Assembly (NCBI GenBank): GCA_050013255.1 | Contig: JBEKFP010000003.1 | Coordinates: forward strand, 187,434-251,433 | Length of the DNA stretch: 64,000 nucleotides | Direction of reading: 5' to 3' | Source: Candidatus Bathyarchaeia archaeon | GTDB lineage: Archaea > Thermoproteota > Bathyarchaeia > 40CM-2-53-6 | Shown: positions 1-64,000 of the stretch, piece by piece | Layout of the letters: each line of letters starts with the position of its first letter | Numbering within the stretch: position 1 is the first letter of the stretch | Position numbers and translations under genes: made by a program | Notes under the pieces: model-generated | What the model saw: only the letters and a program-made list of their open reading frames with translations | Database searches by the model: none | Told to the model about the DNA's origin: nothing

Positions 1-1603
1 GCAAGAAGCTGACCTCAGTCACGTGTTTGGCGCGGGTATACAATCCGTCACGGAGCACCACCGCTGACACTGGGTCTATGTACAGTTCTGAGACTCGCCG
101 GCCGAACTTCGTGGCCTTCAAATCTTCGCCCTCGAATTCAACCATCTGCTCCCTATGAAGGAAAGAAAGTATGTCGCCGAGTTTTCCCTTAATCATCTTA
201 GGGTCGTATTGGAAAGCATAGAAGGTCTTCGCGAAAAATCTAGTTAATCCATCCTCAGTGTTGGCGAAATGCGTGGCGATGGTAGCCAAGACGTGAGGTC
301 TGAGAACTTTCTCAGCCCCCAGCTTCGACCAGATTCTTTCAGGTTCTGCGAGGGCGTAGTTCTTCAGGAGGTAGTCCTGTTCATCTTCTGTTTTGGCAAT
401 GAGAATAGCCTCACCATACTTGTCGTACTTCGGCCTACCCGCCCGGCCACAAAACTGCTTATACTCCAAGACCGAAATTGGGTAACGCCCGTACCCAGCT
501 TCATACCTTTCGTAGCTGCTTATGATCACCGTTCTCGCGGGTAGGTTTACTCCCGCAGCCAATGTCGGGGTTGCCGAGAGAATTTTCAGCCGGCCAGCCT
601 TGAACGCATCCTCAATAAGCTTACGATGGGCACCCGGCAAACCTGCGTGGTGGAAGGCCACGCCATTCAGCGCTTGTTCCGCCAAAACGTCCCCTAGACG
701 TGTCCTTTCGCCGGTGGCGAGAATTCTTTGGGCAAGGTTTTCCAGACCCCTATGGTCCGGCCTAGGCATGTGCCTTCTGAGAAGTGCCGCAGCTTTCTTA
801 CCCATTTCCACAGCTGAGCGCCGGGTTTCAGCGAAGATTAGAACTTGACCGCCGTCCCGCACTACTTCAAGCGCTGTGTCAAAAATCGGATTCATGTCAG
901 TGTGTGGGATGAAGCGCGAGGACCCATCCTTGAATTGAATTTGGCCATCACAATAGACGCCTTCCCTGAGTGGGACGGGCCGCCACTCCGTAGTAATCGG
1001 GATGCCTTTGAGCCACTCACCAATCTCCGTTGCGTTCTTGATGGTCGCGCTCAAAGCTATGATTTGGATTTGTGGGTTGAGTTTGAGTAACCGGGTTATT
1101 ACGACCTCAAGGGTCGGGCCCCTGTCGGCTTCAGTGATGAGGTGAATTTCATCGGCGACAACTACCGATACGTCCGCAATCCAGGGTGAGCGGTGTCTTA
1201 GGAGTGAATCGGCTTTCTCGTTTGTACAAATGATGACGTCGTAGTTGGCGAGGTATATGTCAGAGCTATCGTAGTCCCCGCTAGTAACGGCTACTCTTAC
1301 CTTTCGGCCTGGTGCTTTTTCAACGGATGTATACTTTTGGAAGTCTTCGTACTTCTCACTCGCCAGCGCTCGCAACGGTGTGAGGTATAGGGCTTTTCCG
1401 CCCTTCTCCACTATCGACTTGAGAACTACCATTTCTGCGACAAGCGTCTTTCCAGAGGCCGTTGGGCTTGCCAGAACGATGTTCTTGCCCTTCAATGCCC
1501 CAGCTTTGATAGCATCCTCTTGGGGAGGGTACAGTATGTCGTAGCCGGCCTTAGCCAGGACGGCCTTAACAGAGTCTGGGATGGCTAGTTCGTCAACCCG
1601 CAA
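1..1603 (-). CDS. hel308: Hel308/Ski2-type superfamily-2 DNA helicase (N-terminal ~534 aa; C-terminus lies beyond the window start)
   Basis: Not in the ORF track because it runs off the window. My reverse-strand translation from TTG at 1603 reads MRVDELAIPDSVKAVLAKAGYDILYPPQEDAI... It has Walker A ASPTASGKT, DEIH box VVADEIHLI, SAT (ALSATI), FHHAGL, LAAGVNLPAR and motif VI QFCGRAGRP. The + ORFs 269-1090 are antisense to it. Confidence 0.8.
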   Translation of the reverse strand, partial: MRVDELAIPDSVKAVLAKAGYDILYPPQEDAIKAGALKGKNIVLASPTASGKTLVAEMVVLKSIVEKGGKALYLTPLRALASEKYEDFQKYTSVEKAPGRKVRVAVTSGDYDSSDIYLANYDVIICTNEKADSLLRHRSPWIADVSVVVADEIHLITEADRGPTLEVVITRLLKLNPQIQIIALSATIKNATEIGEWLKGIPITTEWRPVPLREGVYCDGQIQFKDGSSRFIPHTDMNPIFDTALEVVRDGGQVLIFAETRRSAVEMGKKAAALLRRHMPRPDHRGLENLAQRILATGERTRLGDVLAEQALNGVAFHHAGLPGAHRKLIEDAFKAGRLKILSATPTLAAGVNLPARTVIISSYERYEAGYGRYPISVLEYKQFCGRAGRPKYDKYGEAILIAKTEDEQDYLLKNYALAEPERIWSKLGAEKVLRPHVLATIATHFANTEDGLTRFFAKTFYAFQYDPKMIKGKLGDILSFLHREQMVEFEGEDLKATKFGRRVSELYIDPVSAVVLRDGLYTRAKHVTEVSFL

Positions 1604-1619
1604 TGCAGGGAGGCCTCTG

Positions 1620-3662
1620 TCAAGCAGCTGTTCGCTTCAAGTGGCCAGGTTTGGGCGAGTAAAGTATTCCTTCCTTGACTAATTGATCGACCAGCCTTCT
1701 TGCGTCTTCGTCTGTTACGTCAACCTTCCGCGAAAGTGCCTGGTACAGCGTCGAGTCTTCGACGATTCCCAACTGCTTCTCCAAATCAGCGAAGGTGCTC
1801 AGGACCACCTGCATCTTATCTCTCAAGCTCTTTGGCTTGCCCGTCATTATGACATCAATGTCCATCTTCCCAGTAGTCGTGTCGATGCCCACATCCTGCA
1901 GTGATAGGGTCATCAGCCGAATTATACTGCGGGCGTCCTCAGCTTCAACACGGTCACGCAAAAAGCTCCTAGCCCTTGCTTCAGCCAACCTAACTAACGC
2001 TTCGAGCTGTCTAGGTGTTATGACAAGGGGTGATTCTGTTGAGCCCGACATTGAACGCATCTTAAGGTAATACTGCCTAATCTCATTTACAGCCTCTTCA
2101 GACAGGACTGGTTCGACGCGCTTGGCGTACGCAATATACTTGCGTAGGAGGTCCGGAAGGAGTGGTGGTTCCTCCGGAGTAGTCTTCAGCCTGTGAAGGG
2201 TTAGTATGTGTTCCGACATTCTTCTGTCCGAGTCGGGTTCTGGAACATCTTTCATAATGAAGAGTAGGTCGAAACGGGTCAGTAACGTTACGGGTAGGCT
2301 AATGTTATCCGTGATGTTCCGGTATGGGTCATATCTCCCCAAACTTGGGTTGGCAGCCGCGAGGACGGCGGCCCTGGCGTTCAGGGTTGCAACGATCCCT
2401 CCCTTGGCTACGCTGACCGTGTGCTGCTCAAGCACTTCGTGTATCGCCACTCGATCTTCTGGGCGCATCTTGTCGATTTCGTCGATGCAAGCGACCCCTT
2501 TATCGGCCAGAACCAGGGCGCCAGCTTCTAGCACCATTCCTCCCGATTTTTCGCGGACTACCGCGGCGGTTAAGCCTGCGGCTGTTGTGCCGCGGCCGCT
2601 TGTGTATAGCCCTCGGGGTGCGATTCTTGCAACGTATTGTAGCAACTGACTTTTCGCCACTCCCGGGTCTCCCACGAGGAGAACGTTGATCTCGCTTCGT
2701 ATCGATACACCATCAGGGAGTCGTTTGGGCACTCCCCCAAAGAGGAGGTACAGGACGGCCTCTTTGATATCCCCGTAACCGTAAATGGAAGGGGCTAATG
2801 AGGCGATTAGCTTACGGTGGATGAACGGGTCTTTTGCCAGTTCCCTTATCAGCCTCTCATCCTCAGGCGTTATTTCTACAACCGCAACTTCCTTCCCCAT
2901 GATGTCAACATAGTTAGCGTCGAGCAGAAGCTCGAATGTTCGGAGCCTCGCCTTTCGGCCAGCGAACTCTTGCTGCGCCCGCGCAATACCTATTATTGAT
3001 ACGCGGTCGCCAGGGCGGGCGATGTCGACTAGGTCCTCCGAAAGTTTGATGTCAACTGCCCTCGGTAGCTGGCCGGGGGGAAGGTCTTCAGGCCTCTCCT
3101 GAATGCGGATTTCCTGAGAGTTCATGAAGGTCGACATTTTCTCCATGAATTCAAAAATCTTCGAGCGACAATGGGCGCAGACTCCGGGCCCGCGCATCAA
3201 TGTTCCTGCCTGTTCGACATAGCTCATGGCGTTGCACTTACGGCATTGGAAGGCTGCTTTGAGGAGCAAAGGTTTGACGGATGTTGATCGGACGATTATG
3301 CCATCGATCGATAGCAACCGGCCAATGTTTTCCGAGCCGATCTTACGTAGGGAATGTTTCTCCGGCAGTTTTCTAAAGCGAACACGAAGACGTTTTATGA
3401 TCTCAGCGTATTCAGGGTCTTCGATCTTGAGTTGCGCCCAGGCGCTTCGGTCTAAGTATTCTAAGTACTCGTCGGGTTTATCGAGAATGGAGCGGGCGAG
3501 GTCTGCATCGTGGGCTATGAGGTCTTCAAAATCAACAATGATTGATCTAAAGCCGGAGAGGGCTACGTGGCCTAGGCGCTTTCTGTATTTGTACTCCTCG
3601 TCAGCCATGAAAGTCCTGAGGAAGTCTTGGAAACGTTCCTCGGGGTTTTCGAGTGTGGTCAA
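1620..3662 (-). CDS. mcm: MCM replicative helicase
   Basis: 680 aa. Zn finger CRKCN..CAHCRS, Walker A GDPGVAKS, Walker B ACIDEIDKM, arginine-finger region SRFDLLF, C-terminal winged helix. Confidence 0.95.
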   Translation of the reverse strand: MTTLENPEERFQDFLRTFMADEEYKYRKRLGHVALSGFRSIIVDFEDLIAHDADLARSILDKPDEYLEYLDRSAWAQLKIEDPEYAEIIKRLRVRFRKLPEKHSLRKIGSENIGRLLSIDGIIVRSTSVKPLLLKAAFQCRKCNAMSYVEQAGTLMRGPGVCAHCRSKIFEFMEKMSTFMNSQEIRIQERPEDLPPGQLPRAVDIKLSEDLVDIARPGDRVSIIGIARAQQEFAGRKARLRTFELLLDANYVDIMGKEVAVVEITPEDERLIRELAKDPFIHRKLIASLAPSIYGYGDIKEAVLYLLFGGVPKRLPDGVSIRSEINVLLVGDPGVAKSQLLQYVARIAPRGLYTSGRGTTAAGLTAAVVREKSGGMVLEAGALVLADKGVACIDEIDKMRPEDRVAIHEVLEQHTVSVAKGGIVATLNARAAVLAAANPSLGRYDPYRNITDNISLPVTLLTRFDLLFIMKDVPEPDSDRRMSEHILTLHRLKTTPEEPPLLPDLLRKYIAYAKRVEPVLSEEAVNEIRQYYLKMRSMSGSTESPLVITPRQLEALVRLAEARARSFLRDRVEAEDARSIIRLMTLSLQDVGIDTTTGKMDIDVIMTGKPKSLRDKMQVVLSTFADLEKQLGIVEDSTLYQALSRKVDVTDEDARRLVDQLVKEGILYSPKPGHLKRTAA

Positions 3663-4219
3663 GCCTTCAATTCCTGTCCAAGAAGTTTAGATTTCCAATT
3701 CTCAATGGTTTTGTTCAGAGTAGAATAGAGAACCCGTTCTTCGTACGTCAAACCCTGAATGACTTCCTCTGAGGGTGTCGGGGAGGCCGCAATGGAAACT
3801 ATCTTTCGAAGCCTGCAATTGACGATGTCGCGTACCAAGCTTTCACTTCTTTCAAGTTCCCGAAGCTTTACTTGGTCTTGTTTGCTCGTCTGATGGAGTT
3901 CAGCTAAGTGCCGCCTGAGTAGGCAGTAGAAGTTTGCCTGCAGTGCTGGCAATTGCCTTGACGCTGGAATGGTCTCCCTCCAGTGAATTTTCGACAACGA
4001 ATTATAGGTGAGAACATCCTCCTCTCTGAATCTTGCGTATCCTAATTGGACGAGTTCCTTCGCGGTCCAATATGGAACTACAACTTCTTGCCCAACTTTC
4101 GCGGAGGACAGTTTCGCCATCCTGGGTGTTTCGGGCAACTCCCGGGTCACAACTACCCGGAACTGAGAGTTTTCAAAATCAAAGTCAACGTCGTCGACTG
4201 ACATCAAGGCTTCTGCCAA
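3659..4219 (-). CDS. GINS subunit, Gins23-like domain order (beta-rich B-domain first, helical A-domain second)
   Basis: 186 aa. Its stop overlaps the mcm start by 4 nt. The N-terminal beta-rich part (VGQEVVVPYWTAKELVQLGYARF) is followed by a helical part (LPALQANFYCLLRRHL). A gins23-mcm operon is known in Sulfolobus. The call rests on weak similarity plus context. Confidence 0.55.
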   Translation of the reverse strand: MAEALMSVDDVDFDFENSQFRVVVTRELPETPRMAKLSSAKVGQEVVVPYWTAKELVQLGYARFREEDVLTYNSLSKIHWRETIPASRQLPALQANFYCLLRRHLAELHQTSKQDQVKLRELERSESLVRDIVNCRLRKIVSIAASPTPSEEVIQGLTYEERVLYSTLNKTIENWKSKLLGQELKA

Positions 4220-4296
4220 GAATGAACCACCAAACCAATAACCCGCCCTTTTCCAAGTTAAATGCTTAACTCGAATTCTTTTTGCTATTCAGTCGA

Positions 4297-4440
4297 GATT
4301 TCCATTGGAGCGACAAACGCGATGGGAGAGGAGGCTGAAAGTGTAATGGACGTTTTCACATGCAGCCTAAGCACGCCTTCCGGAGTGGGCCAAGGCTTTT
4401 GAAGGTGGGTTGTAAACTTTAGTTGCACTGGAAATCGAAC
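4297..4440. promoter_or_regulatory. Inverted pair of ORB-like boxes in the divergent GINS-MCM / RFC intergenic region
   Basis: GATTTCCATTGGAGCG at 4297-4312 (reverse complement CGCTCCAATGGAAATC) and GCACTGGAAATCGAAC at 4425-4440. They share CA.TGGAAATC in inverted orientation. This resembles the archaeal ORB core TCCAGTGGAAAC. Confidence 0.3.
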
Positions 4441-4484
4441 GTGTGATTGAACGCGGTGGAGAAACATTGAGCCAAGGGGATGTC

Positions 4485-5447
4485 ATGTGGATCGAAAAGT
4501 ATAGACCCAAGTCTCTCGACGAGGTCTTCAACCAAAAGGAAACGGTAGAAGGAATCAGAGCGTTACTGAAAACGCCTGCAACGATGCCCCATTTTCTTCT
4601 TGCGGGCCCCCCAGGAACTGGAAAAAGCACGGTTGCTCTTTGTGTGGCCCGGCAATTGATGGGTGAAAGTTTTCGCAGCCTAGTCTTGGAGTTGAATGCC
4701 TCAGATGAGCGCGGAATCGGTGTTGTTCGCGAGCGGATCAAAGGGTTCTCTCAGATAATTCAGTCCACCCCGTCAGGGGTTCAATTCGGCCTTGTCATCC
4801 TTGACGAATGCGATGAGATGACCCGGGACGCCCAAACTGCGCTTAGGAGAATCATGGAGACGTCGTCCAGAACCTGCCGCTTCATACTCATCTGTAACTA
4901 TCAGAGTGGCATCATAGAGCCTATCCAAAGCCGATGTTCTGTCTTCCGGTTTAGGCGATTGGAGAAAGCGGAAGCTGTCGAATATCTAACGAAGGTCTGC
5001 AAATCTGAAGGAGTAGACGCAGATTCAAGGGCTGTTGAACGCATTTTCGAAATCTCGGAGGGTGACCTCCGAAGAGCGGTTAACTACCTTCAAGTCGCTG
5101 CGACGAGCACGAGGGGCGGAAAACTGGACTTAAAGGCACTCGACAAGACGGTGCCGGAGGCCCAGAGCGAGCTTATCAGTGAAATGTTAAAGCTCGCCCT
5201 CCAAGGCGAATTCATGAAGTCACGAGACGTGATGTATGAGCTAATGGGTAAACACGGCGTCAGCGGAAGAGAAATCATCCGTGGAGCGAACCGGGAGGTC
5301 AGCCGCATACCAGAAACTACGGCCGATAAGCAGGCTGAGATTGTGCGTGCCCTCGGTGAATGTGATTTTAGGTTGACGCAGGGTGCGAATGAGGATATTC
5401 AACTCAGCGCCATGTTGGCCCAGTTGAGCCTGATTGGAAGAAAGTAG
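4485..5447 (+). CDS. rfcS: Replication factor C small subunit
   Basis: The ORF opens at 4443. The preferred start is MWIEKYRP at 4485, the canonical RFC N-terminus. Walker A GPPGTGKST, Walker B ILDECDEM, SRC motif QSRCSVFRF. Confidence 0.9.
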   Translation: MWIEKYRPKSLDEVFNQKETVEGIRALLKTPATMPHFLLAGPPGTGKSTVALCVARQLMGESFRSLVLELNASDERGIGVVRERIKGFSQIIQSTPSGVQFGLVILDECDEMTRDAQTALRRIMETSSRTCRFILICNYQSGIIEPIQSRCSVFRFRRLEKAEAVEYLTKVCKSEGVDADSRAVERIFEISEGDLRRAVNYLQVAATSTRGGKLDLKALDKTVPEAQSELISEMLKLALQGEFMKSRDVMYELMGKHGVSGREIIRGANREVSRIPETTADKQAEIVRALGECDFRLTQGANEDIQLSAMLAQLSLIGRK

Positions 5448-7242
5448 CGTGCAAGCGCTTCAAAGTGTCGCTTGGACAGAGAAGTACCGCCCCCTGTCCA
5501 CAGCTGCACTTCTGGGCAACGAGGAATCGGTTGAGGTATTCAAGGCCTGGATGAAGCAATGGACCTTGAAGAAAAAACCCACGAAGGCATGCCTCCTAGT
5601 CGGGCCGCCTGGTGTAGGAAAAACAACGCTCGCCAGAGCCGCCGGGAACGATTTCCAGTTCCGAGTCCTCGAAATGAATGCAAGCGACATCCGGACTGAG
5701 AAAGCCATCAAAAACTTCCTCGCTCCCGCAAGATCATCTGTAACGCTCGACAGCTTCACCGCCGACAGTCGAGGAAATATGATTCTCATGGACGAGGTGG
5801 ATGGTGTTTTTGGGCGGGAAGACCGCGGAGGGTTGGGAGCGATTCTTTCAGTAATCAAACAGTCGCCCGTGCCAATTGTCCTGACGGCTAACAATGTCGA
5901 CGACGAAAAGTTTGACGACCTCAAGAAAGCCTGCATTGTCGTCCCGCTTGTTGAAATTCGCCCTCGGCTACTGCTGCTGCTAATCAACCATATACTGGCC
6001 GAAGAGGGACGCTCAGTTCCTGAAAAGGCAAGGAGACGAATTGCCAGCGAAAGTCAAGGGGACATAAGATCCGCGATCAATGACATTCAAACCATCGCAA
6101 CCAGCGGCGCCTTTAACTTGCGCCAGGAACGAACGAGGGAGCTAGATGAAAAAGGCACGTTAAGGGGGCTATTTGCTTCTCGAGGAGTAAGCGAAGCCAG
6201 ACGCGCCCTCAACGAGACTGAGATTCCACTTTACCGCGACGAACTGCTCCTGCTGATTCACGACCTACTACCGTACCTGTACACTACGCCCATCAAATTG
6301 GCGAAAGCCTACGACAGCCTCTCCCGCGCTGACATTGGATATGGCAGGGTTGGTGCGAGCCGTTCCCGTGGCATGATGCCGCCTCCATTCAACCAGCCGC
6401 GCAGGGACGCGGTCCCAGAATGGAACCTTCTGCCCGTCGCACTGAACGAATTGGCCTCGGTGGGAACGGAACCAGTGGATAACGACACAGAGCATGCGAT
6501 GGATGTAGCCCCACTGCTCTCGAGGAAAATTGTTGATCGTTACCAGTACCGACTCTGGGCGTTGGACCACCTGTCCGGCAGAATAGCCAGGGCGTGCCAC
6601 ATGTCGAAACGCAAGGCGTTGCATGAAGTTGTTCCGTTCCTAGTTGCAATTTTCAGGTCTGATGGAGAGCGGGGTCGAGAAATTGCTCTGAGCTTGGAAG
6701 CAGAGGAGCGGGACATAGACTTCCTGGTTTCAGAATCTAAGACGCAAGCTGCTGTGAAGGGCCCTGGGGAGGTTCTAGATCCGACGGGCTTCAAGTTGCC
6801 GTACATGGGCAAGGACAAGTTCATCCAACTCATGCGAGCTGGCATCAGCTACGATAGGAGCGGCGGCAAGTTCGCTGTGCGTCGCCTCGACAACCTTGAT
6901 ACGGTTGAAGAAAGGGTGTCGGACATAATGGCGAGGCCTATCAAATTCCAGCGCCCTGAGCAAGCTGCAACAGAAGTTGAGGGCAAGGCCGTCAAGGAAT
7001 GCTTTGTGGACGATCAGAAAATCACCTGCGACGAATGTGATTTCGTTGAGAATTGCCCAACACACATAATCCCGTCCCTGAAGTTCTGTATCTGCGATCA
7101 AACGCTTTCGGACCCGACAGGTTATGAGAAGTACGTGGCAAAGAACGACATGGCTGCGAAACCGGTTAAAGCAGTTAAGCCGGTTAAGGCGGCCAAGACG
7201 GCAAAGGTGGCGAAGCGGGTTGTGGCCCGCAAAAAGGGTTAA
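5434..7242 (+). CDS. rfcL: Replication factor C large subunit with a Cys-rich, Lys-rich C-terminal extension
   Basis: WTEKYRP, GPPGVGKTT, LMDEVDG. A TTG start overlaps the rfcS stop; GTG at 5449 is an alternative. 602 aa. The tail has CFVDDQKITCDECDFVENCPTH...CIC and KPVKAVKPVKAAKTAKVAKRVVARKKG. Confidence 0.85.
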   Translation: MEESSVQALQSVAWTEKYRPLSTAALLGNEESVEVFKAWMKQWTLKKKPTKACLLVGPPGVGKTTLARAAGNDFQFRVLEMNASDIRTEKAIKNFLAPARSSVTLDSFTADSRGNMILMDEVDGVFGREDRGGLGAILSVIKQSPVPIVLTANNVDDEKFDDLKKACIVVPLVEIRPRLLLLLINHILAEEGRSVPEKARRRIASESQGDIRSAINDIQTIATSGAFNLRQERTRELDEKGTLRGLFASRGVSEARRALNETEIPLYRDELLLLIHDLLPYLYTTPIKLAKAYDSLSRADIGYGRVGASRSRGMMPPPFNQPRRDAVPEWNLLPVALNELASVGTEPVDNDTEHAMDVAPLLSRKIVDRYQYRLWALDHLSGRIARACHMSKRKALHEVVPFLVAIFRSDGERGREIALSLEAEERDIDFLVSESKTQAAVKGPGEVLDPTGFKLPYMGKDKFIQLMRAGISYDRSGGKFAVRRLDNLDTVEERVSDIMARPIKFQRPEQAATEVEGKAVKECFVDDQKITCDECDFVENCPTHIIPSLKFCICDQTLSDPTGYEKYVAKNDMAAKPVKAVKPVKAAKTAKVAKRVVARKKG

Positions 7243-7268
7243 CCTTGGAATGTTGATGGAAAATCCTG

Positions 7269-7802
7269 CTAATGTTCGTGAGCTATACTGATGATGTGCC
7301 CTAGTTCTGGAAGTATCAGTTTCTCCATGGCTGTTTGAACGGCATCCGGTGATCCTGGAAGGCAGAAGATCGCTTTTCCTTTGCTCGTCCCCGCGAATGC
7401 GCGGCTGAGAATAGCTGAAGAGCCGATACTTTCAAAGCTGATTTTCCTGAAGAGTTCTCCAAAACCGGGGATTATTCTGTCAACGAGCGGGGCGATGCTC
7501 TCTGGAGTCACGTCCCTCGGGGAGAGGCCCGTCCCACCAGTAATGATTACCGCGTCAACCTTGCTGGCTCGCAGGGCCTGTTTTGTTGCTTTGGTTATCA
7601 TGGGTTTGGAGTCGGAGATCAGCTTGCGCCCTTCAATTCTGTTGCCTGCCCCCACTGCAAGACGCTGAATAATATCTCCAGAGGCATCATCGGGCTCTTG
7701 ACCTGCCTTGAGTTGATTGAACTTTGACGTGCTGCAGGTTATGATGTAGATTGCGACCGACCTTGGCGCCGACGCCTTGTGGAGTTCCGGAACTTTGGCC
7801 AT
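7269..7802 (-). CDS. moaB: Molybdenum cofactor biosynthesis protein B (MoaB/MogA family)
   Basis: 177 aa with ITGGTGLSPRDVT and LPGSP motifs typical of MoaB/MogA. Confidence 0.85.
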   Translation of the reverse strand: MAKVPELHKASAPRSVAIYIITCSTSKFNQLKAGQEPDDASGDIIQRLAVGAGNRIEGRKLISDSKPMITKATKQALRASKVDAVIITGGTGLSPRDVTPESIAPLVDRIIPGFGELFRKISFESIGSSAILSRAFAGTSKGKAIFCLPGSPDAVQTAMEKLILPELGHIISIAHEH

Positions 7803-8246
7803 TTATCTTCGCTTAATTTTCTTTATCACTCTGATGTTCTCGATGGCAGTGTTTGGGTATTGGCCTTTCGCGTCCTTCTCGTACTGCTTTACCATATCCC
7901 AAACCGTAAGAAGGTAAGTTGCAGCAGCGGTTAGCGCCTCCATCTCAACCCCAGTCTTAGCCTGCCCCTTCACATATGATTCCACCTTCAACGCGTTTCC
8001 AACATAGGAGTGCTCGGTACGCACTGTTGTTATCGGAATCGAGTGGCAGAAAGGAAGCATCTGGGGCGTACTCTTCGCTGCCATGATTGCCGCCACCTCC
8101 GCCGCAGCAATGGCATCCCCCTTCCCAATCCTACCCGACCTAAGCCGCGCGATCGTGCCGGGCTTCAACCTAATCTCGCCCACCGCCGTAGCTTCCCTCA
8201 TAACCACTTCCTTTGGCGAGATGTCAACCATCGAAAAACGGCGCAT
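7803..8246 (-). CDS. moaC: Cyclic pyranopterin monophosphate synthase MoaC
   Basis: 147 aa with KGDAIAAAEVAAIMAAKSTPQMLPFCH and KTGVEMEALTAA, typical of MoaC. It directly abuts moaB. Confidence 0.9.
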   Translation of the reverse strand: MRRFSMVDISPKEVVMREATAVGEIRLKPGTIARLRSGRIGKGDAIAAAEVAAIMAAKSTPQMLPFCHSIPITTVRTEHSYVGNALKVESYVKGQAKTGVEMEALTAAATYLLTVWDMVKQYEKDAKGQYPNTAIENIRVIKKIKRR

Positions 8247-8327
8247 TCACCATCAACCCTCTTGCCCCACGTTAACGCCGCGCTAGCAAATTAGCTATTA
8301 TGCCCGGGGGGGATGGTACGAGCCGGT

Positions 8328-9578
8328 TTACTTTCGCTGTACGCGTTTCTTCCGACTTGTGGTTAGTGCGGCCTCTAGTTGTTCGCGCATAGTTGTGGCT
8401 GGTATGTTTTGTAGGCCGAGTAGGGTTGTTTTGCCGCGTACGCCTTCGCCTGATTTTGAGGCTGTTATTACGCCAATGGCGCCTAGGCCGCGGGCGTACT
8501 TCCAGATCTGGGTATGCTTTCTGGGTTTGTCATCGTACTCTTCACAAACAGCCTTGTACTCGCGTTCAACAACGCCTATAGTAGCGTAGGCTTCCTGTGA
8601 TTCCCCTAGAACCCTTGCTAAGGCTAGCAGCATGTATTTTTCGTGGGATGATAGGGCGGCGATGTATTCGCCCCTGAGCATCGGGTAAACGCTTCCGGCA
8701 GCCTTCCGCACATGGTCGGTTAGAATGTGCTTTGCACTTTCAGAGTCAGCGTATTTTCCGGCGCGCCAGAGTAGTTCGATTGAGTACCTGGCGTCACCGC
8801 TCTGCCCTCCTATGTCGGCGACGAGTTGAAGCGCCTCGTCGGCCACAACGTTCTCTTTGAAAGCTAAACCAACGCGGTCTTTGAGAATGTCAATTAGTTG
8901 GCGGGAATTGTACTTGTCGAGTTTAACGATATTCCGTTGCAGGGTGTCGATGGTGCTCTTGTCGAGTTTTTGCAGGTATTCAATCTCGCGGAGTATGAAG
9001 ATGAGTGAGAGCCGTATCGGTTTGCCAACCCTTTCCTCTTGGATGCGGGTTAGGTTGTAGATGGGCGTGGATTCTTCCACTCTGATTAGGTGTTCAAGTT
9101 CGTCGAGTGCGAGTATGAGGTGTATGTTCTTGTCGTCGAGCATGTCCATGAGGGTGTGGAGAAGTTCCTCGGGCGCGAAACCCCGCTTCGGAAATTCAGG
9201 TTCGAACTGAGTTAGGACTCGTTTTAGAATCATGAAGAGGCTGCCTTTCGCTTCGCGGCAGTTCACGTGAACGTAGTGAAGGTTGACCTTGCGGTTTCTC
9301 GCAGCCTTAACAAGGTCTGTCCCGAAACGTTGGGCGAGTACCGTCTTGCCGGTTCCCACGTCGCCCGTGATCAGGACGCGTTGGCTTGTGGAGAAGGGGC
9401 TGTCGAGCGTGAAGCGGAAGAGTTGGGTGAGAAAACGCATTTGCTCGTCGCGGTGGGGAAGCTTACGGGGCATGTATTCCAATGAGAGGGGCGTTTCGTC
9501 TTTGAAGACTGTGGGCCTTTCCAAAGTCTCCTTAACAATATCTGAAGACAATTGAACGAGAGCCCCTACTCTCGACAT
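8328..9578 (-). CDS. cdc6: Orc1/Cdc6 replication initiator
   Basis: 416 aa. Walker A GDVGTGKT, Walker B LILALDELE, AAA+ lid and C-terminal winged-helix region. Confidence 0.9.
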   Translation of the reverse strand: MSRVGALVQLSSDIVKETLERPTVFKDETPLSLEYMPRKLPHRDEQMRFLTQLFRFTLDSPFSTSQRVLITGDVGTGKTVLAQRFGTDLVKAARNRKVNLHYVHVNCREAKGSLFMILKRVLTQFEPEFPKRGFAPEELLHTLMDMLDDKNIHLILALDELEHLIRVEESTPIYNLTRIQEERVGKPIRLSLIFILREIEYLQKLDKSTIDTLQRNIVKLDKYNSRQLIDILKDRVGLAFKENVVADEALQLVADIGGQSGDARYSIELLWRAGKYADSESAKHILTDHVRKAAGSVYPMLRGEYIAALSSHEKYMLLALARVLGESQEAYATIGVVEREYKAVCEEYDDKPRKHTQIWKYARGLGAIGVITASKSGEGVRGKTTLLGLQNIPATTMREQLEAALTTSRKKRVQRK

Positions 9579-9665
9579 GGCTTAACCTACCCCCATCTTA
9601 TCTGCTTTTGTTCCCCAACACGATAAAAGCACGAGAGCCGGGTGAAACTGATTGACTACAATTCA

Positions 9666-10688
9666 TCATTTCGTTCGGTACGATTCGATGACCCTATAGA
9701 GTTCATCCCGCTCGGACGCGCCAATCTCCCGCGCCTTCCCGTTCAGCGCAACCAGCTTCCGTCCCCGCCTGCGCTGTGTCATCATGCCTATGATGGAAGC
9801 CTGAATCCGATGCGCCCTCAAGCGACGTAAGATCAATGTGCTCTTTCGTTTATCGGCGGCTATGAGCAGACAACCCGAGCTCATCAGCCGCAACGGGTCC
9901 ACCTTCAACGCGGAGCATATTTCCTTGGTTTCGGAACGAATTGTGATGCGTGACTCATGAATCTGGAAACCGGCGCCGGAGGCTTCAGCCAGTTCCCAGA
10001 CTCCCTGGAGCAATCCGCCTTCGGTTGGGTCGTGCATGGCTTTGACTCCTCCTACTTGCACAGCGAGCAAAGCGTCATTCACGACGCTGATTAGGCTCCT
10101 TAGGCTTCTGGCACGCCTGAGTAGTTTTCCACCTATCTTCGGCCTTAGTTTGTGAGCGAAATCCGAGGCTAGGACAGCGGTTCCTTCGATGCCAACTGTC
10201 TTTGTCATGATAAGGTGATCTCCGGGCTGCGCACCGTCGGAAGTAACGAATCGCTTTCTTGGGACGACGCCCATCATGTATCCAACTACGATGGGGCGCT
10301 TCAGCCCAGGGGTTACCTCGGTATGTCCTCCCACAACGGCAACGCCAACCTGCTTCGCAGCCTTATCGATCTGCTTCATGATTGCGTTTACCAATCTAAC
10401 GTTCGACCTTTCAGGTAGGAGGAGGTCGCAGAGGAACCATCTTGGTTTCGCGGCCCTGCAGGCCACGTCATTGGCGTTTATGTGCACAGCGAGCCATCCG
10501 ATATCAGACGCTGTACCTGTGACCGGATCCGTTGTTAGGACGAGTACATTCTTGCCCAGCGAAACTAGCGCGGCGTCCTCGCCTACGGAGGAGCCCATGA
10601 TTACTGCCCGGTCTTTGATGCCCTTGTAGCGAAACACGCTACGGATTAGGACCTGGGTTGGGATTTTCCCAGTACGGAAAGGCGGCAT
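9666..10688 (-). CDS. AIR synthase-related protein (PurM/HypE/ThiL superfamily)
   Basis: 340 aa with the GEDAAL...TTDP...DIGWLAVHINANDVA and VVGGHTEV pattern of the PurM-like fold. The precise function is not assignable by eye. Confidence 0.65.
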   Translation of the reverse strand: MPPFRTGKIPTQVLIRSVFRYKGIKDRAVIMGSSVGEDAALVSLGKNVLVLTTDPVTGTASDIGWLAVHINANDVACRAAKPRWFLCDLLLPERSNVRLVNAIMKQIDKAAKQVGVAVVGGHTEVTPGLKRPIVVGYMMGVVPRKRFVTSDGAQPGDHLIMTKTVGIEGTAVLASDFAHKLRPKIGGKLLRRARSLRSLISVVNDALLAVQVGGVKAMHDPTEGGLLQGVWELAEASGAGFQIHESRITIRSETKEICSALKVDPLRLMSSGCLLIAADKRKSTLILRRLRAHRIQASIIGMMTQRRRGRKLVALNGKAREIGASERDELYRVIESYRTK

Positions 10689-10758
10689 TGCGCATCAGGC
10701 TCCAAACGTCGTGTCATGCTTTAAGTAATCACCTTGAATAAGTGTGCCCCGATGATAG

Positions 10759-11100
10759 TTGATTAAGTCGATAATTGATGTGGCCGTTGTTGTATCCGAC
10801 GAAAGCAAGTCGGCTGAATGGTACAAAGAAAAACTCGGCCTGGAAATACGTGATAAGCAAGACCACTGGGTCACGGTGGCCCCAAAGGGATCCGACGTGG
10901 TCCTTCATCTATGCAAGACAACGCCGCTTGAGCAGGGCAACACAGGCATCGCTTTTCGTGCAGATGACTTGGATAAGGCCTACAAGGAAATGAGCAGCAA
11001 AGGCGTCGAGTTCACCGTCAAGCCGACGAAGGAAGAATGGGGCTACTACGCAATGTTCAAGGATCCGGACGGAAACGAATTCTGGCTTTTTGCAGAGTAA
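10759..11100 (+). CDS. VOC/glyoxalase-family protein
   Basis: 113 aa with WYKEKLGL..., HL... and FKDPDGNEFWL, typical of glyoxalase/bleomycin-resistance fold proteins. Confidence 0.8.
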   Translation: MIKSIIDVAVVVSDESKSAEWYKEKLGLEIRDKQDHWVTVAPKGSDVVLHLCKTTPLEQGNTGIAFRADDLDKAYKEMSSKGVEFTVKPTKEEWGYYAMFKDPDGNEFWLFAE

Positions 11101-11387
11101 ACAGTACCAAGAAGAAACTACTCTAAAGACGTCTGCACGCTTCGAAATGGTTCATGGACTTCCGGGCGTTCGTCACATGAGTTGCTAGTGCGCGCACTGG
11201 TCCGGCAAGTAAGAGAAAGATCGCTCAGCCGCGGTTGCCGAAGTGCAAGATGGATTTCCCATATGCATTTCCACATGATCCTCCATAGGCCTAGATTTCG
11301 ATTTCTTAACCGGTAAAATTGAGGTGTATGAGTCAAGCCGTTTTTCGTCCTTATATGGCCCGCTCTACCTGCATTGTCTAATCGTCG

Positions 11388-11843
11388 GTGGGTACTAGTT
11401 CTTTGGAGGAAAACCCTCTGCGCGAGCTTAGAAACCGCAACTCGGTTGGATTAGGTTCAACCTTAACTTATGCCGGTGCAAGGACTATTGAAGCTTTGCT
11501 CGGTGATTGCATAGATCACGTTCTCTGCGAGGTCCTTGGCATCAAAGCCAAGGAAGCCATTTACGATTACATGGAAAGAAATTACGCGGTCGCCAGAGAA
11601 GACATTCCTACGAATATGGGTAATTTCTTCACACTCACTGAGGAAGCCTTTGGGAGCGGGAGCAGGACAATTGCCCGATGCATTGTGAAGCAGATGTGGC
11701 AGGAATTGGGATGGACCTTCACCGACATGCCTGGTCTTGAGTTCTGGGATTACTTGGAGATTGCCCGGGCTAGAATGGCGAGGGAAGTAGTCGGAATAAC
11801 AAAGGTCAGCTTGACGACAAGTGGGAGTTTATCGAGTCAATAG
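11388..11843 (+). CDS. Hypothetical protein
   Basis: 151-aa ORF with a non-ATG start and no recognisable motif. Confidence 0.35.
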   Translation: MGTSSLEENPLRELRNRNSVGLGSTLTYAGARTIEALLGDCIDHVLCEVLGIKAKEAIYDYMERNYAVAREDIPTNMGNFFTLTEEAFGSGSRTIARCIVKQMWQELGWTFTDMPGLEFWDYLEIARARMAREVVGITKVSLTTSGSLSSQ

Positions 11844-12536
11844 ACTGTAGAGCAACCACCCAAATATGCAAGTCATACCGAGCAACGCAGCAAGCCATAG
11901 TCCAAAGAGCAGGGATGACGAAGATGTCGCCCTGAAGCTCAAGATCGCCCCCTCTGCATCGTCCATTTCAAGCTCAAAATGCGTGGATCGTGCAACGAGG
12001 AAAGGTAGGTACGTGCCGCGCACTTTCCACCTACTGCTCGCTGAGTGATATGTGATCTCATTAATGGAAACCCGAGAGGATTTGCTCACTGAGGTAATGT
12101 AATCTCGGGCGATACGTCCAGCCTCAATTACTGATTTCACCGCGCTAAGATTCTTGGCTGCAGTTTCAGATTTCTTCATAAGGCCAGGTAGTTGGTCGCT
12201 CACTAGAATCATTGCGTCGCCTAGGCTTGAGGTTTCCGTGCTGACTGCCAGCAGTTTATCTTCGCTGATATTCGTCAGAATTAGGCCCAAGTCACCGTAG
12301 AGAATTCCGACAAGCCCTAGAGATTCCTGGGTTTTGCGGAATTGTGCTGCTGCTCCCGTGATCAGCCAAAGGCCGAGGGAAGCACTTTCAGTCATTTCGT
12401 CGATGATGTTTGATAGTTTCTCAGCGTTGTCTCTAGCTGCCTCTTCTACCACAGCGAAGCGGCCTGCTCTTTCTTCTAAGATGAACGCCTCGTCTATCCC
12501 CTGATGAAGCGCCAGAATGTCCTGGGTCAGCGTCAT
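11829..12536 (-). CDS. Hypothetical protein with a C-terminal transmembrane anchor
   Basis: 235-aa ORF with a hydrophobic C-terminus (LLFGLWLAALLGMTCIFGWLLYSLL). Confidence 0.4.
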   Translation of the reverse strand: MTLTQDILALHQGIDEAFILEERAGRFAVVEEAARDNAEKLSNIIDEMTESASLGLWLITGAAAQFRKTQESLGLVGILYGDLGLILTNISEDKLLAVSTETSSLGDAMILVSDQLPGLMKKSETAAKNLSAVKSVIEAGRIARDYITSVSKSSRVSINEITYHSASSRWKVRGTYLPFLVARSTHFELEMDDAEGAILSFRATSSSSLLFGLWLAALLGMTCIFGWLLYSLLTR

Positions 12537-13013
12537 CGCTAAAGGCCCGTTTCTACCTAGAAGAACGACCTTCGTGGAGATATTACGTTTTGGACCAGCC
12601 CACGTCTTTCCAATTCCAATGTCAGGCTAAATACCGCATTCTCCAGTTGTTTCCAGAGTATACCAACAAGAAAGCAGCCTGATGCAGCCTTAGTCAAGGC
12701 TCCTATTCTAGGGTGTATTACACCCCTTCCTTCATTTCGCCAAATCCTGCCTTGAAACGTGCGAGAAGAACGATCTCTCAGACACCATACATACGGCATA
12801 CGAGGGAATGGCAAGAGCACATGCGATTGGCAGAGACTACAAATCTGCGCGAGAATACGTCGCCAAAGCACGCGAGCAACTCGCCCGCCTAACTGGGCTA
12901 GACAAAGAGGACACAAAAATCTACTCAGACCAAATTCATGAAAGTGAAGAGTTGATAGACAGATAGGCAGAGCGCTGATGCTCCGAAGTGCCAGTGAAGA
13001 AACATCCGCTCGT

Positions 13014-14846
13014 TCAAGTTGATGCGAAGGCCCTCGCCGAGTTGAAAATGACGAAGAGGTCTGCGATCTCATGAATTGTTGCGCCCATAATTGGATTGAT
13101 GAGCCCGGCCGCCGATAAAGCAACCCCGATTGCGTTTGCCGAGAGCCCAATTGCAATGCTTTGTTTAGCGATTCGGAGCATTCTTCTGCTGAGGCTGATA
13201 GCCGACGGGACTTTTTCTAGGTCGTCGGTCATTATTGTGAAATCGGCCGTTTCGATAGCTATGTCGGAACCCGCAGCGCCCATTGCTATCCCTACATCTG
13301 CCGAGGCTAGTGCGGGAGCATCATTTATCCCGTCGCCCACCATTGCGACCCGATAACCCGCTTTCTTCAATTCGGTTATGTGCATGGCTTTTTCTTCCGG
13401 CAGAACCTCAGCGAAGACATCCGCGATGCCGACCTTCTTCCCGATTTTTGCGCCCGTTCTCTCCGTATCCCCTGTAAGCATCACGACCTTGCTGATTCCC
13501 AGTTGCTCTAGTTTTCTGATCGACTCACGGGCGTTCGGTTTCAACGTATCCCCAAGGACAATTGCACCGCATATTTTCTCGTTACGCGCCATGAAGATCG
13601 TGGTATCATCAAATTCTGATAAGGAAGCTTTCGTTTGGAGTGGAACGTGGATTAGTTGGCTTGACATGAATTTCGCATTTCCGACGAGGACCCTAGCACC
13701 TTCGAATTCAGCCATCACTCCTCCTCCAGGCAACTCTCTGAAATCGTCTGGATATGGAATCGTCAGGTCGTGTTCGTCGGCAAAGCGTTGCACAGCCCCG
13801 GCGATAGGGTGCGTAGAGAAACGCTCCGCAATAGCAGCATCCGTTATCACATCTGCGTCGCTGTATCCATTGAACCCCTTCACAGAGGCGACTCTAAGTT
13901 TTCCGAATGTCAAAGTGCCAGTCTTGTCAAAGACAACCGCATTAACAGTCCCGGCTAACTCTAGTGCGTCTCCGCCCCGAACTAGGATTCCAGATTTCGC
14001 AGCTCTTCCAATTGTGGATACAACGGCTACGGGCGTTGCCAAGAGGAGTGGACAAGGGCTAGCTGTTAGAAGAATCGTCACTGACCTTACCACTTGGCCA
14101 GTGAATACGTAGACAATTATTGCCAGCCCGATGATTAGCGGCGTAAACCATTTCGCGTAACGGTCTGCGACTCGCTGGATTCTTGCCTTGCTACTTTGAG
14201 CTTGACGAACGAGTCTGATGATGTGTGCAAATTTCGTGTCCTCTCCGACCCTAGTGGCCCTGACGTAAAGAGCCCCATTCTGGCATATCGTCCCACTGAG
14301 GACGCTACTGCCGAATGACTTTTCCACCGGCAGAGATTCCCCCGTGATAGGTGATTGGTCTACCGCCGCGTTTCCGCCGACCACTTCGCCATCGACGGTG
14401 ATTCTGTCGCCCGGTTTGATTACTAGGACGTCGCCAGGTTTGAGCTGTTCGACTTGTACTGTTTCAACTTTCCCTGCCCGGAGGACGTTTGCTGTCTTTG
14501 GGCGTATTTTGACGAGGGCGTCGATTGCTCGTGATGCCCGGCCTGCGGCGTATTCTTCTATGGCTTGGCCACCGAGAAGCATTACGGCAACAATTGCGGC
14601 TGGGAGAAACTCGTGGATGGCTACGGCTGATATTACCGCGATGCTGGCCAACAGGTCCACGCTAAGGTTTCCGTGCACCAATTCGGCGAGTGCCCCGTAC
14701 AGCATAATCACACCGCCTACAATTGCGACTGTCAAGGCCACAATGTCACTAAGTTGTTCCGAAACAACGGCCAACAAAAGCCAGCTAATTACCACTAGGA
14801 CTCCGAGCACCACGGGGAAAATGACACGTGTGCTCGGACGGGCCAT
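13014..14846 (-). CDS. P1B-type heavy-metal translocating ATPase, SPC-motif (P1B-4-like), no N-terminal metal-binding domain
   Basis: 610 aa. TGES (PITGESLP), DKTGTLT, GDGINDAP and the transmembrane motif ASPCPLLLATP (SPC instead of CPC). No HMA/CxxC domain. Confidence 0.9.
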   Translation of the reverse strand: MARPSTRVIFPVVLGVLVVISWLLLAVVSEQLSDIVALTVAIVGGVIMLYGALAELVHGNLSVDLLASIAVISAVAIHEFLPAAIVAVMLLGGQAIEEYAAGRASRAIDALVKIRPKTANVLRAGKVETVQVEQLKPGDVLVIKPGDRITVDGEVVGGNAAVDQSPITGESLPVEKSFGSSVLSGTICQNGALYVRATRVGEDTKFAHIIRLVRQAQSSKARIQRVADRYAKWFTPLIIGLAIIVYVFTGQVVRSVTILLTASPCPLLLATPVAVVSTIGRAAKSGILVRGGDALELAGTVNAVVFDKTGTLTFGKLRVASVKGFNGYSDADVITDAAIAERFSTHPIAGAVQRFADEHDLTIPYPDDFRELPGGGVMAEFEGARVLVGNAKFMSSQLIHVPLQTKASLSEFDDTTIFMARNEKICGAIVLGDTLKPNARESIRKLEQLGISKVVMLTGDTERTGAKIGKKVGIADVFAEVLPEEKAMHITELKKAGYRVAMVGDGINDAPALASADVGIAMGAAGSDIAIETADFTIMTDDLEKVPSAISLSRRMLRIAKQSIAIGLSANAIGVALSAAGLINPIMGATIHEIADLFVIFNSARAFAST

Positions 14847-15350
14847 TGCTCATGTCCACTTGCAAAGCAGATTCTGTGAGTCCGGTATAAGGAAACGCGG
14901 CGATTCCCGCCGACAAGAACGACTAAGCGAGCAACAAATGAACTTGCTTGTTCGATGGCGTTATCGAAATCTACGAGCGGGAGCAGAAGGAGAGAGCAAG
15001 ACGGTTTTTGGTAGCCAAGAGATTGTCCCACCGCAAGTATTCCGAAACGGAGGCTGTCACCCGCGACGCTTTTGCCATAGCGTTAATTGGCTAACGCTGA
15101 AGCGATCGGAAAAACAAGTCTTCGCAGCAGCTGGACCTTCACCGGCTAACAGTATCCATTATTCTGCGGGCTCCCGCACTCAAGATCCATCTCACGTTAT
15201 GATCAATTGGGCCAGACTCGTCATCGCCCGCCAGTAAAACTACTCCGAGCCCCGCTAATTTGCGTATCTAAACTGAGTGCTTTGCAAGCTTATTTTCAAC
15301 CTGACTCGTAGTCGCACTTCAAGTGTGCGAACGAAGGTAAATCCAAGAAA

Positions 15351-16325
15351 TTGCCTGCGGTGCGAATAGTCCCCATCGGCTTCGAGAGTTTGGGCGTCAG
15401 GTCGATGTGCACTTTCATCGAGACGCCCGACGTGAGGGTCCTGGTTGATGCGGGTGTTGCGTTGGGGCCACGGTTCCGAAAACTTCCCCATCCGCGGGAG
15501 TACCGTGCACGCGACCAGTGCCGTATGCGGATTAGGGAGTATGCGGCGAAGGCCGATGTTGTAATTATTTCTCACTACCACAACGACCACCACACGCCAA
15601 ACTACACTGAACCCGTATGGCTGGGAAGCAGCGCCGAAGAATCAGAGCAAATCTATCGGGACAAACTCGTTCTTACCAAGGACATTCGTAATGCGATTAA
15701 CTTCAACCAGCGCAGAAGAGGCTGGATGTTCCAAAGATTCGTGAAACGAATCGGGAGCAAGTGCGAAGTGGCTGATGGGAAGAAGTATGAATTTGGCGCC
15801 ACGACGATAAGCATCTCTAAACCTGTCCCACACGGTGAAGACGAAACTGTACTAGGCTGGGTTCTCATGACTATGGTGGAAACTCAAGGGGAGAGAGTAC
15901 TTCACGCCTCAGACGTTCAGGGCCCCATGTCGAAAGTAACGACACGCATGATACTGAAAAAGAACCCTGGGATTCTAGTGCTGGGCGGGCCGCCGCTATA
16001 CTTGGAAGGCGTCCGCGTGGAGAAAACCTCCATTCAAAAAGGACTAGACAACGCCTCTACTATCGCGGGGAAGATCCCGAAGGTAATCTTCGAACACCAT
16101 GTACTCCGATCCGCGAACTGGAAGGAACAAGCAGGACAGGTCATTGAGGCCGCTTGTAGGGTGGGTCACGAAGTCGTTACCGCGGCTGAATTCTCGGGGG
16201 AACAGCCGATGCTGCTTGAATCAATTCGGGAACGTTTGTATGAAGAGGAGCCGCCTTCTGAGGAGTTCATGAAATGGACCCAGCTCAACCACGAGAAGCG
16301 AAGGCAACAAGCCCCACCTGTTTAG
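15351..16325 (+). CDS. MBL-fold hydrolase, UPF0282-like
   Basis: 324 aa with a TTG start. The N-terminus VRIVPIGFESLGVRSMCTFIETPDVRVLVDAG and HYHNDHH match the archaeal UPF0282 metallo-beta-lactamase-fold family. Confidence 0.7.
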   Translation: MPAVRIVPIGFESLGVRSMCTFIETPDVRVLVDAGVALGPRFRKLPHPREYRARDQCRMRIREYAAKADVVIISHYHNDHHTPNYTEPVWLGSSAEESEQIYRDKLVLTKDIRNAINFNQRRRGWMFQRFVKRIGSKCEVADGKKYEFGATTISISKPVPHGEDETVLGWVLMTMVETQGERVLHASDVQGPMSKVTTRMILKKNPGILVLGGPPLYLEGVRVEKTSIQKGLDNASTIAGKIPKVIFEHHVLRSANWKEQAGQVIEAACRVGHEVVTAAEFSGEQPMLLESIRERLYEEEPPSEEFMKWTQLNHEKRRQQAPPV

Positions 16326-16441
16326 GGCCTACAGCTAATTGCATTCGTGACCTGATTTGGTTGGTTTATGTCACGGTTTGACTTGTTTCCATGTAAAATA
16401 AACGGGAAATGGGATGGAGGGATGGACGGAGAGAGTTCCGC

Positions 16442-16603
16442 TTATGCGCCTGCTAGCTTTGTCGCTAGCCTGAACTTCTTTCCGCACGAGGGGCAGGAGA
16501 AGTGTTTGATGTGCAGCGCCGGGCCTCGCCCGTCTTTGGGGTGCATATCCCATTCCTTTGCTGGGCCTGTGACTTCACCGCCGCATTTGAGACATTTCAC
16601 CAT
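16442..16603 (-). CDS. Small zinc-ribbon protein
   Basis: An internal Met of the 105-aa ORF gives MVKCLKCGGEVTGPAKEWDMHPKDGRGPALHIKHFSCPSCGKKFRLATKLAGA (CxxC...CxxC). The upstream part of the ORF is Pro/His-rich and looks non-coding. Confidence 0.5.
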   Translation of the reverse strand: MVKCLKCGGEVTGPAKEWDMHPKDGRGPALHIKHFSCPSCGKKFRLATKLAGA

Positions 16604-16829
16604 GAGTTTCACCTCTTCGCATGTTGGCCGCCGGACAGTGGGCATGGGCTGTGAATGGTGAGGTGGATTGGGGGTAAGTTCAGGAGGATTTCCCCGTGTC
16701 CAACCGAGCGGGCTGCCATGGCCCGGCCATACATAATTATTGGTATATGAATGTTTCATTTATGGTACATTAATATACCTCGGCAACCAATTCCCAATTC
16801 AATCGCAATCACAGGAGGTAAGTCAAGCA

Positions 16830-16979
16830 ATGAATGGAGAATCCAAAAGAAGCTTCGCCGTAGCCCTCGCATCCTTCGCAGTGGGCGCAGTCATCGCCGG
16901 TGTCCTCGGTAACTCAAAGACACGCGAGAAGCTGGTCGAAGCAAGCAAGAAGCTATCAAACCACACAAGCGTCGCGTAG
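16830..16979 (+). CDS. Small membrane protein (49 aa)
   Basis: The ATG at 16830 is preceded by AGGAGGT at 16813-16819. The product MNGESKRSFAVALASFAVGAVIAGVLGNSKTREKLVEASKKL has one TM helix. Confidence 0.45.
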   Translation: MNGESKRSFAVALASFAVGAVIAGVLGNSKTREKLVEASKKLSNHTSVA

Positions 16980-16990
16980 ACGACCTCTAA

Positions 16991-17016
16991 AAGGCCAAAC
17001 GGCCTTTCCTATTTTT
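16991..17016 (+). terminator. Hairpin plus T-tract downstream of the small membrane-protein gene
   Basis: AAGGCC-AAAC-GGCCTT followed by TCCTATTTTT. Confidence 0.35.
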
Positions 17017-17136
17017 CCATCCTTCCCGTACTCTCGGAAAGACTTATTTTCGATTTCAACGCCTTTGCAGCAAGGCGCGTGAGTGGGGCCTCCCACCCGT
17101 TGCGCTGAAGAAACCCCGGAGTAGGGAGGTAAACTA

Positions 17137-17670
17137 GTGAAAAGCAAGAGTTCAATATTCGTTACTTTGACCGCCGTGTTTGCAGCCATTTACGCTGTAG
17201 GCGTTGTGGTTCTCGCACAGATTAGTTTCCTGCCCTTCCAAGTAAGAGTCGCAGATGCGCTTCTACCTCTAGCGATTGTTTTTGGTTGGCCAGCGGTGAT
17301 TGGGTTATCGATTGGTGCTTTCGTTGCCAACGTTTTCGGCGGCTTGGGGCCTATCGATATGTTTGGTGGATCCATGGCCAACTTTCTTGCCACCTTCGCC
17401 GCATGGCGGATAGCCCGCAACAGGTCAAAATCCTGGGGATTGGTTGGAGTAACCGTCGAGATCCTTGTAGTTACATTGATCGTGGGGAGTTACCTTAGCT
17501 ACCTGTTTGCAATTCCCCTCGAGGTGGGTTGGGCTGATGTTATGTTAGGGAGCATCATAGCCATCGGTATACTGGGTTCGATTCTGTACTTCGCGGTAAA
17601 GGAGCGAGCAGCCGCACTCCTCAAGCCATACGGATTAGCCCAAAGTAACACCAACTCGAAGAAACGCTAG
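17137..17670 (+). CDS. QueT-family transporter-like membrane protein
   Basis: 177 aa and polytopic. The FQVRVADALLPLA and GLGPIDMFGGSMANFLA pattern resembles the QueT (queuosine precursor ECF-S-like) family. Confidence 0.6.
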   Translation: MKSKSSIFVTLTAVFAAIYAVGVVVLAQISFLPFQVRVADALLPLAIVFGWPAVIGLSIGAFVANVFGGLGPIDMFGGSMANFLATFAAWRIARNRSKSWGLVGVTVEILVVTLIVGSYLSYLFAIPLEVGWADVMLGSIIAIGILGSILYFAVKERAAALLKPYGLAQSNTNSKKR

Positions 17671-17756
17671 GCGCTTCACGGCTCTTTCCAGCCGGATATT
17701 CTAGGAATAAGCCTCATAGCCGTGGCCGACGCAGAGCCGGGACTTGTGACCTGTGA

Positions 17757-18734
17757 ATGGCCCCGCAACCTTCACGCCCAAAAATCGCCCTATGTTCCGT
17801 TGACGAATCCATTGAAGAACTTCAAGACATGCTTGCTAAGCATTTTGACGTTAAGATGAAGCCGTGCAAGAATGAGGACGAATTAATCGAGTTCGCCGCG
17901 GACGCGGACGGAATATTCGTTGACCTCTTGCCGGTAACCGAGAGTGCGATTGAGAAGCTCCCGAAATGTAAAGCCATAGTCTTGTACAGCGATGGTTTTG
18001 ATTACGTGGACTACGCGGCCGCCGCGAAACGTGGAATAAGCGTCTCACACATGCCCGATTACTGCGTGGAGGAGGTAGCCGACCACGCGGTCATAATGGC
18101 CCTCGCTCTCACGAGGAAATTATGGCAAGCAAATGCGGATGTCAAAAACAAGATTTGGGACTGGCCAAGGCTTAGGCCCATTAAGGCGCTTCGAGACAGC
18201 GTCATGGGGATCATCGGCTTAGGCCGTCTAGGGTCCGTGGCCGCTCTCCGAGCGCGCGCCTTTGGAATGCGAGTTTTGGAATACGACCCTTACATACCGC
18301 CAGGGCGCGAGAAAGTTTTCGGAGCCGAAGCAGTTGATCTTGAGACTTTACTAAAAGAAAGCGATGTCGTCACTATACATGTCCCGCTAACCAAAGAGAC
18401 CCACCATATGGTCGCCGAACGCCAATTGCGCGCAATGAAGGAGACAGCTTATCTCATCAACACGTCGCGGGGCAAGGTGGTGGATACACTTGCCCTCTAC
18501 AAGGCGTTGAAAGATGGTTGGATCGCTGGCGCGGCCCTGGATGTCCTCGAAGAGGAGCCGCCAAAAACTTCGGACCCCTTACTTGCATTACCGAACCTCA
18601 TTCTCACGCCACACACCGCCTTCTACTCGGAGCGTTCAATCAAGGAGAAGCAGAGGAAGGTCGTTGAAGAGTTCTCTAGGATCCTAAGCGGCCAGCCCGG
18701 TCGCTATAGGGTTCAGCCTCCAACCTACGGATAA
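17757..18734 (+). CDS. D-isomer-specific 2-hydroxyacid dehydrogenase family protein
   Basis: 325 aa. NAD-binding GIIGLGRLGS, INTSRG, LDVLEEEP, TPHTAF. Confidence 0.85.
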   Translation: MAPQPSRPKIALCSVDESIEELQDMLAKHFDVKMKPCKNEDELIEFAADADGIFVDLLPVTESAIEKLPKCKAIVLYSDGFDYVDYAAAAKRGISVSHMPDYCVEEVADHAVIMALALTRKLWQANADVKNKIWDWPRLRPIKALRDSVMGIIGLGRLGSVAALRARAFGMRVLEYDPYIPPGREKVFGAEAVDLETLLKESDVVTIHVPLTKETHHMVAERQLRAMKETAYLINTSRGKVVDTLALYKALKDGWIAGAALDVLEEEPPKTSDPLLALPNLILTPHTAFYSERSIKEKQRKVVEEFSRILSGQPGRYRVQPPTYG

Positions 18735-18776
18735 CTGCTTGCTGAGGGTAACCGCAAAGGCGTTGGGGAGAGCAAG

Positions 18777-19292
18777 TTGGGTAAGATTGAGCTCATGCTT
18801 GGCGACATTACCAAGCAAAGCGTTGACGCAATTGTAAACGCTGCCAACACAACACTGCTGGGTGGCGGCGGAGTTGACGGCGCTATTCATCGCGCCGCTG
18901 GCCCTGAACTCTTAGAGGAATGCCGCAGAATCGGCGGCTGCCCGACGGGAGAAGCAAGAATTACGAAAGCATACCGGCTTCCAGCGAAACATGTGATACA
19001 TACGGTGGGTCCGGTTTGGAGCGGAGGAAAAACGAATGAAGAAGAGCTTCTTCGAAACTGCTATAGGAACTCGATGAATCTTGCAGATGAAAACGGGGTT
19101 AAGACGATTGCTTTTCCATCAATAGGCACGGGCGCATATGGATTCCCCATCGAAAGGGCCGCGCCGATTGCCCTCCGAGTAGTCCGCGAGAACCTCGAGA
19201 AGATGAACCGTATCGAGAAAGTTGTCTTCATGTGTTTCTCGCAATCTGATTACGAAGTTTACGAGAAATCTATGAAACTAAAAATAGCATAA
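18777..19292 (+). CDS. Macro-domain protein (O-acetyl-ADP-ribose deacetylase-like)
   Basis: 171 aa. [34 protein letters not shown] and [12 protein letters not shown]. Confidence 0.9.
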
Positions 19293-19346
19293 GCCATTGG
19301 TTAACCATTAAATCAGACTCAAGGCACAAAAGCTAGGCTGACCATC

Positions 19347-19847
19347 ATGGATTCTCATCGTGTCGTGGGTGCTGTGCACCAAATGAGCGTCAAGCCAGAG
19401 GCGCATGGCGAGAGGGGGCTCCCGAAAACCCCGGTCGATCGAGCCTTAGTTAGGTGGACTGGGCTTGTGGGCGACTTCAACAGGTATAGACATGAGGAAA
19501 CGCACGACGACCTTGCGATGGCTGTGCTTCTCATGCCCATCGAAACCATTCAAGAACTCAACGGGGAAGGTTGGCCGATTAAGCCGGGGGATATCGGGGA
19601 GAATTTCACCACATCAGGAATTTCATATGATGCTTTTGCGCCTGGGAAGCGATTTAAGGTTGGGAAATCGGTGGTCAGGATCACGAAAGCTTGTGACCCC
19701 TGCAGCAACTTGTACCTCCTGCCCTACGTTGGGAAGGACAAGGACATTGTGAAGGCAGTGTACCGGAGAAGGGGATGGTACGCCAGCGTGGAACAGGAAG
19801 GAGAGGTCTCGAAGGGCGACGCGATAGAAGAACTGAGCGGTTCATGA
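19347..19847 (+). CDS. MOSC-domain protein
   Basis: 166 aa. GDIGENFTTSGI and the conserved Cys context ITKACDPCSNL. Confidence 0.8.
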   Translation: MDSHRVVGAVHQMSVKPEAHGERGLPKTPVDRALVRWTGLVGDFNRYRHEETHDDLAMAVLLMPIETIQELNGEGWPIKPGDIGENFTTSGISYDAFAPGKRFKVGKSVVRITKACDPCSNLYLLPYVGKDKDIVKAVYRRRGWYASVEQEGEVSKGDAIEELSGS

Positions 19848-19939
19848 GCTACAATAACTAAAATGGTAAGGGCTACCACAGCCCATAGCGGCTACTTATC
19901 CATCTCAGTCACTGCCGAGGGTTCTAAGCGCTAATCGTG

Positions 19940-20059
19940 CTACATTTCGAAGTCACAGTCGGGATTGGAACATTTCCAAGTATCCGCTACTGGGAGTAGT
20001 GTGCCATCATCACATTTCATACATTTTGGAAAGTTGGCTACCGTTATGTTTACTGTCAT
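19940..20059 (-). CDS. Small zinc-ribbon protein (39 aa)
   Basis: Below the ORF-track cutoff. My translation is MTVNITVANFPKCMKCDDGTLLPVADTWKCSNPDCDFEM. A GGAGGTGA motif lies 5 nt upstream of the ATG. Confidence 0.45.
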   Translation of the reverse strand: MTVNITVANFPKCMKCDDGTLLPVADTWKCSNPDCDFEM

Positions 20060-20242
20060 TCAACTCACCTCCAAGAGTATCTGATCGTCTAGGGTTGTTT
20101 CTAGTGTAGGCACATGCTTTTGTCCGGCTTATATTTGCTAGTGGAAAGTGTAGGAGAAGATTGGACTTCAAAATGTAACTGCTAATGGGCGTGACGAGGA
20201 TATTGACACCGGAAGTTCAATGTGCTTATGCATTTCGATTCC

Positions 20243-21052
20243 TCACTCGCGGAGTTCCGCTTCCAATACTGTAACCGCCTGGCCACCAATGTACACTCGC
20301 TTATCGCCGACTCGGACACGAATTACGCCGCCGCGTGCAGAGGCCTGGTAAGCTAGGAGTTCGTTCTTGCCTAGCCGGTCCCGCCAGAAGGGGCCCAAAA
20401 CGCAATGCGCCGAACCAGTTACTGGATCCTCGTTGATTCCAGCCCTGGGAGCGAAGAAGCGACTAACAAAATCATATGGCTCAGTTGTTGCTTTAGCGGT
20501 CACGATTAGCCCCCGGATCGGGAGGGCGGAAAGCCGAGTGAAGTCCGGCTTTAATTTTCGAACAGTCCTTTCCGAGCTAACTTCAACGATGTAATCAAAG
20601 CGACTTCTTCCAACGTACTTCGGCTTCGTCCCGAGAGCCTTCGGAAGGCCGGGAGGAACTTTTGACCGCTTATCTGGTAAGGAGGGGAAATCGAGTTCAA
20701 TCCATTCACCCTGCCGTTGCGCTGTCAAGAGCCCACTGCGGGTGTGAAACCGAGCAGCGTCCTCGGGCCTGATGACCCCTTGTTCCCATAGAGTGTGTGC
20801 GCTTGCGAGGGTGGCGTGGCCACAAAGGTCCACCTCAACAGTTGGCGTAAACCAGCGCAAGTTGAATCCGTCCCCGCGCCTCTGAAGAAAAGCGGTCTCG
20901 GATAGGTTCATCTCCCGAGCCACATTCTGCATCCAGGCATCGTCACGTGGTTCCGGAAGGATGCACACCCCCGCAGGATTTCCAGCGAAGGGCTTCTCCG
21001 TGAATGCGTCCACTTGGAAAATCTTCAGTCCCATGAATCGCTGGTTACCCAA
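20243..21052 (-). CDS. PhzF-family isomerase-like protein
   Basis: 269 aa. FQVDAFT..PFAGNPA, ETAF, DLCGHATLA, EDPVTGSAH. Confidence 0.85.
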   Translation of the reverse strand: MGNQRFMGLKIFQVDAFTEKPFAGNPAGVCILPEPRDDAWMQNVAREMNLSETAFLQRRGDGFNLRWFTPTVEVDLCGHATLASAHTLWEQGVIRPEDAARFHTRSGLLTAQRQGEWIELDFPSLPDKRSKVPPGLPKALGTKPKYVGRSRFDYIVEVSSERTVRKLKPDFTRLSALPIRGLIVTAKATTEPYDFVSRFFAPRAGINEDPVTGSAHCVLGPFWRDRLGKNELLAYQASARGGVIRVRVGDKRVYIGGQAVTVLEAELRE

Positions 21053-21228
21053 ACATGCGTATTATGCTTTGGATGGCCTGGTTTGTTCGGATAAGGGCCT
21101 GCGTACGTGAGCCGTTCAGCCTTCTTGAAGCGTGACCAGTGGCGGTGCGCGCACGCTTGAAGTGACCCCCCAGGGGGGTGACTCAGTTTTCTGAGTCAAA
21201 CCGGGCCTGTTTTGCTGTTTTATCGGCC

Positions 21229-21873
21229 TTAGAACAGAAGCGGCAACAGCTTCCAGCGCGTCTTTTGCGCGTAGGCTTGGTACGCTTTGTCTTCCTTCAG
21301 GAGTCGCTCTTCTCCCTGCAACCTCAGAACAAGAAAGAAGCTAGCTATTGCAAATATGAGCAAGTTGAAGAGTAAAAAATTATTGAGGACGAAACCAGCT
21401 TCGACGAGAATGTAGCCCGAGTACATCGGGTGCCGCACGATGCGGTACATTCCATTCGTTTTGATGCCCCGGTTTTCAGGGCCAATCCCGAAACTCTTAT
21501 TCAACGATAAGATTGCTCCAACTGTCTGAACCGCGCCCACAAAAACAAACAGATCACCGACAAGTGAACCACTCGAACCAACCGCTGGCCGAAAGAACAT
21601 TGGCGAAACTAACGCGACGAGTGTGTAGACATAGTCTGAAATCCTAGACGAAAAAACAACCATGCTCTTTCTGATAGCAAACAGAGCAAGAGCCGTTACC
21701 TGATAGATCAGGAAGAACGTCTGGTATAACAAGAATGAAGGCTGAAGTTGGAGATTGAAGAAGAATGAACGAGCATAAACTAAAAGAAAATAGAAGGCGA
21801 GTATTACAAATATTAAATCTGTAAATAATGGGAGAACACGAGCCCCGCTCACCTTGCTCATATCTTTCTCCAT
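21229..21873 (-). CDS. Isoprenylcysteine carboxyl / phospholipid methyltransferase-family membrane protein
   Basis: C-terminal GMYRIVRHPMYSGYILVEAG...EERLL motif. The start is set at the internal Met (MEKDMSK), because the longer ORF overlaps the upstream aminotransferase and is Arg/Pro-rich. Confidence 0.7.
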   Translation of the reverse strand: MEKDMSKVSGARVLPLFTDLIFVILAFYFLLVYARSFFFNLQLQPSFLLYQTFFLIYQVTALALFAIRKSMVVFSSRISDYVYTLVALVSPMFFRPAVGSSGSLVGDLFVFVGAVQTVGAILSLNKSFGIGPENRGIKTNGMYRIVRHPMYSGYILVEAGFVLNNFLLFNLLIFAIASFFLVLRLQGEERLLKEDKAYQAYAQKTRWKLLPLLF

Positions 21874-21967
21874 ACCAGGTCTCTCAGGAAGAACGCTTTG
21901 GTATCCTCTGCGAGCAGCTTCGGTTCCCCTGAAACTGCGAAATGACCGCCGGTGGGCGGTTCGGAGT

Positions 21968-23362
21968 TTAGGATATAGGGTGGGTGCGAAGGGCTTTGAT
22001 GGATTCCTCCGCGGCGGTGAGTGTTTCTTCAATTTCGCGCTCTGTGTGGACCGCTGAGAGGGAGATGCGTTCAAGCCCATCGGGGTGCATGTAGACGCCG
22101 TGTTTCAGCATCTCATCCCTGAAGCGTTTGTACTTCTCCTGGTCCGACTGGGCTGATTGTCTGTAGGTGGAGACCTTACGAAGTTTTGTGAAGTAGATGG
22201 AGAGCAACGGACCGACATTGTTAACGACCACTTGGTAACCTGCCTCTCGGAATTTCGAGGACAGGCCTTCCTTCAGTTTTGCACCATTGGCTGCCATTCG
22301 ACGGAAAGCTACGCCATCGTTCTCCATCAATGTCTCCAAGGTTGCTTTTGAAGCGGCGAGCGAGAGTGGGTTAGAATTGTATGTTCCGCCGAAGCCTATT
22401 CTTCCAGGCCCAATCATGCTCATGAACTCCCTTTTCCCAGCAACTGCGGCCACGGGGGCGCCGCCTCCAAGTGCTTTAGCGAAGCATGCAAGGTCGGGGA
22501 TTACGCCGTACAATTCTTGCGCACCGCCTTTCGCAACACGGAAACCTGTTAGGACTTCGTCGAAGATGAGCAAGACATCATACTTGATGGTCAGTTCGCG
22601 CAGGTGCTTGAGGTATTCAGGTTCGGGTGGAATGACGCCTTGGTTTGCCATCACCGGTTCAGTTATGATGGCTGCCACGTCGCTGCTGTGTTTCTTGAGT
22701 ATGCGTTCTAGGGCGGCTAGATTGTTCCATGGAGCGACGATCACAGTTTTCGCGACCTCTTCGGGGATGCCAGGGAAGTAAGGTAGCCTAGTCGGGCTCG
22801 CTTCTAACCCTGCGACAGGGGAAGGCGCGTCCACGCTGAAGAGAACGGAATCGTGGTGGCCGTGGTAGTGGCCTTCGAATTTGATCAGCTTATCCTTCCC
22901 AGTGACTGCCCTTGCAATCCGCAGCGCTTCCATTGTTGCTTCGGTGCCTGTGTTTGCGAAAGTGACCATCTCCGCGCAGGGAACTGCGCTGGTGACCATC
23001 TTCGCAACCTCAATTTCCAGTTCGGTTGTGGTACCGAACATGGTGCCATCTTGCAGTTGCTTCTGAATTGCGGAGATTACCTTGGGGTGCCTGTGGCCGA
23101 GAATCAGGGCGCCGTACGCCATGAGGTAATCAATGTACTTGTTCCCGTCTACGTCCCAAACTCTTGGTCCTTCACCATTCTTGAAGAGGATTGGGAAGGG
23201 TTCATGCATGTGAACTCGGACGTTGGATGACGCTCCGGCAGGCATGTAGATTCTGGCCTGTTCGTTTAGCTGCCTCGATCTCTCAAGTGAGGCGACCTCC
23301 GGTATTGGATTAATCACGCCGAGAAGTTTTCGTTCTTCGCGGCGGTCTAGGAGGGCTTCCAT
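21968..23362 (-). CDS. Class-III PLP aminotransferase (glutamate-1-semialdehyde aminomutase-like)
   Basis: DVDGNKYIDY, GTEATMEALRIAR, IFDEV.TGFR, and the PLP Lys context CFAKALGGG. The start is chosen at MEALLDRR; the ORF opens at 23428. Confidence 0.85.
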   Translation of the reverse strand: MEALLDRREERKLLGVINPIPEVASLERSRQLNEQARIYMPAGASSNVRVHMHEPFPILFKNGEGPRVWDVDGNKYIDYLMAYGALILGHRHPKVISAIQKQLQDGTMFGTTTELEIEVAKMVTSAVPCAEMVTFANTGTEATMEALRIARAVTGKDKLIKFEGHYHGHHDSVLFSVDAPSPVAGLEASPTRLPYFPGIPEEVAKTVIVAPWNNLAALERILKKHSSDVAAIITEPVMANQGVIPPEPEYLKHLRELTIKYDVLLIFDEVLTGFRVAKGGAQELYGVIPDLACFAKALGGGAPVAAVAGKREFMSMIGPGRIGFGGTYNSNPLSLAASKATLETLMENDGVAFRRMAANGAKLKEGLSSKFREAGYQVVVNNVGPLLSIYFTKLRKVSTYRQSAQSDQEKYKRFRDEMLKHGVYMHPDGLERISLSAVHTEREIEETLTAAEESIKALRTHPIS

Positions 23363-23832
23363 TTCTATCAACTCTTTCACACAGAATTTGCCTAGTTCTA
23401 CCATATAAGATAGTATTATGGTTCTCACGCTCGTTTTTCACATTTTTTGACCTCAAAATTGCGTTTTCTGACTCCAAAGTGTCAGGGAAAAATCGAATCC
23501 AAAGGAATTCCGGATGAATTTGAACTGTTCAACTGTAAGCTTCACAATTCAATATGATTTAAACCGATTAGGCATTTGAAACGGAAGATCCGCAAGGTTG
23601 GCGTGTCGATATGCTGGCCGTTCTTCGGTCGGAGCTGACATCGACCCGGGAAACGTTCGTGATTTCTCGGAAACAAGTTCGATTGAACCATAGGCAGAGG
23701 TAAGGGTGTTAGTCACCCACGAGCGCACCGCCAAATTAGTTTAACCCATTTTCAGTTGGCTAAACAAACAAAATGCTACAGCTAAATGCTAAACGTTAAA
23801 GCTAGATTGCCGGCACGTATCTCCGCTAGTAG

Positions 23833-25707
23833 ATGGGATCTATTTTGCAGATGAAGTTTCGATTGGGCAGAGCAGCTATTGGAAAGATGCAGGGCATCTT
23901 AGTAATCGTAGTGTTACTGCTTGTGATTGCCGGAGGTGTATACTTCTACTCTTCAAACAGGCCCGGAACCCCAAGTACAACCACCCAGGCGCCTACGACG
24001 CTAGTTGTGGAAGAAGAAAGCCAGCCCGACTCAATGGATCCTGCGGTCAGTTACGCAACTTCTGGATGGGAAGTTGTCGAGCAAGTCTACCAGGGACTCC
24101 TCGCACCGAACGGCCAAAGCTACACCACCTACGTAGGCGTTCTCGCACAAGACTGGACAGTTTCCGCTGACGGGATGACTTACACATTCACGCTGAGGCC
24201 AGGCGTGACATTCAGCAACGGTGATCCATTCAATGCCTTTGTGATGTGGTTCTCGATTTACCGGACCCTTGTAATGAATCAGGGACCCGCATGGATTCTT
24301 GGTCAGAATCTCGGTGCCTCGAATGGCGCCGGCTTCAATATTACCGATAGTATCCTGAATTCCATAAACTACACAAGTCCGTCCCCAAGGGATTTGAATT
24401 ACATGACCTATCCGAATCAATCGGTTCAAGTGACCGGGCCCAATCAACTGATTATGCATCTTGGATACGGTTACAACGGGCAGCTACCCTATTCGTCGTT
24501 TCTAGCCACACTCAGTACACCTACGGCTTACGCTGTCGACCCGATCGTTGTGGAAGCAAACGGTGGGGTTTTGGCGGATCAACCGAACAATTGGATGGAA
24601 ACTAATGCCGTCGGAACGAGCTTCTACAAGCTTCAATCATGGATCCAAGGCCAGAGCGTGACCCTAGTCAAGAACCAAAACTATTGGGGGGCGAATGTTC
24701 CAGCATCGGAGGAAAATTCTGCGATACAGCCCGCTATCATTAACACCGTAAACTTGTACTATAAACCCACTTCCACCATGGTTGCTGACCTAAAGTCCGG
24801 CTTTGCTCAAATCATCGTTGCCCCAACGTCCCAGCATGGTGTTCTAAGTCAAATTCAAGGGGTTTCCGTATCAGTTTTGCCGCCTGTATTCGGCTCAGCG
24901 CAAGGTGTCCACTTCCTATACATGGACCCATATGCCTTTCAGCCCTTCCAAGACGTTCGGGTCAGAGAAGCTATCGCCAATGCAATCGATTACAAATCCA
25001 TAATTCACACAGTCTTCAATGACCAGGCAACTCAATGGATTGGCCCAGTGCCACCCGGCTTTCCATATTACAATGAATCAACCACAGGCCTGCAACCATA
25101 CCAATTTGACCCAGCGATGGCTGCGAATTTGCTCGCCCAGGCCGGGTACAAGGCCACCCTTCCCGATGGAACGAAACTCAATCCTGGCGGGAAGACTTTT
25201 CCAGCCGTTAACTTTCTGTACGATGCTGACTCATCCACAGAGGGACAGACCGCCGAAATCATAGCGACGGAATTGGGTTCCATAGGAATTACAGTGACGC
25301 TCACGCCGCTAACGTTTAAGCAATATGCAAATGTCATAACCAGCACGTCAGACGCAAGCACAACGCCTTACCCATTTGGAATAAGCTTCTACAGCGAAGA
25401 CTACACAGCTAGCATAGACTACGTGTCAGCCATTACCACAACTCCACAGATAGGCTTCTCCGCATATAGCAATGACACCGTTGCGGGTTGGACAACTGCG
25501 GCGGCCTCAGCTCTAGATGAGAACACAGTAATCAGTAATTTTAGTCAAATCACAAAAGCCATGTATTACGATTACACGGACATATGGTTGTACGTGCCGT
25601 ACTTCATGACAGCCAACAAGAGCAATGTTGTCGGAATGATACCGAACCCTGCAGGCTCTGGTGCAGCATACTTCATGTTCTACAATACAGTCCACTACAG
25701 CCCCTAG
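23833..25707 (+). CDS. ABC transporter substrate-binding protein (family 5, peptide/nickel type)
   Basis: 624 aa. An N-terminal TM/signal anchor and Thr-rich linker are followed by an SBP_bac_5-like body (DPAVSY...YQGL, VTLVKNQNYWG). Confidence 0.85.
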   Translation: MGSILQMKFRLGRAAIGKMQGILVIVVLLLVIAGGVYFYSSNRPGTPSTTTQAPTTLVVEEESQPDSMDPAVSYATSGWEVVEQVYQGLLAPNGQSYTTYVGVLAQDWTVSADGMTYTFTLRPGVTFSNGDPFNAFVMWFSIYRTLVMNQGPAWILGQNLGASNGAGFNITDSILNSINYTSPSPRDLNYMTYPNQSVQVTGPNQLIMHLGYGYNGQLPYSSFLATLSTPTAYAVDPIVVEANGGVLADQPNNWMETNAVGTSFYKLQSWIQGQSVTLVKNQNYWGANVPASEENSAIQPAIINTVNLYYKPTSTMVADLKSGFAQIIVAPTSQHGVLSQIQGVSVSVLPPVFGSAQGVHFLYMDPYAFQPFQDVRVREAIANAIDYKSIIHTVFNDQATQWIGPVPPGFPYYNESTTGLQPYQFDPAMAANLLAQAGYKATLPDGTKLNPGGKTFPAVNFLYDADSSTEGQTAEIIATELGSIGITVTLTPLTFKQYANVITSTSDASTTPYPFGISFYSEDYTASIDYVSAITTTPQIGFSAYSNDTVAGWTTAAASALDENTVISNFSQITKAMYYDYTDIWLYVPYFMTANKSNVVGMIPNPAGSGAAYFMFYNTVHYSP

Positions 25708-26763
25708 GTGAATCCTTCGGTCTACCTCAAGGATTTTCTTAGTCTCCTTGTAAAGAGAACTATAGGCGCGATTGGAGTTTCACTTGGAACAATCACAATA
25801 ATCTTCCTCATCTCACACGTCCTCAGCCCCAACCCAGCCCGTCTTTGGGCAGGACCGAGGGCGAGGGCCTCGACAATTCTAGCAGTCCAAGCGAGGTACC
25901 ATTTGAACGACCCAATCTTCTTGCAATTCTACTATTTCCTGCGCGACCTAATTACTGGCAACTTCGGGATTGACCCGCTAAGCGGACAACCAATTCTCGC
26001 CGAGATCCGGTTCTACCTCCCAAACACGCTCGAGTTGGTGTTCGTTTCATTCGCAATTTTGGTGGTAGTAGGGATCGGGTTAGGCTACATGTCAGGGATG
26101 CGGTTCAGCACTCCCGTGGATTCTATGATAAGAACAATCTACTTGGCCTCTTGGTCAACTCCAATGTACCTAGCAGCCATTCTCGGAATCTTGGTTTTCG
26201 CCACATACATTCCAATATTTCCGTCCGGCGGGATGTACTCGTTATCGCTCTCCCCCGTGCGAAGCGTGACTGGGTTCTTCCTCGTGGATTCTTTAATCGA
26301 ACTCAACATCCCGGCATTTCTGTCTGGCCTTCAACACCTCATTCTGCCCGCCGTAGTTTTAGCGGCTGTCAACTTCGGCTTGATCTCGAGAGCCGTTAGG
26401 TCTTCAATCCTGAATGTGAGATGGTCGACCTACGTGAAGACTGCACGAGCAAAGGGTTTGAACGAAGATGAAGTGAAACGTAAACACATTCTCAGAAATG
26501 CGTTGATAGATGCTACAAGCCTTAGCGCTGTTTTGTTTGGTTGGGTTCTGACAGGAACCGTGGTGGTGGAGGAGTTATTCGCGTGGCCGGGTTTAGGGCA
26601 GTTCGCATTTCAGGCCATATACTCTAACGATTACCCTGTCCTGATTCCGATAGTTGTGGTGTTCACGCTCGGCGTAATCATAGCCAACTTTGTCGCGGAC
26701 GTGCTTTATTCAATTCTTGATCCACGAATAGCGATGGGTGCTCAAACTGGCGCAATCTCTTAA
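25708..26763 (+). CDS. ABC transporter permease (DppB/OppB-like)
   Basis: 351 aa and polytopic, with an EAA-loop region (YVKTARAKGLNEDEVKRKHILRNAL). Confidence 0.9.
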   Translation: MNPSVYLKDFLSLLVKRTIGAIGVSLGTITIIFLISHVLSPNPARLWAGPRARASTILAVQARYHLNDPIFLQFYYFLRDLITGNFGIDPLSGQPILAEIRFYLPNTLELVFVSFAILVVVGIGLGYMSGMRFSTPVDSMIRTIYLASWSTPMYLAAILGILVFATYIPIFPSGGMYSLSLSPVRSVTGFFLVDSLIELNIPAFLSGLQHLILPAVVLAAVNFGLISRAVRSSILNVRWSTYVKTARAKGLNEDEVKRKHILRNALIDATSLSAVLFGWVLTGTVVVEELFAWPGLGQFAFQAIYSNDYPVLIPIVVVFTLGVIIANFVADVLYSILDPRIAMGAQTGAIS

Positions 26764-27688
26764 GTTCAGGCAACTGCTCTTTTCGAACCGCCTTTCCGCG
26801 TTAGGCCTTGTTATCGTTATAATTTCAGTTACATTAGCGGTCCTATTCAGTCTCTTAGGCAGAGGAATTACGCCGTATGACCCATATGCGCTCAACCTTC
26901 AACAATCAAACCTTCCCCCTAGTACCTCCCATTTCTTTGGGACCGATTTTCAAGGACGTGATATTTTCTCAAGGGTAATCGCTGCTCTGCCTATAGACCT
27001 CGGCCTACCTATCGCGATCGTTTTGTTTTCGTCCATGTTGGGAATTTTCCTGGGGATGGCGGCCGGCTATTTGGGAGGATTAGTCGATGAGGTTGTCATG
27101 AGGGTTACGGATCTTTTTCTCGCCTTTCCGACTATAATCATGGTCCTCGCTGTTGCGGCAACCCTCGGTTCGGGCTTAGTAAATGCGACCCTGGCCTTCA
27201 TCTTCGTTTGGTGGCCGCCCTACGTCAGATTGGTCAGGGGCGGCGTGCTCGAGGTTGCTGCCGAGGATTTCATTGCTGTTTCCAAAGCGTTGAATTCATC
27301 CGTCCGCAACATAATGTTCAGGGGTATTCTTCCGAACATAATACCGTCTGTTCTGACTTATGCAACCCTTGATGTCGGGACAGCACTTCTTGAGGTATCC
27401 ATACTCGGCTTTCTCGGTGTCGGAATCCCGCCAGGAACCCCAGAACTGGGCACGATGGTGGGTTCCATCAGCTACGGCCTCTATACCTATCCTTGGCAGG
27501 CCCTCATACCAGCCTTCGTAACGATGATCCTAGCCGTCGGGTTCAGTTTCTTGGGAGAAGGCGCGAGAGAAGCTTCCGACGTGAAGGTTAGGCCCTACAT
27601 TCTCTTCAGAGCGTTCCGGAAAACACCGCTGCCCGGGCGGGTCCCGATTACGCAGCCGGCGATTTCAACTCCGAGTTCTGGAGATTAG
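26738..27688 (+). CDS. ABC transporter permease (DppC/OppC-like)
   Basis: 316 aa. HFFGTD.QGRDIFSRV, with an EAA loop (DFIAVSKALNSS). Confidence 0.9.
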   Translation: MLKLAQSLKFRQLLFSNRLSALGLVIVIISVTLAVLFSLLGRGITPYDPYALNLQQSNLPPSTSHFFGTDFQGRDIFSRVIAALPIDLGLPIAIVLFSSMLGIFLGMAAGYLGGLVDEVVMRVTDLFLAFPTIIMVLAVAATLGSGLVNATLAFIFVWWPPYVRLVRGGVLEVAAEDFIAVSKALNSSVRNIMFRGILPNIIPSVLTYATLDVGTALLEVSILGFLGVGIPPGTPELGTMVGSISYGLYTYPWQALIPAFVTMILAVGFSFLGEGAREASDVKVRPYILFRAFRKTPLPGRVPITQPAISTPSSGD

Positions 27689-28646
27689 TTTTCGCATACA
27701 AATGGCAAGCGGCAAACTGGTCGGAACCCAGATTGTACATCGGCGGGGGTTCCACACATTTGTCGAACACAGAGGGACAAATCTTGCTGTATATGCACCC
27801 GCTAGAAGCTGGCCCCTGCTCACTCAACAACTCCTGTTTCACCTCAACACGTTGAAGCCGCGGAACGTTCGCCATTAATTTCACCGTGTAAGGGTGCTTG
27901 GAATTAGTGACCACGTCGTACGTTCGGCCTACTTCCACAAGTTTTCCGTAGTAGAGGATTCCCAGGGAATCGCTCATGTACTTGATGACATTGATGTCAT
28001 GCGTAATGAAAAGAATGGAAAGCGACAACTCTGACTTCAGGTTCCTGAGCGTGTTCAAAACTTGCGCTTGGATTGACACGTCCAACGAGCTCGTGGGTTC
28101 ATCCAGCACGAGTAACTTCTTTGGTACGACAAGCGACCTTGCAAGGCTCACCCTCTGCTTTTCACCGCCGCTAAGCTCCCTCGGATAGGCCTTGATGGCG
28201 CTTTTCCGCAAGCCCACTTGGTCAATGATCTCATTGATTCTCTTGTCGTAATCTTTCCTATCGAATTCCTTCGTGGCAACGAGAGCCTCTTTCAGAATTT
28301 CGCTGACTTTCAAACGGGGGTTCAGGGAGCCAACTGGGTCTTGGAAAACTATTCCGATGTTTCGCCTCAAGTAGGTTACGTCCGCCTTTTTGCGGAAATT
28401 TACCTCCCTGCCCAGCAGGGTGATGGATCCAGCTCTAGGCTTGTAGAGGCCCACTAGGACTCTGGCGATTGTTGATTTTCCGGATCCGGTTTCCCCTGCT
28501 AACCCGAAGGTTTCTCCTTCCCGAACCTGGAACGAGACATCGTCAACTGCGTTTATCGTCTTTGAAGACCGTTCGAATAATAGTGAGCTAGTTCCTCTTG
28601 CCCGGAAGGTAACTGTGAGGCCATCTGCCTCGACAATATTGCTCAT
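27648..28646 (-). CDS. ABC transporter ATP-binding protein (OppF/DppF-like)
   Basis: Walker A GETGSGKST, signature LSGGEKQR, Walker B LLVLDEPTS, C-terminal oligopeptide-type extension. Confidence 0.9.
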   Translation of the reverse strand: MSNIVEADGLTVTFRARGTSSLLFERSSKTINAVDDVSFQVREGETFGLAGETGSGKSTIARVLVGLYKPRAGSITLLGREVNFRKKADVTYLRRNIGIVFQDPVGSLNPRLKVSEILKEALVATKEFDRKDYDKRINEIIDQVGLRKSAIKAYPRELSGGEKQRVSLARSLVVPKKLLVLDEPTSSLDVSIQAQVLNTLRNLKSELSLSILFITHDINVIKYMSDSLGILYYGKLVEVGRTYDVVTNSKHPYTVKLMANVPRLQRVEVKQELLSEQGPASSGCIYSKICPSVFDKCVEPPPMYNLGSDQFAACHLYAKTNLQNSELKSPAA

Positions 28647-29656
28647 TTTTTCTCTTCCAACCAGCAGGCGACCCGCGCCCCATCAGGGGCTTCGAAAATC
28701 GGTGGCTCAGTTTCCTTGCATTTCGGCATAACGAATGGACACCTGGGGTGGAATTTGCATCCAGCAGGCAGTCGCCTGAGGTCGGGGGCTTCGCCGGTAG
28801 GAGCAGGTAGCGGGGGGGAATCAACGAAGCCTTGTGGAATAGCAGCCATCAATTTCTGCGTGTAAGGGTGCCGAGAGTTATTCAACACGTTCTCAGCTTT
28901 GCCCTCTTCCATCACCCTGCCAGCATACATCACACATAACCTATCACAAATCTGAGAAGCGACTGTTAGGTCATGCGTAATCAATATCATCGTTGTCCCA
29001 GTGCGTTTATTCAAATCCTTGAGTATGGTCAATATCCTGTTCTGGACGTAAACATCAAGCCCAGTGGTCACCTCATCCAGAATCAGCAACCTCGGCTTTT
29101 CCACTATGGCCATAGCTATCGAGATGCGCTGCCTCATGCCGCCAGAAAGCTCATGGGGGTACTTCTTCAAAACAACCTCTGGCTTGTCAAGCCGCAAATC
29201 TTTGAGAATCTCAACCATCATTTCGGCTTCTGCTCCAGCCGTAAGGTGCAGTTTCTGCGCTCTCTGAAGAACTTCTATCGACTCTCTTAGCTGCGTTTCA
29301 GTCTTGTAAACCGGGTTTAGCGCAGCCAATGATTCTTGGAACACCATTCCTATTGCTGTTCCGCGATAGCGTGTTAACTCGGCGGGGTTCAACGAGCGCA
29401 TGTCGGTTCCTTCGAAGGCTATGGAGCCCTTGATGATGTCTGCAGGCGGCGAGTCTAGTAGGCCGATTATTGCTAAACCAAGTGTCGTCTTGCCAGACCC
29501 GCTCTCACCCACAATCCCAACTATCTCCCCTTTCTCAATGTGCAATGAGACATTCTCAAGAACGCGCGCCCGTCCGTCGACCGTCGCGTAATCTAAGGTC
29601 AGCCCATCAACCGCTAGAAGGTTACGGCTGGGCACTTCAGGCGATTCCATAAACAC
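28643..29656 (-). CDS. ABC transporter ATP-binding protein (OppD/DppD-like)
   Basis: Walker A GESGSGKT, signature LSGGMRQR, Walker B LLILDEVTT, C-terminal Cys cluster (CKFHPRCPFVMPKC). Confidence 0.9.
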   Translation of the reverse strand: MFMESPEVPSRNLLAVDGLTLDYATVDGRARVLENVSLHIEKGEIVGIVGESGSGKTTLGLAIIGLLDSPPADIIKGSIAFEGTDMRSLNPAELTRYRGTAIGMVFQESLAALNPVYKTETQLRESIEVLQRAQKLHLTAGAEAEMMVEILKDLRLDKPEVVLKKYPHELSGGMRQRISIAMAIVEKPRLLILDEVTTGLDVYVQNRILTILKDLNKRTGTTMILITHDLTVASQICDRLCVMYAGRVMEEGKAENVLNNSRHPYTQKLMAAIPQGFVDSPPLPAPTGEAPDLRRLPAGCKFHPRCPFVMPKCKETEPPIFEAPDGARVACWLEEKK

Positions 29657-29937
29657 ATCTCATTCGACTGGGACCAAATTCAAAGGGCTTGCGTGACCCG
29701 TTTGCGATTTCTCAGCCAATCTAATCCAATCTCTCCAGCTTGAGATTAAATTCTTGTGGTATAATGCGCATGAAAGCTCGGGTTACCTCGTTGCAGCCCC
29801 AATACTCAAACAATGCCTGTTTGCCCCGTTTGGAAGAAAAGGATTCGTGAAGAAGATGGGGTCCATTTCGATTCGGAAGCAGCACGGTAAAAAGACAGAC
29901 ATAGCTTGTTGGGTCGCCGCCAAGAGCCACCACTGGT

Positions 29938-31269
29938 TTGGTCGGGCCGACCGAGGGAATCAACTTGGCTTCCTCAAGTGAGAACGTAAAATCAAAGGAT
30001 GTTAAGCACGATTGGATTTACTCCACTCTGCCCATTAACATTGCAATTGGGCCCGTATCAACATTCGTTCAATTGTACATTCTGACCCTCCATGGGACGG
30101 TGATCGATATTGCCCTCGCAACTACACTGTTCAATGCGGTAACTATCCCAGCCGCAATCATCTGGGGGTTTACAACAGACCGTTCTGAAAGAAGAAAACC
30201 AATCATAGTCCTGAGTTACGTGGCCGTTGGAGCAACGCTCATCCTGTTTGTATCTGCCAGAACGATCTATGGAGTGGACGTTCTTTACTCAATCTTCTCA
30301 CTTGTCTCATCTGCGGCTGCGACGCCGTTGAACATGCTGATAATGGAAACTCAGCCGAAGGCTCGTTGGGCGCTTGTCTTTGCCCGCTTGTCGATGATGT
30401 CGAGTGTCGGCGTAGTCGGTGGATTGCTGCTTGGTGTTGCGTGGGGCGATTTCCTGCCATTCACTCTTCTCGTCATTCCACTAACGTGGCTCTCGATACT
30501 CTCGGCCGCAATGTCGGCGGTTATGGTCAAGGAGCCTGGCTTCGCCTTTGAACGTGATATGATTGTAATGTTCAGCCGGAGCTTCTTCCAGCGGCTCTTA
30601 GCGTTGCCCCTATTCTTCTTGAAGATACCGAGCTTGATGGATTTCAGGCGGTTCTTCAAAGGCGGAAGGTCTCCGTTAACCCGGGAGCCCGTTCTGCTTT
30701 ACAGCTCTATTGCGGCATTCTATTTCGCTAGTGGAATATTCAACACGTCCCTGGTTCCGTCGCTTTACAAGGCCAATGTTTCAAAGAGTGGGGTCTTCCT
30801 TGTATCCCTAATCTCAATGATTGTTCAAACAATTTCGTTTAGTTACTATGGGAAGCGTATGAATCAGCAAAACTTGAGGCAGAGTGCCTTCGGGGGGCTT
30901 GTGCTGCGGTCTGTTAGCTATTTGGCGATAGGCGTCTCCGCTTTCTTCTTCACAGGGCTTCCATTCTTGGCGTATACGACAGTATTCTACACGTTGGCCG
31001 CGGGGCTTGCTTATGCAGTCTACTATGCGGCTTCCAATGTGATGGTCTTCAACACGCTGGGCCGAAGTGGGCAGGGCTCCGCCTTGGGGATATACAGCGC
31101 CCTCGTAGGGTTCGCAACAATGATAGGCTCATTCATCTCAGGATTCATCTCCTTCTACACAGGATTCTACCTAACCTTCCTAATCGCAGGGCTATTCATG
31201 GCCAGTGGAGCGGCCTTCACGTACTTGCTTAGCCCTTCGAACCCTTACTTCGATGAAGATGTTGCGTGA
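29938..31269 (+). CDS. MFS transporter
   Basis: 443 aa with about 12 predicted TM helices and the motif A-like WGFTTDRSERRKP. Confidence 0.8.
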   Translation: MVGPTEGINLASSSENVKSKDVKHDWIYSTLPINIAIGPVSTFVQLYILTLHGTVIDIALATTLFNAVTIPAAIIWGFTTDRSERRKPIIVLSYVAVGATLILFVSARTIYGVDVLYSIFSLVSSAAATPLNMLIMETQPKARWALVFARLSMMSSVGVVGGLLLGVAWGDFLPFTLLVIPLTWLSILSAAMSAVMVKEPGFAFERDMIVMFSRSFFQRLLALPLFFLKIPSLMDFRRFFKGGRSPLTREPVLLYSSIAAFYFASGIFNTSLVPSLYKANVSKSGVFLVSLISMIVQTISFSYYGKRMNQQNLRQSAFGGLVLRSVSYLAIGVSAFFFTGLPFLAYTTVFYTLAAGLAYAVYYAASNVMVFNTLGRSGQGSALGIYSALVGFATMIGSFISGFISFYTGFYLTFLIAGLFMASGAAFTYLLSPSNPYFDEDVA

Positions 31270-31302
31270 TGGCCTTCCATTCCGGAAAGGTATGACGGAA
31301 GT

Positions 31303-31569
31303 TTAGTTTGGTTCGGCGTCTCTGCGTTTTAGGAATAGTACCATGAGCCCAACGGTTGTTAGAAGTGGAATCGTGAGGTCGATATGTTCAGGGACGGACG
31401 TTGCGGAGACCATCGTGACCTGACTAGTGCTGCTTGGACTTGGGGTAGTTGTCATCGTCTTGCTTCCTCCTCCGCCGCCATAGCCTGCTCCAAAGTCTGG
31501 GAGGGCTGAGGACAGGACTGGAATCAAGGAAAGGATGAGAAAGCTACAAAGGAGCCATTTCCTGGTCAC
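31303..31569 (-). CDS. Small secreted Gly/Ser/Thr-rich protein with a C-terminal sorting-signal-like anchor
   Basis: 88 aa. Signal peptide, GYGGGGGS, S/T-rich linker, then VPEH..-TM(LTIPLLTTVGLMVLFL)-KRRD at the C-terminus. Confidence 0.45.
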   Translation of the reverse strand: MTRKWLLCSFLILSLIPVLSSALPDFGAGYGGGGGSKTMTTTPSPSSTSQVTMVSATSVPEHIDLTIPLLTTVGLMVLFLKRRDAEPN

Positions 31570-31650
31570 TAGGTCACACCTACTACAGACGTAGTATGTT
31601 TACTGATTCATAACCCTTACGCCCAAACAGCTAACGCGACCGGTTGCCAA

Positions 31651-32265
31651 TCACAGTTTAGTAGCGATTTTCTCGATGAAGTTCTCAAGGATTCGCTTGC
31701 CTGCCAAGTTCTCTTCGTTCCATCTCTCTGGGTGGAATTGTACGCCGTACAAGGGTTTCTGCTCATGCTTCATCGCCTCATTTTTCGTATCTTTGGATCT
31801 CGCAATTCGCACGAAACCCGGTGGCAGGCGCTTCACTACCTCATAGTGACTTTGCATCACCCTGATCTTTGCTGGCAACCCCGCCAAGAGGTGATCCTTG
31901 TCTTCGAGTTCAACCGTCCGAAAGCCATCAACATGATGGCCTGACTTTGCCACTTCACCACCATAAGCGATTGCCAGCGCCTGATGGCCGCCGCATATTC
32001 CCAATGTCGGGGTCTCGATTTTGGGAAGGAAGGCGAAGAGATTCTCGAATTCCTTCCGGTCGGCTGTTCGCGTGAACAATGCTTCTGTGCCGCTGAGTAT
32101 GATGCCGTCGTAGCTGGTGAGTTGGGATGGGTCAAGGTCGGGTAATCTTGCATGGTCAGAAATTGAGACTTCTACACCAAGCGTCTTGACTCTCGTTACG
32201 AGTTTGTTGAAACTTAGCTTACGTTTAGGGCCAAGGAAGAGGTTCACGACTAGGATCTGCTTCAT
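31651..32265 (-). CDS. Class-I glutamine amidotransferase
   Basis: 204 aa with the catalytic GICGGHQ and QFHPE motifs. Confidence 0.85.
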   Translation of the reverse strand: MKQILVVNLFLGPKRKLSFNKLVTRVKTLGVEVSISDHARLPDLDPSQLTSYDGIILSGTEALFTRTADRKEFENLFAFLPKIETPTLGICGGHQALAIAYGGEVAKSGHHVDGFRTVELEDKDHLLAGLPAKIRVMQSHYEVVKRLPPGFVRIARSKDTKNEAMKHEQKPLYGVQFHPERWNEENLAGKRILENFIEKIATKL

Positions 32266-32291
32266 CCGTCACAGCACCAGGGATTTGTCTC

Positions 32292-32635
32292 GGGGGCATT
32301 TCCATGCGCGTGCATTTTGGTGTTGCGTCTATCGGTTCTGTCAAGTCTTCGCCTGCTTGACTCATCCGCATCGACTTTGGGCGTTACCGTCAGTCGCGGG
32401 CTACCCTACCATCGCTTCACTTGCAGACGCGACGGCCCCGAACCTCAGGGCTCTCATCCGGCATCCACCGGATCAGCTAGACCATTCGCGCAGTCAGGGT
32501 TTTACGCTCGGTCAAAGCAGCCAGTTACCCAACATCGGCCCAGTCGGCTAATTCGGGCGAAAGCCCATATACCGCCGTTGACTCGGCTTCATCGACTGAT
32601 GACTTGCATGCGTTGATCCAGGAGGCAATGGCCCC
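32292..32635 (-). ncRNA. Structured RNA candidate, tentatively RNase P RNA. SRP RNA and the opposite strand are not excluded.
   Basis: This lies in a 514-bp gene-free, GC-enriched interval. The termini pair (GGGGCCAUUGCC / GGAAAUGCCCCC). On the minus strand the motifs GGUAGGGUAGC, GGUAACGCC, GAUGAGU and ACAGAACC occur in that order, resembling the RNase P catalytic-domain 3' half. No canonical GAGGAAAGUCC (CR-I) was found. The hairpin GGGC-GAAA-GCCC at 32555-32566 gives a GNRA loop only on the + strand. Confidence 0.4.
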
Positions 32636-32779
32636 TTGAGCAAATCTTGGATGAGAGCAACGTGCATTAGTTCAAAACCTCTGCATTTTTCATCAATGTG
32701 AAGAGAACCTAGTGAAATTATGTGTACCAAAACATAAATTTACAGGCATTCCACACTGTGGGACTGAGGACACTAAAAA

Positions 32780-33031
32780 ATGCCACTCTACATGGACATA
32801 CATTACAAGATTACCGGGCTTACGGCGGAGGCGATTATGGCCGCACATGCAAAGGATCTTCAGGTTCAGGGAAAATACGGAGTGAAATATCTGAAGTACT
32901 GGTTCGACGAGTCGACGGGCAAAGCGTTTTGTATGATCGATGCCCCCAACAAAGAAGCCGCCGCAGCAGTCCACCGAGAGGCACATGGTCTCGTTGCGGA
33001 CGAGATCGTTGAGGTTAAAGAAGGCGCCTAG
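32780..33031 (+). CDS. DUF4242-family protein
   Basis: 83 aa. MPLYMDIH...AH.KDL.VQ.KYGV.YL.YWFDE..GKAFCMIDAP..EAA..VH.EAHG is the typical pattern. Confidence 0.7.
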   Translation: MPLYMDIHYKITGLTAEAIMAAHAKDLQVQGKYGVKYLKYWFDESTGKAFCMIDAPNKEAAAAVHREAHGLVADEIVEVKEGA

Positions 33032-33067
33032 GCGTCGGGCCGTCTATCGTCGAGTAACAGGCCCGCA

Positions 33068-33934
33068 ATGAAGAAAGACCTTCAAGTTTGGTTTGCTCTA
33101 TTCGTAATCATGACATTTTTCGCTGCTAACAGCGTAATAACAAGATACCTTGTCTTGCTAGGCCGAGTCTCACCTTTTCTCCTTACCGTAATCAGGTTCG
33201 TTAGCGGACTAGCCACCCTCTTGATCCTTCCATCTGTGCGGCCGACGATCTTCCATCATGATAAGCCGAACGTCTCCTACCTGCCTGGCGCATTCTTCTT
33301 GGGGGCGTACGCGTTTTCGATATCTTACGGATACGTTTTCATATCCGTAGCCGCGGGAACCTTCATCTTCTATACCTTCGTAGTACTAGCAATGACCACC
33401 TATTCTGTGCTAGTAGACAAGGAACAGCTGACACCGCGTTTAGTCTTGGGACAGCTCCTAGGCATAGCCGGGGTCCTGGTCATAACTTTCGGCAAGATAA
33501 GCTCTGTTACTCTGCTTGGCGTCCTTCTGATGGCCGGGACCGGCGTATCGTGGGGATTGTATTCCGCATATGGCAAGAATTTCACGGTAACGTTCAGCTA
33601 CACGTACAATAGTTTCCTGATTTTGGGAACATTCGCCATTATTAGTTCGGTAGCGCTTCCACTTCTAGGTCAGCCGATTTCCACCAACATTTCCATTCCG
33701 AACCTTGGACTAGCGTTGTACATGGGCATGATCAGCACGGCGCTCAGCTATGTTCTGTGGAACGCCACAGTGAAAAAAATACCTGCATCCCTCGGAGGAC
33801 TTGTCCAACTCGTTGTCCCTGTTCTGGCTCCAGCCATGGGAATAATTTTCTTACGTGAACAAGTAACCACATCGCTAATGGTCGGCGGCGCTCTGGTCCT
33901 CGTTGCAATCTACCTGGTGGGATCAAAACGTTAA
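33068..33934 (+). CDS. EamA/DMT-family transporter
   Basis: 288 aa with 10 TM helices and duplicated EamA halves. Confidence 0.85.
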   Translation: MKKDLQVWFALFVIMTFFAANSVITRYLVLLGRVSPFLLTVIRFVSGLATLLILPSVRPTIFHHDKPNVSYLPGAFFLGAYAFSISYGYVFISVAAGTFIFYTFVVLAMTTYSVLVDKEQLTPRLVLGQLLGIAGVLVITFGKISSVTLLGVLLMAGTGVSWGLYSAYGKNFTVTFSYTYNSFLILGTFAIISSVALPLLGQPISTNISIPNLGLALYMGMISTALSYVLWNATVKKIPASLGGLVQLVVPVLAPAMGIIFLREQVTTSLMVGGALVLVAIYLVGSKR

Positions 33935-34020
33935 GCTGTACTTCCAGGCTAGAATCAGCAACCAATTTTCTGACATCGCTCCAACACGCCGTTACTGTTC
34001 AGCAGGTTTAGTCGTTTTTC

Positions 34021-34127
34021 GAGTGTGTGATACTAGTGGTGCGACCGTCGTAATTTGAACCGTCGTTCAGGTCGTCCTTGTGTGTGTGGTATCAGTGGTG
34101 CGAGCACCCAAATTTGAACCACCAGAC
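34021..34127 (+). repeat. Two tandem island repeat units (tRNA-3'-end mimic)
   Basis: GTGTGTGATACTAGTGGTGCGACCGTCGTAATTTGAACCGTCG and GTGTGTGTGGTATCAGTGGTGCGAGCACCCAAATTTGAACCACC. TGGTGCG is the reverse complement of CGCACCA, and AATTTGAACC is the reverse complement of the T-loop GGTTCAAATT. Confidence 0.8.
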
Positions 34128-34136
34128 ATAAGGGGG

Positions 34137-34808
34137 CTATGGGAGTGTGATGCCGAATACACCTACGGCTCCTCGTATGAGGAATGAGATGCCAATGGCT
34201 CCCATAAGTATGTCCATGACTTTTCCAGTTATTACCATGACTGATGGCTTCAGGACTTTCATGAGTCTACTGCTCAAACTGAACAGTAACCAAACGATCA
34301 CGCAGTCAACCACAATCGCGACTGCCATGCTGAAATCCATCCACCCCTTCGCGGCTCCATACTGAGGATTGTTGAGTACCATAACTGTCGCAATCGCCCC
34401 TGGTCCAGCCAATAGTGGAATAGCCAACGGGAAAACGGCTATACTGTCAGTAACGCCACTTGACAGGGTGCGCCCCCTCCTCCTGTATAGGGATTTGGCC
34501 GCGCTCTGGACTTCGGATGAGGCGACATCTTTGACCGCGAAGACGAGAATGAATACGCCTCCCGCGATCATCACGGAATTGAGAGTGATTTGGAGGGCGC
34601 CTAGGATTGCGTCGCCCAAGTACGCGAACACCAACAGTACCGCTATGGCGACTGTAATCGTCTTCCTGGCAATCGCAGCCTTCCGTTCCCCTGTGGCCCC
34701 AGCTGTAAGCCCCTGAAAGAACGGAATAACCCCGAGTGGGTTTAGGATGACGAATAGTGTAATCAGGGATTCGGTAAGGTCCTGCAGAAAGCCGGTCGAG
34801 AATGACAA
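34137..34808 (-). CDS. MarC-family (UPF0056) integral membrane protein
   Basis: 223 aa and polytopic, with the NPLGVIPFF motif. Confidence 0.85.
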   Translation of the reverse strand: MSFSTGFLQDLTESLITLFVILNPLGVIPFFQGLTAGATGERKAAIARKTITVAIAVLLVFAYLGDAILGALQITLNSVMIAGGVFILVFAVKDVASSEVQSAAKSLYRRRGRTLSSGVTDSIAVFPLAIPLLAGPGAIATVMVLNNPQYGAAKGWMDFSMAVAIVVDCVIVWLLFSLSSRLMKVLKPSVMVITGKVMDILMGAIGISFLIRGAVGVFGITLP

Positions 34809-34850
34809 AACGTCAACACGCCTACCGTAATGCGCTCGGGGCTACCTAAA

Positions 34851-35038
34851 TGTGTGTGTAGGTAGTGATGGTGCGGGCGCCGTAAATTGAACCGTCGTTC
34901 GTCGTCAAAAAAATGTGTGTGTGGGTCTTATGGTGCGAGCATCGCAAATTGAACCGTCGTCGTTCGTCCGTCAGGATGGAATAGTTAGAATGGCCTTCGT
35001 AAGAAGGAGTGCGGGTATGCTGGTGCGCGCACACACAC
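34851..35038 (+). repeat. Two more tandem repeat units plus a GGGTATGCTGGTGCGC/GCACACACAC junction
   Basis: TGTGTGTGTAGGTAGTGATGGTGCGGGCGCCGTAAATTGAACCGTCGTTCG; TGTGTGTGTGGGTCTTATGGTGCGAGCATCGCAAATTGAACCGTCGTCG; then GGGTATGCTGGTGCG (35013-35027) followed by CGCACACACAC. Confidence 0.8.
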
Positions 35039-35530
35039 TGCCTCATCGTCGAGCTGAAGGAACCACGCCCCCGCCGTCCGTAACTAACTAATGACCCCTC
35101 TCTGAAAAAGGGCATGAAGAAGTACTAACTCTAACGTCGCCTCTAGTCTGCGTTTCCACGTATCGTGAATTTCTTCGAGTGAGTTTGTCAGTCTACGACC
35201 TGGACCGTAACACTTTTCGTTGATAATGATTTAGGAGCCTTCTGATTAGGGCCAAGTCTTGTTCAATTCTTGGTAGATTCTGTTTTAGAATTGGTTCCGT
35301 CATCGCCCTGGCCGGGGCTCGGGACTTGTTAGCAATTGGCACAGAGTCAGGTTCTTTCTCAAAAGTTTTCTGGCCTGAAGGTCACTTATTCAACTGTAGA
35401 GAGGCCTGGTAGGCGAGGCAGGCGCGTTGACCCTCGCCTGCGAGATACATTCTGTATATTGGCAACCATTAAACCGACTTGACGTTGTACTCTGTTCTAT
35501 ACCGATACGAAGGAAGGGTGATTTCAACCA

Positions 35531-35731
35531 TTGAGCCACCAGTGTAAATTGTGTCACCCACCTAAGATATTTCGATCAATCGACCGACTGCATGAACATC
35601 ATTGGACGACTCATCGACGATGGTGCTGCAATGTTTGTCATCATTTGAGTCGACTTCACTCAGGATTTCATGGTTGTGCAGTCTGTGGTTGCAGATACTC
35701 GAAGAAACAGCAAGAGCGCCTTCGTGACTAG
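35531..35731 (+). CDS. Small Cys/His-rich (C2H2-like zinc finger) protein
   Basis: 66 aa with a TTG start. CKLCHPPKIFRSIDRLHEHH fits C-x2-C-x12-H-x2-H, and further Cys/His pairs follow. Confidence 0.4.
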   Translation: MSHQCKLCHPPKIFRSIDRLHEHHWTTHRRWCCNVCHHLSRLHSGFHGCAVCGCRYSKKQQERLRD

Positions 35732-35803
35732 AACTCTTTCAGGGCTTCGGAAGTTGCTTATTCGAGTGTGAGTGCTATGTTGTATCTGAGAGGTGACTAA
35801 TGT

Positions 35804-35920
35804 ATGGCAAAGCAGAGTAGGGGAGCTAAGAAAGCGTGGACGGCTGCTAGAGATAAGAAGGTGTCGAAAGCACGCGAGAAGAAGAAGGAACGAAAAGCCG
35901 CCCTTTCCACGTATCACTAG
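35804..35920 (+). CDS. Small basic protein (38 aa)
   Basis: My translation is MAKQSRGAKKAWTAARDKKVSKAREKKKERKAALSTYH, with GAGGTGA upstream. Below the ORF-track cutoff. Confidence 0.3.
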   Translation: MAKQSRGAKKAWTAARDKKVSKAREKKKERKAALSTYH

Positions 35921-36025
35921 GAACGCTGTTCTGACGTAGCGGGACGCTTGTGAGGATCACGGGAATAGCCTATTCAAGGCAGCAATCATTCCTATCATGG
36001 TGTCTGCTCGTCAAAGGTGACTTGG

Positions 36026-36124
36026 ATGAGAACTTGCCCTAAGTGCGGTCACGAGATAAATGGAAGAGTTTGTGTTGTTAAAGACTGTACTTGTGACTGT
36101 TACTATGGTTTGAAACAACCCTAA
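36026..36124 (+). CDS. Mini zinc-ribbon protein (32 aa)
   Basis: My translation is MRTCPKCGHEINGRVCVVKDCTCDCYYGLKQP, with AGGTGA upstream. Confidence 0.35.
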   Translation: MRTCPKCGHEINGRVCVVKDCTCDCYYGLKQP

Positions 36125-36131
36125 GCCGATG

Positions 36132-36241
36132 AGAATTTTGAACCGTCGATCTCGTGTGTGATTTCATGATTTTGTGATTTTGTCTACGTGTGGGGGGGTA
36201 AGGGTGGTTGGGTCTGGGAGAATGTGTTGTTGTGCGCACCA
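36132..36241 (+). repeat. Composite cassette-junction repeat (type with an ATGATTT-rich module)
   Basis: AATTTTGAACCGTCGATCTC-GTGTGTG-ATTTCATGATTTTGTGATTTTGTCTACGTGTGG-(G/T-rich)-TGTGCGCACCA. By my count, 34 of 41 positions match the repeat at 38524-38564. Confidence 0.75.
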
Positions 36242-36445
36242 TTAGACAATGCCTACTACTCAAAGCCATCCAGGAAAGAGCAACCTGACAATTTGCCGCC
36301 AGAGGAAGAAGGTGAAGCCCAGAAACAATATTGTCACAATTGTAAATGATACATTCATTCGCTTGTATTCAGCCCGCTCACGGAGAAAGCCTCTATGTGA
36401 AATTTTAATTGTACACACAGTAAACGATCATAGGTCTGTGATTTT

Positions 36446-37303
36446 ATGAGTCTTCCGAATTTTCCCGAAAAGATGGAAGGTAGCCTTTTCTTCAGGGAAA
36501 TAATGCCTCAGTTTCTTCCTGAATACAATCCGTTTAAACTTGCTATGCTTGGTTTGATTGTTGAAAAAAAAGGTAAAACCAAGATATATGAAGCATTAAG
36601 GTTTAGTCTTCGTAAGATTCAATGGGTTAAGTTGATGGGCTCAAAAGCCATCCATTTGGAAGAGGAACTACTAAAGGCGGTCGAGCCAAACAGTTTTGTT
36701 TTTGACCCGTTAAGACAAACTGCGCATTCGTTGTGTGTAACCGATTGTCTAATTCATACGAAATCGGCATTAGATTCAATGGCTGTTTTTCTCACTGACT
36801 TGCTTGGATTAGACCAGACGGGTGGAGACAGAGATTTTAAGAAACTTGGATTCAGGGAGTCAGTAAGTCAAAAAGATGCTTTTCTCAAACACGAAATCAA
36901 GAAACTTGAACCTTGGTTCTTAGAATTGCAGGGAGTAAGAGATGAATGGATTCATATCAAGGCAATCGAATCTCTATCTGTTCATGGAAAAAGCGATGTT
37001 GGAATGCTGCCTATTCCGAGAAATATCTACCTTAGTGCTGAAGAACAAAGAAACATACCAATTAATTCAGAGAATTATTGGTCAACAAAAGATTTTGTTG
37101 AACATCATTATGCTCAACTTGCAGAACTATTCGGTGAGATTGTTGACCGTAGTATTCAAATTGAAAACCTGGACTTAGCGGAACCTGTTACTGTTCCTGA
37201 ACACTTTATGAATAATCTGACAATGTTTCCTACACATTCCACCGAGAACATGACTCTCCAAAAAATGAGGGTGTACGTTCCTAAATCTGTGGTCGATTGG
37301 TGA
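36446..37303 (+). CDS. Hypothetical protein with an Rx4H (HEPN-like) motif
   Basis: 285 aa on an AT-rich segment, with the motif GVRDEWIHIKA (R-x4-H). No other recognisable domain. Confidence 0.45.
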   Translation: MSLPNFPEKMEGSLFFREIMPQFLPEYNPFKLAMLGLIVEKKGKTKIYEALRFSLRKIQWVKLMGSKAIHLEEELLKAVEPNSFVFDPLRQTAHSLCVTDCLIHTKSALDSMAVFLTDLLGLDQTGGDRDFKKLGFRESVSQKDAFLKHEIKKLEPWFLELQGVRDEWIHIKAIESLSVHGKSDVGMLPIPRNIYLSAEEQRNIPINSENYWSTKDFVEHHYAQLAELFGEIVDRSIQIENLDLAEPVTVPEHFMNNLTMFPTHSTENMTLQKMRVYVPKSVVDW

Positions 37304-37453
37304 CCTGCAGGAAAACTGATTCTTGGGGAATGGATTGTTGTAAGTCGCACTCACACGATTGAGCCATGGCATCACCCATTGATGCTGAGATTACCTTTTT
37401 CATCGATGAGACCATGGTTGGCTAGAACTATGCTGGGTAAGGTTTTCGTTTCT

Positions 37454-37488
37454 GGGGGGGGTGCGCACCAGCTATAACACGCACACAC
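37454..37488 (-). repeat. Island repeat, inverted orientation
   Basis: GGGGGGGGTGCGCACCAGCTATAACACGCACACAC, which is the reverse complement of GTGTGTGCGTGTTATAGCTGGTGCGCACC. Confidence 0.7.
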
Positions 37489-37625
37489 TTTACTACCGTG
37501 CTGGTCTTGGCTAAGTGTCCCCTAACAACCGCGCTCTCATTTTGGTTTCATTAGCCCTATTTCCACGTAGAACTGGGAATCTTAGATGGTGAGGCTCTAC
37601 TTAATTCGTATACTGACTTGTTTCT

Positions 37626-38489
37626 TTGACGGTGAAACTGGTGAAAACCGCCTACTATTATTTCGCGGTAGAACCGCTGATTGAAAAATACGAAGATGTT
37701 CCCGAAGTAAAGCCTCTGATATCGATACCTGTCAAGACCAAGTCGAAAACATTCGAAGTCTCATTCTTTGCCCTGGGCAACCAACTGCACATGCTTAGGA
37801 TAGCAGTTCCGAACCTGGAAGAGGATAGGATTTCCGAAGAGGATTCGAAGGTCGTTCAGACGCTAAAAGAACATGTTCTCTCGGTGTTACGCATAACTTA
37901 CGACCATGGTGTTAGTTTGTTTCCAATTCATTGGTGGAGCTTCGCTGAGGAAGGAAAGGAATACAGGGCGGGCATTTCAATACGGGAGCAAATAGAGGAA
38001 GCATTCCGCATCAATGCGGGAAACATACGGAACGTTTTCGTGAGTACCTTTCCGCTGAGATATCATATTGCGCTCATATCTGATTCACAGGACAGGAGAA
38101 TCCCATTACAGTACCGATACCTCTCACTTTACAAAATACTCGAACTCGAATTCAAGAAAGGTGGCAGATGGAATCGAATACGTCTCAACGAATTCCTGTC
38201 CAGATTTGAAAAGGAGTTCCAGAAACTTCACAGTGAGAAAATCGAGCTGCGGAATTATCTGCATTCCTTGCGAGACAAATGTGCACACGTTAGGACTGGA
38301 AAGGACATTATTGGCGTCACTCAGCTAAGCGGCAAAGATATCGAAGAGGTTACCAAATTCTTACCTTTCATGGCAGAGTTGTGCTCAACACTCCTAAACG
38401 AGAAATACAAAGACAAAGGATTCTCTATCGTAAAAGGACAACAGTATTCCGAGTTCTTAGCGAAAGGGCAGAACGTACCCATTAACTAA
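37626..38489 (+). CDS. Hypothetical protein with an Rx4H (HEPN-like) motif
   Basis: 287 aa on an AT-rich segment, with the C-terminal motif LHSLRDKCAHVRTG (R-x4-H). Confidence 0.5.
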   Translation: MTVKLVKTAYYYFAVEPLIEKYEDVPEVKPLISIPVKTKSKTFEVSFFALGNQLHMLRIAVPNLEEDRISEEDSKVVQTLKEHVLSVLRITYDHGVSLFPIHWWSFAEEGKEYRAGISIREQIEEAFRINAGNIRNVFVSTFPLRYHIALISDSQDRRIPLQYRYLSLYKILELEFKKGGRWNRIRLNEFLSRFEKEFQKLHSEKIELRNYLHSLRDKCAHVRTGKDIIGVTQLSGKDIEEVTKFLPFMAELCSTLLNEKYKDKGFSIVKGQQYSEFLAKGQNVPIN

Positions 38490-38520
38490 GCTTACCAACG
38501 GAGTCATGGTTGAGAAGGCT

Positions 38521-38656
38521 TTTCGTGTATGATTTTGTAATTTCATGATTTTTTCTACGTGTGGTTGGTTGGTCGTGGTTGGTCATGGTAGTGGTTGTGG
38601 AGCGTAGCAAGGGCGAGCGTAGCGAGGAGGGTGGTTTAGTGGTGCGCACACACACA
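38521..38656 (+). repeat. Composite cassette-junction repeat (paralog of 36132-36241)
   Basis: CGTGTATGATTTTGTAATTTCATGATTTTTTCTACGTGTGG-(GGTTGG-rich; GCGAGCGTAGCGAG)-TAGTGGTGCGCACACACACAG. Confidence 0.75.
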
Positions 38657-38764
38657 GCAAAAAAATGACACACAATTACTAATCTGAGATAATCAATACA
38701 GCTATCAATTCTCAATATGCTTTCATTGATGCTCAGAAAGCAGGCTACAAGTAACACTGGTTTT

Positions 38765-39679
38765 CTATCGTTCGTCTGTCTTAATTCCCGGGAGTTGAAC
38801 AAGGACTACGCCCACAATGACTAAGAGTATTCCCAGAGTCATAACATAGGTGACGCGCTCATCGAGAAAGATCCATGCAAGCACAGCAACCTGCACGAGC
38901 ATACTGTTCTGAATTACTGACAGCTCGTACGCATGGATAGAGCGGAGGACGTGGTTCCAGAGAAGAAAGGCCAAGGCCGTATTGACAACGCCGAGCCACA
39001 ATATTATCAGCAGACCATTCAGAGAAATCGGCCTAAGCCCATCGAATACTGCCGCAAGCAGCACAAGGCCCGCTGTCCCAATTCCCATAGTCAACGTTGT
39101 CAGTTTCAATGACCCAAAGGAGTCAACCCTCTGAATTTTCCTGACTATTATCATGTAAATAGCCCATGAGAGACTCGAAACGATAACGGCTAGGATTCCG
39201 ATTTGCTGTCCCGCGCCCGCCAGTCTCTCCGAGAAGAACGCGTAAGCCCCCAGGAGAGCCACAGGCAAGCCCACCAATTGAAGGCGCGACACTTTTTCTC
39301 TGAGAAGCAGGACCCCCAGCACGAGAACGAAGACCGGCGTAAAGTTGAGCACGAAGGTAGACGTAACTGCTGGGAGATAGAACAAGCCGACGAACTGGAG
39401 ACCCTGAGCAAGAGTGTAGCCACATATCCCTGCCGCGACGAGGAGTACTTTCCCATTCGCCACAGTCGTGCTCTTTCGACCACTCTTCTCAGTCCCCACA
39501 CGTGCGACATACAACATTCCCAAAACGACGAACGCAAGCGTGTAGCGCTCAGCAGCGAAAAGAAAAAGAGGAATTTCAAGCAAACCAAACTTGATTAGAA
39601 CATACGACGATGACCACAAGAAAGTTACCAGAATCGCTTCAGCGTATGCTAGTAGTGGATTCGATTTCGTGAACGGCAC
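38765..39679 (-). CDS. EamA/DMT-family transporter (second copy in the window)
   Basis: 304 aa with 10 TM helices and duplicated EamA halves. Confidence 0.85.
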   Translation of the reverse strand: MPFTKSNPLLAYAEAILVTFLWSSSYVLIKFGLLEIPLFLFAAERYTLAFVVLGMLYVARVGTEKSGRKSTTVANGKVLLVAAGICGYTLAQGLQFVGLFYLPAVTSTFVLNFTPVFVLVLGVLLLREKVSRLQLVGLPVALLGAYAFFSERLAGAGQQIGILAVIVSSLSWAIYMIIVRKIQRVDSFGSLKLTTLTMGIGTAGLVLLAAVFDGLRPISLNGLLIILWLGVVNTALAFLLWNHVLRSIHAYELSVIQNSMLVQVAVLAWIFLDERVTYVMTLGILLVIVGVVLVQLPGIKTDER

Positions 39680-39784
39680 CGCCAGTCACACACTATCATA
39701 ATTAATCTTTCATCTTGCTGCATACTATTCAGTTGCTTCTCACGTTCGTTCAAGCCCCCACAAGGTGCACTGATAACTTATGGA

Positions 39785-39813
39785 GTTGTGTGTGTGACTG
39801 CGCTGGTGCGCAC
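39785..39813 (+). repeat. Island repeat (solo end-like unit)
   Basis: GTTGTGTGTGTGACTGCGCTGGTGCGCAC, followed by the 7-bp inverted repeat GAGTCCA..TGGACTC and an ATATATATTTA box upstream of the methyltransferase gene. Confidence 0.7.
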
Positions 39814-39876
39814 ATATGAGTCCAGTCCTCGTGGACTCAATATATATTTACAGAAGAGACTCAACTCTGTGATGCT

Positions 39877-40593
39877 ATGAAGACTAACATAATCGCATAC
39901 TACAGGAAACATGATCCCTTCTCTAGATATCTAACAACCGACAAGCGAAGGGTGAAACAGATTTATGGGCTTTACACTTCAAACAAACGCCACTTTGGAC
40001 GCAGAGTCTTAGATATTGCGTGTGGAGGCGGAGTCTTAGGCTTCATAGTGGAGAGAGAGGGTCGCTCATACACTGGCGTTGACGTTAATCCTGACATGAT
40101 TTCGTCGGCCAGAACTCATGCAAAGGAGGTCGGGTCAAGAAACCGGTTCATCGAAGGAGATGTAACCCAAATGAAAATCGAAGGAAAATTTGACACCATA
40201 TGCATTCTGGGCAATGCATTATGTCACTTCTCAACGCACGATTTCTCAAGGATCCTTCAGAACACTGCCGCATGTAGCGAAAGAGGCGCTTACTTCATAG
40301 TAGATTATCGAGATATGGTGCGCCTAATGTTTCACAAAAAGTGGAATATCAAGAAAAGGCTTGTACAGAAAGAACGGGGAAGAATCAGCACGACAGAGGG
40401 TTGTGACACAAGAACCGGGTTCGTTCTAGTAACGACTACAGACCTGCGTGGAAAGAGCGAAGTCGGATTCGCTCATGCCATATGGTCGCCATTCATTATC
40501 ACACCCATCATGAATAATCATGGCTGGTCCATGGTAAAGAGAACATTCTCGAAGAGATTGTCTGAATGGCTCGATATCTACCGAAGAACCTAG
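39877..40593 (+). CDS. Class-I SAM-dependent methyltransferase
   Basis: 238 aa with motif I VLDIACGGGVLG and GVDVNPDM. Confidence 0.8.
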   Translation: MKTNIIAYYRKHDPFSRYLTTDKRRVKQIYGLYTSNKRHFGRRVLDIACGGGVLGFIVEREGRSYTGVDVNPDMISSARTHAKEVGSRNRFIEGDVTQMKIEGKFDTICILGNALCHFSTHDFSRILQNTAACSERGAYFIVDYRDMVRLMFHKKWNIKKRLVQKERGRISTTEGCDTRTGFVLVTTTDLRGKSEVGFAHAIWSPFIITPIMNNHGWSMVKRTFSKRLSEWLDIYRRT

Positions 40594-40622
40594 TTGCCAA
40601 AAACGATGAACCGATATTTCTC

Positions 40623-40835
40623 GTGTGTGTGGGTATGCTGGTGCGCCGCCCCCGCCGCCGCCTAGATTAACTTTGTGGTTGGAACGACGGTAGGAACCGA
40701 ACGACGACGGTAGGATTGGAGACGACGGAACGAGTACGACGACGCTAATACGAACGACGGTAGGAACGACGACGACACGCCGATGTTCTATGTTTTATAG
40801 GAATTGAAACACGTGGAAGCAACAGCACAGCTAAA
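40623..40835 (+). repeat. Left terminal inverted repeat (modular)
   Basis: GTGTGTGTGGGTATGCTGGTGCGCCGCCCCCGCCGCCGCC, then a spacer, then three copies of GAACGACGGTAGGA(A) (40682-40780), then AT-rich GATGTTCTATGTTTTATAGGAAT. Confidence 0.75.
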
Positions 40836-40845
40836 CTCGCACAAA

Positions 40846-41358
40846 CTAAAATCGCAGAAGGCTTGCAAGGTATTGAGCAACGGCGAATAGGAAGACGAGA
40901 ACTACGCCTAGCAAGAATGTCAATAGCGCTTGATAGATTCTTGACTGAGATTGCGCCTTGAGTTTCTTCGGGAGACCCGTCACATCTGCGACTAGGTACG
41001 CTAGGAGGTAGAGAGGCGGGAATATCAAAAAGAGCGACGCCGCCTTGAGATGTGCGAGAGCGACAGTCAAAAATATCGTCACCACATATCCTCCTAATTC
41101 TATCGTCATGAGAAACAGCCCCGCTCTAAATATCCAGCAACTTGATGAAACGTTGCCCCTCTCACCCTTTGGGGGATAATCCAATGTTTCCCACAACAAC
41201 AAAACTGCGAGTGCAAAGCTTGTAATTGAAACCAGCTGAACAATTATTTGGTTACCGAAGTGGGCGAGGACTGCTGAAATGCCGCCGAATACACCAAACG
41301 CTTCTAGAAGTTTATCATTAGCTTCAACAAAATCTCGCAGGCTCTTCCTTTGCTCCAA
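40846..41358 (-). CDS. Hypothetical membrane protein (about 4 TM)
   Basis: 170-aa ORF with four hydrophobic segments. It is the last gene of the leftward gene string in the element. Confidence 0.5.
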   Translation of the reverse strand: MEQRKSLRDFVEANDKLLEAFGVFGGISAVLAHFGNQIIVQLVSITSFALAVLLLWETLDYPPKGERGNVSSSCWIFRAGLFLMTIELGGYVVTIFLTVALAHLKAASLFLIFPPLYLLAYLVADVTGLPKKLKAQSQSRIYQALLTFLLGVVLVFLFAVAQYLASLLRF

Positions 41359-41474
41359 ATCTTGACGCTCACCAACCTTCGGGATTCGTTATCCACATCG
41401 AAGGGATTGCACGAAGGAACTACTTAATCCGTATTCTTGGCCCTTTATTCTTATCATGCCAGTATGCGTTGACG

Positions 41475-42209
41475 TTAGAAATGTTGTTCCGATGGTTCGG
41501 GGCAAAGATGGTGGAGCAATTGGACAACGGTCTTGATCGCTCGTCTGCAATCAGATTCGATGACGCTTTTTTCTGTGACTTTTCCGTTCGCAATCATTGG
41601 CATTAGGCCTCTGGTCAAGGCCTTCGCATACTTGTCATAATTGCCTGTGTGCAAGGAAGGATTTCTAATTCTTGAAAGCCAGAGCAAGTCGATTTTCTCT
41701 CTCTTCGTCAACGTCCCTTCGCTGGCGAGCCTTCTGACCAACCGCCAATACTGCGCTTCGGAGCCTTTCGCTTTACGCCGGATAACAGATTCGACTACAG
41801 CTTGACACATGATAATTGTTGCGTAGTGTGCGCCGTTCATATAGCACGCCCCAACCTCCGGCAAAAGCAGACTCGTGAGAACGGGGATCCTCCACATTTC
41901 GTGAGGAAATTGTTTTCTCAGCCAGCGTGCTCTTCTCTCTTGCTCCAATTCAAGTAACCGATCCCGTTCATCAAGATCGTCGGCATAGGGCCGCAATACT
42001 CCAGAAAAAGCGAAGGCGTCTGCCCCAGTCCAGTCATAAGGCCCGCTTGCCCATTCTTCAATGATCTGTTTTCGGCGGTGGAGCAGCGTCTTCGTTCTAT
42101 TCTTCAATGACCGTTGAACCTCTACACAGGATACCTGTAGAGTTTGTTTTGGCGGATTACGTAGATTCCTAGATTTTCCTTGGGTATGTGTACCTTGAAG
42201 AAGTACCAT
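41475..42209 (-). CDS. Hypothetical protein with an RNxxxH (HEPN-like) motif
   Basis: 244-aa ORF with WLSRIRNPSLHTGNYD, which contains R-N-x3-H. The 5' end overlaps the upstream ORF by ~88 nt, so the true start is uncertain. Confidence 0.45.
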   Translation of the reverse strand: MVLLQGTHTQGKSRNLRNPPKQTLQVSCVEVQRSLKNRTKTLLHRRKQIIEEWASGPYDWTGADAFAFSGVLRPYADDLDERDRLLELEQERRARWLRKQFPHEMWRIPVLTSLLLPEVGACYMNGAHYATIIMCQAVVESVIRRKAKGSEAQYWRLVRRLASEGTLTKREKIDLLWLSRIRNPSLHTGNYDKYAKALTRGLMPMIANGKVTEKSVIESDCRRAIKTVVQLLHHLCPEPSEQHF

Positions 42210-42580
42210 ATGCGCTGTCTTTCACGCCGTGTCCAGGGCGACGCCTTGAAAACTTCCACACGCTTGTAATCCCACTTACCCGTTTTCCTGTTCCTTGTTG
42301 TTCCGAAGCATAACTCTCTGTAAATGAATCCTTGTTCTCTCAGCTTCCTTTTGACCAAGGCGAGTTTTTCCCTCAGCCTCTTTGAGACGGGTAAATCTTC
42401 AGTTCTAGTTGTCTTATTGTATTTGAGGTACCATCTCTTCAGATCGGCTTCTTCGAAGACTGACTTCGCAACCCGCCGTATCGTGCCGTGTTCGTTTCTA
42501 AGCACTAGAACCCTGATAGTACGGCCTTTCACGTGGCGCTCTTCATATTGTAAGCGCCAGACCTTGAGCTTAGGAATCAA
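42122..42580 (-). CDS. Hypothetical basic protein
   Basis: 152-aa ORF in the same leftward string. No recognisable motif. Confidence 0.4.
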   Translation of the reverse strand: MIPKLKVWRLQYEERHVKGRTIRVLVLRNEHGTIRRVAKSVFEEADLKRWYLKYNKTTRTEDLPVSKRLREKLALVKRKLREQGFIYRELCFGTTRNRKTGKWDYKRVEVFKASPWTRRERQRIWYFFKVHIPKENLGIYVIRQNKLYRYPV

Positions 42581-42633
42581 CGCTCAAAACCCGTAAACAC
42601 AGACGACGATAAGGGCGCTGAGAACCGTCTATG

Positions 42634-42954
42634 CTAACTGAGTTTCCTACGTGGATGCGATAAACGATATTTCCTGTCGCTCTCACGTCTTTCCGCACGA
42701 TGTGCTTCCCGATATTTTCTATCACTCTCTCGTCTTTCGGCACGGTGTGCTTCTCTATATTTCCTATCACTCTCACGTCCTTCTTTACGGCGCGCTTTTC
42801 GGTACTTCTCGTCCCTCTCATGTATTTCCGTGCGGTGTCCGTCCCGATATTTTCTATGTTCCTCAAGTCTTTCCGCACGGTGCGTTTCTCTATATCTCCT
42901 ATCGTTTTCTCTTGCCTTTTCAGGATGAAGAGACCGCCAACTTCTCCTTTTCAT
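42634..42954 (-). CDS. Highly charged protein made of 15-aa tandem repeats (RKYREAHRAERRESD-like)
   Basis: It starts 13 nt after the HNH stop on the same strand and is encoded by the 45-bp DNA repeats. The repeat (H/N)PEKARE..RRYRE resembles repeats seen N-terminal to some HNH proteins. Because of the repeats all frames are open, so frame choice is by context only. Confidence 0.4.
   Translation of the reverse strand: MKRRSWRSLHPEKARENDRRYRETHRAERLEEHRKYRDGHRTEIHERDEKYRKARRKEGRESDRKYREAHRAERRESDRKYREAHRAERRESDRKYRLSHPRRKLS
42650..42935. repeat. Tandem repeat, 45-bp period, about 6 copies
   Basis: The anchor motif CGATAT/CTATAT recurs at 42665, 42710, 42755, (42800), 42845 and 42890, exactly 45 nt apart. 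Confidence 0.85.
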
Positions 42955-42966
42955 CTAATGCCACGT

Positions 42967-43464
42967 TCAGTGTTTTTCCTCGTGTTTCCAAGTTCTATAC
43001 TTCAATATGGAAATAATCGCACCTCGGCTGACGCCGTATTCTTTGGCGAGGGTCCCAAAGCCGACTCCAGCTTTATGGTCTCTCGCATATCTCGCCCGAA
43101 TTTCGACAACTTGATTCCGAGTTAGCTTATGTGCGGGCGAGTCTTCTCCTCTGAGACCTCTGGAACGGCCCTTTCTCGCCCTGTCTTCGGCGTTCTCCTT
43201 GAGTGTTCCGACAGACAAGTGCGCCGGATTTACGCAAGCACGGTTATCGCAATGATGCAAAACACACTTTCCTTCGGGTATGCGTCCATATTCGAATTCC
43301 CAAGCAACTCGGTGAGCCATAGGCGTATGTCCGCGGTAATGGAATCGGCCATATCCATCTTGGTTCTTGACACCCATCCAAATCCAACAACCATTATCCT
43401 CTTTGCGGACTTTTTCCCAAAAGCGCTCCTTGACAGATGATACCCTCCTTGGCATGATTCTCAC
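42967..43464 (-). CDS. HNH endonuclease with a C-terminal HTH-like domain
   Basis: 165 aa. GCWIW.G..N.DGYGRF...G....AHRVAWEF..G.IP.G..VLHHCDN..CVNP.HL is an HNH_3-type pattern. Confidence 0.85.
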   Translation of the reverse strand: MRIMPRRVSSVKERFWEKVRKEDNGCWIWMGVKNQDGYGRFHYRGHTPMAHRVAWEFEYGRIPEGKCVLHHCDNRACVNPAHLSVGTLKENAEDRARKGRSRGLRGEDSPAHKLTRNQVVEIRARYARDHKAGVGFGTLAKEYGVSRGAIISILKYRTWKHEEKH

Positions 43465-43513
43465 ATGTCCAACATTGCGTCTCTAATCATGCTAGGAACA
43501 ACTTGCCAATCAA

Positions 43514-43648
43514 TCAATTCTTCAGCCAGAGTTTGATAGCTTCCTCTAACGCTTTGATTACTGCACCTTTCTGACCGCCATACTTCTCCACGGCTTTCAG
43601 CCTGAACTTCTTCTCTAGCTCTTTGTCAATCTTGCCATACACTACCAA
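43514..43648 (-). CDS. Ribbon-helix-helix (CopG/Arc-like) small DNA-binding protein (44 aa)
   Basis: Below the ORF-track cutoff. My translation from TTG is LVVYGKIDKELEKKFRLKAVEKYGGQKGAVIKALEEAIKLWLKN, a strand-helix-helix pattern. It lies directly upstream of the HNH gene on the same strand. Confidence 0.5.
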   Translation of the reverse strand: MVVYGKIDKELEKKFRLKAVEKYGGQKGAVIKALEEAIKLWLKN

Positions 43649-43671
43649 ACCGTAATCCGCTCAACTTGCTA

Positions 43672-43716
43672 TCTAGATAACAAGCCTTATACGTTTTAGC
43701 TTGTGGTCTAGATAAC
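43672..43716. promoter_or_regulatory. Direct repeat TCTAGATAAC x2 in the divergent RHH-HNH / cas1 control region
   Basis: TCTAGATAAC at 43672-43681 and 43707-43716, 35 bp apart. Each contains the palindrome TCTAGA and lies 30-75 nt upstream of the cas1 ATG. Confidence 0.3.
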
Positions 43717-43745
43717 TTGCGATATAGCATTTCGAGGTTTGAGGC

Positions 43746-44960
43746 ATGAACCCGTTACATCTCGGCGGTTTCGGCGTCGAAATTCAAGCAAGCAACCCAA
43801 AGCCACACGCCGAACTCATGATTACGAATGGACGGCGAAGCGAAAGCCTACCAGAACGCTACCTCTTTCTGCCAAGAAAAATAGTATACGATTCAATCAT
43901 ACTCGAAAACTGTACTGGACATGTTTCACTTTCAGCCTTACGCTGGTTGAGCAAACACAACATTCCAATCTTCTTCTTAAACTTCGACGGCTCAACCATC
44001 AGCAGCATTCTACCACCAACACCAGTTAAAGCGGATTTACGTGCCGCACAATTTCAAGCCGCCAACGACCCTGAAAAGAAGTTCAGAATCGCCCACGCGC
44101 TGGTAGAAGCGAAGATCGCTAGGAGCATACAGGTTCTAGACTGGTTAGCTCAGCGTTACGACATACAAAGAGAAGTACAAGTCACAAACGGCGAAGCTGT
44201 CAAGCTAGGCGAAGCCTCCACGGTCAATCAACTACGCACCGTTGAGGGCAGAACGGCGCTTCGATATTGGGAAGCATTCCGCAAAACTCTGCCTGAATCT
44301 CTACATTTCGAGGGACGCATGACCACAAGCCACAACAACAACGCCTCCGACCCATTCAACGCGGCGCTGAACTATGGCTATGGATACCTGAAAATTATGT
44401 GCAGAACGGCGATTAACTCTGTGGGACTAGAGCCCGCCGTAGGCTTCCTGCATGAACTCAGCTCCACTCAAACAGCAGAAAGCCTAGTCTATGACTTGGA
44501 GGAACCATTCAGATGGCTCATAGACCTCTGTGTGATTCAAGCGTTCGAAACCGGCAGCCTAGGCTTGGCAGACTTCGCTTTCACCAAAGACAATTACGAA
44601 TATCGAATTGAGTGGGAAGGTAAGACACGGCTCCGTCAATTGCTGACGGAGACATTCAATTCAAGAGTAAGGTATGGCGGGCAAGTGTTGAAGTGGGACA
44701 CCGTAATCGAACAGAAAACCTTGGAACTCAGCCGATACTTGACGGGAAAGGCGCCCACGTTGGACTTCAATGAACCCGCACCGACGTTAGAAAGACAGGA
44801 TAACCGAGAAGTCAGAGAAAACATTCTGGCCCTAACACAGTCTGAGGCTAGGCAACGTGGGATTGGGAAGAGTACGCTTCACTATCTACACAAGAACGCA
44901 CATGAGCGCAGTTCTTTTAGACTCTATGAGCCTGTAAGACGAAAGCTGTTGGGCGGTTAA
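43746..44960 (+). CDS. cas1: Cas1-family integrase, solo (casposase-like, with a C-terminal HTH-like extension)
   Basis: 404 aa. Cas1 hallmarks TVEGRTALRYWEAF (Glu), NAALNYGYGYL, VGFLHEL (His) and LVYDLEEPFRWLID (acidic). The extra tail is ...LTQSEARQRGIGKSTLHYLHKN. GAGGT lies upstream of the ATG. No cas2 or CRISPR is nearby. Confidence 0.85.
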   Translation: MNPLHLGGFGVEIQASNPKPHAELMITNGRRSESLPERYLFLPRKIVYDSIILENCTGHVSLSALRWLSKHNIPIFFLNFDGSTISSILPPTPVKADLRAAQFQAANDPEKKFRIAHALVEAKIARSIQVLDWLAQRYDIQREVQVTNGEAVKLGEASTVNQLRTVEGRTALRYWEAFRKTLPESLHFEGRMTTSHNNNASDPFNAALNYGYGYLKIMCRTAINSVGLEPAVGFLHELSSTQTAESLVYDLEEPFRWLIDLCVIQAFETGSLGLADFAFTKDNYEYRIEWEGKTRLRQLLTETFNSRVRYGGQVLKWDTVIEQKTLELSRYLTGKAPTLDFNEPAPTLERQDNREVRENILALTQSEARQRGIGKSTLHYLHKNAHERSSFRLYEPVRRKLLGG

Positions 44961-44961
44961 T

Positions 44962-45726
44962 TTGAAAGAAGTTTTCCTAAGCCACGCGCACGAAGACAAG
45001 GCACTAGCCGGAAAAGTAAAAGAGATTCTCGAAGCGAACGGGGTAAGTGCGTTCTTGGCTCATATGGACATGGAAGTCTCGGAAGAGTGGAGAACTGAAA
45101 TATCCCGACACCTTGAGACAAGTTCAGCCCTAATCGCTATCGTGACGTCGAATTTCGGCAAATCAGCCTGGGCAAACCAAGAAGTTGGAATAGCCTTCGA
45201 GAAGAAATTACCGCTAATTCCGTTGATGTTCGACGGAAGCGCGGTTCTGAAGGGTGTGATCGAAATGTATCAGGGAATCCTTGTTTCCGAAAATAATCTA
45301 GTAGATGTGGTAAAGAGCACTATTCCGACAATAAACAAGGGAATCCCTTCAACCGAGAGAAAATTCTACGATGCCCTAGCAGGCATCCTAAATCGTTTGA
45401 TACTAAGGTGGCAGACTTACAAGAGCCACCTATCAAACATAAAATGGACTCAAGAAGCTATTGAAGAGATTAAGAAGAATCTTCGCAGCGATAGAGAGGA
45501 ACTTCTCAATTTGGTCTCCAATGCGCCAGAAATCGATTTCGGCGTCAAAAATCAGACCACAGTTATCATGAGTCAAATTGACGTATTCGCACTCTTCAAA
45601 ATCAATTTCAACAAGCCCTATGCTGAGACTTACGGCGAATTCCAAGAATTAGAGCATAAAGGAGAACAGGTATCTTACACTGCTCAAGCCTTACGCGGTT
45701 GGTTGCAAACCGAGAAACTCTCCTAG
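44962..45726 (+). CDS. TIR-domain protein with an uncharacterised C-terminal domain
   Basis: 254 aa. A TTG start lies 1 nt after the cas1 stop. The N-terminus VFLSHAHEDKALAGKVKEILEANGVSAFL...IVTSNFGKSAWANQEVG matches the TIR pattern (FLSH..D ... S.W...E). Confidence 0.7.
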   Translation: MKEVFLSHAHEDKALAGKVKEILEANGVSAFLAHMDMEVSEEWRTEISRHLETSSALIAIVTSNFGKSAWANQEVGIAFEKKLPLIPLMFDGSAVLKGVIEMYQGILVSENNLVDVVKSTIPTINKGIPSTERKFYDALAGILNRLILRWQTYKSHLSNIKWTQEAIEEIKKNLRSDREELLNLVSNAPEIDFGVKNQTTVIMSQIDVFALFKINFNKPYAETYGEFQELEHKGEQVSYTAQALRGWLQTEKLS

Positions 45727-45928
45727 CTAGAATGACTCTGAAGTCGTTTCTCACTTTCGACACGCGCGATTCTTGTCTCAGTGGAGGCGTGGTATAGCTG
45801 ATGCGCCAACAACCTTTCAGGATTTACTCGAACGTGAAAGAGAAAATGAGTAATCCGCCCCTTGGGCAGCTGTGATTGAATCGTATACTATACATAAGCC
45901 TAGGCTAGTCTAACGTTTAGCAGAAATG

Positions 45929-46435
45929 TCATAATGCAACCTTCTTCTTCGGCTTACTATGCGGTTTGTATGGCGGTGGGGCTCCAGCATTTCGGCGAGC
46001 TTTTCGCATGTTCCACTGTCTGAATCTTCTCTTTCGGGCCTGAATGATCTTGTTCCTAAACTCGTTACTGTACCAACGTAACAACAGATCAGAGGGCGGC
46101 GCTTCTTCACCGTAAGGCTTTGCGCTTAGTTCATGGGCGGCGGCTATTTTCGCATAAATTTCTTCATCAAGAGGAAAATATGCGTAGTGCACTCCACCAT
46201 GATACATGATTTTCAACTGCCGACTAGAGAGGTTGTACGTTAAATCGAAATGCGGGGTTTGCGACAGTCTACTGAGCGTAACGCAATCTCTATTTTTCTT
46301 TCTTCTCTTGTCCAACCCTAGTGTTTCGACTTCTCCCGCAATCTTGAAAATTGGTTTACCTGTTTCGTTGTCTAATTCAATTTTCACTTGCTGTTTGCGT
46401 GAACCTTTGAGGCCGGTAGCCCTGATGTAACCCAT
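45929..46435 (-). CDS. Hypothetical basic protein
   Basis: 168-aa ORF with a Lys/Arg-rich C-terminus. No recognisable motif. Confidence 0.4.
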   Translation of the reverse strand: MGYIRATGLKGSRKQQVKIELDNETGKPIFKIAGEVETLGLDKRRKKNRDCVTLSRLSQTPHFDLTYNLSSRQLKIMYHGGVHYAYFPLDEEIYAKIAAAHELSAKPYGEEAPPSDLLLRWYSNEFRNKIIQARKRRFRQWNMRKARRNAGAPPPYKPHSKPKKKVAL

Positions 46436-46964
46436 GGACTACGCTCTCTTGCACTTCTTGAGTCTGAACTCGAAAGTGTACTTCGACGGGTTCCTGTCGA
46501 TTTTCTTGGCTATGATCTCGGGAACTAGAGTACGGAATTCAATGAGACGGCTTTCACGGCATGTCAGCGTTGACGTCTCCGCTTGCTGAAGAAGAAGAAC
46601 AGCCGTGTTACAACTGAAGAAGAAGAAGAATTATGGCGAAATGAAGAAGAAACTTCTGTATTCAACTCTAATCGCCTTTTCCTCTTATTTGCGGAGCTCT
46701 TTACCTGAAAGAAGCTCGAAATAACCTTAGTTTTGAACTGTATAAAAAGTCTACTGTCCCGCAGTCAGACGACAATACAACACTCGGTGATCGCAAACCT
46801 GAGGAAGCAGACCGAGAATAGTCTTGACCCAGCTCCCTCAGGGGAAATGGCGATTCCAGGTCTATTATTGTCTGCGAGTGGTAAATAAATCTACTTATTT
46901 TTGAGTAATAGGTTCGGTGCCACCCCTTCTTGAGCACGTATTAAGGGGAGCGATTTACCCAAAA

Positions 46965-47297
46965 ATGAGTAATTCTAAAATACCTGCGAGCGGGATACGA
47001 TGGCTGAGTATCCCTATGACCGTTCCCCAGGTCGTTCCATCAGACCTACTCTCAAGGAAGGAGCGCGAAGCACCCACAGACACTAAGCAGAGGATAAGCT
47101 TCAGGGAACTTGCGGAGCGTCGGATCATCACTAAAGGCCTCAACGGAGCGGCCGCCTGGTTGAGGGCTAAGGTAGGAGTTTTCCCAATCGATATCGAGAT
47201 GCAGCAGTGTGGCGATGTCTACGAAATGGTTGTAAAAGTAACATATCGCCCTTTACCACCAATGCCTGAGGTCGTGTATGAACGTCAGGAATCATAA
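46965..47297 (+). CDS. Hypothetical protein
   Basis: Internal Met (MSNSKIPASG) of ORF 46917..47297. No recognisable motif. Confidence 0.3.
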   Translation: MSNSKIPASGIRWLSIPMTVPQVVPSDLLSRKEREAPTDTKQRISFRELAERRIITKGLNGAAAWLRAKVGVFPIDIEMQQCGDVYEMVVKVTYRPLPPMPEVVYERQES

Positions 47298-47480
47298 CAA
47301 CAGAACGAAGAACGACTCGGCGCCATAGTTATGTGAATCCGATGATATCAAATCGAGGCTCAATTCTAACCAACGCTGGCAACAAGTCGATGAGTTCTCT
47401 CTCACTGTTCCAAAACGATTCGGCCCAACTCTCATTAGTTCCCCATCTACAATTCTAAAGAGGCCTTACAGGCGGTTCCC

Positions 47481-47966
47481 ATGTCAGTGAACGTCACGGA
47501 ATCGAGTCTTGATCTCAACACACTCTTGAGCAAACTCGGGTATCAACCCGACCAAATAGGTTCGTTATTGGGTGCTGACGTCCTGATGTTCCCGAAAGAC
47601 TTGGAATCTGCCGAGTCATCGTTTGATGACAAATCAGTATCCATTAAGAAGACCATTGAGAAGCAGCTTCGAATTGAGGTGCTGACCAAGCAGGGCGCTA
47701 AGTCTCATTACGAAGCTCAAAGAGCCGCAGACATCCTTGTCCCTGCATTAGTCTTCTTAGGGGTGCAAACTTTTGATATCGGTAAGGGAATAATCACCAG
47801 CTGGGTTTATGATAGGTATCTCCAGCTACGCAACCGAGGTCTGACACCAAGTGTAGCATTGAAGTTCGTTGTGATTGATAAGAAGAAAGGGATTAGGAAG
47901 GAAGTAAGCTACGAAGGACCGGCCGAGCAATTGCAAGACACTTTGAAGAATCTCAAACTGGATTGA
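47481..47966 (+). CDS. Hypothetical protein (one hydrophobic segment)
   Basis: 161-aa ORF. Its stop overlaps the start of the next ORF, suggesting translational coupling. Confidence 0.45.
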   Translation: MSVNVTESSLDLNTLLSKLGYQPDQIGSLLGADVLMFPKDLESAESSFDDKSVSIKKTIEKQLRIEVLTKQGAKSHYEAQRAADILVPALVFLGVQTFDIGKGIITSWVYDRYLQLRNRGLTPSVALKFVVIDKKKGIRKEVSYEGPAEQLQDTLKNLKLD

Positions 47967-48760
47967 AGTTGCCTAGACTCTCGTCTCTAAGACCCGTTCG
48001 ACCGCGAACCATCACCGTGCTTTCACCGGAGCAGAGGGAAATTCTTGAGAAAGGATTGTCTAACGAGGAAAATGGACACCTTGGTAAAGCTGCTAGTCTG
48101 TTCCAGTCCCTTTATGAACAGATGCAGAGTGCCAACTCTGAAGTCTCGCAAGACTCAGCGTGTATGAAAGCGAACGCTGACTTAGTATTAGCCAGACTGG
48201 AAATCACCCGCAATCGAGACGAAGCGGAGAAACTGTTCAGAAGCACGATATCGGCTCTAGAAGTTGCGCTAAAGATCGATCCGTACTGGGCGGATTATTT
48301 CAATTTACGAGGGAAAATCGTGGCCTACCTGCATACTGATTTCGGCTGCAAGATAGTTCGTAATAGAGGAGTTTGGGAAATCAAATGTATCGATGTATCT
48401 AACGCACTACGAATCCCAGGGATAAGTAGAAGCGAGACTTTTGATCTTGAGTGCTCAATCTGTAAGAAGGACCCAATGTTTTGTCCGCATGTTTCGGGGG
48501 AAGTCTACGATGGCCGCCTAGCTCTAGGCATAGTAAGACATTTGGAAATCAAAGAACTTTCAATAATTACGCCGCCACATGTTCCCGAAGAGCGTACAAT
48601 CGGAATATGGCCTCGACCCTTAACCGACGGCGATATCAGGAAGCTCTATTCGGAGAAGACTGCAAGGCAGATAATAGATTCAGGAGTGATTCGTTGCAAG
48701 GATCTCGTTAGAATAATTCGTAAGAACAATCTGGGCGGTGTGGAATGGGTGCAACATTGA
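47963..48760 (+). CDS. Hypothetical protein with a Cys cluster
   Basis: 265-aa ORF with a TTG start overlapping the upstream stop. Contains CSICKKDPMFCPH. Confidence 0.45.
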   Translation: MKLPRLSSLRPVRPRTITVLSPEQREILEKGLSNEENGHLGKAASLFQSLYEQMQSANSEVSQDSACMKANADLVLARLEITRNRDEAEKLFRSTISALEVALKIDPYWADYFNLRGKIVAYLHTDFGCKIVRNRGVWEIKCIDVSNALRIPGISRSETFDLECSICKKDPMFCPHVSGEVYDGRLALGIVRHLEIKELSIITPPHVPEERTIGIWPRPLTDGDIRKLYSEKTARQIIDSGVIRCKDLVRIIRKNNLGGVEWVQH

Positions 48761-48860
48761 CGAGCAAACAACAACTCAAGGATTGCAGAGTTAGGCATCT
48801 ACCGGAAGAAAGCCCACGCTCTTGGCACTGTCTAAATGCAATCCTCTCGCAATGTACCAA

Positions 48861-49445
48861 TCAGCTTCTTCTGAGTTTCTTATCATATGTGAAATGTTTC
48901 TGAATCAGCGCTCTTGTCAGAAACTCTATGTCCTCATCTTGAGGCAGGAAATCTGATGTTGCTTCGACTATCTTCCCTATGTTTCCCCTTTTGTAAAGGG
49001 CCATTCCCAGAGACATGTGACGGCCAAAGATTCTCGCCAAGAGTTCTTTCTTCCCCCAGAGTAACTGTCTAAATTCCTCTATCTTTCGGTCGTCTGGGAT
49101 ATTTTGATGAAACCCTAGAATCAGGTTCGTCCGTTGAACTCCATTCTTCAGATAAAGAAGGGCCTCGCCAATTCCTTTGTAGAACGCATCCCAGCCCAAT
49201 GACTTACTTCGTTCATCAAACTTGATCAATTTCATTTCATAGCCGTTCAGTCGGTATTGGTTCTGTGAAATCTTGTAGAATTCCAGGGCGTCAATGTCTG
49301 GATTAATCCTCCTTCCTGCTATGGCCGAGACCTTGGGGTACGCTCCATATGGCAAGACAGACTTTAGCAATTCGTCTTCGGAAACAAATCGATCATACGT
49401 CATGGCGTGTGTCATTCGAGAGGCCTTGTGATTGGGCTGGTCCAT
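48861..49445 (-). CDS. Hypothetical protein
   Basis: 194-aa ORF adjacent to the right TIR. No recognisable motif. Confidence 0.4.
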   Translation of the reverse strand: MDQPNHKASRMTHAMTYDRFVSEDELLKSVLPYGAYPKVSAIAGRRINPDIDALEFYKISQNQYRLNGYEMKLIKFDERSKSLGWDAFYKGIGEALLYLKNGVQRTNLILGFHQNIPDDRKIEEFRQLLWGKKELLARIFGRHMSLGMALYKRGNIGKIVEATSDFLPQDEDIEFLTRALIQKHFTYDKKLRRS

Positions 49446-49540
49446 AGGTTTAGTCTACCTGACCAGCGGATTATTCTTTCTGATTTTGATGTTCTGGTAG
49501 TGTTATGTCCGAGCTTAACTACTCACGCGGATGGTTCATC

Positions 49541-49711
49541 ATGTGGTCCTTCATGTTTTATGATTCATAAGAAATCAGGTTCTTATCCTACTCCTGCCGT
49601 TCCTACTCCTACCGTACCGAACAGGTTCCTGCCGTCATTCCTACCCTTCGTGTTGTCACAATCCTAATATTAGCGGCGGCGGGGGCGGCGCACCAACGAT
49701 ACCACACACAC
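49541..49711 (-). repeat. Right terminal inverted repeat (modular)
   Basis: Read inward from 49711 on the minus strand: GTGTGTGTGGTATCGTTGGTGCGCCGCCCCCGCCGCCGC, then a spacer, then ACGG(C/T)AGGA-type short repeats, then the AT-rich near-palindrome (plus strand TCATGTTTTATGATTCATAAGAAATCAGG at 49551-49579). Confidence 0.75.
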
Positions 49712-49778
49712 TTTTCAAACGAACGCAGTCCGATGGTCCGGCGACCGCATCAGTGATACTACAGACTAAGCGCGACTT

Positions 49779-51242
49779 CTATGTTGCTAGGCCACACTGC
49801 TTCCTGAGTTTCTCCATTAGTTCTCGGTATCGAGGGTCGGCCCTTGCCTTCGCGCAGAGAGGTGAGTACATCACGAACAGGGAAATTATCGCATGCTCTT
49901 CAAGGGCCTTGTTCACGTACTGGAAGTATGAGTCGAGGTCTCCGAGCGCGTGGTAGACAAACCCCATGTAGTTGAAGCCTATTGGACCCACCTTGGCATT
50001 CTCAATCTTCTTGATTGCGAGGAGTGCCGTATCTCTGTCGCCTTCCATGGCCGCGACGACCCCTCCCATCCAAGCGACCCTAGAATTGGTGGGATCGAGC
50101 TTCTCAAACTTCGCAAGGAGCTCCTTAGCCTTCTCAAGTTCCCCTTTGGCTAGGTAGTACTCCGTCATTCCCCTGTAGGTCCACGCAGGGGCAATCTGCT
50201 CGTACTTCTTCCAGTGCTCCAACGCCTCCTGCTCCCTCCCCGTATAGAGATACGCTAGCCCCACAAGCCAGGTGAACCGCGGCCTCACGGGGTCTAGGCG
50301 GTATGCTGTCTCGATCTGCCTAACCATCTCCCCCTGGTTTCCCTTGATTCCCTCCACCTCAAACAGTATCCAGTAGGCGTCTGGGAGACTCGGGTTAAGC
50401 TCCAAAGCCTTCCTCGCCTCCGCCTCCGAACCTAAGACATCGTCCTCATCGAAGAGCAAAACAGAAAGCACCGCGTGGGCCTCCGCAAGGTTCGAGTCGA
50501 GATTAAGGGCACGTTCCAATAATTGCCTCGCAGTCGAATGAGAGACATCAAACGGTTCCTTTCCGACGTTGGAAAGATAACTGTGGCACTCTGCCGCGCC
50601 GACGTATGCCCTCGCGAACTTGGGATCCAGTTCGATGGCTTTCTCAAAGAGGCTGATAGCCCGCTCTGTTGTATCTATGCTTACTTCCCGTAGTAGTTCT
50701 CTGCCTTGCAAGAAGTACGTGTACGCCTCAGTGTTCTCGGTAGGCTTCTTCTGTAGGGTTCGCTTCTCAGAGTCGAGTAGCTGGGTCTTGAGCTCTCCCG
50801 CCACCTTCTCAGCTATCTCACTCTGAACGGCGAAGATATCGTCTAAGTTCTTGTCATAGTGGGAGGACCACACGTGTTCTTCCGTTCCCGCGTTGATTAG
50901 CTGAACCGTGACCCTGACCCGGTTACCTGCCTTCCTTACACTGCCTTCGACCACCGACCCGACGCTGAGTTCCTTTGCGATTTCGGAGACATTCTTCTCC
51001 TTCTTCTTGTAATTCATCACTGACGTCCGAGCTATGACCTTCAAACTCTTCACCTGAGAAAGCCTGTCAATCAACTCCTCCGTCATGCCGTCCGCGAAGT
51101 ACTCGTCGTTAGGGTCGGGGCTCATGTTCTTCATGGGCAAAACGGCAATCCGGAGCTTGTCTAGCGTCTGCTGTGCCGTGGAGAACGCGGGGGGAATGAA
51201 GCTCTTCGACCGGGCGAGGTCGGCTGGCTGCAAATGATTCAC
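49779..51242 (-). CDS. TPR-repeat protein with a TolB-N-like N-terminal domain
   Basis: 487 aa. The N-terminal IAVLPMKNMSPDPNDEYFADGMTEELIDRLSQ pattern is followed by multiple TPR units. Confidence 0.75.
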   Translation of the reverse strand: MNHLQPADLARSKSFIPPAFSTAQQTLDKLRIAVLPMKNMSPDPNDEYFADGMTEELIDRLSQVKSLKVIARTSVMNYKKKEKNVSEIAKELSVGSVVEGSVRKAGNRVRVTVQLINAGTEEHVWSSHYDKNLDDIFAVQSEIAEKVAGELKTQLLDSEKRTLQKKPTENTEAYTYFLQGRELLREVSIDTTERAISLFEKAIELDPKFARAYVGAAECHSYLSNVGKEPFDVSHSTARQLLERALNLDSNLAEAHAVLSVLLFDEDDVLGSEAEARKALELNPSLPDAYWILFEVEGIKGNQGEMVRQIETAYRLDPVRPRFTWLVGLAYLYTGREQEALEHWKKYEQIAPAWTYRGMTEYYLAKGELEKAKELLAKFEKLDPTNSRVAWMGGVVAAMEGDRDTALLAIKKIENAKVGPIGFNYMGFVYHALGDLDSYFQYVNKALEEHAIISLFVMYSPLCAKARADPRYRELMEKLRKQCGLAT

Positions 51243-51467
51243 GATTACCTGACTGCGTATCTAGCTAAGCTTGCCGAGCCGGTTGTTATAGAGCCTTTCC
51301 TCAACTCGCACGCGAGAGACTAGGTGGTTCAGCAGTCACTTCACATTCGTATTGTGACGAATCATCGTTCCGTATTCTCTCGTTCTTTAGGTCTTGTTTC
51401 TTGTAGGAAATCGTATGGTATTATTGGTCAGCATGTTTGTATTGGCATTGTCGTACGTGACGTCCAA

Positions 51468-51646
51468 GCGTCATGTTTTATGATTCATAGAACATCAGGC
51501 TACCGCCACTAAGAGAATGTTGTGCGAGCGAAGCGAGCACCAAGCTAACCAAGTAAGCGAGCGAAGTGATCTTCAACAGGTTCCAACTTCGGGCGGCGGC
51601 GGCGGGGGCGGGTATGCTGGTGCGGGCGAGCGGATTTGAACTCTCG
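51468..51646. repeat. Second copy of right-end-type modules fused to a tRNA-3'-end-like unit
   Basis: TCATGTTTTATGATTCATAGAACATCAGG (51471-51499; the first 19 nt are identical to 49551-49569); GCGAGCGAAGCGAG-type module; GGCGGCGGCGGCGGGGGCGG; then GGGTATGCTGGTGCG (51610-51624) and GGCGAGCGGATTTGAAC. Confidence 0.7.
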
Positions 51647-51659
51647 TTTGGGGGAGAGC

Positions 51660-51680
51660 TTGGTGCGGCCGCCGGGATTC
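51660..51680 (-). repeat. Duplicate of the 3' end of tRNA-Gly (att-like direct repeat)
   Basis: TTGGTGCGGCCGCCGGGATTC is identical to 53873-53893, the 3' acceptor/T-arm of the intact tRNA on the minus strand. Confidence 0.85.
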
Positions 51681-51691
51681 AGGTCAGCCTT

Positions 51692-52633
51692 TCAGGGCTC
51701 GGGATAGGTGTATGACGGGTAGATCCTTAGCGGTGTTCCAGGTTTTATGACGGCTTGGGCTTCAGCGTTTAGCAGGTAGCGCCCAGCAGGATCAGCGCTG
51801 CCCGCCTCCGCAAAAAGCTTGACAACGAAAGGTTTCGATTCGGCCCGCCGGTAGAAAATCTGAGCCTCATTCGGGCGTGTTCTAACGTACCTCCTCCAAA
51901 GCTGCTCGATGGGCTCAGTTCGCGCAAATGACCTGTCCATGAATTCGAAGAACCTTGCTAACTCCGATCTTCGGGGAAACCGACCGTAATGCTGCGAAAG
52001 TTCCTCATATGCTCCAAGGAAGTATTCCTGTAATGAGGCAAACCGCCGGTCCCTTAGGTACCCTTTGAAGAGCTCGATAAACTCTTGGAGCAGTCGATTT
52101 ATGCGTTTATCGACTTGCCCGTGATTCGGTTGCGCTACGGGTAACTTGTCGGGCACGATTTCCCTTACCAAACCAAGTTTTCCGTTACCGGAAATTGCTA
52201 GGCCAGCTTTGCTTACCGTTCCATGAATCTCGCGTATCGCCTCGACCATGAGATGGTTCTCATACATCTCGATTTCGAGAGCATGATCCTGCCTGAAGAT
52301 TTCCGCCATTCTTTCCCACACAACCTCGTAACGTTTTCTCCGCATATCCAAACCAATTCCGGGGCGATCTCTCAACAGCCCCGCCTTTCGGAGGTCCGAA
52401 AGTTGCAGACTCACGGCGAACTTCGATTTACCCGTAAACGCTGATATTTCAGAAGGCGAGTTCGTACCCTTTGCCACTGCGACGAAGAGCTCACTCAGAG
52501 CTTGAGAACGAAGCGCCTTCCGGACGCGTCTAATCTCGCCGCGCAACGGGTCGCCGGAATCAACTTTAACCTCCATTGCAACGCGCCTTCCCCACAGCTG
52601 CCGTGCAAGAACCGTTGGTTTTGTTTTTGGCAT
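51692..52633 (-). CDS. Winged-helix (ArsR-like) domain protein
   Basis: 313 aa. The N-terminal SPSEISAFTGKSKFAVSLQLSDLRKAGLL looks like HTH plus wing. The rest is uncharacterised. Confidence 0.5.
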   Translation of the reverse strand: MPKTKPTVLARQLWGRRVAMEVKVDSGDPLRGEIRRVRKALRSQALSELFVAVAKGTNSPSEISAFTGKSKFAVSLQLSDLRKAGLLRDRPGIGLDMRRKRYEVVWERMAEIFRQDHALEIEMYENHLMVEAIREIHGTVSKAGLAISGNGKLGLVREIVPDKLPVAQPNHGQVDKRINRLLQEFIELFKGYLRDRRFASLQEYFLGAYEELSQHYGRFPRRSELARFFEFMDRSFARTEPIEQLWRRYVRTRPNEAQIFYRRAESKPFVVKLFAEAGSADPAGRYLLNAEAQAVIKPGTPLRIYPSYTYPEP

Positions 52634-52699
52634 GTGGGAAATTAACTAGCAAACGGTATAAGTAGTTAATTGACCCCTTAACTATCTCGTGATGGAAAA

Positions 52700-53260
52700 A
52701 TGGCTAACGCAGACTCGATGAAGGGGACCATCACCAAGGTCTTCCAAGTAAACGCTCCCCCGGAACGCGTTTACAGAGCGTTTACGGACAAAAAGGATAT
52801 GGTGGAGTGGATGTCGGATCATTTTGAAATTGATGCCAGGAAGGGAGGAAAGTTTCAGATGGGGAAGGAATCGGACGGCTTCGTTACAACGGGGGAGTTT
52901 CTTGAAGTCGTGCCAAACCAGCTACTCACTTATACCTGGAGAATGAATGGGTACGAAAAGAACACTGGGAAGCGTATCCCGAACTGGTCCGATGAAAACC
53001 CGTCGAAGGTTACGGTGAAGTTCGAAAAAGCGGGCAGGGGTACAAGGATCACAGTTACCCACGAAGGGTTCCCAGAACGAGATGAGGAATACTGGGCGCA
53101 TGAGGTGGGATGGGAGATGCTGGGTGGTGAGGTTTTGAAGTACTACCTAGAGCACTCTCAGGAGGAATTTGAAAGATGGTGGAAAGAAAACGAAGCGTCG
53201 TGGCAGGAACGCTGGCAGAAAAAGGTAGATGCACGAGCCAAGTCATCCCCTATTGCATGA
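52700..53260 (+). CDS. SRPBCC/AHSA1-family protein
   Basis: 186 aa. VNAPPERVYRAFTDKKDMVEWM and VTHEGF are typical of the Aha1/START-like fold. Confidence 0.75.
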   Translation: MANADSMKGTITKVFQVNAPPERVYRAFTDKKDMVEWMSDHFEIDARKGGKFQMGKESDGFVTTGEFLEVVPNQLLTYTWRMNGYEKNTGKRIPNWSDENPSKVTVKFEKAGRGTRITVTHEGFPERDEEYWAHEVGWEMLGGEVLKYYLEHSQEEFERWWKENEASWQERWQKKVDARAKSSPIA

Positions 53261-53282
53261 TGGCAAGAGGTGAGAAAAGAGA

Positions 53283-53702
53283 ATGGTGAAAGTAACTGAT
53301 GAAGGACTATTTCCGGCACCACGCGAAAAAGTCTGGCGCCTTATTGAAGCCCACGGAACAGACCCACAAGGCATACACCCCGCGATGAAATCCGCAAAGC
53401 CACTAAACAAAGAAGGCAGCATGGTGGAACAACAATGGGACATGAACGGACAGAATGTCAGAATGGTTTTGAAAGTAACTCCGGCCCCACCCGACAAGTT
53501 GACCCTGGAGTTTCTCGAAGGGCCCGTCACAGGCAAAATGGTAAACACCTACACCGAAGTGGCAGGTGGAACCAAAGTAGTCACGGAATGTGACATGAAA
53601 TCACAAGTCATGGACGACAAACAAGTCGAAAGCACTGTTAGACAAATCCTCGACAACGGCTTCGCCGACGACGTCCGCTACCTAAACACAAAAATGAAGT
53701 AG
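53283..53702 (+). CDS. SRPBCC-superfamily protein
   Basis: 139 aa with a START/polyketide-cyclase-like size and pattern (PREKVWRLIEAH...). Paralogous context with the upstream gene. Confidence 0.55.
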   Translation: MVKVTDEGLFPAPREKVWRLIEAHGTDPQGIHPAMKSAKPLNKEGSMVEQQWDMNGQNVRMVLKVTPAPPDKLTLEFLEGPVTGKMVNTYTEVAGGTKVVTECDMKSQVMDDKQVESTVRQILDNGFADDVRYLNTKMK

Positions 53703-53873
53703 CTGAGAAAGCAGGCGTACTAGCGCCAGTTTTCTCGGCACCCAACCTTTTCTTGGCTGTAGCAATTCTTGGCTAGCAATATTGTAGCCGCCTTCAAGCT
53801 GTGGATTTGCCTCAACTGGTTTTGTCCCCAATATTCGCATTGATGAAGCGATAAGGTATCGTTGCAGAGAGTT

Positions 53874-53968
53874 TGGTGCGGCCGCCGGGATTCGGACCCG
53901 GGTCGTTGGCTTGGAAGGCCAATGGACGCGTAAACGCAATGTCCTAGACCAGGCTAGACTACGGCCGC
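53874..53968 (-). tRNA. tRNA-Gly (anticodon UCC) with a 17-nt non-canonical intron between the D-arm and anticodon stem; CCA encoded
   Basis: Reverse complement: GCGGCCG-TA-GTCT-AGCCTGGTCTA-GGAC-A-[TTGCGTTTACGCGTCCA]-TTGGC-CTTCCAA-GCCAA-CGAC-CCGGG-TCCGAAT-CCCGG-CGGCCGC-A-CCA. All four stems pair once the bracketed 17 nt are removed. Confidence 0.85.
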
Positions 53969-54118
53969 ATGCGCATCAGGAACAGCCGGTCTTCGCAAAT
54001 AAGTGTTAGTGGATTCTCATAGTGGTAGTCTCATTGACAGAATGCGCTCCGAGCCGCAGTTTTTCTAAGGTATGCATCATTGCCAAACTCATTCAGGTTA
54101 TGGTTAGGAGACTCGGGT

Positions 54119-54477
54119 TTGGTCGACGTCGCAAGGTTTGTTCAAGACATCGTTCCTACAACCCGCCTTTACTTGGACGATTCGTACTTGCAATCCCTTG
54201 ACGCGAATGTTGTGAAGTTTGCTCAGGAAAAGAACAATGCGTACGTGTTGTAATTAGGGCCATAAGTAGGTCTAATGCTGAGCGACTCATTGCAGATGCG
54301 CCTAACTTGGCAAGGCTTCCGAAAGGTGAGAACTTGCGGATTGTGACCATCGCAAGGCAGATTCCGATACCCTGCGGAGGAAGGCACGTACGGAACCTCA
54401 AAGAAATCGGAGCCATAGAGTTTTCAAGAGCAGAACCTGCAGAGACAGGTTTCAGACTACACTTCCAAGTCAAGTAA
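54119..54477 (+). pseudogene. AlaX-like (alanyl-tRNA editing domain) remnant, truncated and frameshifted
   Basis: Frame A gives ...TTRLYLDDSYLQSLDANVVKFAQEKNNAYVL*, an AlaX-type N-terminus, with its stop at 54251-54253. Frame B gives ...LRIVTIARQIPIPCGGRHVRNLKEIGAIEF...*, the C-terminal CGG.HV..EIG motif. The central HxxxH region is missing. Confidence 0.5.
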
Positions 54478-54623
54478 GCGCTAGCCGACGATCTCTCCTA
54501 GTCGACGCCATGAAGAACGTTGGATGCAAAATTCGATAGCGCTCAGCCAGCGACCTTGGTTGAAGAGATTGTCAACGTGGAAATTCAAAGAGTTGGAAAG
54601 AGAGGTCGCCGAAACATGCTTGG

Positions 54624-55718
54624 CTACGAGAGGAGTCTGGCTGGCGTATAAGGTACTAAGTCTGGGTTGGATTTTCCGGAGAGAATCTCCTCAGCCATCA
54701 TTTCTCCGATCGCTGGGGCGAACATTGCACCCTTCCCTGAATCTGCAAAAGCCACCCAGAGATTTTCGTACACGAACCTACCCGTGACAGGCTCAGAGTC
54801 GCGCGTTGTCTCAACCAATCCTGCCCATGGCCTCAAGACCTTGACTTCCCGAAGAGTTGGTATGAAGTGAACGAGCTCTCTTGCAGCGTCCTCTAAGAAT
54901 TCCAACGTAGATGAGTTATCATTCAGAATTTTCTCTCCTCTTCTCGGAAATTGGCAGAGTATTTCCCCGCGGAGGCTTTGTGCGATGGAGATGCCTTCGC
55001 GGTACGATTGGATCATAGGTTTTAGAAAGAACCTTAGAGGTTCAGTTGCAAGCATCTCATGCTTCACAAGTCGGGTGGGCACGTCAAGCCCGATTGTTCG
55101 AAGGATTTCCCGAGATCCAGTTCCTGCAGCCACGACATAGACATCGGCCTTGTAGGTATCGCGATCGGTCTCGGCTGAAGATATTCGGTCCCCTTCGACA
55201 TGAAGCGCTTTCACGGTTGTGGGCCTGACTACTTTGCCTTGCATCTCTTCGAAGCTGTCCCAAAGACCATTCACGACCGAGAACGGATGCACAGAGCCGT
55301 CGCCCTTTGAGAGAGTGCCGCCTACGATCGATGAGGTATCCAGGAACGGGTAGCGGTCTTGAATCTCTTCAGATGAGAGAAGCGTTGTGTCAAGTCCTAG
55401 TGAGCGTTGCAGGCCTGAATTCCGATCAAGCTCGGCCAGTTTCTCTTTGTTACTCGCAAGCATGAGATATCCGTCACGTCGAAATAGAATGTTGAAGTTG
55501 AGGTCAGATGAAAGGCGGTCTGTGATCTCTCGGTTCTTCTTAGCAAGATTGATGTCGTGTTCATTCTCCCATTGGCTATGCACCGCTCCAAGCGCTCTTA
55601 CGCTGATTCCACTTCCCGGGTATTGTCTCTCGAGAACAGCAACGTCGGCGCCGCGCTTGGCCAGGTTGTAGGCAATGCTCAGACCAAGAATTCCCGCGCC
55701 GACAACTACGACGTGCAC
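54624..55718 (-). CDS. FAD-dependent oxidoreductase, sarcosine oxidase beta / L-proline dehydrogenase beta-like
   Basis: 364 aa with an N-terminal VVVVGAGILGLSIAYNLAKRG dinucleotide fold. DAO family. Confidence 0.85.
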   Translation of the reverse strand: MHVVVVGAGILGLSIAYNLAKRGADVAVLERQYPGSGISVRALGAVHSQWENEHDINLAKKNREITDRLSSDLNFNILFRRDGYLMLASNKEKLAELDRNSGLQRSLGLDTTLLSSEEIQDRYPFLDTSSIVGGTLSKGDGSVHPFSVVNGLWDSFEEMQGKVVRPTTVKALHVEGDRISSAETDRDTYKADVYVVAAGTGSREILRTIGLDVPTRLVKHEMLATEPLRFFLKPMIQSYREGISIAQSLRGEILCQFPRRGEKILNDNSSTLEFLEDAARELVHFIPTLREVKVLRPWAGLVETTRDSEPVTGRFVYENLWVAFADSGKGAMFAPAIGEMMAEEILSGKSNPDLVPYTPARLLS

Positions 55719-56026
55719 TTCATCTTGTCTCCAGCTAATACACCAAGTCGCACTGGGTCGATTAGTGGTCTTTGAGTGGTCAGGTGTTGGTCAGACGGCT
55801 TCAGTTTCTTCTCTGCCGCGAGCAATCTCAGGACTTGGAGCAGACATGTTTTGCCTTGGCATGGGCCGGTGGAGAATCCTGTATACCTTTTGAGAACTTC
55901 GATGTCGTCGTAGCCTAGGCGTATGGCTTTCAGCACGTCCTCTTCCGTTAGATCTTCGCAGTAGCAGACGAATTTCTTTTCCATCATGATCCCTCTACCT
56001 TGATCGCCCTCGCTTCGAAGAGCCAA
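55706..56026 (-). CDS. BFD-like [2Fe-2S]-binding small subunit
   Basis: 106 aa. CYCEDLTEEDVLKAIRLGYDDIEVLKRYTGFSTGPCQGKTC. Confidence 0.7.
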   Translation of the reverse strand: MALRSEGDQGRGIMMEKKFVCYCEDLTEEDVLKAIRLGYDDIEVLKRYTGFSTGPCQGKTCLLQVLRLLAAEKKLKPSDQHLTTQRPLIDPVRLGVLAGDKMKCTS

Positions 56027-56490
56027 TCCTCCGGAACCTCTATTGTGACCAAAGCCGTGCCGTCGTTGCGTTCAGGAGGTAGGACTCGTGCCACTCTGCC
56101 TTTGCCAAGAACAGTCCCTTCGCGGTCGACAGTTCTCACTTGTGTTCCGACTTTCGGAATTGGCAGGAACTCGTACGGTAAGGTAACATACCCGACTCCA
56201 TTCGTAGCCCTCAGAAGAAAGACTGCTAAACCGGGGCACACCATGACGCAGGCCATGCAACCTGTGCATTTGTCATAATCGACTTTCGGTATGTCGTTGA
56301 CTGTTGCCATCTGTATGGCGCCAAGTTTGCAGGCGATGGCGCATGAATTGCATGGAATCTCCTCAATGCATTCTACCATTGCTACAGGCCGTTTATCCCT
56401 TAGCCGTTTTGCAGGAGGGACGGACCCCGAAGGCACCAGGTCTTCGAGCCTGATGATCCCGTCGCTAAGGTACTGTTGCTTTGACTCCAA
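55984..56490 (-). CDS. 4Fe-4S ferredoxin-domain subunit (gamma-like)
   Basis: 168 aa. CNSCAIAC and CTGCMACVMVCP motifs. Confidence 0.65.
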   Translation of the reverse strand: MESKQQYLSDGIIRLEDLVPSGSVPPAKRLRDKRPVAMVECIEEIPCNSCAIACKLGAIQMATVNDIPKVDYDKCTGCMACVMVCPGLAVFLLRATNGVGYVTLPYEFLPIPKVGTQVRTVDREGTVLGKGRVARVLPPERNDGTALVTIEVPEDWLFEARAIKVEGS

Positions 56491-58075
56491 TCCTCATATC
56501 CTCTGGTAACATGACATGCTCCAGTCCCCGGCGGATCTTTTCGCCGAAAGGCCCTGAACGTTCGTCGTTGAGCTGCTTGATCCAAGTCTCCAGTTTCTCT
56601 TCGTCGCTTGGAAGCCCATATCCCAAGGTGAGGGCCGCGTGGAGGCCAACGATCTGCCCTTCGAGCATTGCGGTCGTGGCTTCCTCGATTCCAGAAACGT
56701 CGCCGGCTACGTAGACTCCGTCGGCGACTTCCATGAATTTCGTTCTACGAGCCACGAATCCACCAAGCTCTGGCACGAATTGCAGTTGTGCACCTGCTTG
56801 GGACGCGTGCTCGTAGGTGGGCGTTAGTCCGACTGCGATGCAGATGAGATCACAGTCGACTTTCCGCTCGGTCCCCGGAATTGGGCTGAAAGAGTTGTCG
56901 ATCTTTGCCATGATAGCGCTCTGAACCTTGCCCCGCCCCAATGCCTTGATAACTGTGTGCGAGGTCAGGATTTCGACACCTTGACGCCGAACCTTGGCGG
57001 CGTGAACCAAGTATCCACCTATCCTGGGGAGAGCTTCCACGATGGCCACAACACTCACGCCAGCTTGGAGCAGCTGGTATGAGAGTATGAGGCCAACGTT
57101 CCCCGATCCAACAACAAGTGCCTTTGTGCCTGGCTTGATTCCGTAAGTGTTCATCAGCGTTTGGACACCGCCGGCTGCGTAAACTCCCGGAAGGTCATTG
57201 TTCTCGAAGACTAGTGTTCTCTCGTAAGCTCCAGTGGCAATGATGATCTTCTTACCGTGAATCTTCAGTAGGCGATTTTCTTGCGCAGCCGCGACAATGT
57301 GTCTATCGTAGATACCGAATACGTCAGAATCGAGAAAGGTTGTAACGTTCCGCAGTTCGCGAATCTGCTTTGTCAACGTTTCCGCGATCCGGATTCCCCT
57401 GACACCTGCGTAGTGTCGTGCGTCGCCGAAGAACCGGTGCGTCTGCTTGACAAGCTGCCCTCCAAGCATCCTCTTATCATCAATCAAGACCACATTCGGA
57501 CACCTCTTCCCAGCTTCGAGAGCGGCGGTTAAGCCGGCGGGGCCTCCTCCGATTATAACAACATCTGTTTCCATCGAGAGTTTCGAGTTATCCGCTTTGC
57601 TAGTCGACTCCTTTGCCGGGAGACTCCCTAATCCCACAAACTTGGTGAGGATCTTGAGGTAAGTTTGCCTTAGAAAGGCAGGGCGGATCAATTTTCTGTG
57701 GTAGAAGCCGGAGGCCAAGGAGAAGTAGAATCCCAACTTGTCCATGACAGACAGCAGGTCGTGGTCGGCGTTGGGGAAGCCGCTTTGCCGCGTGACGCGC
57801 ATTCCTTCCTTCACGTTAACCATGCAGGTCCGGACGTTTGGGACATTGTCGACGGTCATCATGCAGGCCGAACAACGCCCGATGGCGCAGAAGAAACCCC
57901 TAGGGCGGTGGTACTTCATGCTGCGACTAAATGTCCGTAATCCGTTTGCGTAGAGTGCGGCCGCAACTGTCTCTTTAGCGTAAGCCTCGATTGGTTTGCC
58001 TTCGAAATGGAATATGACTCTACTTTCGCGGTCGAACGTAAGCACAGGGTGTTGCGTTATCCTGCCGCCCTTCAA
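56465..58075 (-). CDS. FAD/NAD(P)-binding oxidoreductase large subunit (sarcosine oxidase alpha / proline dehydrogenase alpha-like) with an N-terminal 2Fe-2S-type region
   Basis: 536 aa. Cys pattern CAIGRCSAC...C, two dinucleotide folds (VVIIGGGPAGLTAA; LVVGSGNVGL). Confidence 0.8.
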   Translation of the reverse strand: MKGGRITQHPVLTFDRESRVIFHFEGKPIEAYAKETVAAALYANGLRTFSRSMKYHRPRGFFCAIGRCSACMMTVDNVPNVRTCMVNVKEGMRVTRQSGFPNADHDLLSVMDKLGFYFSLASGFYHRKLIRPAFLRQTYLKILTKFVGLGSLPAKESTSKADNSKLSMETDVVIIGGGPAGLTAALEAGKRCPNVVLIDDKRMLGGQLVKQTHRFFGDARHYAGVRGIRIAETLTKQIRELRNVTTFLDSDVFGIYDRHIVAAAQENRLLKIHGKKIIIATGAYERTLVFENNDLPGVYAAGGVQTLMNTYGIKPGTKALVVGSGNVGLILSYQLLQAGVSVVAIVEALPRIGGYLVHAAKVRRQGVEILTSHTVIKALGRGKVQSAIMAKIDNSFSPIPGTERKVDCDLICIAVGLTPTYEHASQAGAQLQFVPELGGFVARRTKFMEVADGVYVAGDVSGIEEATTAMLEGQIVGLHAALTLGYGLPSDEEKLETWIKQLNDERSGPFGEKIRRGLEHVMLPEDMRIGVKATVP

Positions 58076-58105
58076 GTTGACATACCCTATTCTGTTTTGG
58101 AATCG

Positions 58106-58432
58106 TCACCCGCTTACTGTCAGAAGGTGTTCTCGAATATCCAAGTCATCATACTCGACATCGATGGCTTTCTTTGGGCAGGCGCCGATGCATTGCCAGC
58201 AAAGGTAGCAGTCTGGTACATGGTACCTAATAGCTAGATTGACCGGCCTGTCTGAGGATAGGATGCGTTCAGAGAAGCTTTTGAGTGCTATACTGTTCTT
58301 CACAGAATTGTCTGTGGGCTTGCACCATCGCCCGTTGCTCGACAGTTCAAAGACCGAGCCAGGGCAACTGCTTATGCACGCACCATCGCCGTCACACCTG
58401 CTGTAGTCTAGAACCAGATAAGGCATTCTCAA
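58106..58432 (-). CDS. 4Fe-4S dicluster ferredoxin
   Basis: 108 aa. CDGDGACISSCP and CYLCWQCIGACP. Confidence 0.75.
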   Translation of the reverse strand: MRMPYLVLDYSRCDGDGACISSCPGSVFELSSNGRWCKPTDNSVKNSIALKSFSERILSSDRPVNLAIRYHVPDCYLCWQCIGACPKKAIDVEYDDLDIREHLLTVSG

Positions 58433-58675
58433 ACGAGCAAATTGAGGTTAAGATTTTCTCTTAAGATTATCGGACCGTGTACGTAGCCACGACTTGCCCG
58501 CACCTTGCGCCTTGTTGGCCTCTTCTGAACTTAAATCATCAGTCGAAGCGCCCATTAAATCATAATTTACGGCCCAGAAACCCACGCTCTTGCAAGACTG
58601 CATCTTAATTTGAACCCTCAGTAACCTATCACCCACTAGACCACTGTCCCACTAAAACCACACGAAAAACAAGGA

Positions 58676-58701
58676 CTAAACCAGGCTAGACTACGGCCGC
58701 A
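58676..58701 (-). repeat. Duplicate of the 5' end of tRNA-Gly (acceptor plus D-arm), not a functional tRNA
   Basis: CTAAACCAGGCTAGACTACGGCCGCA versus 53944-53969 CTAGACCAGGCTAGACTACGGCCGCA (25 of 26 match). Downstream of it the D-stem is broken and no matching 3' acceptor strand exists. A degenerate AATTTGAACC motif lies at 58607-58616. Confidence 0.8.
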
Positions 58702-58715
58702 AGCAGTTCACGAAA

Positions 58716-59057
58716 ATGCCTTCTCTGCAAATAAGGGTTCGCGGCTCGGATTGCGTATCGACTGGTTACCAGAATAGCGCTCAGGATCGTCAATGCCGTG
58801 TTGAATTACGGATACGGTTTTCAGCATACTCGCTTTCTACCGGTTGGGATCTGGTCGGCTTTAAACCGCAACCACTAGTCACAGACGAGACAGTGTGGGT
58901 CTATCTGTCAAGCATAGCCGGGCACTACCCGATGAACAGTGTCTGGGTCTACAACAACGAAAGCGCGGATTGGATTAGAATAGACTCATCAGACGTGCTC
59001 CGCCCCGGCCAGGCGATTTGGATCCTGGTAACCGCACCCGCCAAGCTGAAACCATGA
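58716..59057 (+). CDS. Hypothetical protein (possibly a fragment)
   Basis: 113-aa ORF. Only the C-terminal half looks protein-like (GWDLVGF...VWVYNNESADWIRIDSS). Confidence 0.25.
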   Translation: MPSLQIRVRGSDCVSTGYQNSAQDRQCRVELRIRFSAYSLSTGWDLVGFKPQPLVTDETVWVYLSSIAGHYPMNSVWVYNNESADWIRIDSSDVLRPGQAIWILVTAPAKLKP

Positions 59058-59187
59058 TCTTAGCGATTTCGGCGGCGGCAAGAGAGTTGGTCTGAAGTGT
59101 CCTCTATGTGAAGAGATTGTGATTGCCGAGACAAAACATTTTCTAAGAACAAAGGGGATTCACATCCACGAAGAATAGTGGTTAAGC

Positions 59188-59961
59188 TTGGACCTTTCGC
59201 TCGACCCTCGATGCTTAGACATGTATACCAGCAGTCTGCAACAAGCCCGATGTTTGAGCGAGGGTTGGGCAGAGAATAACCTCTACTGCCCAAGTTGTCT
59301 CCAACCAACGTTGTCACGAGAGAAGGCCAGTACGAAAGTCCTTGATTTTCGTTGCCCTCAATGCTACCAAACCTACAACATCAAGGCCAGCATGAAACCT
59401 TTCGCCGAGAGGGTTCGCGATGCCGAATACCACACATTCATGCAGGCTGTCGAAGAAAGAACAAATCCGAATCTTGTTCTGATGCACTATGACAAGCCAC
59501 GCCTTCGGGTCGTGGATTTGGAGGTTATCCCTCGATTCTTTTTTGTCCCATCATGCATCATTCCAAGCAAACCGACTAGGCCGAAATCAAGAGGGAAGCC
59601 ATGGCAGGGCTGTTACATCTCATTGGAATTGGTGCCGTATGATGGCCGTATTCGAATCATTGAAGATGAGCGAATCGAAGACCGCCAGATGGTCCACGAC
59701 AAGTATCTCAGCACTGCCAAGTTATTGCTGCGCAAGACCGTGGAGGGTCGAGGCTGGACGGCTGACGTTCTACGATGCGTGCGAGCCCTACGTAGGCAAG
59801 CCTTCACGTTAGAGGAATTCTGTCAAGCTTATCAGGAAGAATTGCAAAGCCTTCACCCAAAGAACAGATTCATAAGAGCCAAGATTCGTCAACAGCTACA
59901 GGTGCTACGCGACAATGCCATTATGCGATTCAGAGGGGGCGGCAATTATGAGTTGGTTTAG
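59188..59961 (+). CDS. DpnI-like methyl-directed restriction endonuclease (PD-(D/E)xK plus C-terminal winged helix)
   Basis: 257 aa. Pattern Y.S.SQ.AR.L.E.W...N.YCP.C......DF.CP.C...Y..K, and C-terminal IRQQLQVLRDNAIMRF.GGGNYELV, as in the DpnI family. The start may be the internal Met MYTSS. Confidence 0.55.
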   Translation: MDLSLDPRCLDMYTSSLQQARCLSEGWAENNLYCPSCLQPTLSREKASTKVLDFRCPQCYQTYNIKASMKPFAERVRDAEYHTFMQAVEERTNPNLVLMHYDKPRLRVVDLEVIPRFFFVPSCIIPSKPTRPKSRGKPWQGCYISLELVPYDGRIRIIEDERIEDRQMVHDKYLSTAKLLLRKTVEGRGWTADVLRCVRALRRQAFTLEEFCQAYQEELQSLHPKNRFIRAKIRQQLQVLRDNAIMRFRGGGNYELV

Positions 59962-60136
59962 TTTTTGCTTAGTAGTTGAAGAGGAACTTCGCGGGTAACA
60001 TCAAGCCTTTTGGCTTCTCCTTAGGGAGGCCTTGTCATTCATCGAGCCCTAAGACAAAGATCCGGACCTGTATGGCGCTTTTGAAATTGGATAAATACCT
60101 CCGAGCTTTCTCGAAGGTCAGGCTTGCGTGACTGGA

Positions 60137-60399
60137 GCATTTGCAGGGTGTATACACCCAATCATTGGGTGTTAAACACCTCCCTCCAGGGGGGGCACCA
60201 CCCGAACATCAGGTGCGTGGTATTGTGAGTGACCATTTGGAAAGCGTGTATAACACTCGAAATTCAGGTGTTATACACCTTGAGAGGGTGCATTGCACGT
60301 TACCTCTTGTGCCCAGCGACCATGTAGATGGTCCCCGTCGACTAACTACATGGTCAGGAGACGTGACGGCCGGGTGGCATCCACCCAATCATCGGGTGG
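60137..60399. promoter_or_regulatory. Cluster of overlapping dyad-symmetric GGTGT..ACACC / GGGTGG..CCACCC elements in a 525-bp intergenic region
   Basis: GGTGTATACACC 60137-60148; CACCCAATCATTGGGTG 60145-60161; GGTGTTAAACACC 60158-60170; GGTGTTATACACC 60267-60279; GTGCATTGCAC 60288-60298; GGGTGGCATCCACCC 60372-60386; CCACCCAATCATCGGGTGG 60381-60399. Confidence 0.4.
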
Positions 60400-60487
60400 A
60401 TTCCAGCTTGAGGCCCTAGTAGTGCTAGTTTCGTTGGGGAAATCATGCAGGATTCCTTTGAGTGATTGATGTGAGTCAGCATGTGTA

Positions 60488-61573
60488 TTACGGGAGTGCG
60501 CGCATAAGCAGTCTGACCCAGTTGCCGCCGAGGATGTTGTCGATGTCGGTTTGGGAAAAATCGGCGTCGCCGAGTGCTTCACCAATCTTCCGCAGGTCTG
60601 CCGCGGTGTCTAATTCGGCGGGAATGCTTTCGGCTCCAAACCCACCGTCAAAATCAGACCCAATTCCAACGTGAAGCTTATCGCCGGCTAAGTCGCACAC
60701 ATGGCGAATGTGTTTTACGACGTCTGCCAATGTGACTTTGGATTTTATTGCGCCAGTTTGCTTCCAGTCTGGCTGCAGGAATTTGTTGTACAGCACTGTC
60801 CCAATGACGCCTTCGCGTGCTATGAGGGCAGAAATCATTTCGTCGCTTAGCTGCCTGTCAGTTGGGACGATGGTACGGCAATTGGAGTGGCTGGCTATCA
60901 CGGGTCCATGGAATAGTTCCAGCGCCTCAAAGAAACTAGCCTCAGCCATATGCGACAAGTCTAAAATTAGGCCGGTTTTTTCCATCTCTTTCATCAATTC
61001 GCGGCCGAGTCCGGTAAGCGGTCCCGGCATTTGTGTGCCGCCCGCGTAGCGGGTTGCGCGCCAAGCTGGGCCGACGATTCGCACACCAGCTTCAAACCAT
61101 TCTCGGGCCTGTTTCGGAGTTACAATTGGGTCAGCTCCTTCCATAAGTAGAACCAAGCCAAGAAGTGAACTGTCCGGGTTCAGTACGCGGTCAATGTCGG
61201 TTCTTGAGCGAATCAGTGTGATACGTGGGTCTTTGGCGAGGGCGTTGTAGTATTCGAGTTGCTTTCTTGCCAAATCATAGGCTTGCTGGGGGGTTTCGTA
61301 GCATGGTTTGACCTTGGGTTCGGGCCTGTTGCAGGGCGCGGCCCACAGGGTTGCGAAAACTATTCGTACATCTGCTTGGAGGAGTTCGGGTAAACCAACG
61401 GTCGCGACTCCCTTGTCGCTGTCGGGCGGGGTTTCGAGCTTCCGTTTCTCGAGAGCTGAAAGCCTGAAATCACGTCCTTGCATAGCATTATCTGCTATGT
61501 CTTCATGTGCGTCAACTATGAACCTGAATGGCTTCTCACGATGAAAATCAGACCCCGCGCCGACCTTCTTCAT
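60488..61573 (-). CDS. Membrane (renal-type) dipeptidase, peptidase family M19
   Basis: 361 aa. VDAHEDIA, DLSHMAE, PVIASHSNCR, GIGSDFDG. Confidence 0.85.
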   Translation of the reverse strand: MKKVGAGSDFHREKPFRFIVDAHEDIADNAMQGRDFRLSALEKRKLETPPDSDKGVATVGLPELLQADVRIVFATLWAAPCNRPEPKVKPCYETPQQAYDLARKQLEYYNALAKDPRITLIRSRTDIDRVLNPDSSLLGLVLLMEGADPIVTPKQAREWFEAGVRIVGPAWRATRYAGGTQMPGPLTGLGRELMKEMEKTGLILDLSHMAEASFFEALELFHGPVIASHSNCRTIVPTDRQLSDEMISALIAREGVIGTVLYNKFLQPDWKQTGAIKSKVTLADVVKHIRHVCDLAGDKLHVGIGSDFDGGFGAESIPAELDTAADLRKIGEALGDADFSQTDIDNILGGNWVRLLMRALP

Positions 61574-61613
61574 TGTCCCTGTACCTTAGAGTTTAATGAC
61601 AATTTATGTCCCA

Positions 61614-62846
61614 TCATGACCGGGTGATCGGAATTTCCATAGCAAGAAGTTGCGTAAGCTCGTGAATTTGAAGATTTTCTAGATTCATTGTCTTGCTGAT
61701 TATTGCTTTCTCCTTCTCCTCACTCACTACCGATAACGCGTTAGTGTGGAATTTCGTCAGGACTTCTTCGTCACTCATTCGGTTCTTGGGATTTCCCTTC
61801 GGAAAATCAACTCTCTCTGTGAAGCGGCGTCCGTCCTTGCACGTTACCTCAACTATGGCGGTGGCCAGTTCCGGAAAGAGCTTTTCCAACTCCGGGTCAG
61901 CGACAACCTTGACCTTCCTGATGACGCTACGAATGCGGTCATCGTTCAGCTTAGTTTTGGTAAACTGGTCCAAGGTCACCGTCCCATCAACAATAGCGGC
62001 TGCTATACAGTAAGGTAGGCTGTGGTCGGCAGTCTCCTTGGAGGTAGGTGTGTACTTTGATGGGTCCGCTAGAATATCGACCGCTCGCGAGATTGTTCTA
62101 ACCACGACTCCCTCTACTTCCTCGGGCATGATGCTATGACGATCCAAGAGCGTTAGCGTGGCGGTGATTGGTGAATGTGTAAGCCCCTCAGTAGGAAATG
62201 GCTTCATTGAGCACTCCATAATCTTGAAACGCTCATGAGTTTTGGTCATCACGTCCATATCCCATCTCCCTCCTATCGTGTCGACTAGACCTTCTTTTCC
62301 TTCGAAGACTGCTTCTGGGCCTGTGAATCCCTTCTTCGCCATTAGGGCGGCCATGACTCCACTCTGAACTGCCAATGGGTCTGCTATGTTCTTGACCATT
62401 GACAGCTTACCAGCCGCCACTGCTCCGAGGGTGAAGTTGTGGCTGCCTGAGATTCCTATGGCATTACACATCTGGTCAACGTTAAGGTCGAGCATTTTTC
62501 CAGCAACGACGGGGGACACGAACTGAGTTAGCGACGCATGGTGCCACTTCCTTTCTCGAATTCCCGGAATTGCGGATTCACAGAGGCGCATTTCCAATTC
62601 ATATCCAATTATCATCGCCGCGATCAGATCTTTTCCCGACTTGTTTTCACGTTCACCAACTGAAAGCGCCGCTGGGATCAGGTCACTGGGATGGCTTGGA
62701 TCTTGCTTCCAGTAAATGTCGTTATAATCGAGGGCGCGAATGAGAAGGCTGTTAGCTAATGCGGCATTGTAACAGTTGGTCTTAGAGTCGCTTCCGATGA
62801 TTGTTGCCTCGGGAGTGCCTCCGAGTTCATCGAGCACCTTCACCAA
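61614..62846 (-). CDS. prpD: MmgE/PrpD-family protein (2-methylcitrate dehydratase-like); the conserved N-terminus extends upstream without a canonical start
   Basis: 410 aa from TTG at 62846. The same frame upstream to 62996 reads VTTVARKFAEFAVNLKYDEIPSETVREAKRFLLDSIGCALRG, a typical PrpD N-terminus. It has no ATG/GTG/TTG and is preceded by an in-frame TGA at 63000-63002. Confidence 0.8.
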   Translation of the reverse strand: MVKVLDELGGTPEATIIGSDSKTNCYNAALANSLLIRALDYNDIYWKQDPSHPSDLIPAALSVGERENKSGKDLIAAMIIGYELEMRLCESAIPGIRERKWHHASLTQFVSPVVAGKMLDLNVDQMCNAIGISGSHNFTLGAVAAGKLSMVKNIADPLAVQSGVMAALMAKKGFTGPEAVFEGKEGLVDTIGGRWDMDVMTKTHERFKIMECSMKPFPTEGLTHSPITATLTLLDRHSIMPEEVEGVVVRTISRAVDILADPSKYTPTSKETADHSLPYCIAAAIVDGTVTLDQFTKTKLNDDRIRSVIRKVKVVADPELEKLFPELATAIVEVTCKDGRRFTERVDFPKGNPKNRMSDEEVLTKFHTNALSVVSEEKEKAIISKTMNLENLQIHELTQLLAMEIPITRS

Positions 62847-63115
62847 GATTGCGAAGTCTTCGCTGAGACATCCGCGTAAGGCGCATCCTATAGAATCCAG
62901 TAGAAATCTCTTGGCCTCTCGGACTGTTTCCGATGGTATCTCATCGTACTTCAGGTTGACCGCGAACTCTGCGAACTTTCTTGCTACAGTCGTAACTATT
63001 CAGACTTCCCGGTCGCTTAGCTTAATGTCGGGACTCAAATATTGCATCCATGATTTGCGGAATCGATTATGACGACCTACTAATGCAGTCAATGCTCAGG
63101 TGCAGTCGCTGTGGC

Positions 63116-63667
63116 TTATTGAACAAGCTCAAATTCGGTGAAGTCTGCATGATGGAAGATTATTGCTTCGGGAGACCTCTTGAAACCAGCTGCCTCTTTT
63201 GAATGCACTGCGATTATGTGTAGTACGTCTTCTGGTATATCATGCTTTGATGCTAATGCGACACCGACAAACGGATGCCTCAAGTACTTACTTGATTTGC
63301 TGAATATGAAACGATCACCTTCCTTTGAATATTCATGCAGCTTCCCCACATCTGCAAGCAGGGCCCCCGCGATGAGCTTGTCACGACTCAGTTCAATGCG
63401 ATCTCCGTAGGCGTCTTTTAGCACATCGAGCATGGCGATACACATCCTGCATACTGTGCGTACGTGCGAGATAAAACTCGTCGACACTTTCTCGACAAGT
63501 AGGGTGAATGGCATCCTCTGAAGCGACGCGATGTCCCAGTTATTCTCTTTCATCGCATCGATCCAGACCTGAAGTGTCTTCTCTCTGAGAGCCCTGTCCT
63601 GAATCTCATTAAACTCTGGAATAATTCTAGTCAGTTCTTCTTTCGTCTTAAACACCGACTTGACCAC
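63116..63667 (-). CDS. HD-domain metal-dependent phosphohydrolase
   Basis: 183 aa. His...HD-type pattern (FISHVRTV..., LLADVGKL, HHADF). Confidence 0.7.
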   Translation of the reverse strand: MVKSVFKTKEELTRIIPEFNEIQDRALREKTLQVWIDAMKENNWDIASLQRMPFTLLVEKVSTSFISHVRTVCRMCIAMLDVLKDAYGDRIELSRDKLIAGALLADVGKLHEYSKEGDRFIFSKSSKYLRHPFVGVALASKHDIPEDVLHIIAVHSKEAAGFKRSPEAIIFHHADFTEFELVQ

Positions 63668-63862
63668 CCGGTAGAGGCCTGTTGAGTCTATTTTACTTTC
63701 AGCGGTGGGGCATAATCGGTTCTTGATTAGGATCCTGCTAGCGGGTCTTCGTCTGGTTCTAGGGTTATTGATACGCCCTTAGACTTTGAACTTAACCGTT
63801 GCATCTATTGTGCAAGCTCAAAGTCTGCAAATTCGTGCCATAGTGTGGCCAATTGAATCCAC

Positions 63863-64000
63863 CTAGGGTACCTGCCGGGTTGGTTTTCCCTTGTAGATGG
63901 CCTCGGAGAAGTTGATGGGTCGCATTTCGGGTTGAGAGAGGATCTCTTCGAAATAATGCGCCGAGAGGCCGGCAACTCGTCCCCAAATGAAGAGGACCTT
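63863..64000 (-). CDS. Citrate/2-methylcitrate synthase family, C-terminal 45 aa (the gene continues beyond the window end)
   Basis: My reverse translation is KVLFIWGRVAGLSAHYFEEILSQPEMRPINFSEAIYKGKPTRQVP*. It matches the citrate-synthase C-terminal pattern (R..G..AH..E......RP...Y.G) and sits near prpD. Confidence 0.55.
   Translation of the reverse strand, partial: KVLFIWGRVAGLSAHYFEEILSQPEMRPINFSEAIYKGKPTRQVP

Follow-up and report, generated by a model that had tools for sequence, protein, structure and literature searches.

A probable nest of casposon-family transposons behind an integron-like array of gene blocks in a peat Bathyarchaeia chromosome

The window, by which we mean the whole stretch of 64,000 nucleotides that was analysed, comes from a peat Bathyarchaeia chromosome and holds between 34 and 54 kb a series of gene blocks separated by short repeats (Table 1). 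A MarC/NAAT transporter gene, found in all strains seen (L016 included), is followed by a block of small ORFs, two paralogous genes of 285 aa, the EamA and methyltransferase genes, a long segment encoding a Cas1 homologue, a block with one wHTH and two SRPBCC genes, and a tRNA-Gly(UCC) gene. The cassette genes are distributed on both strands.

Table 1. Features of the locus, with their positions in the window
Feature	Coordinates	Strand	Remarks
Two tandem unoccupied target-like units, J1 and J2	34020..34127	+	GTGTGTG + N7 + TGGTGCG + N8 + AATTTGAACC
MarC/NAAT transporter gene	34137..34808	-	TIGR00427, 1e-39; between two unit pairs
Two tandem unoccupied units, J3 and J4	34851..34966	+	J4 is GGGTCTTATGGTGCG followed by AGCATCGCAAATTGAACC
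TSD_A copy 1 (GGGTATGCTGGTGCG)	35013..35027	+	CACACAC-type end tip directly after
Cas1-less composite element	35028..40630	+	CACACAC / GTGTGTG tips, TSD_A flanks
Internal relic junction	36132..36241	.	T-loop-like half TTTTGAACCGTCG, GTGTGTG tip, 69-nt end module, inverted TGGTGCG
Third-type relic end	37452..37487	-	tip CACCCCCCCCAG, then inverted TSD-like 15-mer, inverted GTGTGCGTG box
EamA transporter cassette (gene 38765-39679, minus)	38647..39796	+	tips CACACACAC / GTGTGTGTG, two N7-TGGTGCG junctions
SAM methyltransferase cassette (gene 39877-40593)	39811..40630	+	degenerate left tip CACATATG, right tip GTGTGTGT
TSD_A copy 2	40631..40645	+	common to both tandem elements
Cas1-bearing PolB-less casposon composite	40646..51609	+	tips CCGCCCCCGCCGCCGCC; 15-bp direct repeat outside
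HNH endonuclease gene	42967..43464	-	PF13392, 2.4e-15
Putative casposase, Cas1 homologue, 404 aa	43746..44960	+	PF01867, 1e-52; 6OPM match
TIR-domain (ThsB-like) protein	44962..45726	+	sole clear defence-type cargo
Internal junction	49657..49711	-	CCGCC-type tip 49657-49688, inverted TSD-like 15-mer 49689-49703, inverted GTGTGTGT 49704-49711
TPR protein gene, inside outer casposon	49779..51242	-	ORF within 40646-51609
Outer casposon right end	51468..51609	+	subterminal GCGAGCGAAGCGAGC repeats
TSD_A copy 3 (51610-51624) and remaining target half	51610..51653	+	GGCGAGCGGATTTGAACTCTCG, pseudo-tRNA T-arm side
Copy of tRNA-Gly 3' end + 7 nt flank	51654..51680	+	27 nt, 1 mismatch
tRNA-Gly(UCC) gene	53874..53968	-	anticodon from sequence; extra segment between D and anticodon arms

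Members of one repeat family had been placed at the block boundaries by an earlier sequence-only reading, and on reading the sequence they are indeed present in nine of nine junction intervals. The combination GTGTGTG-N7-TGGTGCG (<=2 mismatches) has nine matches in the window against 0.32 expected, a number reached by none of 100 shuffles, and eight of the nine lie in 34023-49709. The heptamer TGGTGCG has 17 matches where 6.9 are expected (14 of them inside 34.0-53.9 kb), and the T-loop-like motif A(A/T)TTGAACCRTCG has four against 0.34. As had been reported, the units occur in both orientations and sometimes in tandem (pairs at 34023/34082 and 34855/34917), and the 15-mer GGGTATGCTGGTGCG has exactly three copies in a single orientation, at 35013, 40631 and 51610. 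The perfect palindrome also described, in full TGGTGCGCACCA, is absent as such, the nearest forms being GGTGCGCACCA at 37460 and TGCGCACCA at 36233. The family itself, enriched and clustered as it is, is not one unit but combines three parts that differ in function: a pseudo-tRNA 3' end standing on its own, which serves as the casposase target; the 15-bp target duplication (TSD) GGGTnnnnTGGTGCG; and the transposon end tips. These tips are of three types (CCGCC..., CACACAC... and CACCCCCCAG...), and GTGTGTG mostly represents one of them (CACACAC...GTGTGTG); the target duplication contributes TGGTGCG as its conserved end, and AATTTGAACC is the half of the target that stays uncut.

Two insertions lie in tandem around the middle copy of TSD_A, and their duplications and inverted tips bear out the suggestion that repeated site-specific insertion made the locus. 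The Cas1-less composite, with older junctions between its genes, has tips complementary at 9/10 positions and a 16-nt identical direct repeat at 35013 and 40631. The Cas1 element had been taken as 9.1 kb long. Its tips, however, are perfect 17-nt inverted repeats (40646-40662 and 51595-51611) enclosed by a direct repeat identical at 15/15 positions (40631-40645 and 51610-51624), and it therefore extends over 10,964 bp, with the TPR gene included. The former 'right end' is an internal junction, which we interpret as what a nested insertion and a subsequent deletion left behind, and it has an intact parallel at L010 16515-16560; in L010 a CCGCC-type casposon is nested in an inverted unit of a CACACAC-type element. 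The 69-nt end module of the relic junction at 36132-36241 recurs at 38523-38591 and in L006 (6740-6791), and the tip type of the CACCCCCCAG-type relic end is found again in L037, L045, L056, L079 and L081.

The Cas1 protein aligns with the Methanosarcina mazei casposase (6OPM) over residues 4-395 (E = 8.4e-77) and is a full-length homologue with the C-terminal region included. An HNH endonuclease, also encoded here, is among the conserved core genes of family-2 casposons (PMC4779613). Of 13 Cas1-bearing elements that could be delimited and were examined, none encodes PolB. The elements are members of a large casposon group, apparently not described before, that lacks a DNA polymerase gene and takes in many hitch-hiker cassettes of one gene each. 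Related contigs often contain Cas1-less single-gene cassettes with matching ends, and those of 0.6-2.3 kb in L016, L030, L069 and L006 have the same tips and identical TSDs. In a neighbour-joining tree the type of end tip agrees with the Cas1 clade, and the window Cas1 falls in the clade whose elements carry CCGCC... tips. Since most small cassettes here are CACACAC-tipped, a different casposase is their probable mover; no CACACAC-type casposase is found within the window, and most of them were probably moved by one encoded outside it. The solo Cas1, formerly noted as the only recombinase-like gene visible, does belong to the relevant recombinase family. Artificial mini-casposons in M. mazei show in vivo transposition and tandem formation (PMC10359463), and we infer that Cas1-less cassettes are mobilised in trans.

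Among 21 sequences, the comparison loci all having been picked for containing Cas1 and hence being biased towards casposon neighbourhoods, 22 elements have flanking direct repeats of 14-16 nt with inverted tips directly inside. The repeats around delimited elements end exactly at the tips and enclose Cas1 genes, the motif positions are fixed relative to tips, duplications and Cas1 genes, and the two-sided duplications are identical or have one mismatch in at least 12 independent elements. The empty sites reconstructed from the 22 elements give the consensus (tgtGTgTGt)GGGTct..TGGTGCG followed by gGCg.C..AAtTTGAACc, and in 20 of them the T-loop-like half comes after the duplication on the right, in agreement with the earlier idea that each event leaves a tRNA-end-like copy of the target. 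J1 and J2 match this consensus, J4 fits it best, and the 3' end of tRNA-Gly(UCC) resembles it. The layout is that of the experimentally studied family-2 casposase targets, a TSD starting 5'-CGCA plus a T-loop part of about 18 bp, and its spacing (T-loop 7 + 5 + 7 + A + CCA) exactly matches tRNA. In M. mazei the TSD is 14 bp long and opens with 5'-CGCA, the final 4 bp of tRNA-Leu; about 30 bp of the tRNA upstream of it are required as well (PMC6977970; PMC4779613). Association with a real tRNA gene, on which the previous interpretation relied, is incidental, as ARAGORN finds no tRNA genes in 40 related loci and Rfam none in 8 of those; the targets are pseudo-tRNA 3' ends that stand alone, some of them located within the elements' own ends. 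The analogy with tandem casposon arrays was right, for tandem elements with a common TSD are present in the window and in L069, L053 and L030.

Strain content differs at a unit boundary, the kind of polymorphism for which a comparison had been advised: L016 is 99.8% identical to the window up to 34937, diverges from the J4 G-box onward and carries a 2.3-kb TSD-flanked cassette at J4. What separates L016 from the window is a replacement; the two do not form a clean pair of filled and empty sites. In related species, unit arrays are located elsewhere or are absent. On the right, 51654-51680 and 53867-53893 bracket the 2.2-kb block of wHTH and SRPBCC genes. This 27-nt repeat reaches 13 nt beyond the casposase cut point and is therefore not a plain TSD; because, in addition, no transposon tips are seen at this block or flanking the MarC/NAAT gene, some blocks are unexplained.

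No tyrosine or serine recombinase or integrase is present in the Pfam lists spanning about 1.6-64 kb of the window, a search that had been called for, and the units fold no better than shuffles (z -1.4 to +0.9). Together with the lack of integrases, attC-like hairpins and tRNA genes at the other loci, this leads us to regard 34-54 kb as very likely a nest of casposon-family transposons, integron-like in outcome and not in mechanism. By analogy with studied casposases, the enzyme would join both element ends to a specific target that resembles the terminal ~33 nt of a tRNA seen from the opposite strand. The T-loop-like half N8-AATTTGAAC is probably the leader-like part that the enzyme recognises, and the adjoining 15 bp (CGCACCA + 8 nt in the tRNA sense) would be cut in a staggered way, hence the duplication on either side of the insert. 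The three identical TSD_A copies show at least two uses of a single target: the composite of small cassettes went in on one occasion, and on another the Cas1-bearing, polymerase-less casposon with its putative relic of an earlier nested insertion. Every insertion would leave an intact target at one junction, and as target-like units also lie in element ends, new elements would land in or beside old ones; recombination among the many repeats may then reshuffle the blocks. At many neighbouring junctions, both inside the window and outside it, the N7-8 segments on the two sides of a cassette differ (GGTTTAG and ACTGCGC for EamA). Simple repeated insertion into one target would not give this pattern and needs extra steps, which may be unit recombination, decay, or movement of the duplication together with its element.

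Such mixed flanks would also be expected if the casposase acted as a site-specific recombinase in a truly integron-like system, an explanation we consider rather unlikely. Cassette circles, each with one duplication of its own and GTGTGTG-N7-TGGTGCG as an attC-like site, would recombine at the TGGTGCG boundary beside the T-loop-like half, giving differing N7 at successive junctions and the newest cassette beside the leader-like half. Non-identical 15-mers do flank many neighbouring cassettes (window, L039, L042, L052, L053 and L065), and the same 15-mers recur in unrelated contigs; excision in M. mazei yields a single empty site, a circular intermediate has been proposed, and on re-integration the element appeared to bring its own TSD along to the new site (PMC10359463). 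However, the matching duplications of the independent elements are the signature of staggered-cut transposition, casposases make TSDs by strand transfer in vitro (PMC5137440, PMC6977970), and recombination between repeated units accounts for the mixed flanks equally well. It is likewise doubtful that the array is an old, immobile casposon graveyard, in which homologous recombination, duplications and deletions between short repeats account for most of the present block structure and the small 'cassettes' are fragments of decayed large casposons instead of transposition units. The internal relic junctions, the degenerate tips (CACATATG at 39811) and the hybrid junction 49657-49711 fit such decay, as do some casposon ORFs that are broken or truncated in certain strains (L001 and L005, for instance, have no HNH call) and the identical content of nearly all same-species contigs from many samples. 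Yet the perfect 15-16-nt duplications and 17-nt tips argue for recent events, unrelated contigs repeatedly contain small units of one gene whose tips are intact and whose TSDs are identical, and the L016 cassette is strain-specific.

The integron or attC analogy, offered earlier as a mechanism, fails on the missing recombinase, the hairpin scores and the genes on both strands. A classical integron or a tRNA-targeting integrase island, with the tyrosine or serine recombinase encoded elsewhere and the repeats as att sites, is very improbable for the first two reasons and because the other loci have no tRNA genes and the 14-16-nt repeats stop exactly at inverted tips around Cas1 genes, even though the tRNA-Gly 3'-end direct repeat (51654, 53867) resembles an attL/attR pair and tyrosine-integrase elements and casposons of M. 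mazei have common tRNA targets (PMC4779613). We give hardly any credence to a generic interspersed intergenic repeat (REP/MITE-like, or promoter/terminator signals) with no causal link to the blocks. The units do lie in intergenic spacers, and the G-rich and GT-rich boxes could act as signals, but the other 44 kb of the window has one weak match (2 mismatches), the motif positions are fixed as described, and in L110, L112 and L113, where the syntenic operon is free of casposons, the 7.5-20 kb retrieved contain no units.

As for cargo, many cassettes had been thought to carry defence-type or transporter genes; the TIR-domain protein alone scores as defence cargo. The subterminal GCGAGCGAAGCGAGC repeats of the casposon right end are conserved in L010 (3440-3500), and TPR-homologous cargo adjoins the casposon in L006 (37% identity). 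The N-terminal motif of the TPR protein was also recognised by eye in a cassette protein of L052.

The repeats that the sequence-only reading had described at the block junctions are real and enriched, with members in every interval listed for them, but their three motifs do not form one family and are instead separate parts, namely the end of a duplication, half of a target and the tip of an element. The composite motif GTGTGTG-N7-TGGTGCG (up to two mismatches) occurs nine times in the 64 kb against 0.32 expected, a number reached in none of 100 shuffles, and eight of the nine matches fall in 34023-49709. TGGTGCG alone is found 17 times in the window (6.9 expected), with 14 of these copies in 34.0-53.9 kb, and the T-loop-like A(A/T)TTGAACCRTCG four times (0.34 expected). 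The 15-mer seen earlier to occur three times in one orientation is GGGTATGCTGGTGCG, and the window holds exactly these three copies (35013, 40631 and 51610). Of these parts, TGGTGCG corresponds to the conserved end of the segment that is duplicated and AATTTGAACC to the leader-like target half, which is not duplicated; most GTGTGTG copies are tips of a second element type. An obligatory role of GTGTGTG in the target was considered and discarded, as the motif is absent from 8 of 22 left flanks and is better read as a CACACAC-type tip or its relic. Taken together, it is very probable that the repeats represent casposase targets, duplications and tips. The locus is no assembly artefact, because separate assemblies of many peat metagenomes gave the same contig or nearly the same one.

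The anatomy of the elements was deduced from two comparison contigs of relatives, L006 and L007 (L numbers denote such contigs, chosen for containing Cas1 except where they are flank or strain contigs). Left of the Cas1 gene, TGGTGCG is followed by CCGCC(C/G)CCGCCGCC..., and about 7-9 kb rightward lies the reverse complement of this tip, behind which come the 14-15 nt also present ahead of the left end, and then N8-AA(A/T)TTGAAC. This layout implies an insert with inverted tips at both ends, bounded on each side by the 15-bp duplication, with the flank to the left of the first copy and the T-loop-like half to the right of the second. A script seeking direct repeats with inverted repeats immediately inside them returned 22 elements in 21 sequences, with duplications (TSDs) of 14-16 nt; in the 13 elements that contain Cas1, 15-20 of the first 20 nt of the two ends are complementary. 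The 22 reconstructed empty sites align to the consensus (tgtGTgTGt) GGGTct..TGGTGCG / gGCg.C..AAtTTGAACc, or, in tRNA sense, GTTCAAATT-N5-GCY-CGC-A-CCA plus 8 nt. Judged from this consensus, the target would comprise a T-loop, 5 nt of T-stem, 7 nt of acceptor strand, the discriminator A and CCA, all at exact tRNA spacing, and the staggered cut is predicted to begin at CGCA. When the consensus is compared with published targets (PMC6977970, PMC4779613, PMC5137440), its layout is the one established experimentally for the two studied casposases: in Methanosarcina mazei, the 14-bp TSD has a conserved 5'-CGCA start, the last 4 bp of tRNA-Leu, and about 30 bp of upstream tRNA is needed (PMC6977970, PMC4779613). 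Target sites in the present set are free-standing pseudo-tRNA ends, not genes. Real tRNA genes were also tried as a general target and rejected, none being found by ARAGORN (40 loci) or Rfam (8 loci).

Certain 15-mers (GGGTATGC-, GGGTCTAA- and GGGTAGGC-TGGTGCG) recur as duplications in unrelated contigs: window 35013/40631/51610; L030, L056 and L053; L007, L018, L042 and L111; and L006, L060, L069 and L075. This recurrence suggests that elements take along copies of the target or the duplications as such.

Features of the window and of comparison contigs (positions refer to the window unless an L number is given)
Feature	Position	Details
tRNA-Gly(UCC) gene	53874-53968 (-)	~18 extra nt between D and anticodon arms
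27-nt copy of tRNA-Gly 3' end	51654	with the tRNA gene brackets the wHTH + two SRPBCC gene block
Casposon	40646-51609	17-nt perfect inverted tips; 15/15 identical duplication
Casposon left end	40646	preceded by GTGTGTGT + GGGTATGCTGGTGCG
Casposon right end	51609	followed by GGGTATGCTGGTGCG + GGCGAGCGGATTTGAAC
Cas1-less composite	35028-40630	CACACAC/GTGTGTG tips; inserted in the casposon's target
EamA cassette	38647-39796	CACACAC/GTGTGTG-type tips; inside composite
Methyltransferase cassette	39811-40630	CACACAC/GTGTGTG-type tips; inside composite
Relic tip, third type (CACCCCCCCCAG)	37452-37463	inside composite
69-nt end module, twice	36152; 38523	in L006, right end of a TSD-flanked 1.9-kb element
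Four unoccupied target-like units	34020-34127; 34851-34966	either side of MarC gene
Paralogous ~285-aa genes in two adjacent cassettes	36446-37303; 37626-38489	function unassigned; one weak MauJ match
Internal junction	49657-49711	tip + inverted 15-mer + inverted GTGTGTGT
Cas1-less units	L030; L069; L006; L016	0.8 kb (807 nt); 1,288 nt; 1.9 kb; 2.3 kb
Unit-rich array	L111 11140-20030	~8.9 kb; no Cas1; between oxidoreductase and AlaX-like gene
Three-gene module	L056 5954-7977; L085 4975-6753; L079; L081; L095	
End tips, three types		CCGCCCCCGCCGCC / CACACACACAC / CACCCCCCCCAG

The Cas1 element of the window, previously put at 9.1 kb, measures 10,964 bp instead, with its 15-bp duplication and the remaining half of the target at 51610, and it carries HNH, Cas1, TIR-domain and TPR genes together with several unknowns. 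The interval 40623-49711 with its 55-nt inverted repeat was dismissed as the unit, because that 'TIR' takes in flanking target sequence. The 15-mer copy at 35013 is followed by CGCACACACAC and the copy at 40631 is preceded by GTGTGTGT, which identifies 35028-40630 as a second, Cas1-less element; the resulting order (TSD/element/TSD/element/TSD/target half) is the same as in Methanosarcina tandem casposons with a shared TSD (PMC4779613). No transposon tips are present at the MarC block or at the block with the wHTH and two SRPBCC genes. The two paralogous ~285-aa proteins have no match to a defence family in PADLOC or NCBIfam. The 313-aa wHTH proteins of the window and L006 were also compared as possible shared cargo and are not homologous. 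Within overlapping ORFs of the casposon, a 45-nt tandem repeat (42620-42920; five to six copies, 63-76% identity) may be non-coding or else specify a protein with a 15-aa repeat.

Elements with CACACAC- and CACCCCCC-type tips have target-like units within their own ends, inverted near the left tip and direct, often in tandem, near the right tip. In CCGCC-type elements, the subterminal repeats (ACGACGGTAGGAAC) are similar to the target half in reverse complement (ACGACGGTTCAAAT). Moreover, at one junction of each insertion a 'duplication + target half' would stay intact, and new elements are thus expected to land beside or inside old ones. Both arrangements are found: L069, L053 and L030 hold tandems with a common duplication, and L010 has a CACACAC-type element, with a duplication of its own, whose inverted unit immediately internal to the left tip is occupied by a 13-kb CCGCC-type casposon. 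The internal junction of the window casposon has its intact counterpart at L010 16515-16560. The junction may therefore record, as we infer from the sequence, the insertion of a CCGCC-type casposon into an inverted unit inside an older casposon, after which recombination between two co-oriented left ends would have deleted the intervening stretch, and the TPR gene and right end of the older element (51468-51609) would have survived the deletion.

The alignment of the window Cas1 (43746-44960; PF01867, 1e-52) with the M. mazei casposase 6OPM extends over the full protein (residues 4-395; E = 8.4e-77). This match is far better than that to any CRISPR Cas1, and on this basis the protein is a family-2-type casposase. 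Its closest match in a named genome is from a Candidatus Bathyarchaeota MAG (76% identity); at least 849 relatives, all of about 400 aa, are found at E <= 1e-20, and the few with an organism in the source name are Bathyarchaeia. The tips of the 22 elements are of three types (6 CCGCC..., 11 CACACAC... and 5 CACCCCCCCCAG...), all with one target. Tip type tracks clade in a neighbour-joining tree of the Cas1 proteins, apart from two CCGCC-type outliers, and the window Cas1 falls in the main CCGCC clade; this agreement suggests that end recognition has co-evolved with the enzyme. Besides L111 (14417-14490), four elements have TCGTCGTC ahead of the duplication, a hint of a possible fourth tip type.

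Casposons are defined as self-synthesizing transposons that encode a family-B polymerase (PolB), and four families with few members are known. PolB is present in every family described in the literature we surveyed. None was detected in 13 of 13 delimited Cas1-bearing elements, as judged from the ORFs of the window element and the largest ORFs of the others, and a hidden or fragmented PolB was likewise discarded after Pfam searches of all window casposon ORFs and the largest ORFs of the other delimited elements. These largest ORFs encode a type II methylase, TIR and NTPase-like proteins and unknowns, and one complete element (L018) has only 5,227 bp. HNH, which together with HTH proteins counts among the conserved companions in family-2 casposons, is present in the window casposon, and ORF clustering across the 13 elements leaves Cas1 as the sole gene common to all. 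A three-gene module occurs in 4-5 of the 7 CACACAC- and CACCCCCC-type elements of this set and includes an AAA+/winged-helix ATPase, Orc1/Cdc6-like by weak Pfam matches only, which is a candidate functional replacement for PolB or a candidate target-selection ATPase. Our literature search, which covered few subscription-journal papers, returned no description of Bathyarchaeial or PolB-less casposons. What appears to be new is a Cas1 clade that has kept the casposase, ends, TSD and tRNA-type target while PolB is absent from 13 of 13 elements, and that has diversified into three end types with many natural Cas1-less cassettes alongside. We classify the group as PolB-less, three-tip-type Bathyarchaeial casposons that build nested and tandem arrays at self-propagated pseudo-tRNA targets. 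If confirmed, this would mean that casposition needs no element-encoded polymerase.

Compared with family-2 casposons (MetMaz-C1 of M. mazei and AciBoo-C1 of Aciduliprofundum boonei), the elements share full-length casposase homology, terminal inverted repeats, a 14-15-bp TSD whose CGCA start falls on the end of a tRNA-type acceptor strand, a target that takes in the adjacent T-loop region, and insertion in either orientation; the window element also has an HNH gene. They differ in the absence of PolB from all 13 delimited Cas1-bearing elements, so that they are not 'self-synthesizing', in targets that are pseudo-tRNA ends, often within the ends of elements, instead of real tRNA genes, in three tip types that co-vary with Cas1 clades, and in highly variable cargo (TIR, SIR2, RM, Abi, transporters). 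[quoted passage not shown] Tandem arrays and solo-TIRs of Methanosarcina (Krupovic et al. 2016, PMC4779613) and family-1 tandems of Nitrosopumilus (PMC6563490) likewise reuse the target, have a TSD copy common to neighbours and often include one decayed partner with relic ends; in contrast to their two blocks, there are at least 5-7 here, with nesting besides tandem insertion, three end types mixed in a single array, and members that are mostly Cas1-less with one or few genes. By analogy, the locus probably works like family-2 casposons and the Methanosarcina tandem arrays.

Unrelated contigs hold Cas1-less units of 0.6-2.3 kb that have CACACAC tips and are flanked by identical duplications, and a single ORF fills most of them. 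The comparison of related strains proposed earlier did reveal cassette differences: strain contig L016 matches the window at 99.8% identity as far as 34937, departs from it at J4 (34914-34966), the last of the four unoccupied units and upstream of the composite, and from the J4 G-box onward carries a different, TSD-flanked two-gene cassette. In a relative (L111), whose oxidase operon is 89% identical to that of the window, a Cas1-less, unit-rich array lies at a position different from that of the window's array, and three other species (L110, L112, L113) have no units at the shared operon. A clean empty site sought via the flanking oxidoreductase was not found, as synteny stops right after the operon. 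Laboratory mini-casposons, that is, end-flanked cargo without Cas1 and PolB, integrate at the cognate target (Beguin 2016, PMC5137440), and in M. mazei they transpose and form tandems in vivo (2023, PMC10359463); those described here are, by contrast, natural, numerous and loaded with diverse host-type genes. On balance we favour mobilisation in trans, current or recent, for the small cassettes. A broader and more tentative reading, which we hold to be possible but somewhat short of an even chance, is that Bathyarchaeia harbour a large, undescribed PolB-less casposon branch serving as a cassette platform, in which clade-matched casposases mobilise Cas1-less 'mini-casposons' in trans. Such mini-casposons of one or a few genes, with their own end tips and often their own target copy, would pile up in tandem and nested beside a leader-like pseudo-tRNA half, with 15-bp duplications between them. 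In L111 (14417-14490), two GTGTGTG-N8-TGGTGCG halves face each other across 17 nt (CGTCGTCGTCGCCGTCG) and may represent a minimal element or an excision scar.

The likeness to integrons (IntI/attI/attC) lies in the outcome: mostly single-gene, promoter-poor, unrelated cassettes, a recurring recombination site and strain differences. The attC analogy of the sequence-only reading nevertheless broke down at every integron criterion tested, and this explanation was rejected. No Phage_integrase or recombinase Pfam match is present in the gene lists covering about 1.6-64 kb, eight units folded as single-stranded DNA give z values of -1.39 to +0.90 against shuffles and hence no attC-type hairpins, and block genes lie on both strands, so that cassettes are not co-oriented downstream of one promoter. 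Unlike integron cassettes, those here have inverted tips and target duplications, which marks them as transposons, not circles recombined at a core site. At many adjacent junctions, on the other hand, the two 15-mers that flank a cassette are not the same, an outcome that would not be expected from plain repeated insertion. This may be explained by recombination between units, by decay, or by a duplication carried via a circular intermediate. The last, in which the duplication is transferred with the element, is mechanistically nearer the integron picture, and a circular intermediate has been proposed for M. mazei (PMC10359463); we regard it as unlikely here.

An island targeted to a tRNA gene also seems a poor description, since the 27-nt tRNA-Gly repeat bounds only the single block of the wHTH and two SRPBCC genes, with no integrase, and extends 13 nt beyond the casposase cut point, so that it is not a plain duplication either. 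Islands at attTn7 resemble the locus in being built by site-specific transposition at one site, but the TnsABCD machinery is absent here. With CRISPR the locus shares a Cas1-homologue enzyme and a leader-like element beside a ~15-bp duplicated segment that ends up between inserts; in contrast, Cas2 is absent, repeats and spacers do not alternate at a regular period, and each insert is a kilobase-sized gene cassette that has ends of its own. Distances between the 15-mer copies are 5.6 and 11 kb, the 15-mers at other junctions differ, no further Cas-family Pfam domain occurs in the gene lists covering the window, and no CRISPR-like family is among the repeat families listed for 33-55 kb.

Should the mini-casposon arrays be as we suggest, they would be a casposase-driven functional analogue of integrons and a present-day case of the 'leader - repeat - insert' arrays that have been put forward as intermediates between casposons and CRISPR. 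If confirmed, they would supply natural substrates for how a Cas1 enzyme reads a 'leader + repeat'-like site, show casposase-built arrays with short duplications between inserts, the arrangement invoked for the origin of CRISPR arrays, and provide a route for shuffling defence genes and ordinary host-type genes (transporters, methyltransferases) in an archaeal class that is abundant and uncultivated. In the annotation of Bathyarchaeia MAGs, a whole class of 'tRNA-fragment' repeats and of 'solo cas1' calls finds its explanation here.

Several further observations concern the surroundings of these arrays. The extra nucleotides of tRNA-Gly(UCC) are an intron at a non-canonical position; ARAGORN cannot name this tRNA, and Rfam scores it at 48 bits. 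Strain contigs on the tRNA side have identical content in all cases, and one of them (L104) ends exactly at the tRNA-Gly 3' end (53874), which hints at heterogeneity there. The segment 58741-60481, with a DpnI-like restriction endonuclease gene (PF06044), is missing from L104. A second repeat family in L006 (TTATGTGTACCGGTAAATTGGGGTCAGAATCCCCTGCCCCA; four direct copies at 45-93, 1966-2014, 3363-3411 and 15677-15725) also resembles a tRNA 3' end, and its copies may mark the att sites of a different type of integrative element that has been stacked into this neighbourhood as well. About 25 kb from the nest, a core replication gene cluster (1620-10700; MCM, GINS/Sld5, RFC large and small subunits, Cdc6/Orc1) may mark an origin-proximal region.

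Follow-up and report, generated by a model that had tools for sequence, protein, structure and literature searches.

Casposons, kin of the CRISPR memory system, were defined and named as self-synthesizing transposons, and self-replication has been thought a fixed feature of them: reviews ascribe a family-B DNA polymerase (PolB) to every casposon (PMC6452270, PMC9966878), and the original screen accepted only loci with both cas1 and polB (PMC4046053). The locus analysed here, within a 64-kb stretch of DNA from a member of the Bathyarchaeia (the window), raises the question of whether a casposon can do without that polymerase. Our reading, to which we assign a probability of roughly 0.8, is that this region is occupied by a casposon from a Bathyarchaeia lineage, with a family-2-like integrase and target and no encoded DNA polymerase. 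An earlier note on this DNA had already called positions 40623-49711 a casposon-derived element with Cas1, terminal inverted repeats (TIRs) and an HNH gene but no PolB, a description upheld by the structural match of its Cas1 and by the polymerase searches below. The features are collected in Table 1.

Table 1. Features of the element, its junctions and its neighbours (positions in the window; TSD, target-site duplication).
Feature	Position	Strand	Remarks
Neighbouring Cas1-less tandem unit	35014..40631	-	Unit 35028-40631; closed by the T1 copy at 35014-35027
TSD copy T1, 14 bp	40632..40645	-	CGCACCAGCATACC on the minus strand; identical copies 51611-51624, 35014-35027
Left TIR (c1)	40646..40809	+	Core CCGCCCCCGCCGCCGCC at 40646-40662
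c1 subterminal ACGACGG(TAGGA) repeats	40684-40776		
c1 AT-rich near-palindrome	about 40783-40805		
170-aa ORF, hydrophobic	40846..41358	-	No family match
244-aa ORF	41475..42209	-	Predicted all-helical; 11 homologues only
152-aa ORF	42122..42580	-	Identity to L008 50%, L011 42%, L047 39%
HNH endonuclease, 165 aa	42967..43464	-	HNH_3, PF13392 at 2.4e-15; PHROG HNH families down to 3e-37
Casposase, 404-aa Cas1 homologue with C-terminal HTH region	43746..44960	+	PF01867 at 1e-52
TIR-domain (Toll/interleukin-receptor type) protein, 254 aa	44962..45726	+	PF13676 at 3e-19
93-aa ORF	47016..47297	+	84% to L002, 78% to L047
265-aa ORF	47963..48760	+	N-terminal TPR-like helical domain and Cys/His-rich beta domain
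Right TIR of reported element (c2), now internal	49551..49688	-	Core 49673-49688
c2 inner modules			ACGG(T/C)AGGA repeats; AT-rich palindrome 49551-49580
Old distal junction of inner element	49689..49711	+	T2 (CGCACCAACGATAC), a different CGCA-type 14-mer, and (CA)n
487-aa TPR protein, between c2 and c3 inside the TSD-bounded unit	49779..51242	-	Pfam TPR families
Third TIR copy (c3)	about 51471..51610	-	Core as in c1/c2 at 51592-51610
TSD copy T1 and leader	51611..51641	-	T1 51611-51624; tRNA-3'-end-like leader GTTCAAATCCGCTCGCC 51625-51641
tRNA gene	53874..53968	-	3' end (..CGGCGGCCGCACCA followed by AACTCTC) is the prototype of the target

The window holds a single Cas1, and a search with the Cas1 profile confirmed its assignment to that family (Table 1). 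Its best solved relative is the casposase of Methanosarcina mazei (6OPM; 8.4e-77, 37% identity), whose chain residues 21-405 align to residues 4-395 of the window protein with the C-terminal HTH included; an extra HTH at this end is described for family-2 casposases (PMC6977970). Because this match extends over the full length, whereas CRISPR Cas1 structures score 2e-22 at best, the protein is by sequence comparison a casposase and not a CRISPR Cas1. All 46 relatives compared have E167, H236, D250 and E253, and the motif context of these residues (VEGR, FLHE, YDLEEPFR) suggests that they are the catalytic positions. The Glu/His/acidic contexts and the HTH-like tail that had been noticed in the 404-aa protein were both recovered.

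Searches with phmmer, using E. coli Pol II and the phi29 polymerase as queries, and PolB motif scans of every six-frame segment were applied to the window and to the loci of its relatives, taken as about 20 kb around each. Neither the element nor the rest of the 64-kb window encodes a PolB, and the 76 related Bathyarchaeia loci (Cas1 identity 55-80%) hold none within their elements; among 80 of 321 metagenome matches, too, there was no PolB-bearing relative. The sole PolB encountered, in locus L043, is a host gene: it lies beyond the element junction at 9075-9088 amid housekeeping genes (RsmB, arginase, F420-ligase and OMP-decarboxylase), and was rejected as an element gene on both counts. As had been reported, 40623-49711 has no ORF longer than Cas1, and neither polymerase nor primase was detected in the element's ORFs by Pfam, PHROGs, NCBIfam or PADLOC. 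The 265-aa ORF was considered as a polymerase fold and rejected, its model (AF2 pLDDT 82) appearing TPR-like, with only weak TPR matches by Foldseek against the PDB (E at least 0.07). An element-encoded PolB, the trait of the described casposon families 1-4, is thus not found here.

The ends of the element were examined against shuffled controls. Positions 40623-40677 and 49657-49711 are inverted ends of 55 nt that are 80% complementary. They contain a 22-nt core (GGTGCGCCGCCCCCGCCGCCGC) without a mismatch, at 40640-40661 (+) and 49673-49694 (-), for which 100 shuffles yielded 0 matches, and local alignment of the two 218-nt ends scored 71, where dinucleotide shuffles gave 17.3 +/- 2.5 (z = 21). 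Both ends follow the same order of modules, from GC core and spacer through ACGG(T/C)AGGA / ACGACGG repeats to an AT-rich near-palindrome, and TIRs are present also in the relatives L005, L008, L017, L047 and L060. The inverted copies, the perfect core and the common inward order proposed earlier are accordingly real, but the boundaries given with them are not those of the element: judged from relatives, the 23 nt at the tip of each end, made up of GTGTGTGTG and a CGCA-type 14-mer, belong to the junction or target, and the element itself runs from the CCGCC core at 40646 to 49688. On the left, a (CA)n run (40623-40631) lies outward of the T1 copy.

The right end at 49688 is itself internal to a TSD-bounded insertion that reaches the end of c3 at 51610. 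By itself the c1/c2 pair is not bounded by a TSD, and the earlier note's failure to find a clean duplication beside the TIRs holds for its right end, but a TSD does exist, since 40632-40645 and 51611-51624 are identical. Beyond T2 and its (CA)n run lies what is left of a (CA)n-tipped end (TTTTCAAACGAACG). The AT-rich palindrome of c3 matches that of c2 at the same offset in 29/30 nt; its subterminal repeats, of the CTTCGCTCGC type, differ from those of c2. T1 occurs three times in the window, always in direct orientation and at the expected types of junction (51611, 40632, 35014). It is also the second commonest 14-mer (19/425 sites), so common that each pairwise identity has a probability of about 4-5% by coincidence. 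Across the family, directly oriented pairs of CGCA-14-mers spanning cas1 were identical in 18/285 cases, against 1/265 inverted pairs and an expected chance identity of 0.011. In 15 related loci (L005, L008, L014, L035, L038, L048, L057, L059, L060, L061, L063, L067, L072 and L073 among them) such identical pairs enclose units that lack PolB and measure 3.4-14 kb.

The target is a tRNA-3'-end-like site, and the copy in the window belongs to a tandem array whose anchor is a tRNA gene. The leader followed by CGCACCA resembles the T-loop-to-CCA segment of a tRNA, a 27-nt copy of the 3' end of the tRNA at 53874-53968 lies beside the junction at about 51654-51680, and 5/5 leader sites in the window are on the tRNA strand; with ARAGORN, the junctions in 51 relatives gave no intact tRNA. 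Downstream of the tRNA gene the T1 copies delimit two tandem units, in the order leader, T1, Cas1 unit (51610..40646), T1, Cas1-less unit (40631..35028), T1. The reported 9.1-kb element, c1 to c2, makes up the inner portion of the Cas1 unit, which comprises that element and the TPR gene. The Cas1-less unit is tipped with (CA)n/(GT)n and holds genes of the methyltransferase, EamA and MauJ-like kinds; G+C is low at 36-40 kb. Two orders of events could account for the 1.9 kb beyond c2 (the TPR gene and c3): transposition may have used c1 and the downstream c3 as ends, skipping c2, or the element may have inserted into another element, with a subsequent deletion between TIRs. The TPR gene has an orthologue, 79% identical in nucleotides, beside Cas1 in locus L007, where it lies on the element side of the right-end junction; the left boundary of that copy is off the contig.

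What fills the slot after cas1 differs from relative to relative and looks to be defence-related. In the window the slot holds the TIR-domain gene, which starts 1 nt past the cas1 stop codon and whose product matches a ThsB-like family in PADLOC (1e-10) and Thoeris/retron TIR families in NCBIfam with scores below cut-offs; elsewhere the large ORFs by cas1 encode TIR-domain, AIPR, DUF4365, NERD, TPR/AAA_16, type-IIG methylase and pentapeptide proteins. A role in defence would fit this cargo, and the lineage suggests that casposons serve to carry defence genes in a major group of uncultured archaea. The HNH gene noticed earlier was verified (Table 1), and we infer that it has a role in the element; an RHH gene claimed alongside it was not, there being no RHH domain detected in any ORF.

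A search for further copies and empty sites gave a divided answer, in that related copies were found but neither an empty site nor a second location of the exact element appeared among the contigs sampled, and every contig with the exact flanking proteins carries the element too. Such fixation would be expected if this were an ordinary family-2 casposon whose polB had been deleted, leaving a remnant that no longer moves, and so would the disruption of HNH in some population variants and the missing TSD of the c1/c2 pair; fragmented genes have been described in inactive casposons (PMC4779613). We nevertheless consider such decay unlikely. The window copy retains an intact 404-aa Cas1 with invariant catalytic-type residues, 0/76 related loci have an element-borne PolB across the range of Cas1 identity given above, and many relatives have exact TSDs, at different sites and around units as small as 3.4-5.2 kb. 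The absence of PolB from a whole lineage with intact TSDs is therefore not a one-off decay.

It is distinctly improbable that these elements are non-autonomous passengers, which have their own casposase and depend for replication on a PolB-encoding casposon elsewhere in the genome. A helper could sit outside the roughly 20 kb seen of each relative, and the Cas1-less unit with the same TSD shows trans-mobilisation in the system. Against this, the metagenome matches sampled and the 64-kb window have no PolB-bearing relative, and the closest known PolB-bearing casposase, that of M. mazei, is only 37% identical. The closeness of cas1 to the TIR-domain gene, the defence-type genes after cas1 in many relatives and the fixation in the population could instead point to a domesticated host defence or signalling module, a solo Cas1 with a TIR-domain effector that is no longer a transposon. 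However, TIRs, subterminal repeats and TSDs are kept across the family while cargo differs from copy to copy, a pattern typical of a cargo-carrying mobile element rather than one conserved operon, and we give domestication very little credence.

Taking the region as a polymerase-free casposon, we propose that the casposase binds the TIRs, with their simple-sequence GC core and subterminal ACGG(T/C)AGGA repeats, and that both ends would be joined, at points 14 bp apart, to a target in which CGCACCA-N7 comes after a leader resembling a tRNA 3' end (GTTCAAAT-N6-GCY), giving the 14-bp duplication. DNA synthesis, whether gap repair or any copying, would fall to host enzymes, and movement would therefore probably be cut-and-paste-like, by analogy with the mini-casposon that undergoes precise excision and reintegration in M. 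mazei in vivo (PMC10359463). The slot downstream of cas1 would take exchangeable, mostly defence-type cargo.

Much of this recalls the family 2 casposons, such as MetMaz-C1 of M. mazei and AciBoo-C1 of Aciduliprofundum boonei, which share the casposase with C-terminal HTH, TIRs, a frequent though not universal HNH gene, TPR, pentapeptide and HEPN-type cargo, and a target that is either the 3' end of a tRNA or a tRNA-like site between genes and that needs an upstream leader. The 14-bp TSDs with invariant 5' CGCA, the tRNA 3' targets, the tandem copies with a common TSD and the solo TIRs are all described for M. mazei (PMC4779613). The Bathyarchaeia copies differ in their hosts, in all lacking PolB, in TIR tips made of simple-sequence runs ((CCG)n, (CA)n, Cn), in targets that are mostly degenerate copies of tRNA 3' ends rather than intact tRNA genes, and in their small units. 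The idea of a polymerase-less casposase group is not entirely new, as 'family 5' was proposed in 2022 from hot springs for cas1 genes without neighbouring cas genes and mostly without PolB, some with TIRs, which the authors suggested to be non-self-replicative transposons (PMC9755687). Those features are shared with the window element; however, family 5 was reported without a C-terminal HTH and branching beside subtype I-A Cas1 (PMC9755687), whereas the Cas1 here has the HTH region and is nearest to a family-2 casposase. The analysis of TSDs and target given here has no counterpart reported in PMC9755687.

The CRISPR adaptation module (Cas1-Cas2 with leader and repeat) likewise has a Cas1-fold integrase that integrates beside a leader and duplicates a short sequence of fixed length, and the short arrays of leader-like and 14-mer units in these genomes resemble it. 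The DNA integrated here, however, is a TIR-bounded multi-gene element, and CRISPR Cas1 structures are by far the weaker matches to its Cas1. The earlier statement that no array and no cas2 occur in 64 kb stands in full for the array; for cas2 it stands for the called genes at about 34-56 kb, whose precomputed Pfam labels include no effector gene and no cas family other than cas1.

A family-2-like lineage of about 75 sampled copies, with clean 14-bp duplications and no polymerase, indicates that in nature casposase transposition is separable from self-replication, and fits the scenario in which a polymerase-losing casposon led to CRISPR adaptation. Defined TIR cores and a defined leader and 14-mer target also make it a compact system for biochemistry. 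More tentatively, at somewhat less than even odds, Bathyarchaeia may harbour a large, currently active casposon lineage without polymerase, for which casposase, simple-sequence-tipped TIRs and the leader/14-bp target suffice, and which shuttles defence genes, can pick up flanking host genes by end-skipping, mobilises Cas1-less units in trans and leaves leader-plus-repeat-like arrays behind. If so, it would be the closest living analogue of the postulated polymerase-less ancestor of CRISPR adaptation.

Among the element's eight functionally unassigned ORFs, the 244-aa protein, modelled as all helices at low confidence (AF2 pLDDT 53), has an invariant R182-N-P-x-L-H187 among its homologues that could be a HEPN-like Rx4H motif. 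The 93-aa ORF is conserved more strongly than Cas1 among relatives.

The 404-aa Cas1 that the earlier note placed inside the reported element (40623-49711, from c1 to c2, the left and right copies of the terminal inverted repeat, TIR) matches PF01867 at 1e-52, and the proposed Glu, His and acidic catalytic residues probably correspond to E167, H236, D250 and E253, which are invariant in 46 relatives. Its best solved match is 6OPM (8.4e-77, 37% identity, query residues 4-395 against chain residues 21-405), the M. mazei family-2 casposase, whose extra C-terminal HTH marks family 2 and is essential for integration (PMC6977970). Structures of CRISPR-associated Cas1 match at 2e-22 or weaker, with only the catalytic part covered. 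The window encodes one Cas1 and holds no CRISPR-like array. Only 99 of 1.84 billion clusters (50% identity) match the protein at E <= 1e-30, and thus the casposase family is small and distinct; its named relatives are from Candidatus Bathyarchaeia or Bathyarchaeota MAGs. A search of genome contigs with the single protein yielded one locus only, on the same contig as metagenome locus L005, whereas many more came from an alignment-based scan of metagenomes, with 80 of 321 related loci taken at up to 10 kb each side. Together with several contigs from an exact protein look-up, these gave 76 non-redundant loci. No relatives were found in IMG/VR.

A repeat search recovered the inverted ends as 55-nt arms that are 80% complementary, and the 218-nt ends gave a local alignment score of 71, against 17.3 +/- 2.5 for dinucleotide shuffles. 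The perfect core, given as 23 nt in the earlier note, was confirmed over 22 nt: GGTGCGCCGCCCCCGCCGCCGC is present without mismatch in each arm and was seen in 0 of 100 shuffles. The module order also held, both ends running inward through a spacer, ACGG(T/C)AGGA or ACGACGG repeats and an AT-rich near-palindrome. What had to be given up was the outer part of the supposed TIR, GTGTGTGTGG-N6-TGGTGCG, since in relatives the 14-mer lies right beside the GC core and recurs as an exact direct repeat. Such 14-nt repeats directly flank the core as GGTCTAATGGTGCG (L008), GGTCAGCTGGTGCG (L005) and GGTCTAGTGGTGCG (L060), and the TIR tips are simple-sequence runs of (CCG)n, (CA)n or Cn. On the other strand the repeats read CGCACCA-N7 and are preceded on one side by GTTCAAAT-N6-GCY, a geometry that fits a tRNA from T-loop to encoded CCA. 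A systematic count across the non-redundant loci gave 425 CGCA[CT]CA-N7 sites. Among pairs of 14-mers spanning cas1, 18 of 285 in direct orientation were identical and 1 of 265 in inverted orientation, with a chance identity of 0.011; identical pairs were found in 15 related loci, where the units that they enclose measure 3.4 to 14 kb.

That the GGTTCAAAT...CCA flank is a true tRNA gene was rejected, because in 51 relatives ARAGORN detected none that was intact at the junctions and the T-stem is unpaired. These flanks are therefore tRNA-3'-end-like fragments, and the ARAGORN result implies that most targets are degenerate sequences resembling tRNA 3' ends; a real tRNA lies nearby only in the window. 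Doublets of a ~62-nt unit (the leader GTTCAAAT-N6-GCY, CGCACCA-N7, (CA)n and a short spacer) occur in the window, there on the minus strand, and in many loci, among them L019 (177-264), L073 (14200-14286) and L076 (4893-4976). Adjacent doublet pairs number 46 in the loci, three of them with identical 14-mers, and the doublets look like very short arrays of leader and repeat or like remnants of solo TIRs.

The 14-mer count also brought to light a third TIR copy in the window, c3. The earlier note had seen no clean target-site duplication (TSD) next to the TIRs; this remains true beside c2, but the 14-mer on the c3 side, T1, exactly matches the copy abutting the left core, and the two are directly oriented. 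The AT-rich palindrome ~110 nt inward of the c3 core is the same as that of c2 (29/30 nt), and a third T1 copy has (GT)n before it. Along the tRNA strand, the order is leader, T1, a Cas1 unit, T1, a Cas1-less unit, T1. The Cas1 unit itself runs c3, TPR gene, (GT)n, inverted T2 (a different, CGCA-type 14-mer), c2, cas1, c1, and the Cas1-less unit (CA)n, methyltransferase, EamA and MauJ-like genes, (GT)n. The reported element, whose ends c1 and c2 have common subterminal repeats, occupies the inner portion of the Cas1 unit, and its c2 end keeps an old distal junction made of T2 (CGCACCAACGATAC) and (CA)n.

Features of the tRNA-anchored region and of the element (window coordinates)
Feature	Position	Strand	Remarks
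Leader GTTCAAATCCGCTCGCC	from 51641	minus	precedes T1
T1 = CGCACCAGCATACC	51624-51611	minus	
c3 core CGCCCCCGCCGCCGCCGCC	51610-51592	minus	
T1 copy abutting left core	40632-40645		
Third T1 copy	35014-35027		
Cas1 unit	40646-51610		10,965 bp; tandem, common TSD copies
Cas1-less unit	35028-40631		5.6 kb; (CA)n/(GT)n tips; T1-flanked like Cas1 unit
Inverted arms	40623-40677 / 49657-49711		
~62-nt unit doublets	34023-34120, 34855-34968	minus	
27-nt direct repeat of tRNA 3' end	~51654-51680 / 53867-53893		1 mismatch
ArsR-like HTH protein	51692-52633		
tRNA gene	53874-53968		95 nt
45-nt tandem copies	42654-42878		five copies
19-nt inverted repeat	43881-43899 / 45873-45891		perfect

Inversion by recombination between element copies, as a source of the inverted 14-mers at c1 and c2, is made unnecessary by c3 and the triplicated T1. 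Two histories of the Cas1 unit both fit the data. Transposition may have used c1 and the downstream c3 as ends, skipping c2 and carrying the TPR gene along; alternatively, the element may have inserted at an inverted internal target in another element, followed by deletion between the two right-hand TIRs. At L007, where the contig stops short of the left boundary, a TPR orthologue (79% nt identity) adjoins Cas1 and lies inward of the right-end junction, as expected if the TPR gene moves together with the element. TPR genes beside many loci cluster together, much of this being generic TPR similarity, and as an orthologue set the cluster narrows to close orthologues in L007 and L013. No empty site was found: wherever a contig encodes the flanking methyltransferase or TPR protein in identical form, it also carries the element. 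Since TSDs lie at many different sites and cargo differs, mobility is demonstrated for the family and not for this copy.

The Cas1-less unit looks like a casposon-type insertion in tandem and was possibly mobilised in trans. The window has five leader + CGCACCA sites, all of them on the strand of the tRNA gene, and a 27-nt copy of the tRNA 3' end lies just upstream of the leader/T1 junction. Therefore, we conclude that 34-54 kb is a tRNA-anchored array of insertions and remnants, within which falls the low-G+C stretch at 36-50 kb. The two copies of the tRNA 3' end bracket 2.2 kb encoding the ArsR-like HTH protein and two SRPBCC/AHSA1 proteins, which may be another element integrated at the same tRNA. 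The tRNA gene, called tRNA-??? by ARAGORN and scoring 48 bits in Rfam, looks by eye to have a Gly(UCC)-type anticodon arm and an insertion at a non-canonical position.

As the earlier note stated, no ORF in 40623-49711 exceeds Cas1, and the eight unknown ORFs of the element are all too short for a family-B polymerase. The proposed absence of PolB was upheld when all six-frame segments of at least 60 aa, from the window and all related loci, were searched by phmmer for similarity to E. coli Pol II and to phi29 polymerase and scanned for three PolB motifs. The sole match (L043, 3549-6158) is genuine (PF00136, 2.6e-49) and was considered as a possible casposon polymerase. However, it sits among RsmB, arginase, F420-ligase and OMP-decarboxylase genes and is parted from cas1 by the element junction at 9075-9088, and thus it is a host polymerase.

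[quoted passage not shown] According to reviews, casposons invariably contain PolB (PMC6452270; PMC9966878), and the founding screen demanded cas1 and polB together (PMC4046053), so that it would miss polymerase-less elements. 'Family 5' casposases, proposed by a 2022 metagenome study that reported no TSD or target analysis, are mostly without PolB, without the HTH and near subtype I-A Cas1 (PMC9755687). Compared with family 5 as described, the Bathyarchaeia lineage differs in its family-2-like protein, TSD and target, its dozens of TSD-bounded copies and its defence-type cargo. No publication that connects casposons with such Bathyarchaeia elements was found; these integrate like a family-2 casposon but lack the defining 'self-synthesizing' property.

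These elements combine an HTH-bearing casposase with TIRs whose core is conserved and whose subterminal motifs are repeated; their target consists of a leader and 14 bp, 14-bp duplications are present, and the target is reused in tandem. With no polymerase of the element, host enzymes would do the gap filling and any copying. Movement is probably cut-and-paste-like, by analogy with a mini-casposon in M. mazei that excises precisely and reintegrates (PMC10359463).

Among the remaining genes, the predicted HNH gene proved to encode an HNH_3 endonuclease (2.4e-15), while the RHH gene fell away, no RHH domain being detected in any ORF. A Toll/interleukin-receptor (TIR-domain) protein (PF13676, 3e-19) starts 1 nt past the cas1 stop codon. 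Beyond Cas1, HNH and the TIR domain, nothing in the element's ORFs was recognised by Pfam, PADLOC, PHROGs or NCBIfam, and the unknown ORFs had no PDB match by sequence. The model of a 265-aa ORF (pLDDT 82) has a TPR-like helical domain and a Cys/His-rich beta domain, and its PDB matches are weak and confined to TPR structures. A 244-aa ORF is predicted to be all-helical at low confidence (pLDDT 53), a model judged too poor for a fold search; its invariant R-N-P-x-L-H may correspond to a HEPN motif, which it resembles. In relatives, the large ORFs directly downstream of cas1 encode TIR-domain, AIPR, DUF4365, NERD, TPR/AAA_16, type-IIG-like methylase and pentapeptide-repeat proteins. The TIR-domain, HEPN-like, AIPR, NERD and restriction-type cargo probably benefits the host or stabilises the element.

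Population variants of the window locus, L087 (9091-9564) and L091 (7565-7876), have the HNH gene split or frameshifted on contigs that are near-identical in other respects, with cas1 and the TIR-domain gene intact. The 45-nt tandem copies within the element are 67-78% identical to the reference copy and overlap ORFs on both strands, including a 106-aa Arg/Lys/Glu-rich repeat ORF. The 19-nt inverted repeat, in the 5' part of cas1 and just past the TIR-domain gene, encloses most of the cas1-cargo operon. Distant, (CA)n-tipped relatives with 55-62% Cas1 identity (L014, L017, L020, L034, L035, L038 and others) have a conserved gene block upstream of cas1 on the opposite strand, made up of five or six genes of small to medium size (each in 14-41 loci), essentially without Pfam or PHROG match; the block is missing from the window's element. 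In larger relatives, a 318-aa protein (L067, 5957-6910, and seven other loci) has weak AAA+ (AAA_16, ORC/CDC6-like) and winged-helix matches, and might act as an accessory factor akin to a replication initiator or to TniB.

Follow-up and report, generated by a model that had tools for sequence, protein, structure and literature searches.

In the stretch of DNA analysed here (64,000 nucleotides, hereafter the window), a cas1 gene is followed on the same strand by a gene for a TIR-domain protein. The features of this gene pair are as follows.

43746-44960, forward strand: cas1, encoding a casposase-type Cas1 of 404 aa with a C-terminal HTH (Pfam Cas_Cas1, E=1e-52).
44951-44964, forward strand: cas1/TIR junction, with a Shine-Dalgarno-like GGGCGGT (44951-44957) in the cas1 tail, TAA (44958-44960), a 1-nt spacer and TTG (44962-44964).
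44962-45726, forward strand: gene for a TIR-domain protein of 254 aa; TIR domain, residues 4 to about 120; codon of the putative catalytic Glu74, 45181-45183.
45331-45723, forward strand: four-helix bundle that forms the C-terminal domain of the TIR protein (residues 124-254, about 130 aa; AlphaFold2 pLDDT 92.6).

The best PDB match of the Cas1 protein is the casposase of Methanosarcina mazei (6OPM; E=8e-77, residues 4-395, HTH region included), compared with E<=2e-22 for CRISPR Cas1 proteins. The catalytic residues E167, H236 and E253 are identical in 21 homologues and align with E162/H232/E247, the published active site of the M. mazei casposase (PMC6977970). The CGCA-reading Arg pair of the M. 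mazei enzyme, R191/R192, is not kept and aligns with H196/N197. A CRISPR adaptation module, that is cas1 and cas2 beside a CRISPR array, is not what lies here: across the 64-kb window there is no CRISPR-like tandem array and no Rfam CRISPR repeat, Cas2 and Cas4 are absent among the genes neighbouring cas1, and no cas gene but cas1 was found. Judged by homology, the window Cas1 is a casposase, resembling the family-2 casposase of M. mazei. Its family is large, comprising more than 120 protein clusters at identities of at least 58%; the homologues number about 850 in all, and some of the cas1 copies among related loci (designated here by L numbers) are interrupted.

The N-terminal domain of the second protein matches Pfam TIR_2 over the curated cut-off (E=3e-19, residues 4-93); the TIR and ThsB_TIR models match too, as do the PADLOC models ThsB and PDC-S66. 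In the AlphaFold model (pLDDT 82.7) this domain is flavodoxin-like, and Foldseek paired it with the TIR domains of SARM1, RRS1, PdTIR and AbTir at target-normalised TM-scores of 0.64-0.73. The motif S68-x-W70-x-N72-Q73-E74 is unchanged in 19 TIR homologues. By analogy with the W/CxxE motif of plant and SARM1 TIR domains we take E74 to be the catalytic residue, and Glu74 is accordingly annotated as the putative catalytic Glu of the domain.

The C-terminal domain has no Pfam match, and a Foldseek search of this domain alone against the PDB returned generic helical bundles only (best E=0.085, none significant). It was also considered as a HEPN toxin, and the weak matches were discarded for lack of a conserved Rx4-6H motif in the family. 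In a set of 1.84 billion proteins the four-helix domain has only 8 representatives, of which two carry a cytidine deaminase domain in place of TIR; the domain probably serves in regulation, sensing or oligomerisation. Its being common to deaminase proteins points to a self-contained TIR effector. Among the ORFs between 34 and 55 kb there is no ThsA-like gene (SIR2, Macro or SLOG), and the TIR homologues are not followed by any conserved partner gene, the ORFs after the TIR gene in L001 and L008 being unrelated. Taken over these comparisons, the view that the TIR protein acts on its own is supported.

A single T at 44961 separates the cas1 TAA from the TTG of the TIR ORF. The TTG start is supported by the N-terminus M/L-K-E-A/V-F-L-S, which is conserved across the TIR homologues, and a GGCGAT motif upstream of the start is likewise conserved, also in copies without cas1. 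Folding of the RNA across the junction (44900-45010) gave no significant structure (z=0.8). The geometry suggests translational coupling from cas1 to the TIR gene. An earlier note on this DNA had the cas1 stop ending at 44960 and a 254-aa ORF beginning at TTG 44962, and the spacing is exactly so; its N-terminal TIR-like pattern is borne out by the Pfam and Foldseek matches, the Glu in a W...E context that it proposed to check is found as E74, and the following domain, which it could assign to no recognised kind, turned out to be the four-helix bundle described above.

The gene pair lies within a mobile element of about 9-11 kb, extending from 40646 to either 49688 or 51611, with the following boundaries and associated genes.

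40633-40662, no strand: left boundary; target-site duplication copy GTATGCTGGTGCG (40633-40645), then the left terminal inverted repeat CCGCCCCCGCCGCCGCC (40646-40662).
42967-43464, reverse strand: HNH endonuclease gene, divergent from cas1 (Pfam HNH_3, E=2.4e-15).
49657-49711, no strand: inner second right-end copy, an alternative boundary; the right-end copy at 49657-49688 gives a 9.0-kb element.
51595-51624, no strand: outer right boundary; right terminal inverted repeat GGCGGCGGCGGGGGCGG (51595-51611), then target-site duplication copy GTATGCTGGTGCG (51612-51624).
53874-53968, reverse strand: intron-containing tRNA gene (ARAGORN; Rfam tRNA, 48 bits), whose 3' end CGCACCA anchors the insertion array.

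The 17-nt terminal inverted repeats at 40646-40662 and 51595-51611 are perfectly complementary, the left end being given as CCGCCCCCGCC... and the right end as CACACAC.... Both ends are flanked by the target-site duplication GTATGCTGGTGCG, which is direct and 13-15 bp long; its reverse complement begins with CGCA, at a tRNA 3' end, and a tRNA-like T-arm remnant lies beyond the outer right boundary at 51624. The right end of the element is ambiguous, as there are two copies, the inner one with an inverted target: the stretch 49657-49711 forms an inverted repeat of 55 nt with the left end at 40623-40677, at 80% complementarity, and the inner copy is followed by the inverted target CGCACCAACGATAC and a CACACACAC end. 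Among related loci, the right end of L096 is 94% identical to the outer right end of the window element, the GC-rich left end recurs upstream of cas1 in L013, L015, L064 and L096, and L006 has a 10-kb element, flanked by the perfect 14-bp duplication GTACCATTGGTGCG, in which a Cas1-TIR pair stands 82 nt away from the end. No empty site turned up among these loci.

The window has 12 occurrences of the junction motif, where none is expected, and the motif is present in 63 of 93 loci. Thirteen of the 17 TGGTGCG/CGCACCA heptamers of the window fall within 34.0-53.9 kb, and the window element is part of a tandem array adjoining the tRNA gene. We considered whether a tyrosine-integrase island could have used the TGGTGCG heptamers as simple attachment sites derived from tRNA fragments. 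This reading was rejected, since an integrase is missing and since the heptamers, flanked by (TG)n and (CA)n element ends, are spaced as expected for 14-bp duplications. A reading of the heptamer as part of the inverted repeat and not of the duplication was also set aside; the outer ends in the window and L006 show clean direct duplications. Inverted flanks are seen in L096 and at the inner right end of the window element; they are best explained, though not proven, by rearrangement in arrays with elements in both orientations. [quoted passage not shown]

In and near the cas1-TIR region there is also a 19-nt perfect inverted repeat (43881-43899 and 45873-45891), which occurs in none of 100 loci. 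It was considered as the remnant of a second, inverted cas1, and was set aside as only a core of 19-20 nt matches.

A same-strand ORF follows cas1 in 62 of 86 related cas1 loci, whose hosts are probably Bathyarchaeia, and in 57 of the 62 it begins no more than 75 nt beyond the cas1 stop. These ORFs fall into 38 unrelated clusters. The domains recognised in them include TIR (in three architectures), AIPR, DarT-Macro, KAP NTPase/PifA, AbiU and DUF4365, together with a D12 (Dam-type) methyltransferase, a DpnII-like endonuclease and a STAND-TPR protein; 17 of the 30 representatives scanned with Pfam have no recognisable domain. In about 20 loci the element ends 8-150 nt past the ORF. On these comparisons, the position 3' of cas1 is a variable cargo slot, and many of its occupants are, by their domains, defence genes.

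The TIR family itself directly follows cas1 in five further divergent lineages (L098, L006/7, L001/2, L078 and L097), six with the window, so the adjacency is not a matter of chance. In all six the TIR gene has a TTG start at the cas1 stop: the two codons overlap as TTGA in L002, L007 and L097, and the spacer is 1 nt in L098 and 4 nt in L078. Elsewhere, TIR copies in five lineages retain only about 12-30 nt of the cas1 3' tail, without cas1; intact TIR genes without Cas1 are found in L003, L008, L009, L011, L099 and L100, and in L001/2 an intact TIR gene stands beside an interrupted cas1. Descent of the TIR family from a cas1-linked ancestor is supported by these sequences. The TIR-linked Cas1 proteins are scattered in the Cas1 tree (neighbour-joining, without support values), and the TIR gene is absent from the closest Cas1 relatives (80%, 76% and 75% identity). 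Those at 80% and 75% have no same-strand gene immediately after cas1, and L013, at 76%, has an unrelated 284-aa ORF there. DNA homology to L094 (Cas1 80% identical) ends at 44849, which is 110 nt ahead of the cas1 stop, and restarts at 46892, leaving the following block.

44850-46891, no strand: block of about 2 kb that differs from the closest related element (DNA comparison with L094), containing the cas1 3' tail, the TIR gene and an ORF at 45929-46435.

We consider it likely that the TIR gene is defence cargo, placed in the slot behind the casposase of a PolB-less casposon-like element. The cas1 gene would be the transposase gene of this element, which lacks PolB and would have inserted at a tRNA-type target; the position 3' of cas1 usually holds the last gene before the right end, a different one in almost every lineage and mostly an anti-virus or abortive-infection gene. 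The TIR gene would be transcribed together with cas1, and its translation, by termination-reinitiation at a weak TTG with the Shine-Dalgarno-like sequence in the cas1 tail, would stay at a low level. The N-terminal TIR domain may cleave NAD+ or make a signal, with Glu74 as the catalytic residue, under the control of the C-terminal four-helix bundle through infection sensing or oligomerisation, and the protein would in this way shield the host, and hence the element, from viruses. The swapping of cargo, which is partly shown, would go through recombination between the 3' region of cas1 and the ends of the elements, both of them conserved, and internal deletions would leave cassettes with the TIR gene only.

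The earlier note had weighed two readings, cargo carried next to the integrase of an element and a module in which end sensing by Cas1 is coupled to a TIR effector. In a broader form of the second, Cas1 would sense or process foreign DNA ends, or trigger the downstream gene, and the slot gene would be an interchangeable effector, comparable to CBASS, retrons and Avs. A conserved gene with a hypervariable, tightly coupled partner is indeed the layout of several defence systems, and the TTG and TTGA overlaps with the cas1 stop are retained across divergent lineages, with three TIR architectures recruited to the same position. The orderly, often overlapping spacing of 38 unrelated genes exceeds what random cargo capture would give, and could reflect a functional tie to Cas1. 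We nevertheless regard a two-gene system as improbable. Intact TIR genes persist in the six loci without Cas1 and beside the interrupted cas1 of L001/2, and the nearest Cas1 relatives (80% and 75%) have no same-strand gene directly after cas1. Among the other occupants of the slot are a Dam-type methyltransferase and a DarT-Macro fusion, and systems of both kinds are known to act on their own. Cas1, for its part, has an evident transposase role, to which the terminal inverted repeats, the target-site duplications and the tandem arrays at tRNA-like targets point. The earlier note had suggested surveying gene neighbourhoods of solo cas1 genes and would have counted a complete lack of TIR neighbours as a refutation; such neighbours in fact recur. 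Their recurrence is that of a shared cargo slot and not of a conserved two-gene system. Of its two readings the cargo one stood, given the inverted repeats and target-site duplication of the element and the 38 slot families in 62 loci, whereas the Cas1-TIR sensor-effector module is not supported. In the open-access literature we found no account of this casposon family or of a Cas1-TIR unit, as the note, which knew of no such two-gene unit, would have it.

The TIR protein could alternatively be a toxin for addiction or stabilisation. Expressed at a low level through its coupling to cas1, it would impose a cost when the element is lost or silenced, and would have no antiviral purpose. Toxin-antitoxin genes are common on mobile elements (PMC12548467), genes of toxin type are among the slot occupants (DarT-Macro, AbiU, AIPR), and the weak TTG with its reinitiation geometry would hold the dose low. 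We give this only a small chance: no antitoxin-like partner is conserved beside the TIR gene, a chromosomal transposon does not segregate from its host as a plasmid does, and the sharing of its C-terminal domain with deaminase proteins is more in keeping with a defence effector under regulation. That the element is an immobile, decaying remnant, in which rearrangement within an integration hotspot left cas1 and the TIR gene side by side and both now functionless, is very unlikely, since for all the mosaic character of the region (two right-end copies, solo ends, partial tRNA copies), the missing PolB and the interrupted cas1 copies of some relatives, neither ORF is disrupted, homologues 52-88% identical all keep the catalytic residues of Cas1 and the motif of the TIR domain, the family spans more than 120 protein clusters at identities of at least 58%, and the target-site duplications in the window and L006 are perfect.

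Beyond the defence-cargo reading of this locus, we tentatively put forward a wider possibility, that Bathyarchaeial genomes carry a large undescribed class of PolB-less casposons, in which Cas1 drives gene cassettes, the slot is refilled by recombination, single-gene mini-casposons of about 1 kb are mobilised in trans, and the arrays are integron-like. The slot would be translationally coupled to the casposase and its refills would be defence genes. The mini-casposons would be non-autonomous, each with one gene (TIR, transporter or methyltransferase), and tandem stacking would take place at tRNA-like target sites propagated by the elements themselves.

The CRISPR adaptation machinery is presumed to descend from casposons. 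To our knowledge, the casposons described so far number below a hundred, and all are assumed to have PolB. If a large family has the hallmarks of family 2 but no PolB, this would alter the definition of casposons and views on their replication and movement. The fixed slot, with its TIR, PifA, AbiU, DarTG, AIPR and R-M genes, offers a practical route to new archaeal defence genes, for which the 17 domain-less slot families among the 30 scanned are candidates. The combination of a TIR domain with a rare C-terminal module also found on cytidine deaminases suggests a new single-protein, nucleotide-targeting family of archaeal defence. For the biology of Cas1, the adjacency to a TIR gene implies no new signalling function.

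Among known systems, the window element is closest to the family 2 casposons (M. mazei MetMaz-C1 and Aciduliprofundum boonei AciBoo-C1), which like it have a Cas1 with a C-terminal HTH, an adjoining HNH gene and terminal inverted repeats, and whose target-site duplications of about 14 bp start with 5'-CGCA at a tRNA 3' end, as in the window. HNH genes have been reported in these casposons (PMC4046053, PMC4779613), as have tandem arrays split by a single duplication copy and solo ends (PMC4779613, PMC6977970), likewise seen here. Casposons also at times carry defence-like cargo, such as a KAP ATPase, methyltransferases and restriction enzymes (PMC4046053). The differences are that the window family lacks PolB, the gene that defines casposons as self-synthesising (PMC9966878), has a fixed, tightly coupled cargo slot after cas1, includes single-gene mini-cassettes with the same ends, and has ends that are (CA)n or GC-rich. 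Compared with the M. mazei casposase, R191/R192 are replaced by H196/N197, and the hosts are probably Bathyarchaeia. The proposed 'family 5' casposases of hot springs (PMC9755687) are likewise solo Cas1 proteins with intact catalytic residues, mostly without PolB and with diverse hypothetical neighbours; they are set apart by their description, being reported to have no C-terminal HTH and to lie near subtype I-A Cas1, whereas an HTH is present in the window Cas1, whose nearest match is with family 2.

The TIR protein shares its fold and the Glu in SxWxxxE with ThsB, PDC-S66, the TIR-domain retron and SPARTA effectors. Unlike Thoeris and single-protein TIR systems, it comes without a ThsA partner, Argonaute, SAVED or CARF and from an archaeal host, and its four-helix C-terminus is unmatched in Pfam and the PDB. 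Type III CRISPR accessory TIR proteins (TIR-SAVED, Cat1) differ in that the window protein has no CARF or SAVED domain and the window no type III cas genes. Integron cassette arrays offer an analogy only, having single-gene units, short conserved recombination sites and an integrase-type gene nearby; Cas1, however, is not a tyrosine recombinase, the inverted (CA)n/(TG)n ends and duplications of about 14 bp are not attC, and cassette mobilisation is here putative. The defence hotspots beside integrases and transposases (P4-like satellites, Tn7-like cargo, pipolins) show the same fast exchange next to a conserved mobility gene, also by recombination between conserved flanks (PMC11551731). What distinguishes the slot described here from those hotspots is that it usually holds one gene, within a few nucleotides of the transposase stop, and that the mobility enzyme is a homologue of Cas1.

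The arrangement described in the earlier note, a Cas1 ORF and a 254-aa ORF 1 nt apart with the second starting at TTG 44962, proved exact:

43746-44960, same strand as the TIR ORF: cas1 ORF, 404 aa (Pfam Cas_Cas1 E=1e-52; TIGR00287 E=1e-52)
44962-45726, same strand as cas1: TIR ORF, 254 aa, TTG start, a single T between it and the cas1 TAA stop
45331-45723: C-terminal four-helix domain of the TIR protein, ~130 residues

We consider it likely that Cas1 here is the transposase of a family-2-like casposon without PolB (family B DNA polymerase), that the TIR gene is coupled to cas1 in the element's cargo slot, the position just 3' of cas1, and that the TIR protein is an independent effector of the abortive-infection type. 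The two genes would be co-transcribed, with the TIR protein translated by reinitiation at the weak TTG, assisted by the Shine-Dalgarno-like GGGCGGT/GGCGAT in the cas1 tail.

The top solved-structure match of the window Cas1 is 6OPM, the family-2 casposase of Methanosarcina mazei (E=8e-77, residues 4-395, a span that takes in a C-terminal helix-turn-helix absent from CRISPR Cas1 proteins); CRISPR Cas1 structures match at E=2e-22 or worse. The M. mazei active site, E162/H232/E247 (PMC6977970), aligns with E167, H236 and E253, which are unchanged in all 21 Cas1 homologues aligned, and the arginine pair reading the CGCA target motif (R191/R192) aligns with H196/N197. No cas2, other cas gene or CRISPR array was found within the 64-kb window. 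Cas1 homologues are abundant (>120 protein clusters at at least 58% identity), those with names belonging to Bathyarchaeia metagenome-assembled genomes. A 19-nt perfect inverted repeat joins 43881-43899 (inside cas1, codons 46-52) and 45873-45891 (147 nt past the TIR stop); chance alone would give about 1e-3 such repeats in 22 kb, the match is limited to the core, and it was not found in any of 100 related loci. The rest of the window is a usual archaeal chromosome with MCM, Cdc6/Orc1, transporters and metabolic enzymes. The MCM and Cdc6/Orc1 genes (1620-3662, 8328-9578) lie <7 kb apart with an RFC-like AAA ATPase between them; an origin of chromosomal replication may lie nearby.

GC content dips over 35-49.5 kb, and 13 of the 17 window copies of the heptamer TGGTGCG/CGCACCA fall within 34.0-53.9 kb. 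The motif GTGTGTG-N5-12-TGGTGCG has 12 copies in the window (0 expected) and is found in 63 of 93 related loci, followed 3' by either CACACAC or a tRNA-like T-arm remnant. On the tRNA strand, each junction runs from an element right end (GTGTGTG) through 14 bp starting CGCACCA to the next element's left end (CACACAC). Family-2 casposons make a 14-bp target-site duplication starting 5'-CGCA at a tRNA 3' end, and also form tandem elements with one common duplication copy and solo ends (PMC4779613, PMC6977970); the window junctions match this pattern. The features concerned are:

40633-40645 and 51612-51624: target-site duplication, direct repeat GTATGCTGGTGCG, flanking the left and outer right ends
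40646-40662: left end of the cas1 element, CCGCCCCCGCCGCCGCC
49657-49688: inner right-end copy, with a longer left-end match of 55 nt (49657-49711, 80%)
51595-51611: outer right end, perfect complement of the left end CCGCCCCCGCCGCCGCC
53874-53968, minus: intron-containing tRNA gene with 3' end CGCACCA, terminating the heptamer-rich stretch

Because the inner copy, which sits inside the element, has the longer left-end match and is followed by an inverted target copy CGCACCAACGATAC and then a CACACACAC end, the right boundary is either 49688 or 51611; this copy points to nested or rearranged insertions. Among the related loci fetched from metagenomes and genome bins (L numbers), L096 (75% Cas1 identity) shares both the left and the right end of the window element, with inverted, non-identical target copies at the two. 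The 10.0-kb element of L006 (163-10208) terminates in CACACAC/GTGTGTG, with a perfect 14-bp duplication GTACCATTGGTGCG; its genes (Mrr_N, HEPN, DndB-like, BglII-like, then Cas1 and TIR, the pair 82 nt from the right end) make it in effect a casposon-like transposon bearing a defence island.

Smaller units share these ends. An EamA transporter gene and a SAM methyltransferase gene (38647-39796 and 39811-40632) form single-gene units, each with CACAC...GTGTG ends, separated by N6-7+TGGTGCG spacers and resembling tandem-stacked miniature casposons. Of 62 end-bounded segments in related loci, 21 are 0.7-1.5 kb and 23 exceed 6 kb. The ~60-nt repeat pairs at 34023-34125 and 34848-34968, in each of which a GTGTGTG end and TGGTGCG are combined with a tRNA-like T-arm remnant (AATTTGAACC), probably represent solo ends whose target sites were regenerated, on either side of a MarC gene. 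Separately, a 27-nt copy (96% identical) of the tRNA-gene 3' end (51654-51680 / 53867-53893) brackets 2.2 kb in which two SRPBCC/AHSA1 genes accompany an ArsR-like HTH gene, and this looks like a separate small insertion without an integrase.

Three further genes were located around cas1:

42634-42954, minus: repeat-rich ORF, made up largely of a 45-nt repeat (5.3 copies, in frame; protein motif RKYREAHRAERRESD)
42967-43464: HNH nuclease, within the element
49779-51242, minus: TPR-repeat gene

The HNH nuclease is shared with family-2 casposons. The repeat-rich ORF has a homologue in the L096 element, and homologues of the TPR-repeat gene (37-81% identity) lie a few kb from cas1, on either side, in six other loci; possibly this gene is cargo that recurs, or else a cassette of its own. 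No ORF inside the element or in the remainder of the window matched PolB, none is among the genes tabulated for L001-L012 and L094-L097, and a scan for the PolB motifs YxDTDS and DxxSLYP was positive in one of the 93 related loci available by then.

The gene behind cas1 is highly variable. Loci whose Cas1 is 56-76% identical were fetched, 80 of them from metagenomes and one from a MAG; of 86 loci analysed, 62 have a same-strand ORF of at least 140 aa after cas1, starting no more than 75 nt past its stop in 57 (often with a 4-nt overlap); about half of the remainder are contigs ending ~0.6 kb or less from cas1. In ~20 loci an element end lies 8-150 nt past the slot gene, so the element typically finishes with cas1 followed by the variable gene. 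The 62 slot proteins form 38 clusters with no detectable mutual similarity. By Pfam, TIR_2 is present in proteins of three architectures (the 254-aa type, a TIG-TIR of 695 aa and a 519-aa protein); the other domains are AIPR, a DarT-Macro fusion, KAP NTPase, DUF4365 in two clusters, D12 methyltransferase, a nuclease domain resembling DpnII/MboI, and AAA_16 combined with TPR; 17 of 30 representatives scanned with Pfam are without a known domain. PADLOC families are PifA (E=2e-107), AbiU (E=1e-43), DarT, DarG, ThsB, PDC-S66, PDC-S20, a QatA-like protein and type II methyltransferases.

The earlier note had allowed that solo Cas1 might never occur beside TIR; cas1 lies directly upstream of TIR in six lineages, all with a TTG start.

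Lineages with cas1 directly upstream of TIR (identity to the window TIR protein; junction)
Window: reference; 1-nt spacer
L098: 83%; 1-nt spacer
L006/7: 65%; TTGA overlap
L001/2: 58%; TTGA overlap, cas1 interrupted
L078: 40%; 4-nt spacer
L097: 65%, TIR domain only; TTGA overlap, C-terminus different

Five more TIR lineages (L003-5, L100, L008, L011/12, L099) are without cas1 upstream, yet the stretch of ~12-30 nt leading up to the TIR start can still be recognised as a cas1 3' end (...AAGCTCnGGCGATTGAA). In L003 and L100 this remnant stands directly behind the CACACAC left end, leaving TIR alone in a ~1-kb mini-element. As cas1 or its tail is upstream in all lineages but L009/10, which shows no such remnant, the TIR family descends from a cas1-linked ancestor and has repeatedly shed cas1 by internal deletion with TIR kept intact. 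These observations bear on the two readings proposed in the earlier note: the slot and the transposon hallmarks uphold cargo beside an integrase, and the TIR genes surviving without Cas1 speak against a functional Cas1-TIR module. Cas1 as a sensor with swappable effectors would be the exciting reading, but it is unlikely given the transposon hallmarks, the TIR genes without Cas1 and the autonomous systems that occupy the same slot.

Cargo seems also to move between Cas1 lineages. TIR-linked Cas1 proteins are only 54-63% identical to the window Cas1; a neighbour-joining tree built from 81 Cas1 sequences (no support values) puts them in at least four separate positions and scatters other cargo families equally. 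None of the nearest relatives of the window Cas1 has a TIR gene: behind cas1 there is no same-strand gene in L094/95 (80%) and L096 (75%), and an unrelated 284-aa ORF in L013 (76%). DNA homology to L094 ends at 44849, 110 nt before the cas1 stop, and restarts at 46892; the exchanged block is thus ~2 kb and holds the cas1 tail, the TIR gene and ORF 45929-46435. Recombination, with the conserved 3' region of cas1 on one side and conserved sequence to the right on the other, is the likely route; it accounts for swapping, not for the first arrival of so many unrelated genes at the cas1 stop.

The TIR-like N-terminus seen in the earlier note was borne out. Residues 4-93 match Pfam TIR_2 (E=3e-19, over the curated cut-off), the TIR and ThsB_TIR models, and PADLOC ThsB and PDC-S66. 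An AlphaFold2 model (18 homologues, pLDDT 82.7) has a flavodoxin-like N-terminal domain with Foldseek matches to the TIR domains of SARM1, RRS1/RPS4, PdTIR, AbTir and SPARTA. The putative catalytic glutamate sought in a W...E context is present and conserved as E74, since S68-x-W70-x-N72-Q73-E74 is unchanged in 19 homologues at 43-88% identity. The C-terminal domain, modelled alone, is confidently a four-helix bundle (pLDDT 92.6), with no significant match in the PDB and none in Pfam. It is very rare (8 representatives among 1.84 billion proteins), and in two proteins, P0143 and P0144, where it is 54-56% identical, the place of TIR is taken by a cytidine/dCMP deaminase domain; the Cas1 locus L023 also contains a deaminase homologue (6868-7656). 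Because one module thus serves two nucleotide-directed enzymatic domains, it would suit a role in regulating or assembling a single-protein defence effector. The TIR family is small, with 22 proteins among 5.8 billion clusters. No conserved gene was found 3' of the homologues, nor SIR2, Macro, SLOG, SAVED or CARF genes near the window TIR gene. The protein looks self-contained, and NADase activity and an anti-virus function are predicted. That it is an addiction toxin is improbable, there being no apparent antitoxin, and an inert remnant is very improbable in view of the sequence conservation and clean target-site duplications.

Defence genes carried beside mobility genes are familiar (PMC11551731), and genes for KAP proteins, methyltransferases or restriction enzymes are occasional cargo of casposons (PMC4046053). 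Apparently new here are how large the PolB-less family is, its fixed and tightly coupled slot, the family of TIR cargo genes and the single-gene mini-cassettes; a search of the openly accessible literature found no published description of any of them. In fold and motif the TIR protein conforms to TIR effectors; it is not Thoeris, having no ThsA, nor a CRISPR accessory TIR protein, having no CARF/SAVED domain. The element shares with family-2 casposons the casposase type, catalytic residues, terminal repeats, target-site duplication and tRNA target. However, Cas1 and PolB are stated to be present in all casposons characterised so far (PMC9966878), and a proposed hot-spring 'family 5' is mostly without PolB and without HTH (PMC9755687). 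Lacking PolB, the window element is therefore casposon-like rather than a member of the family as now defined.
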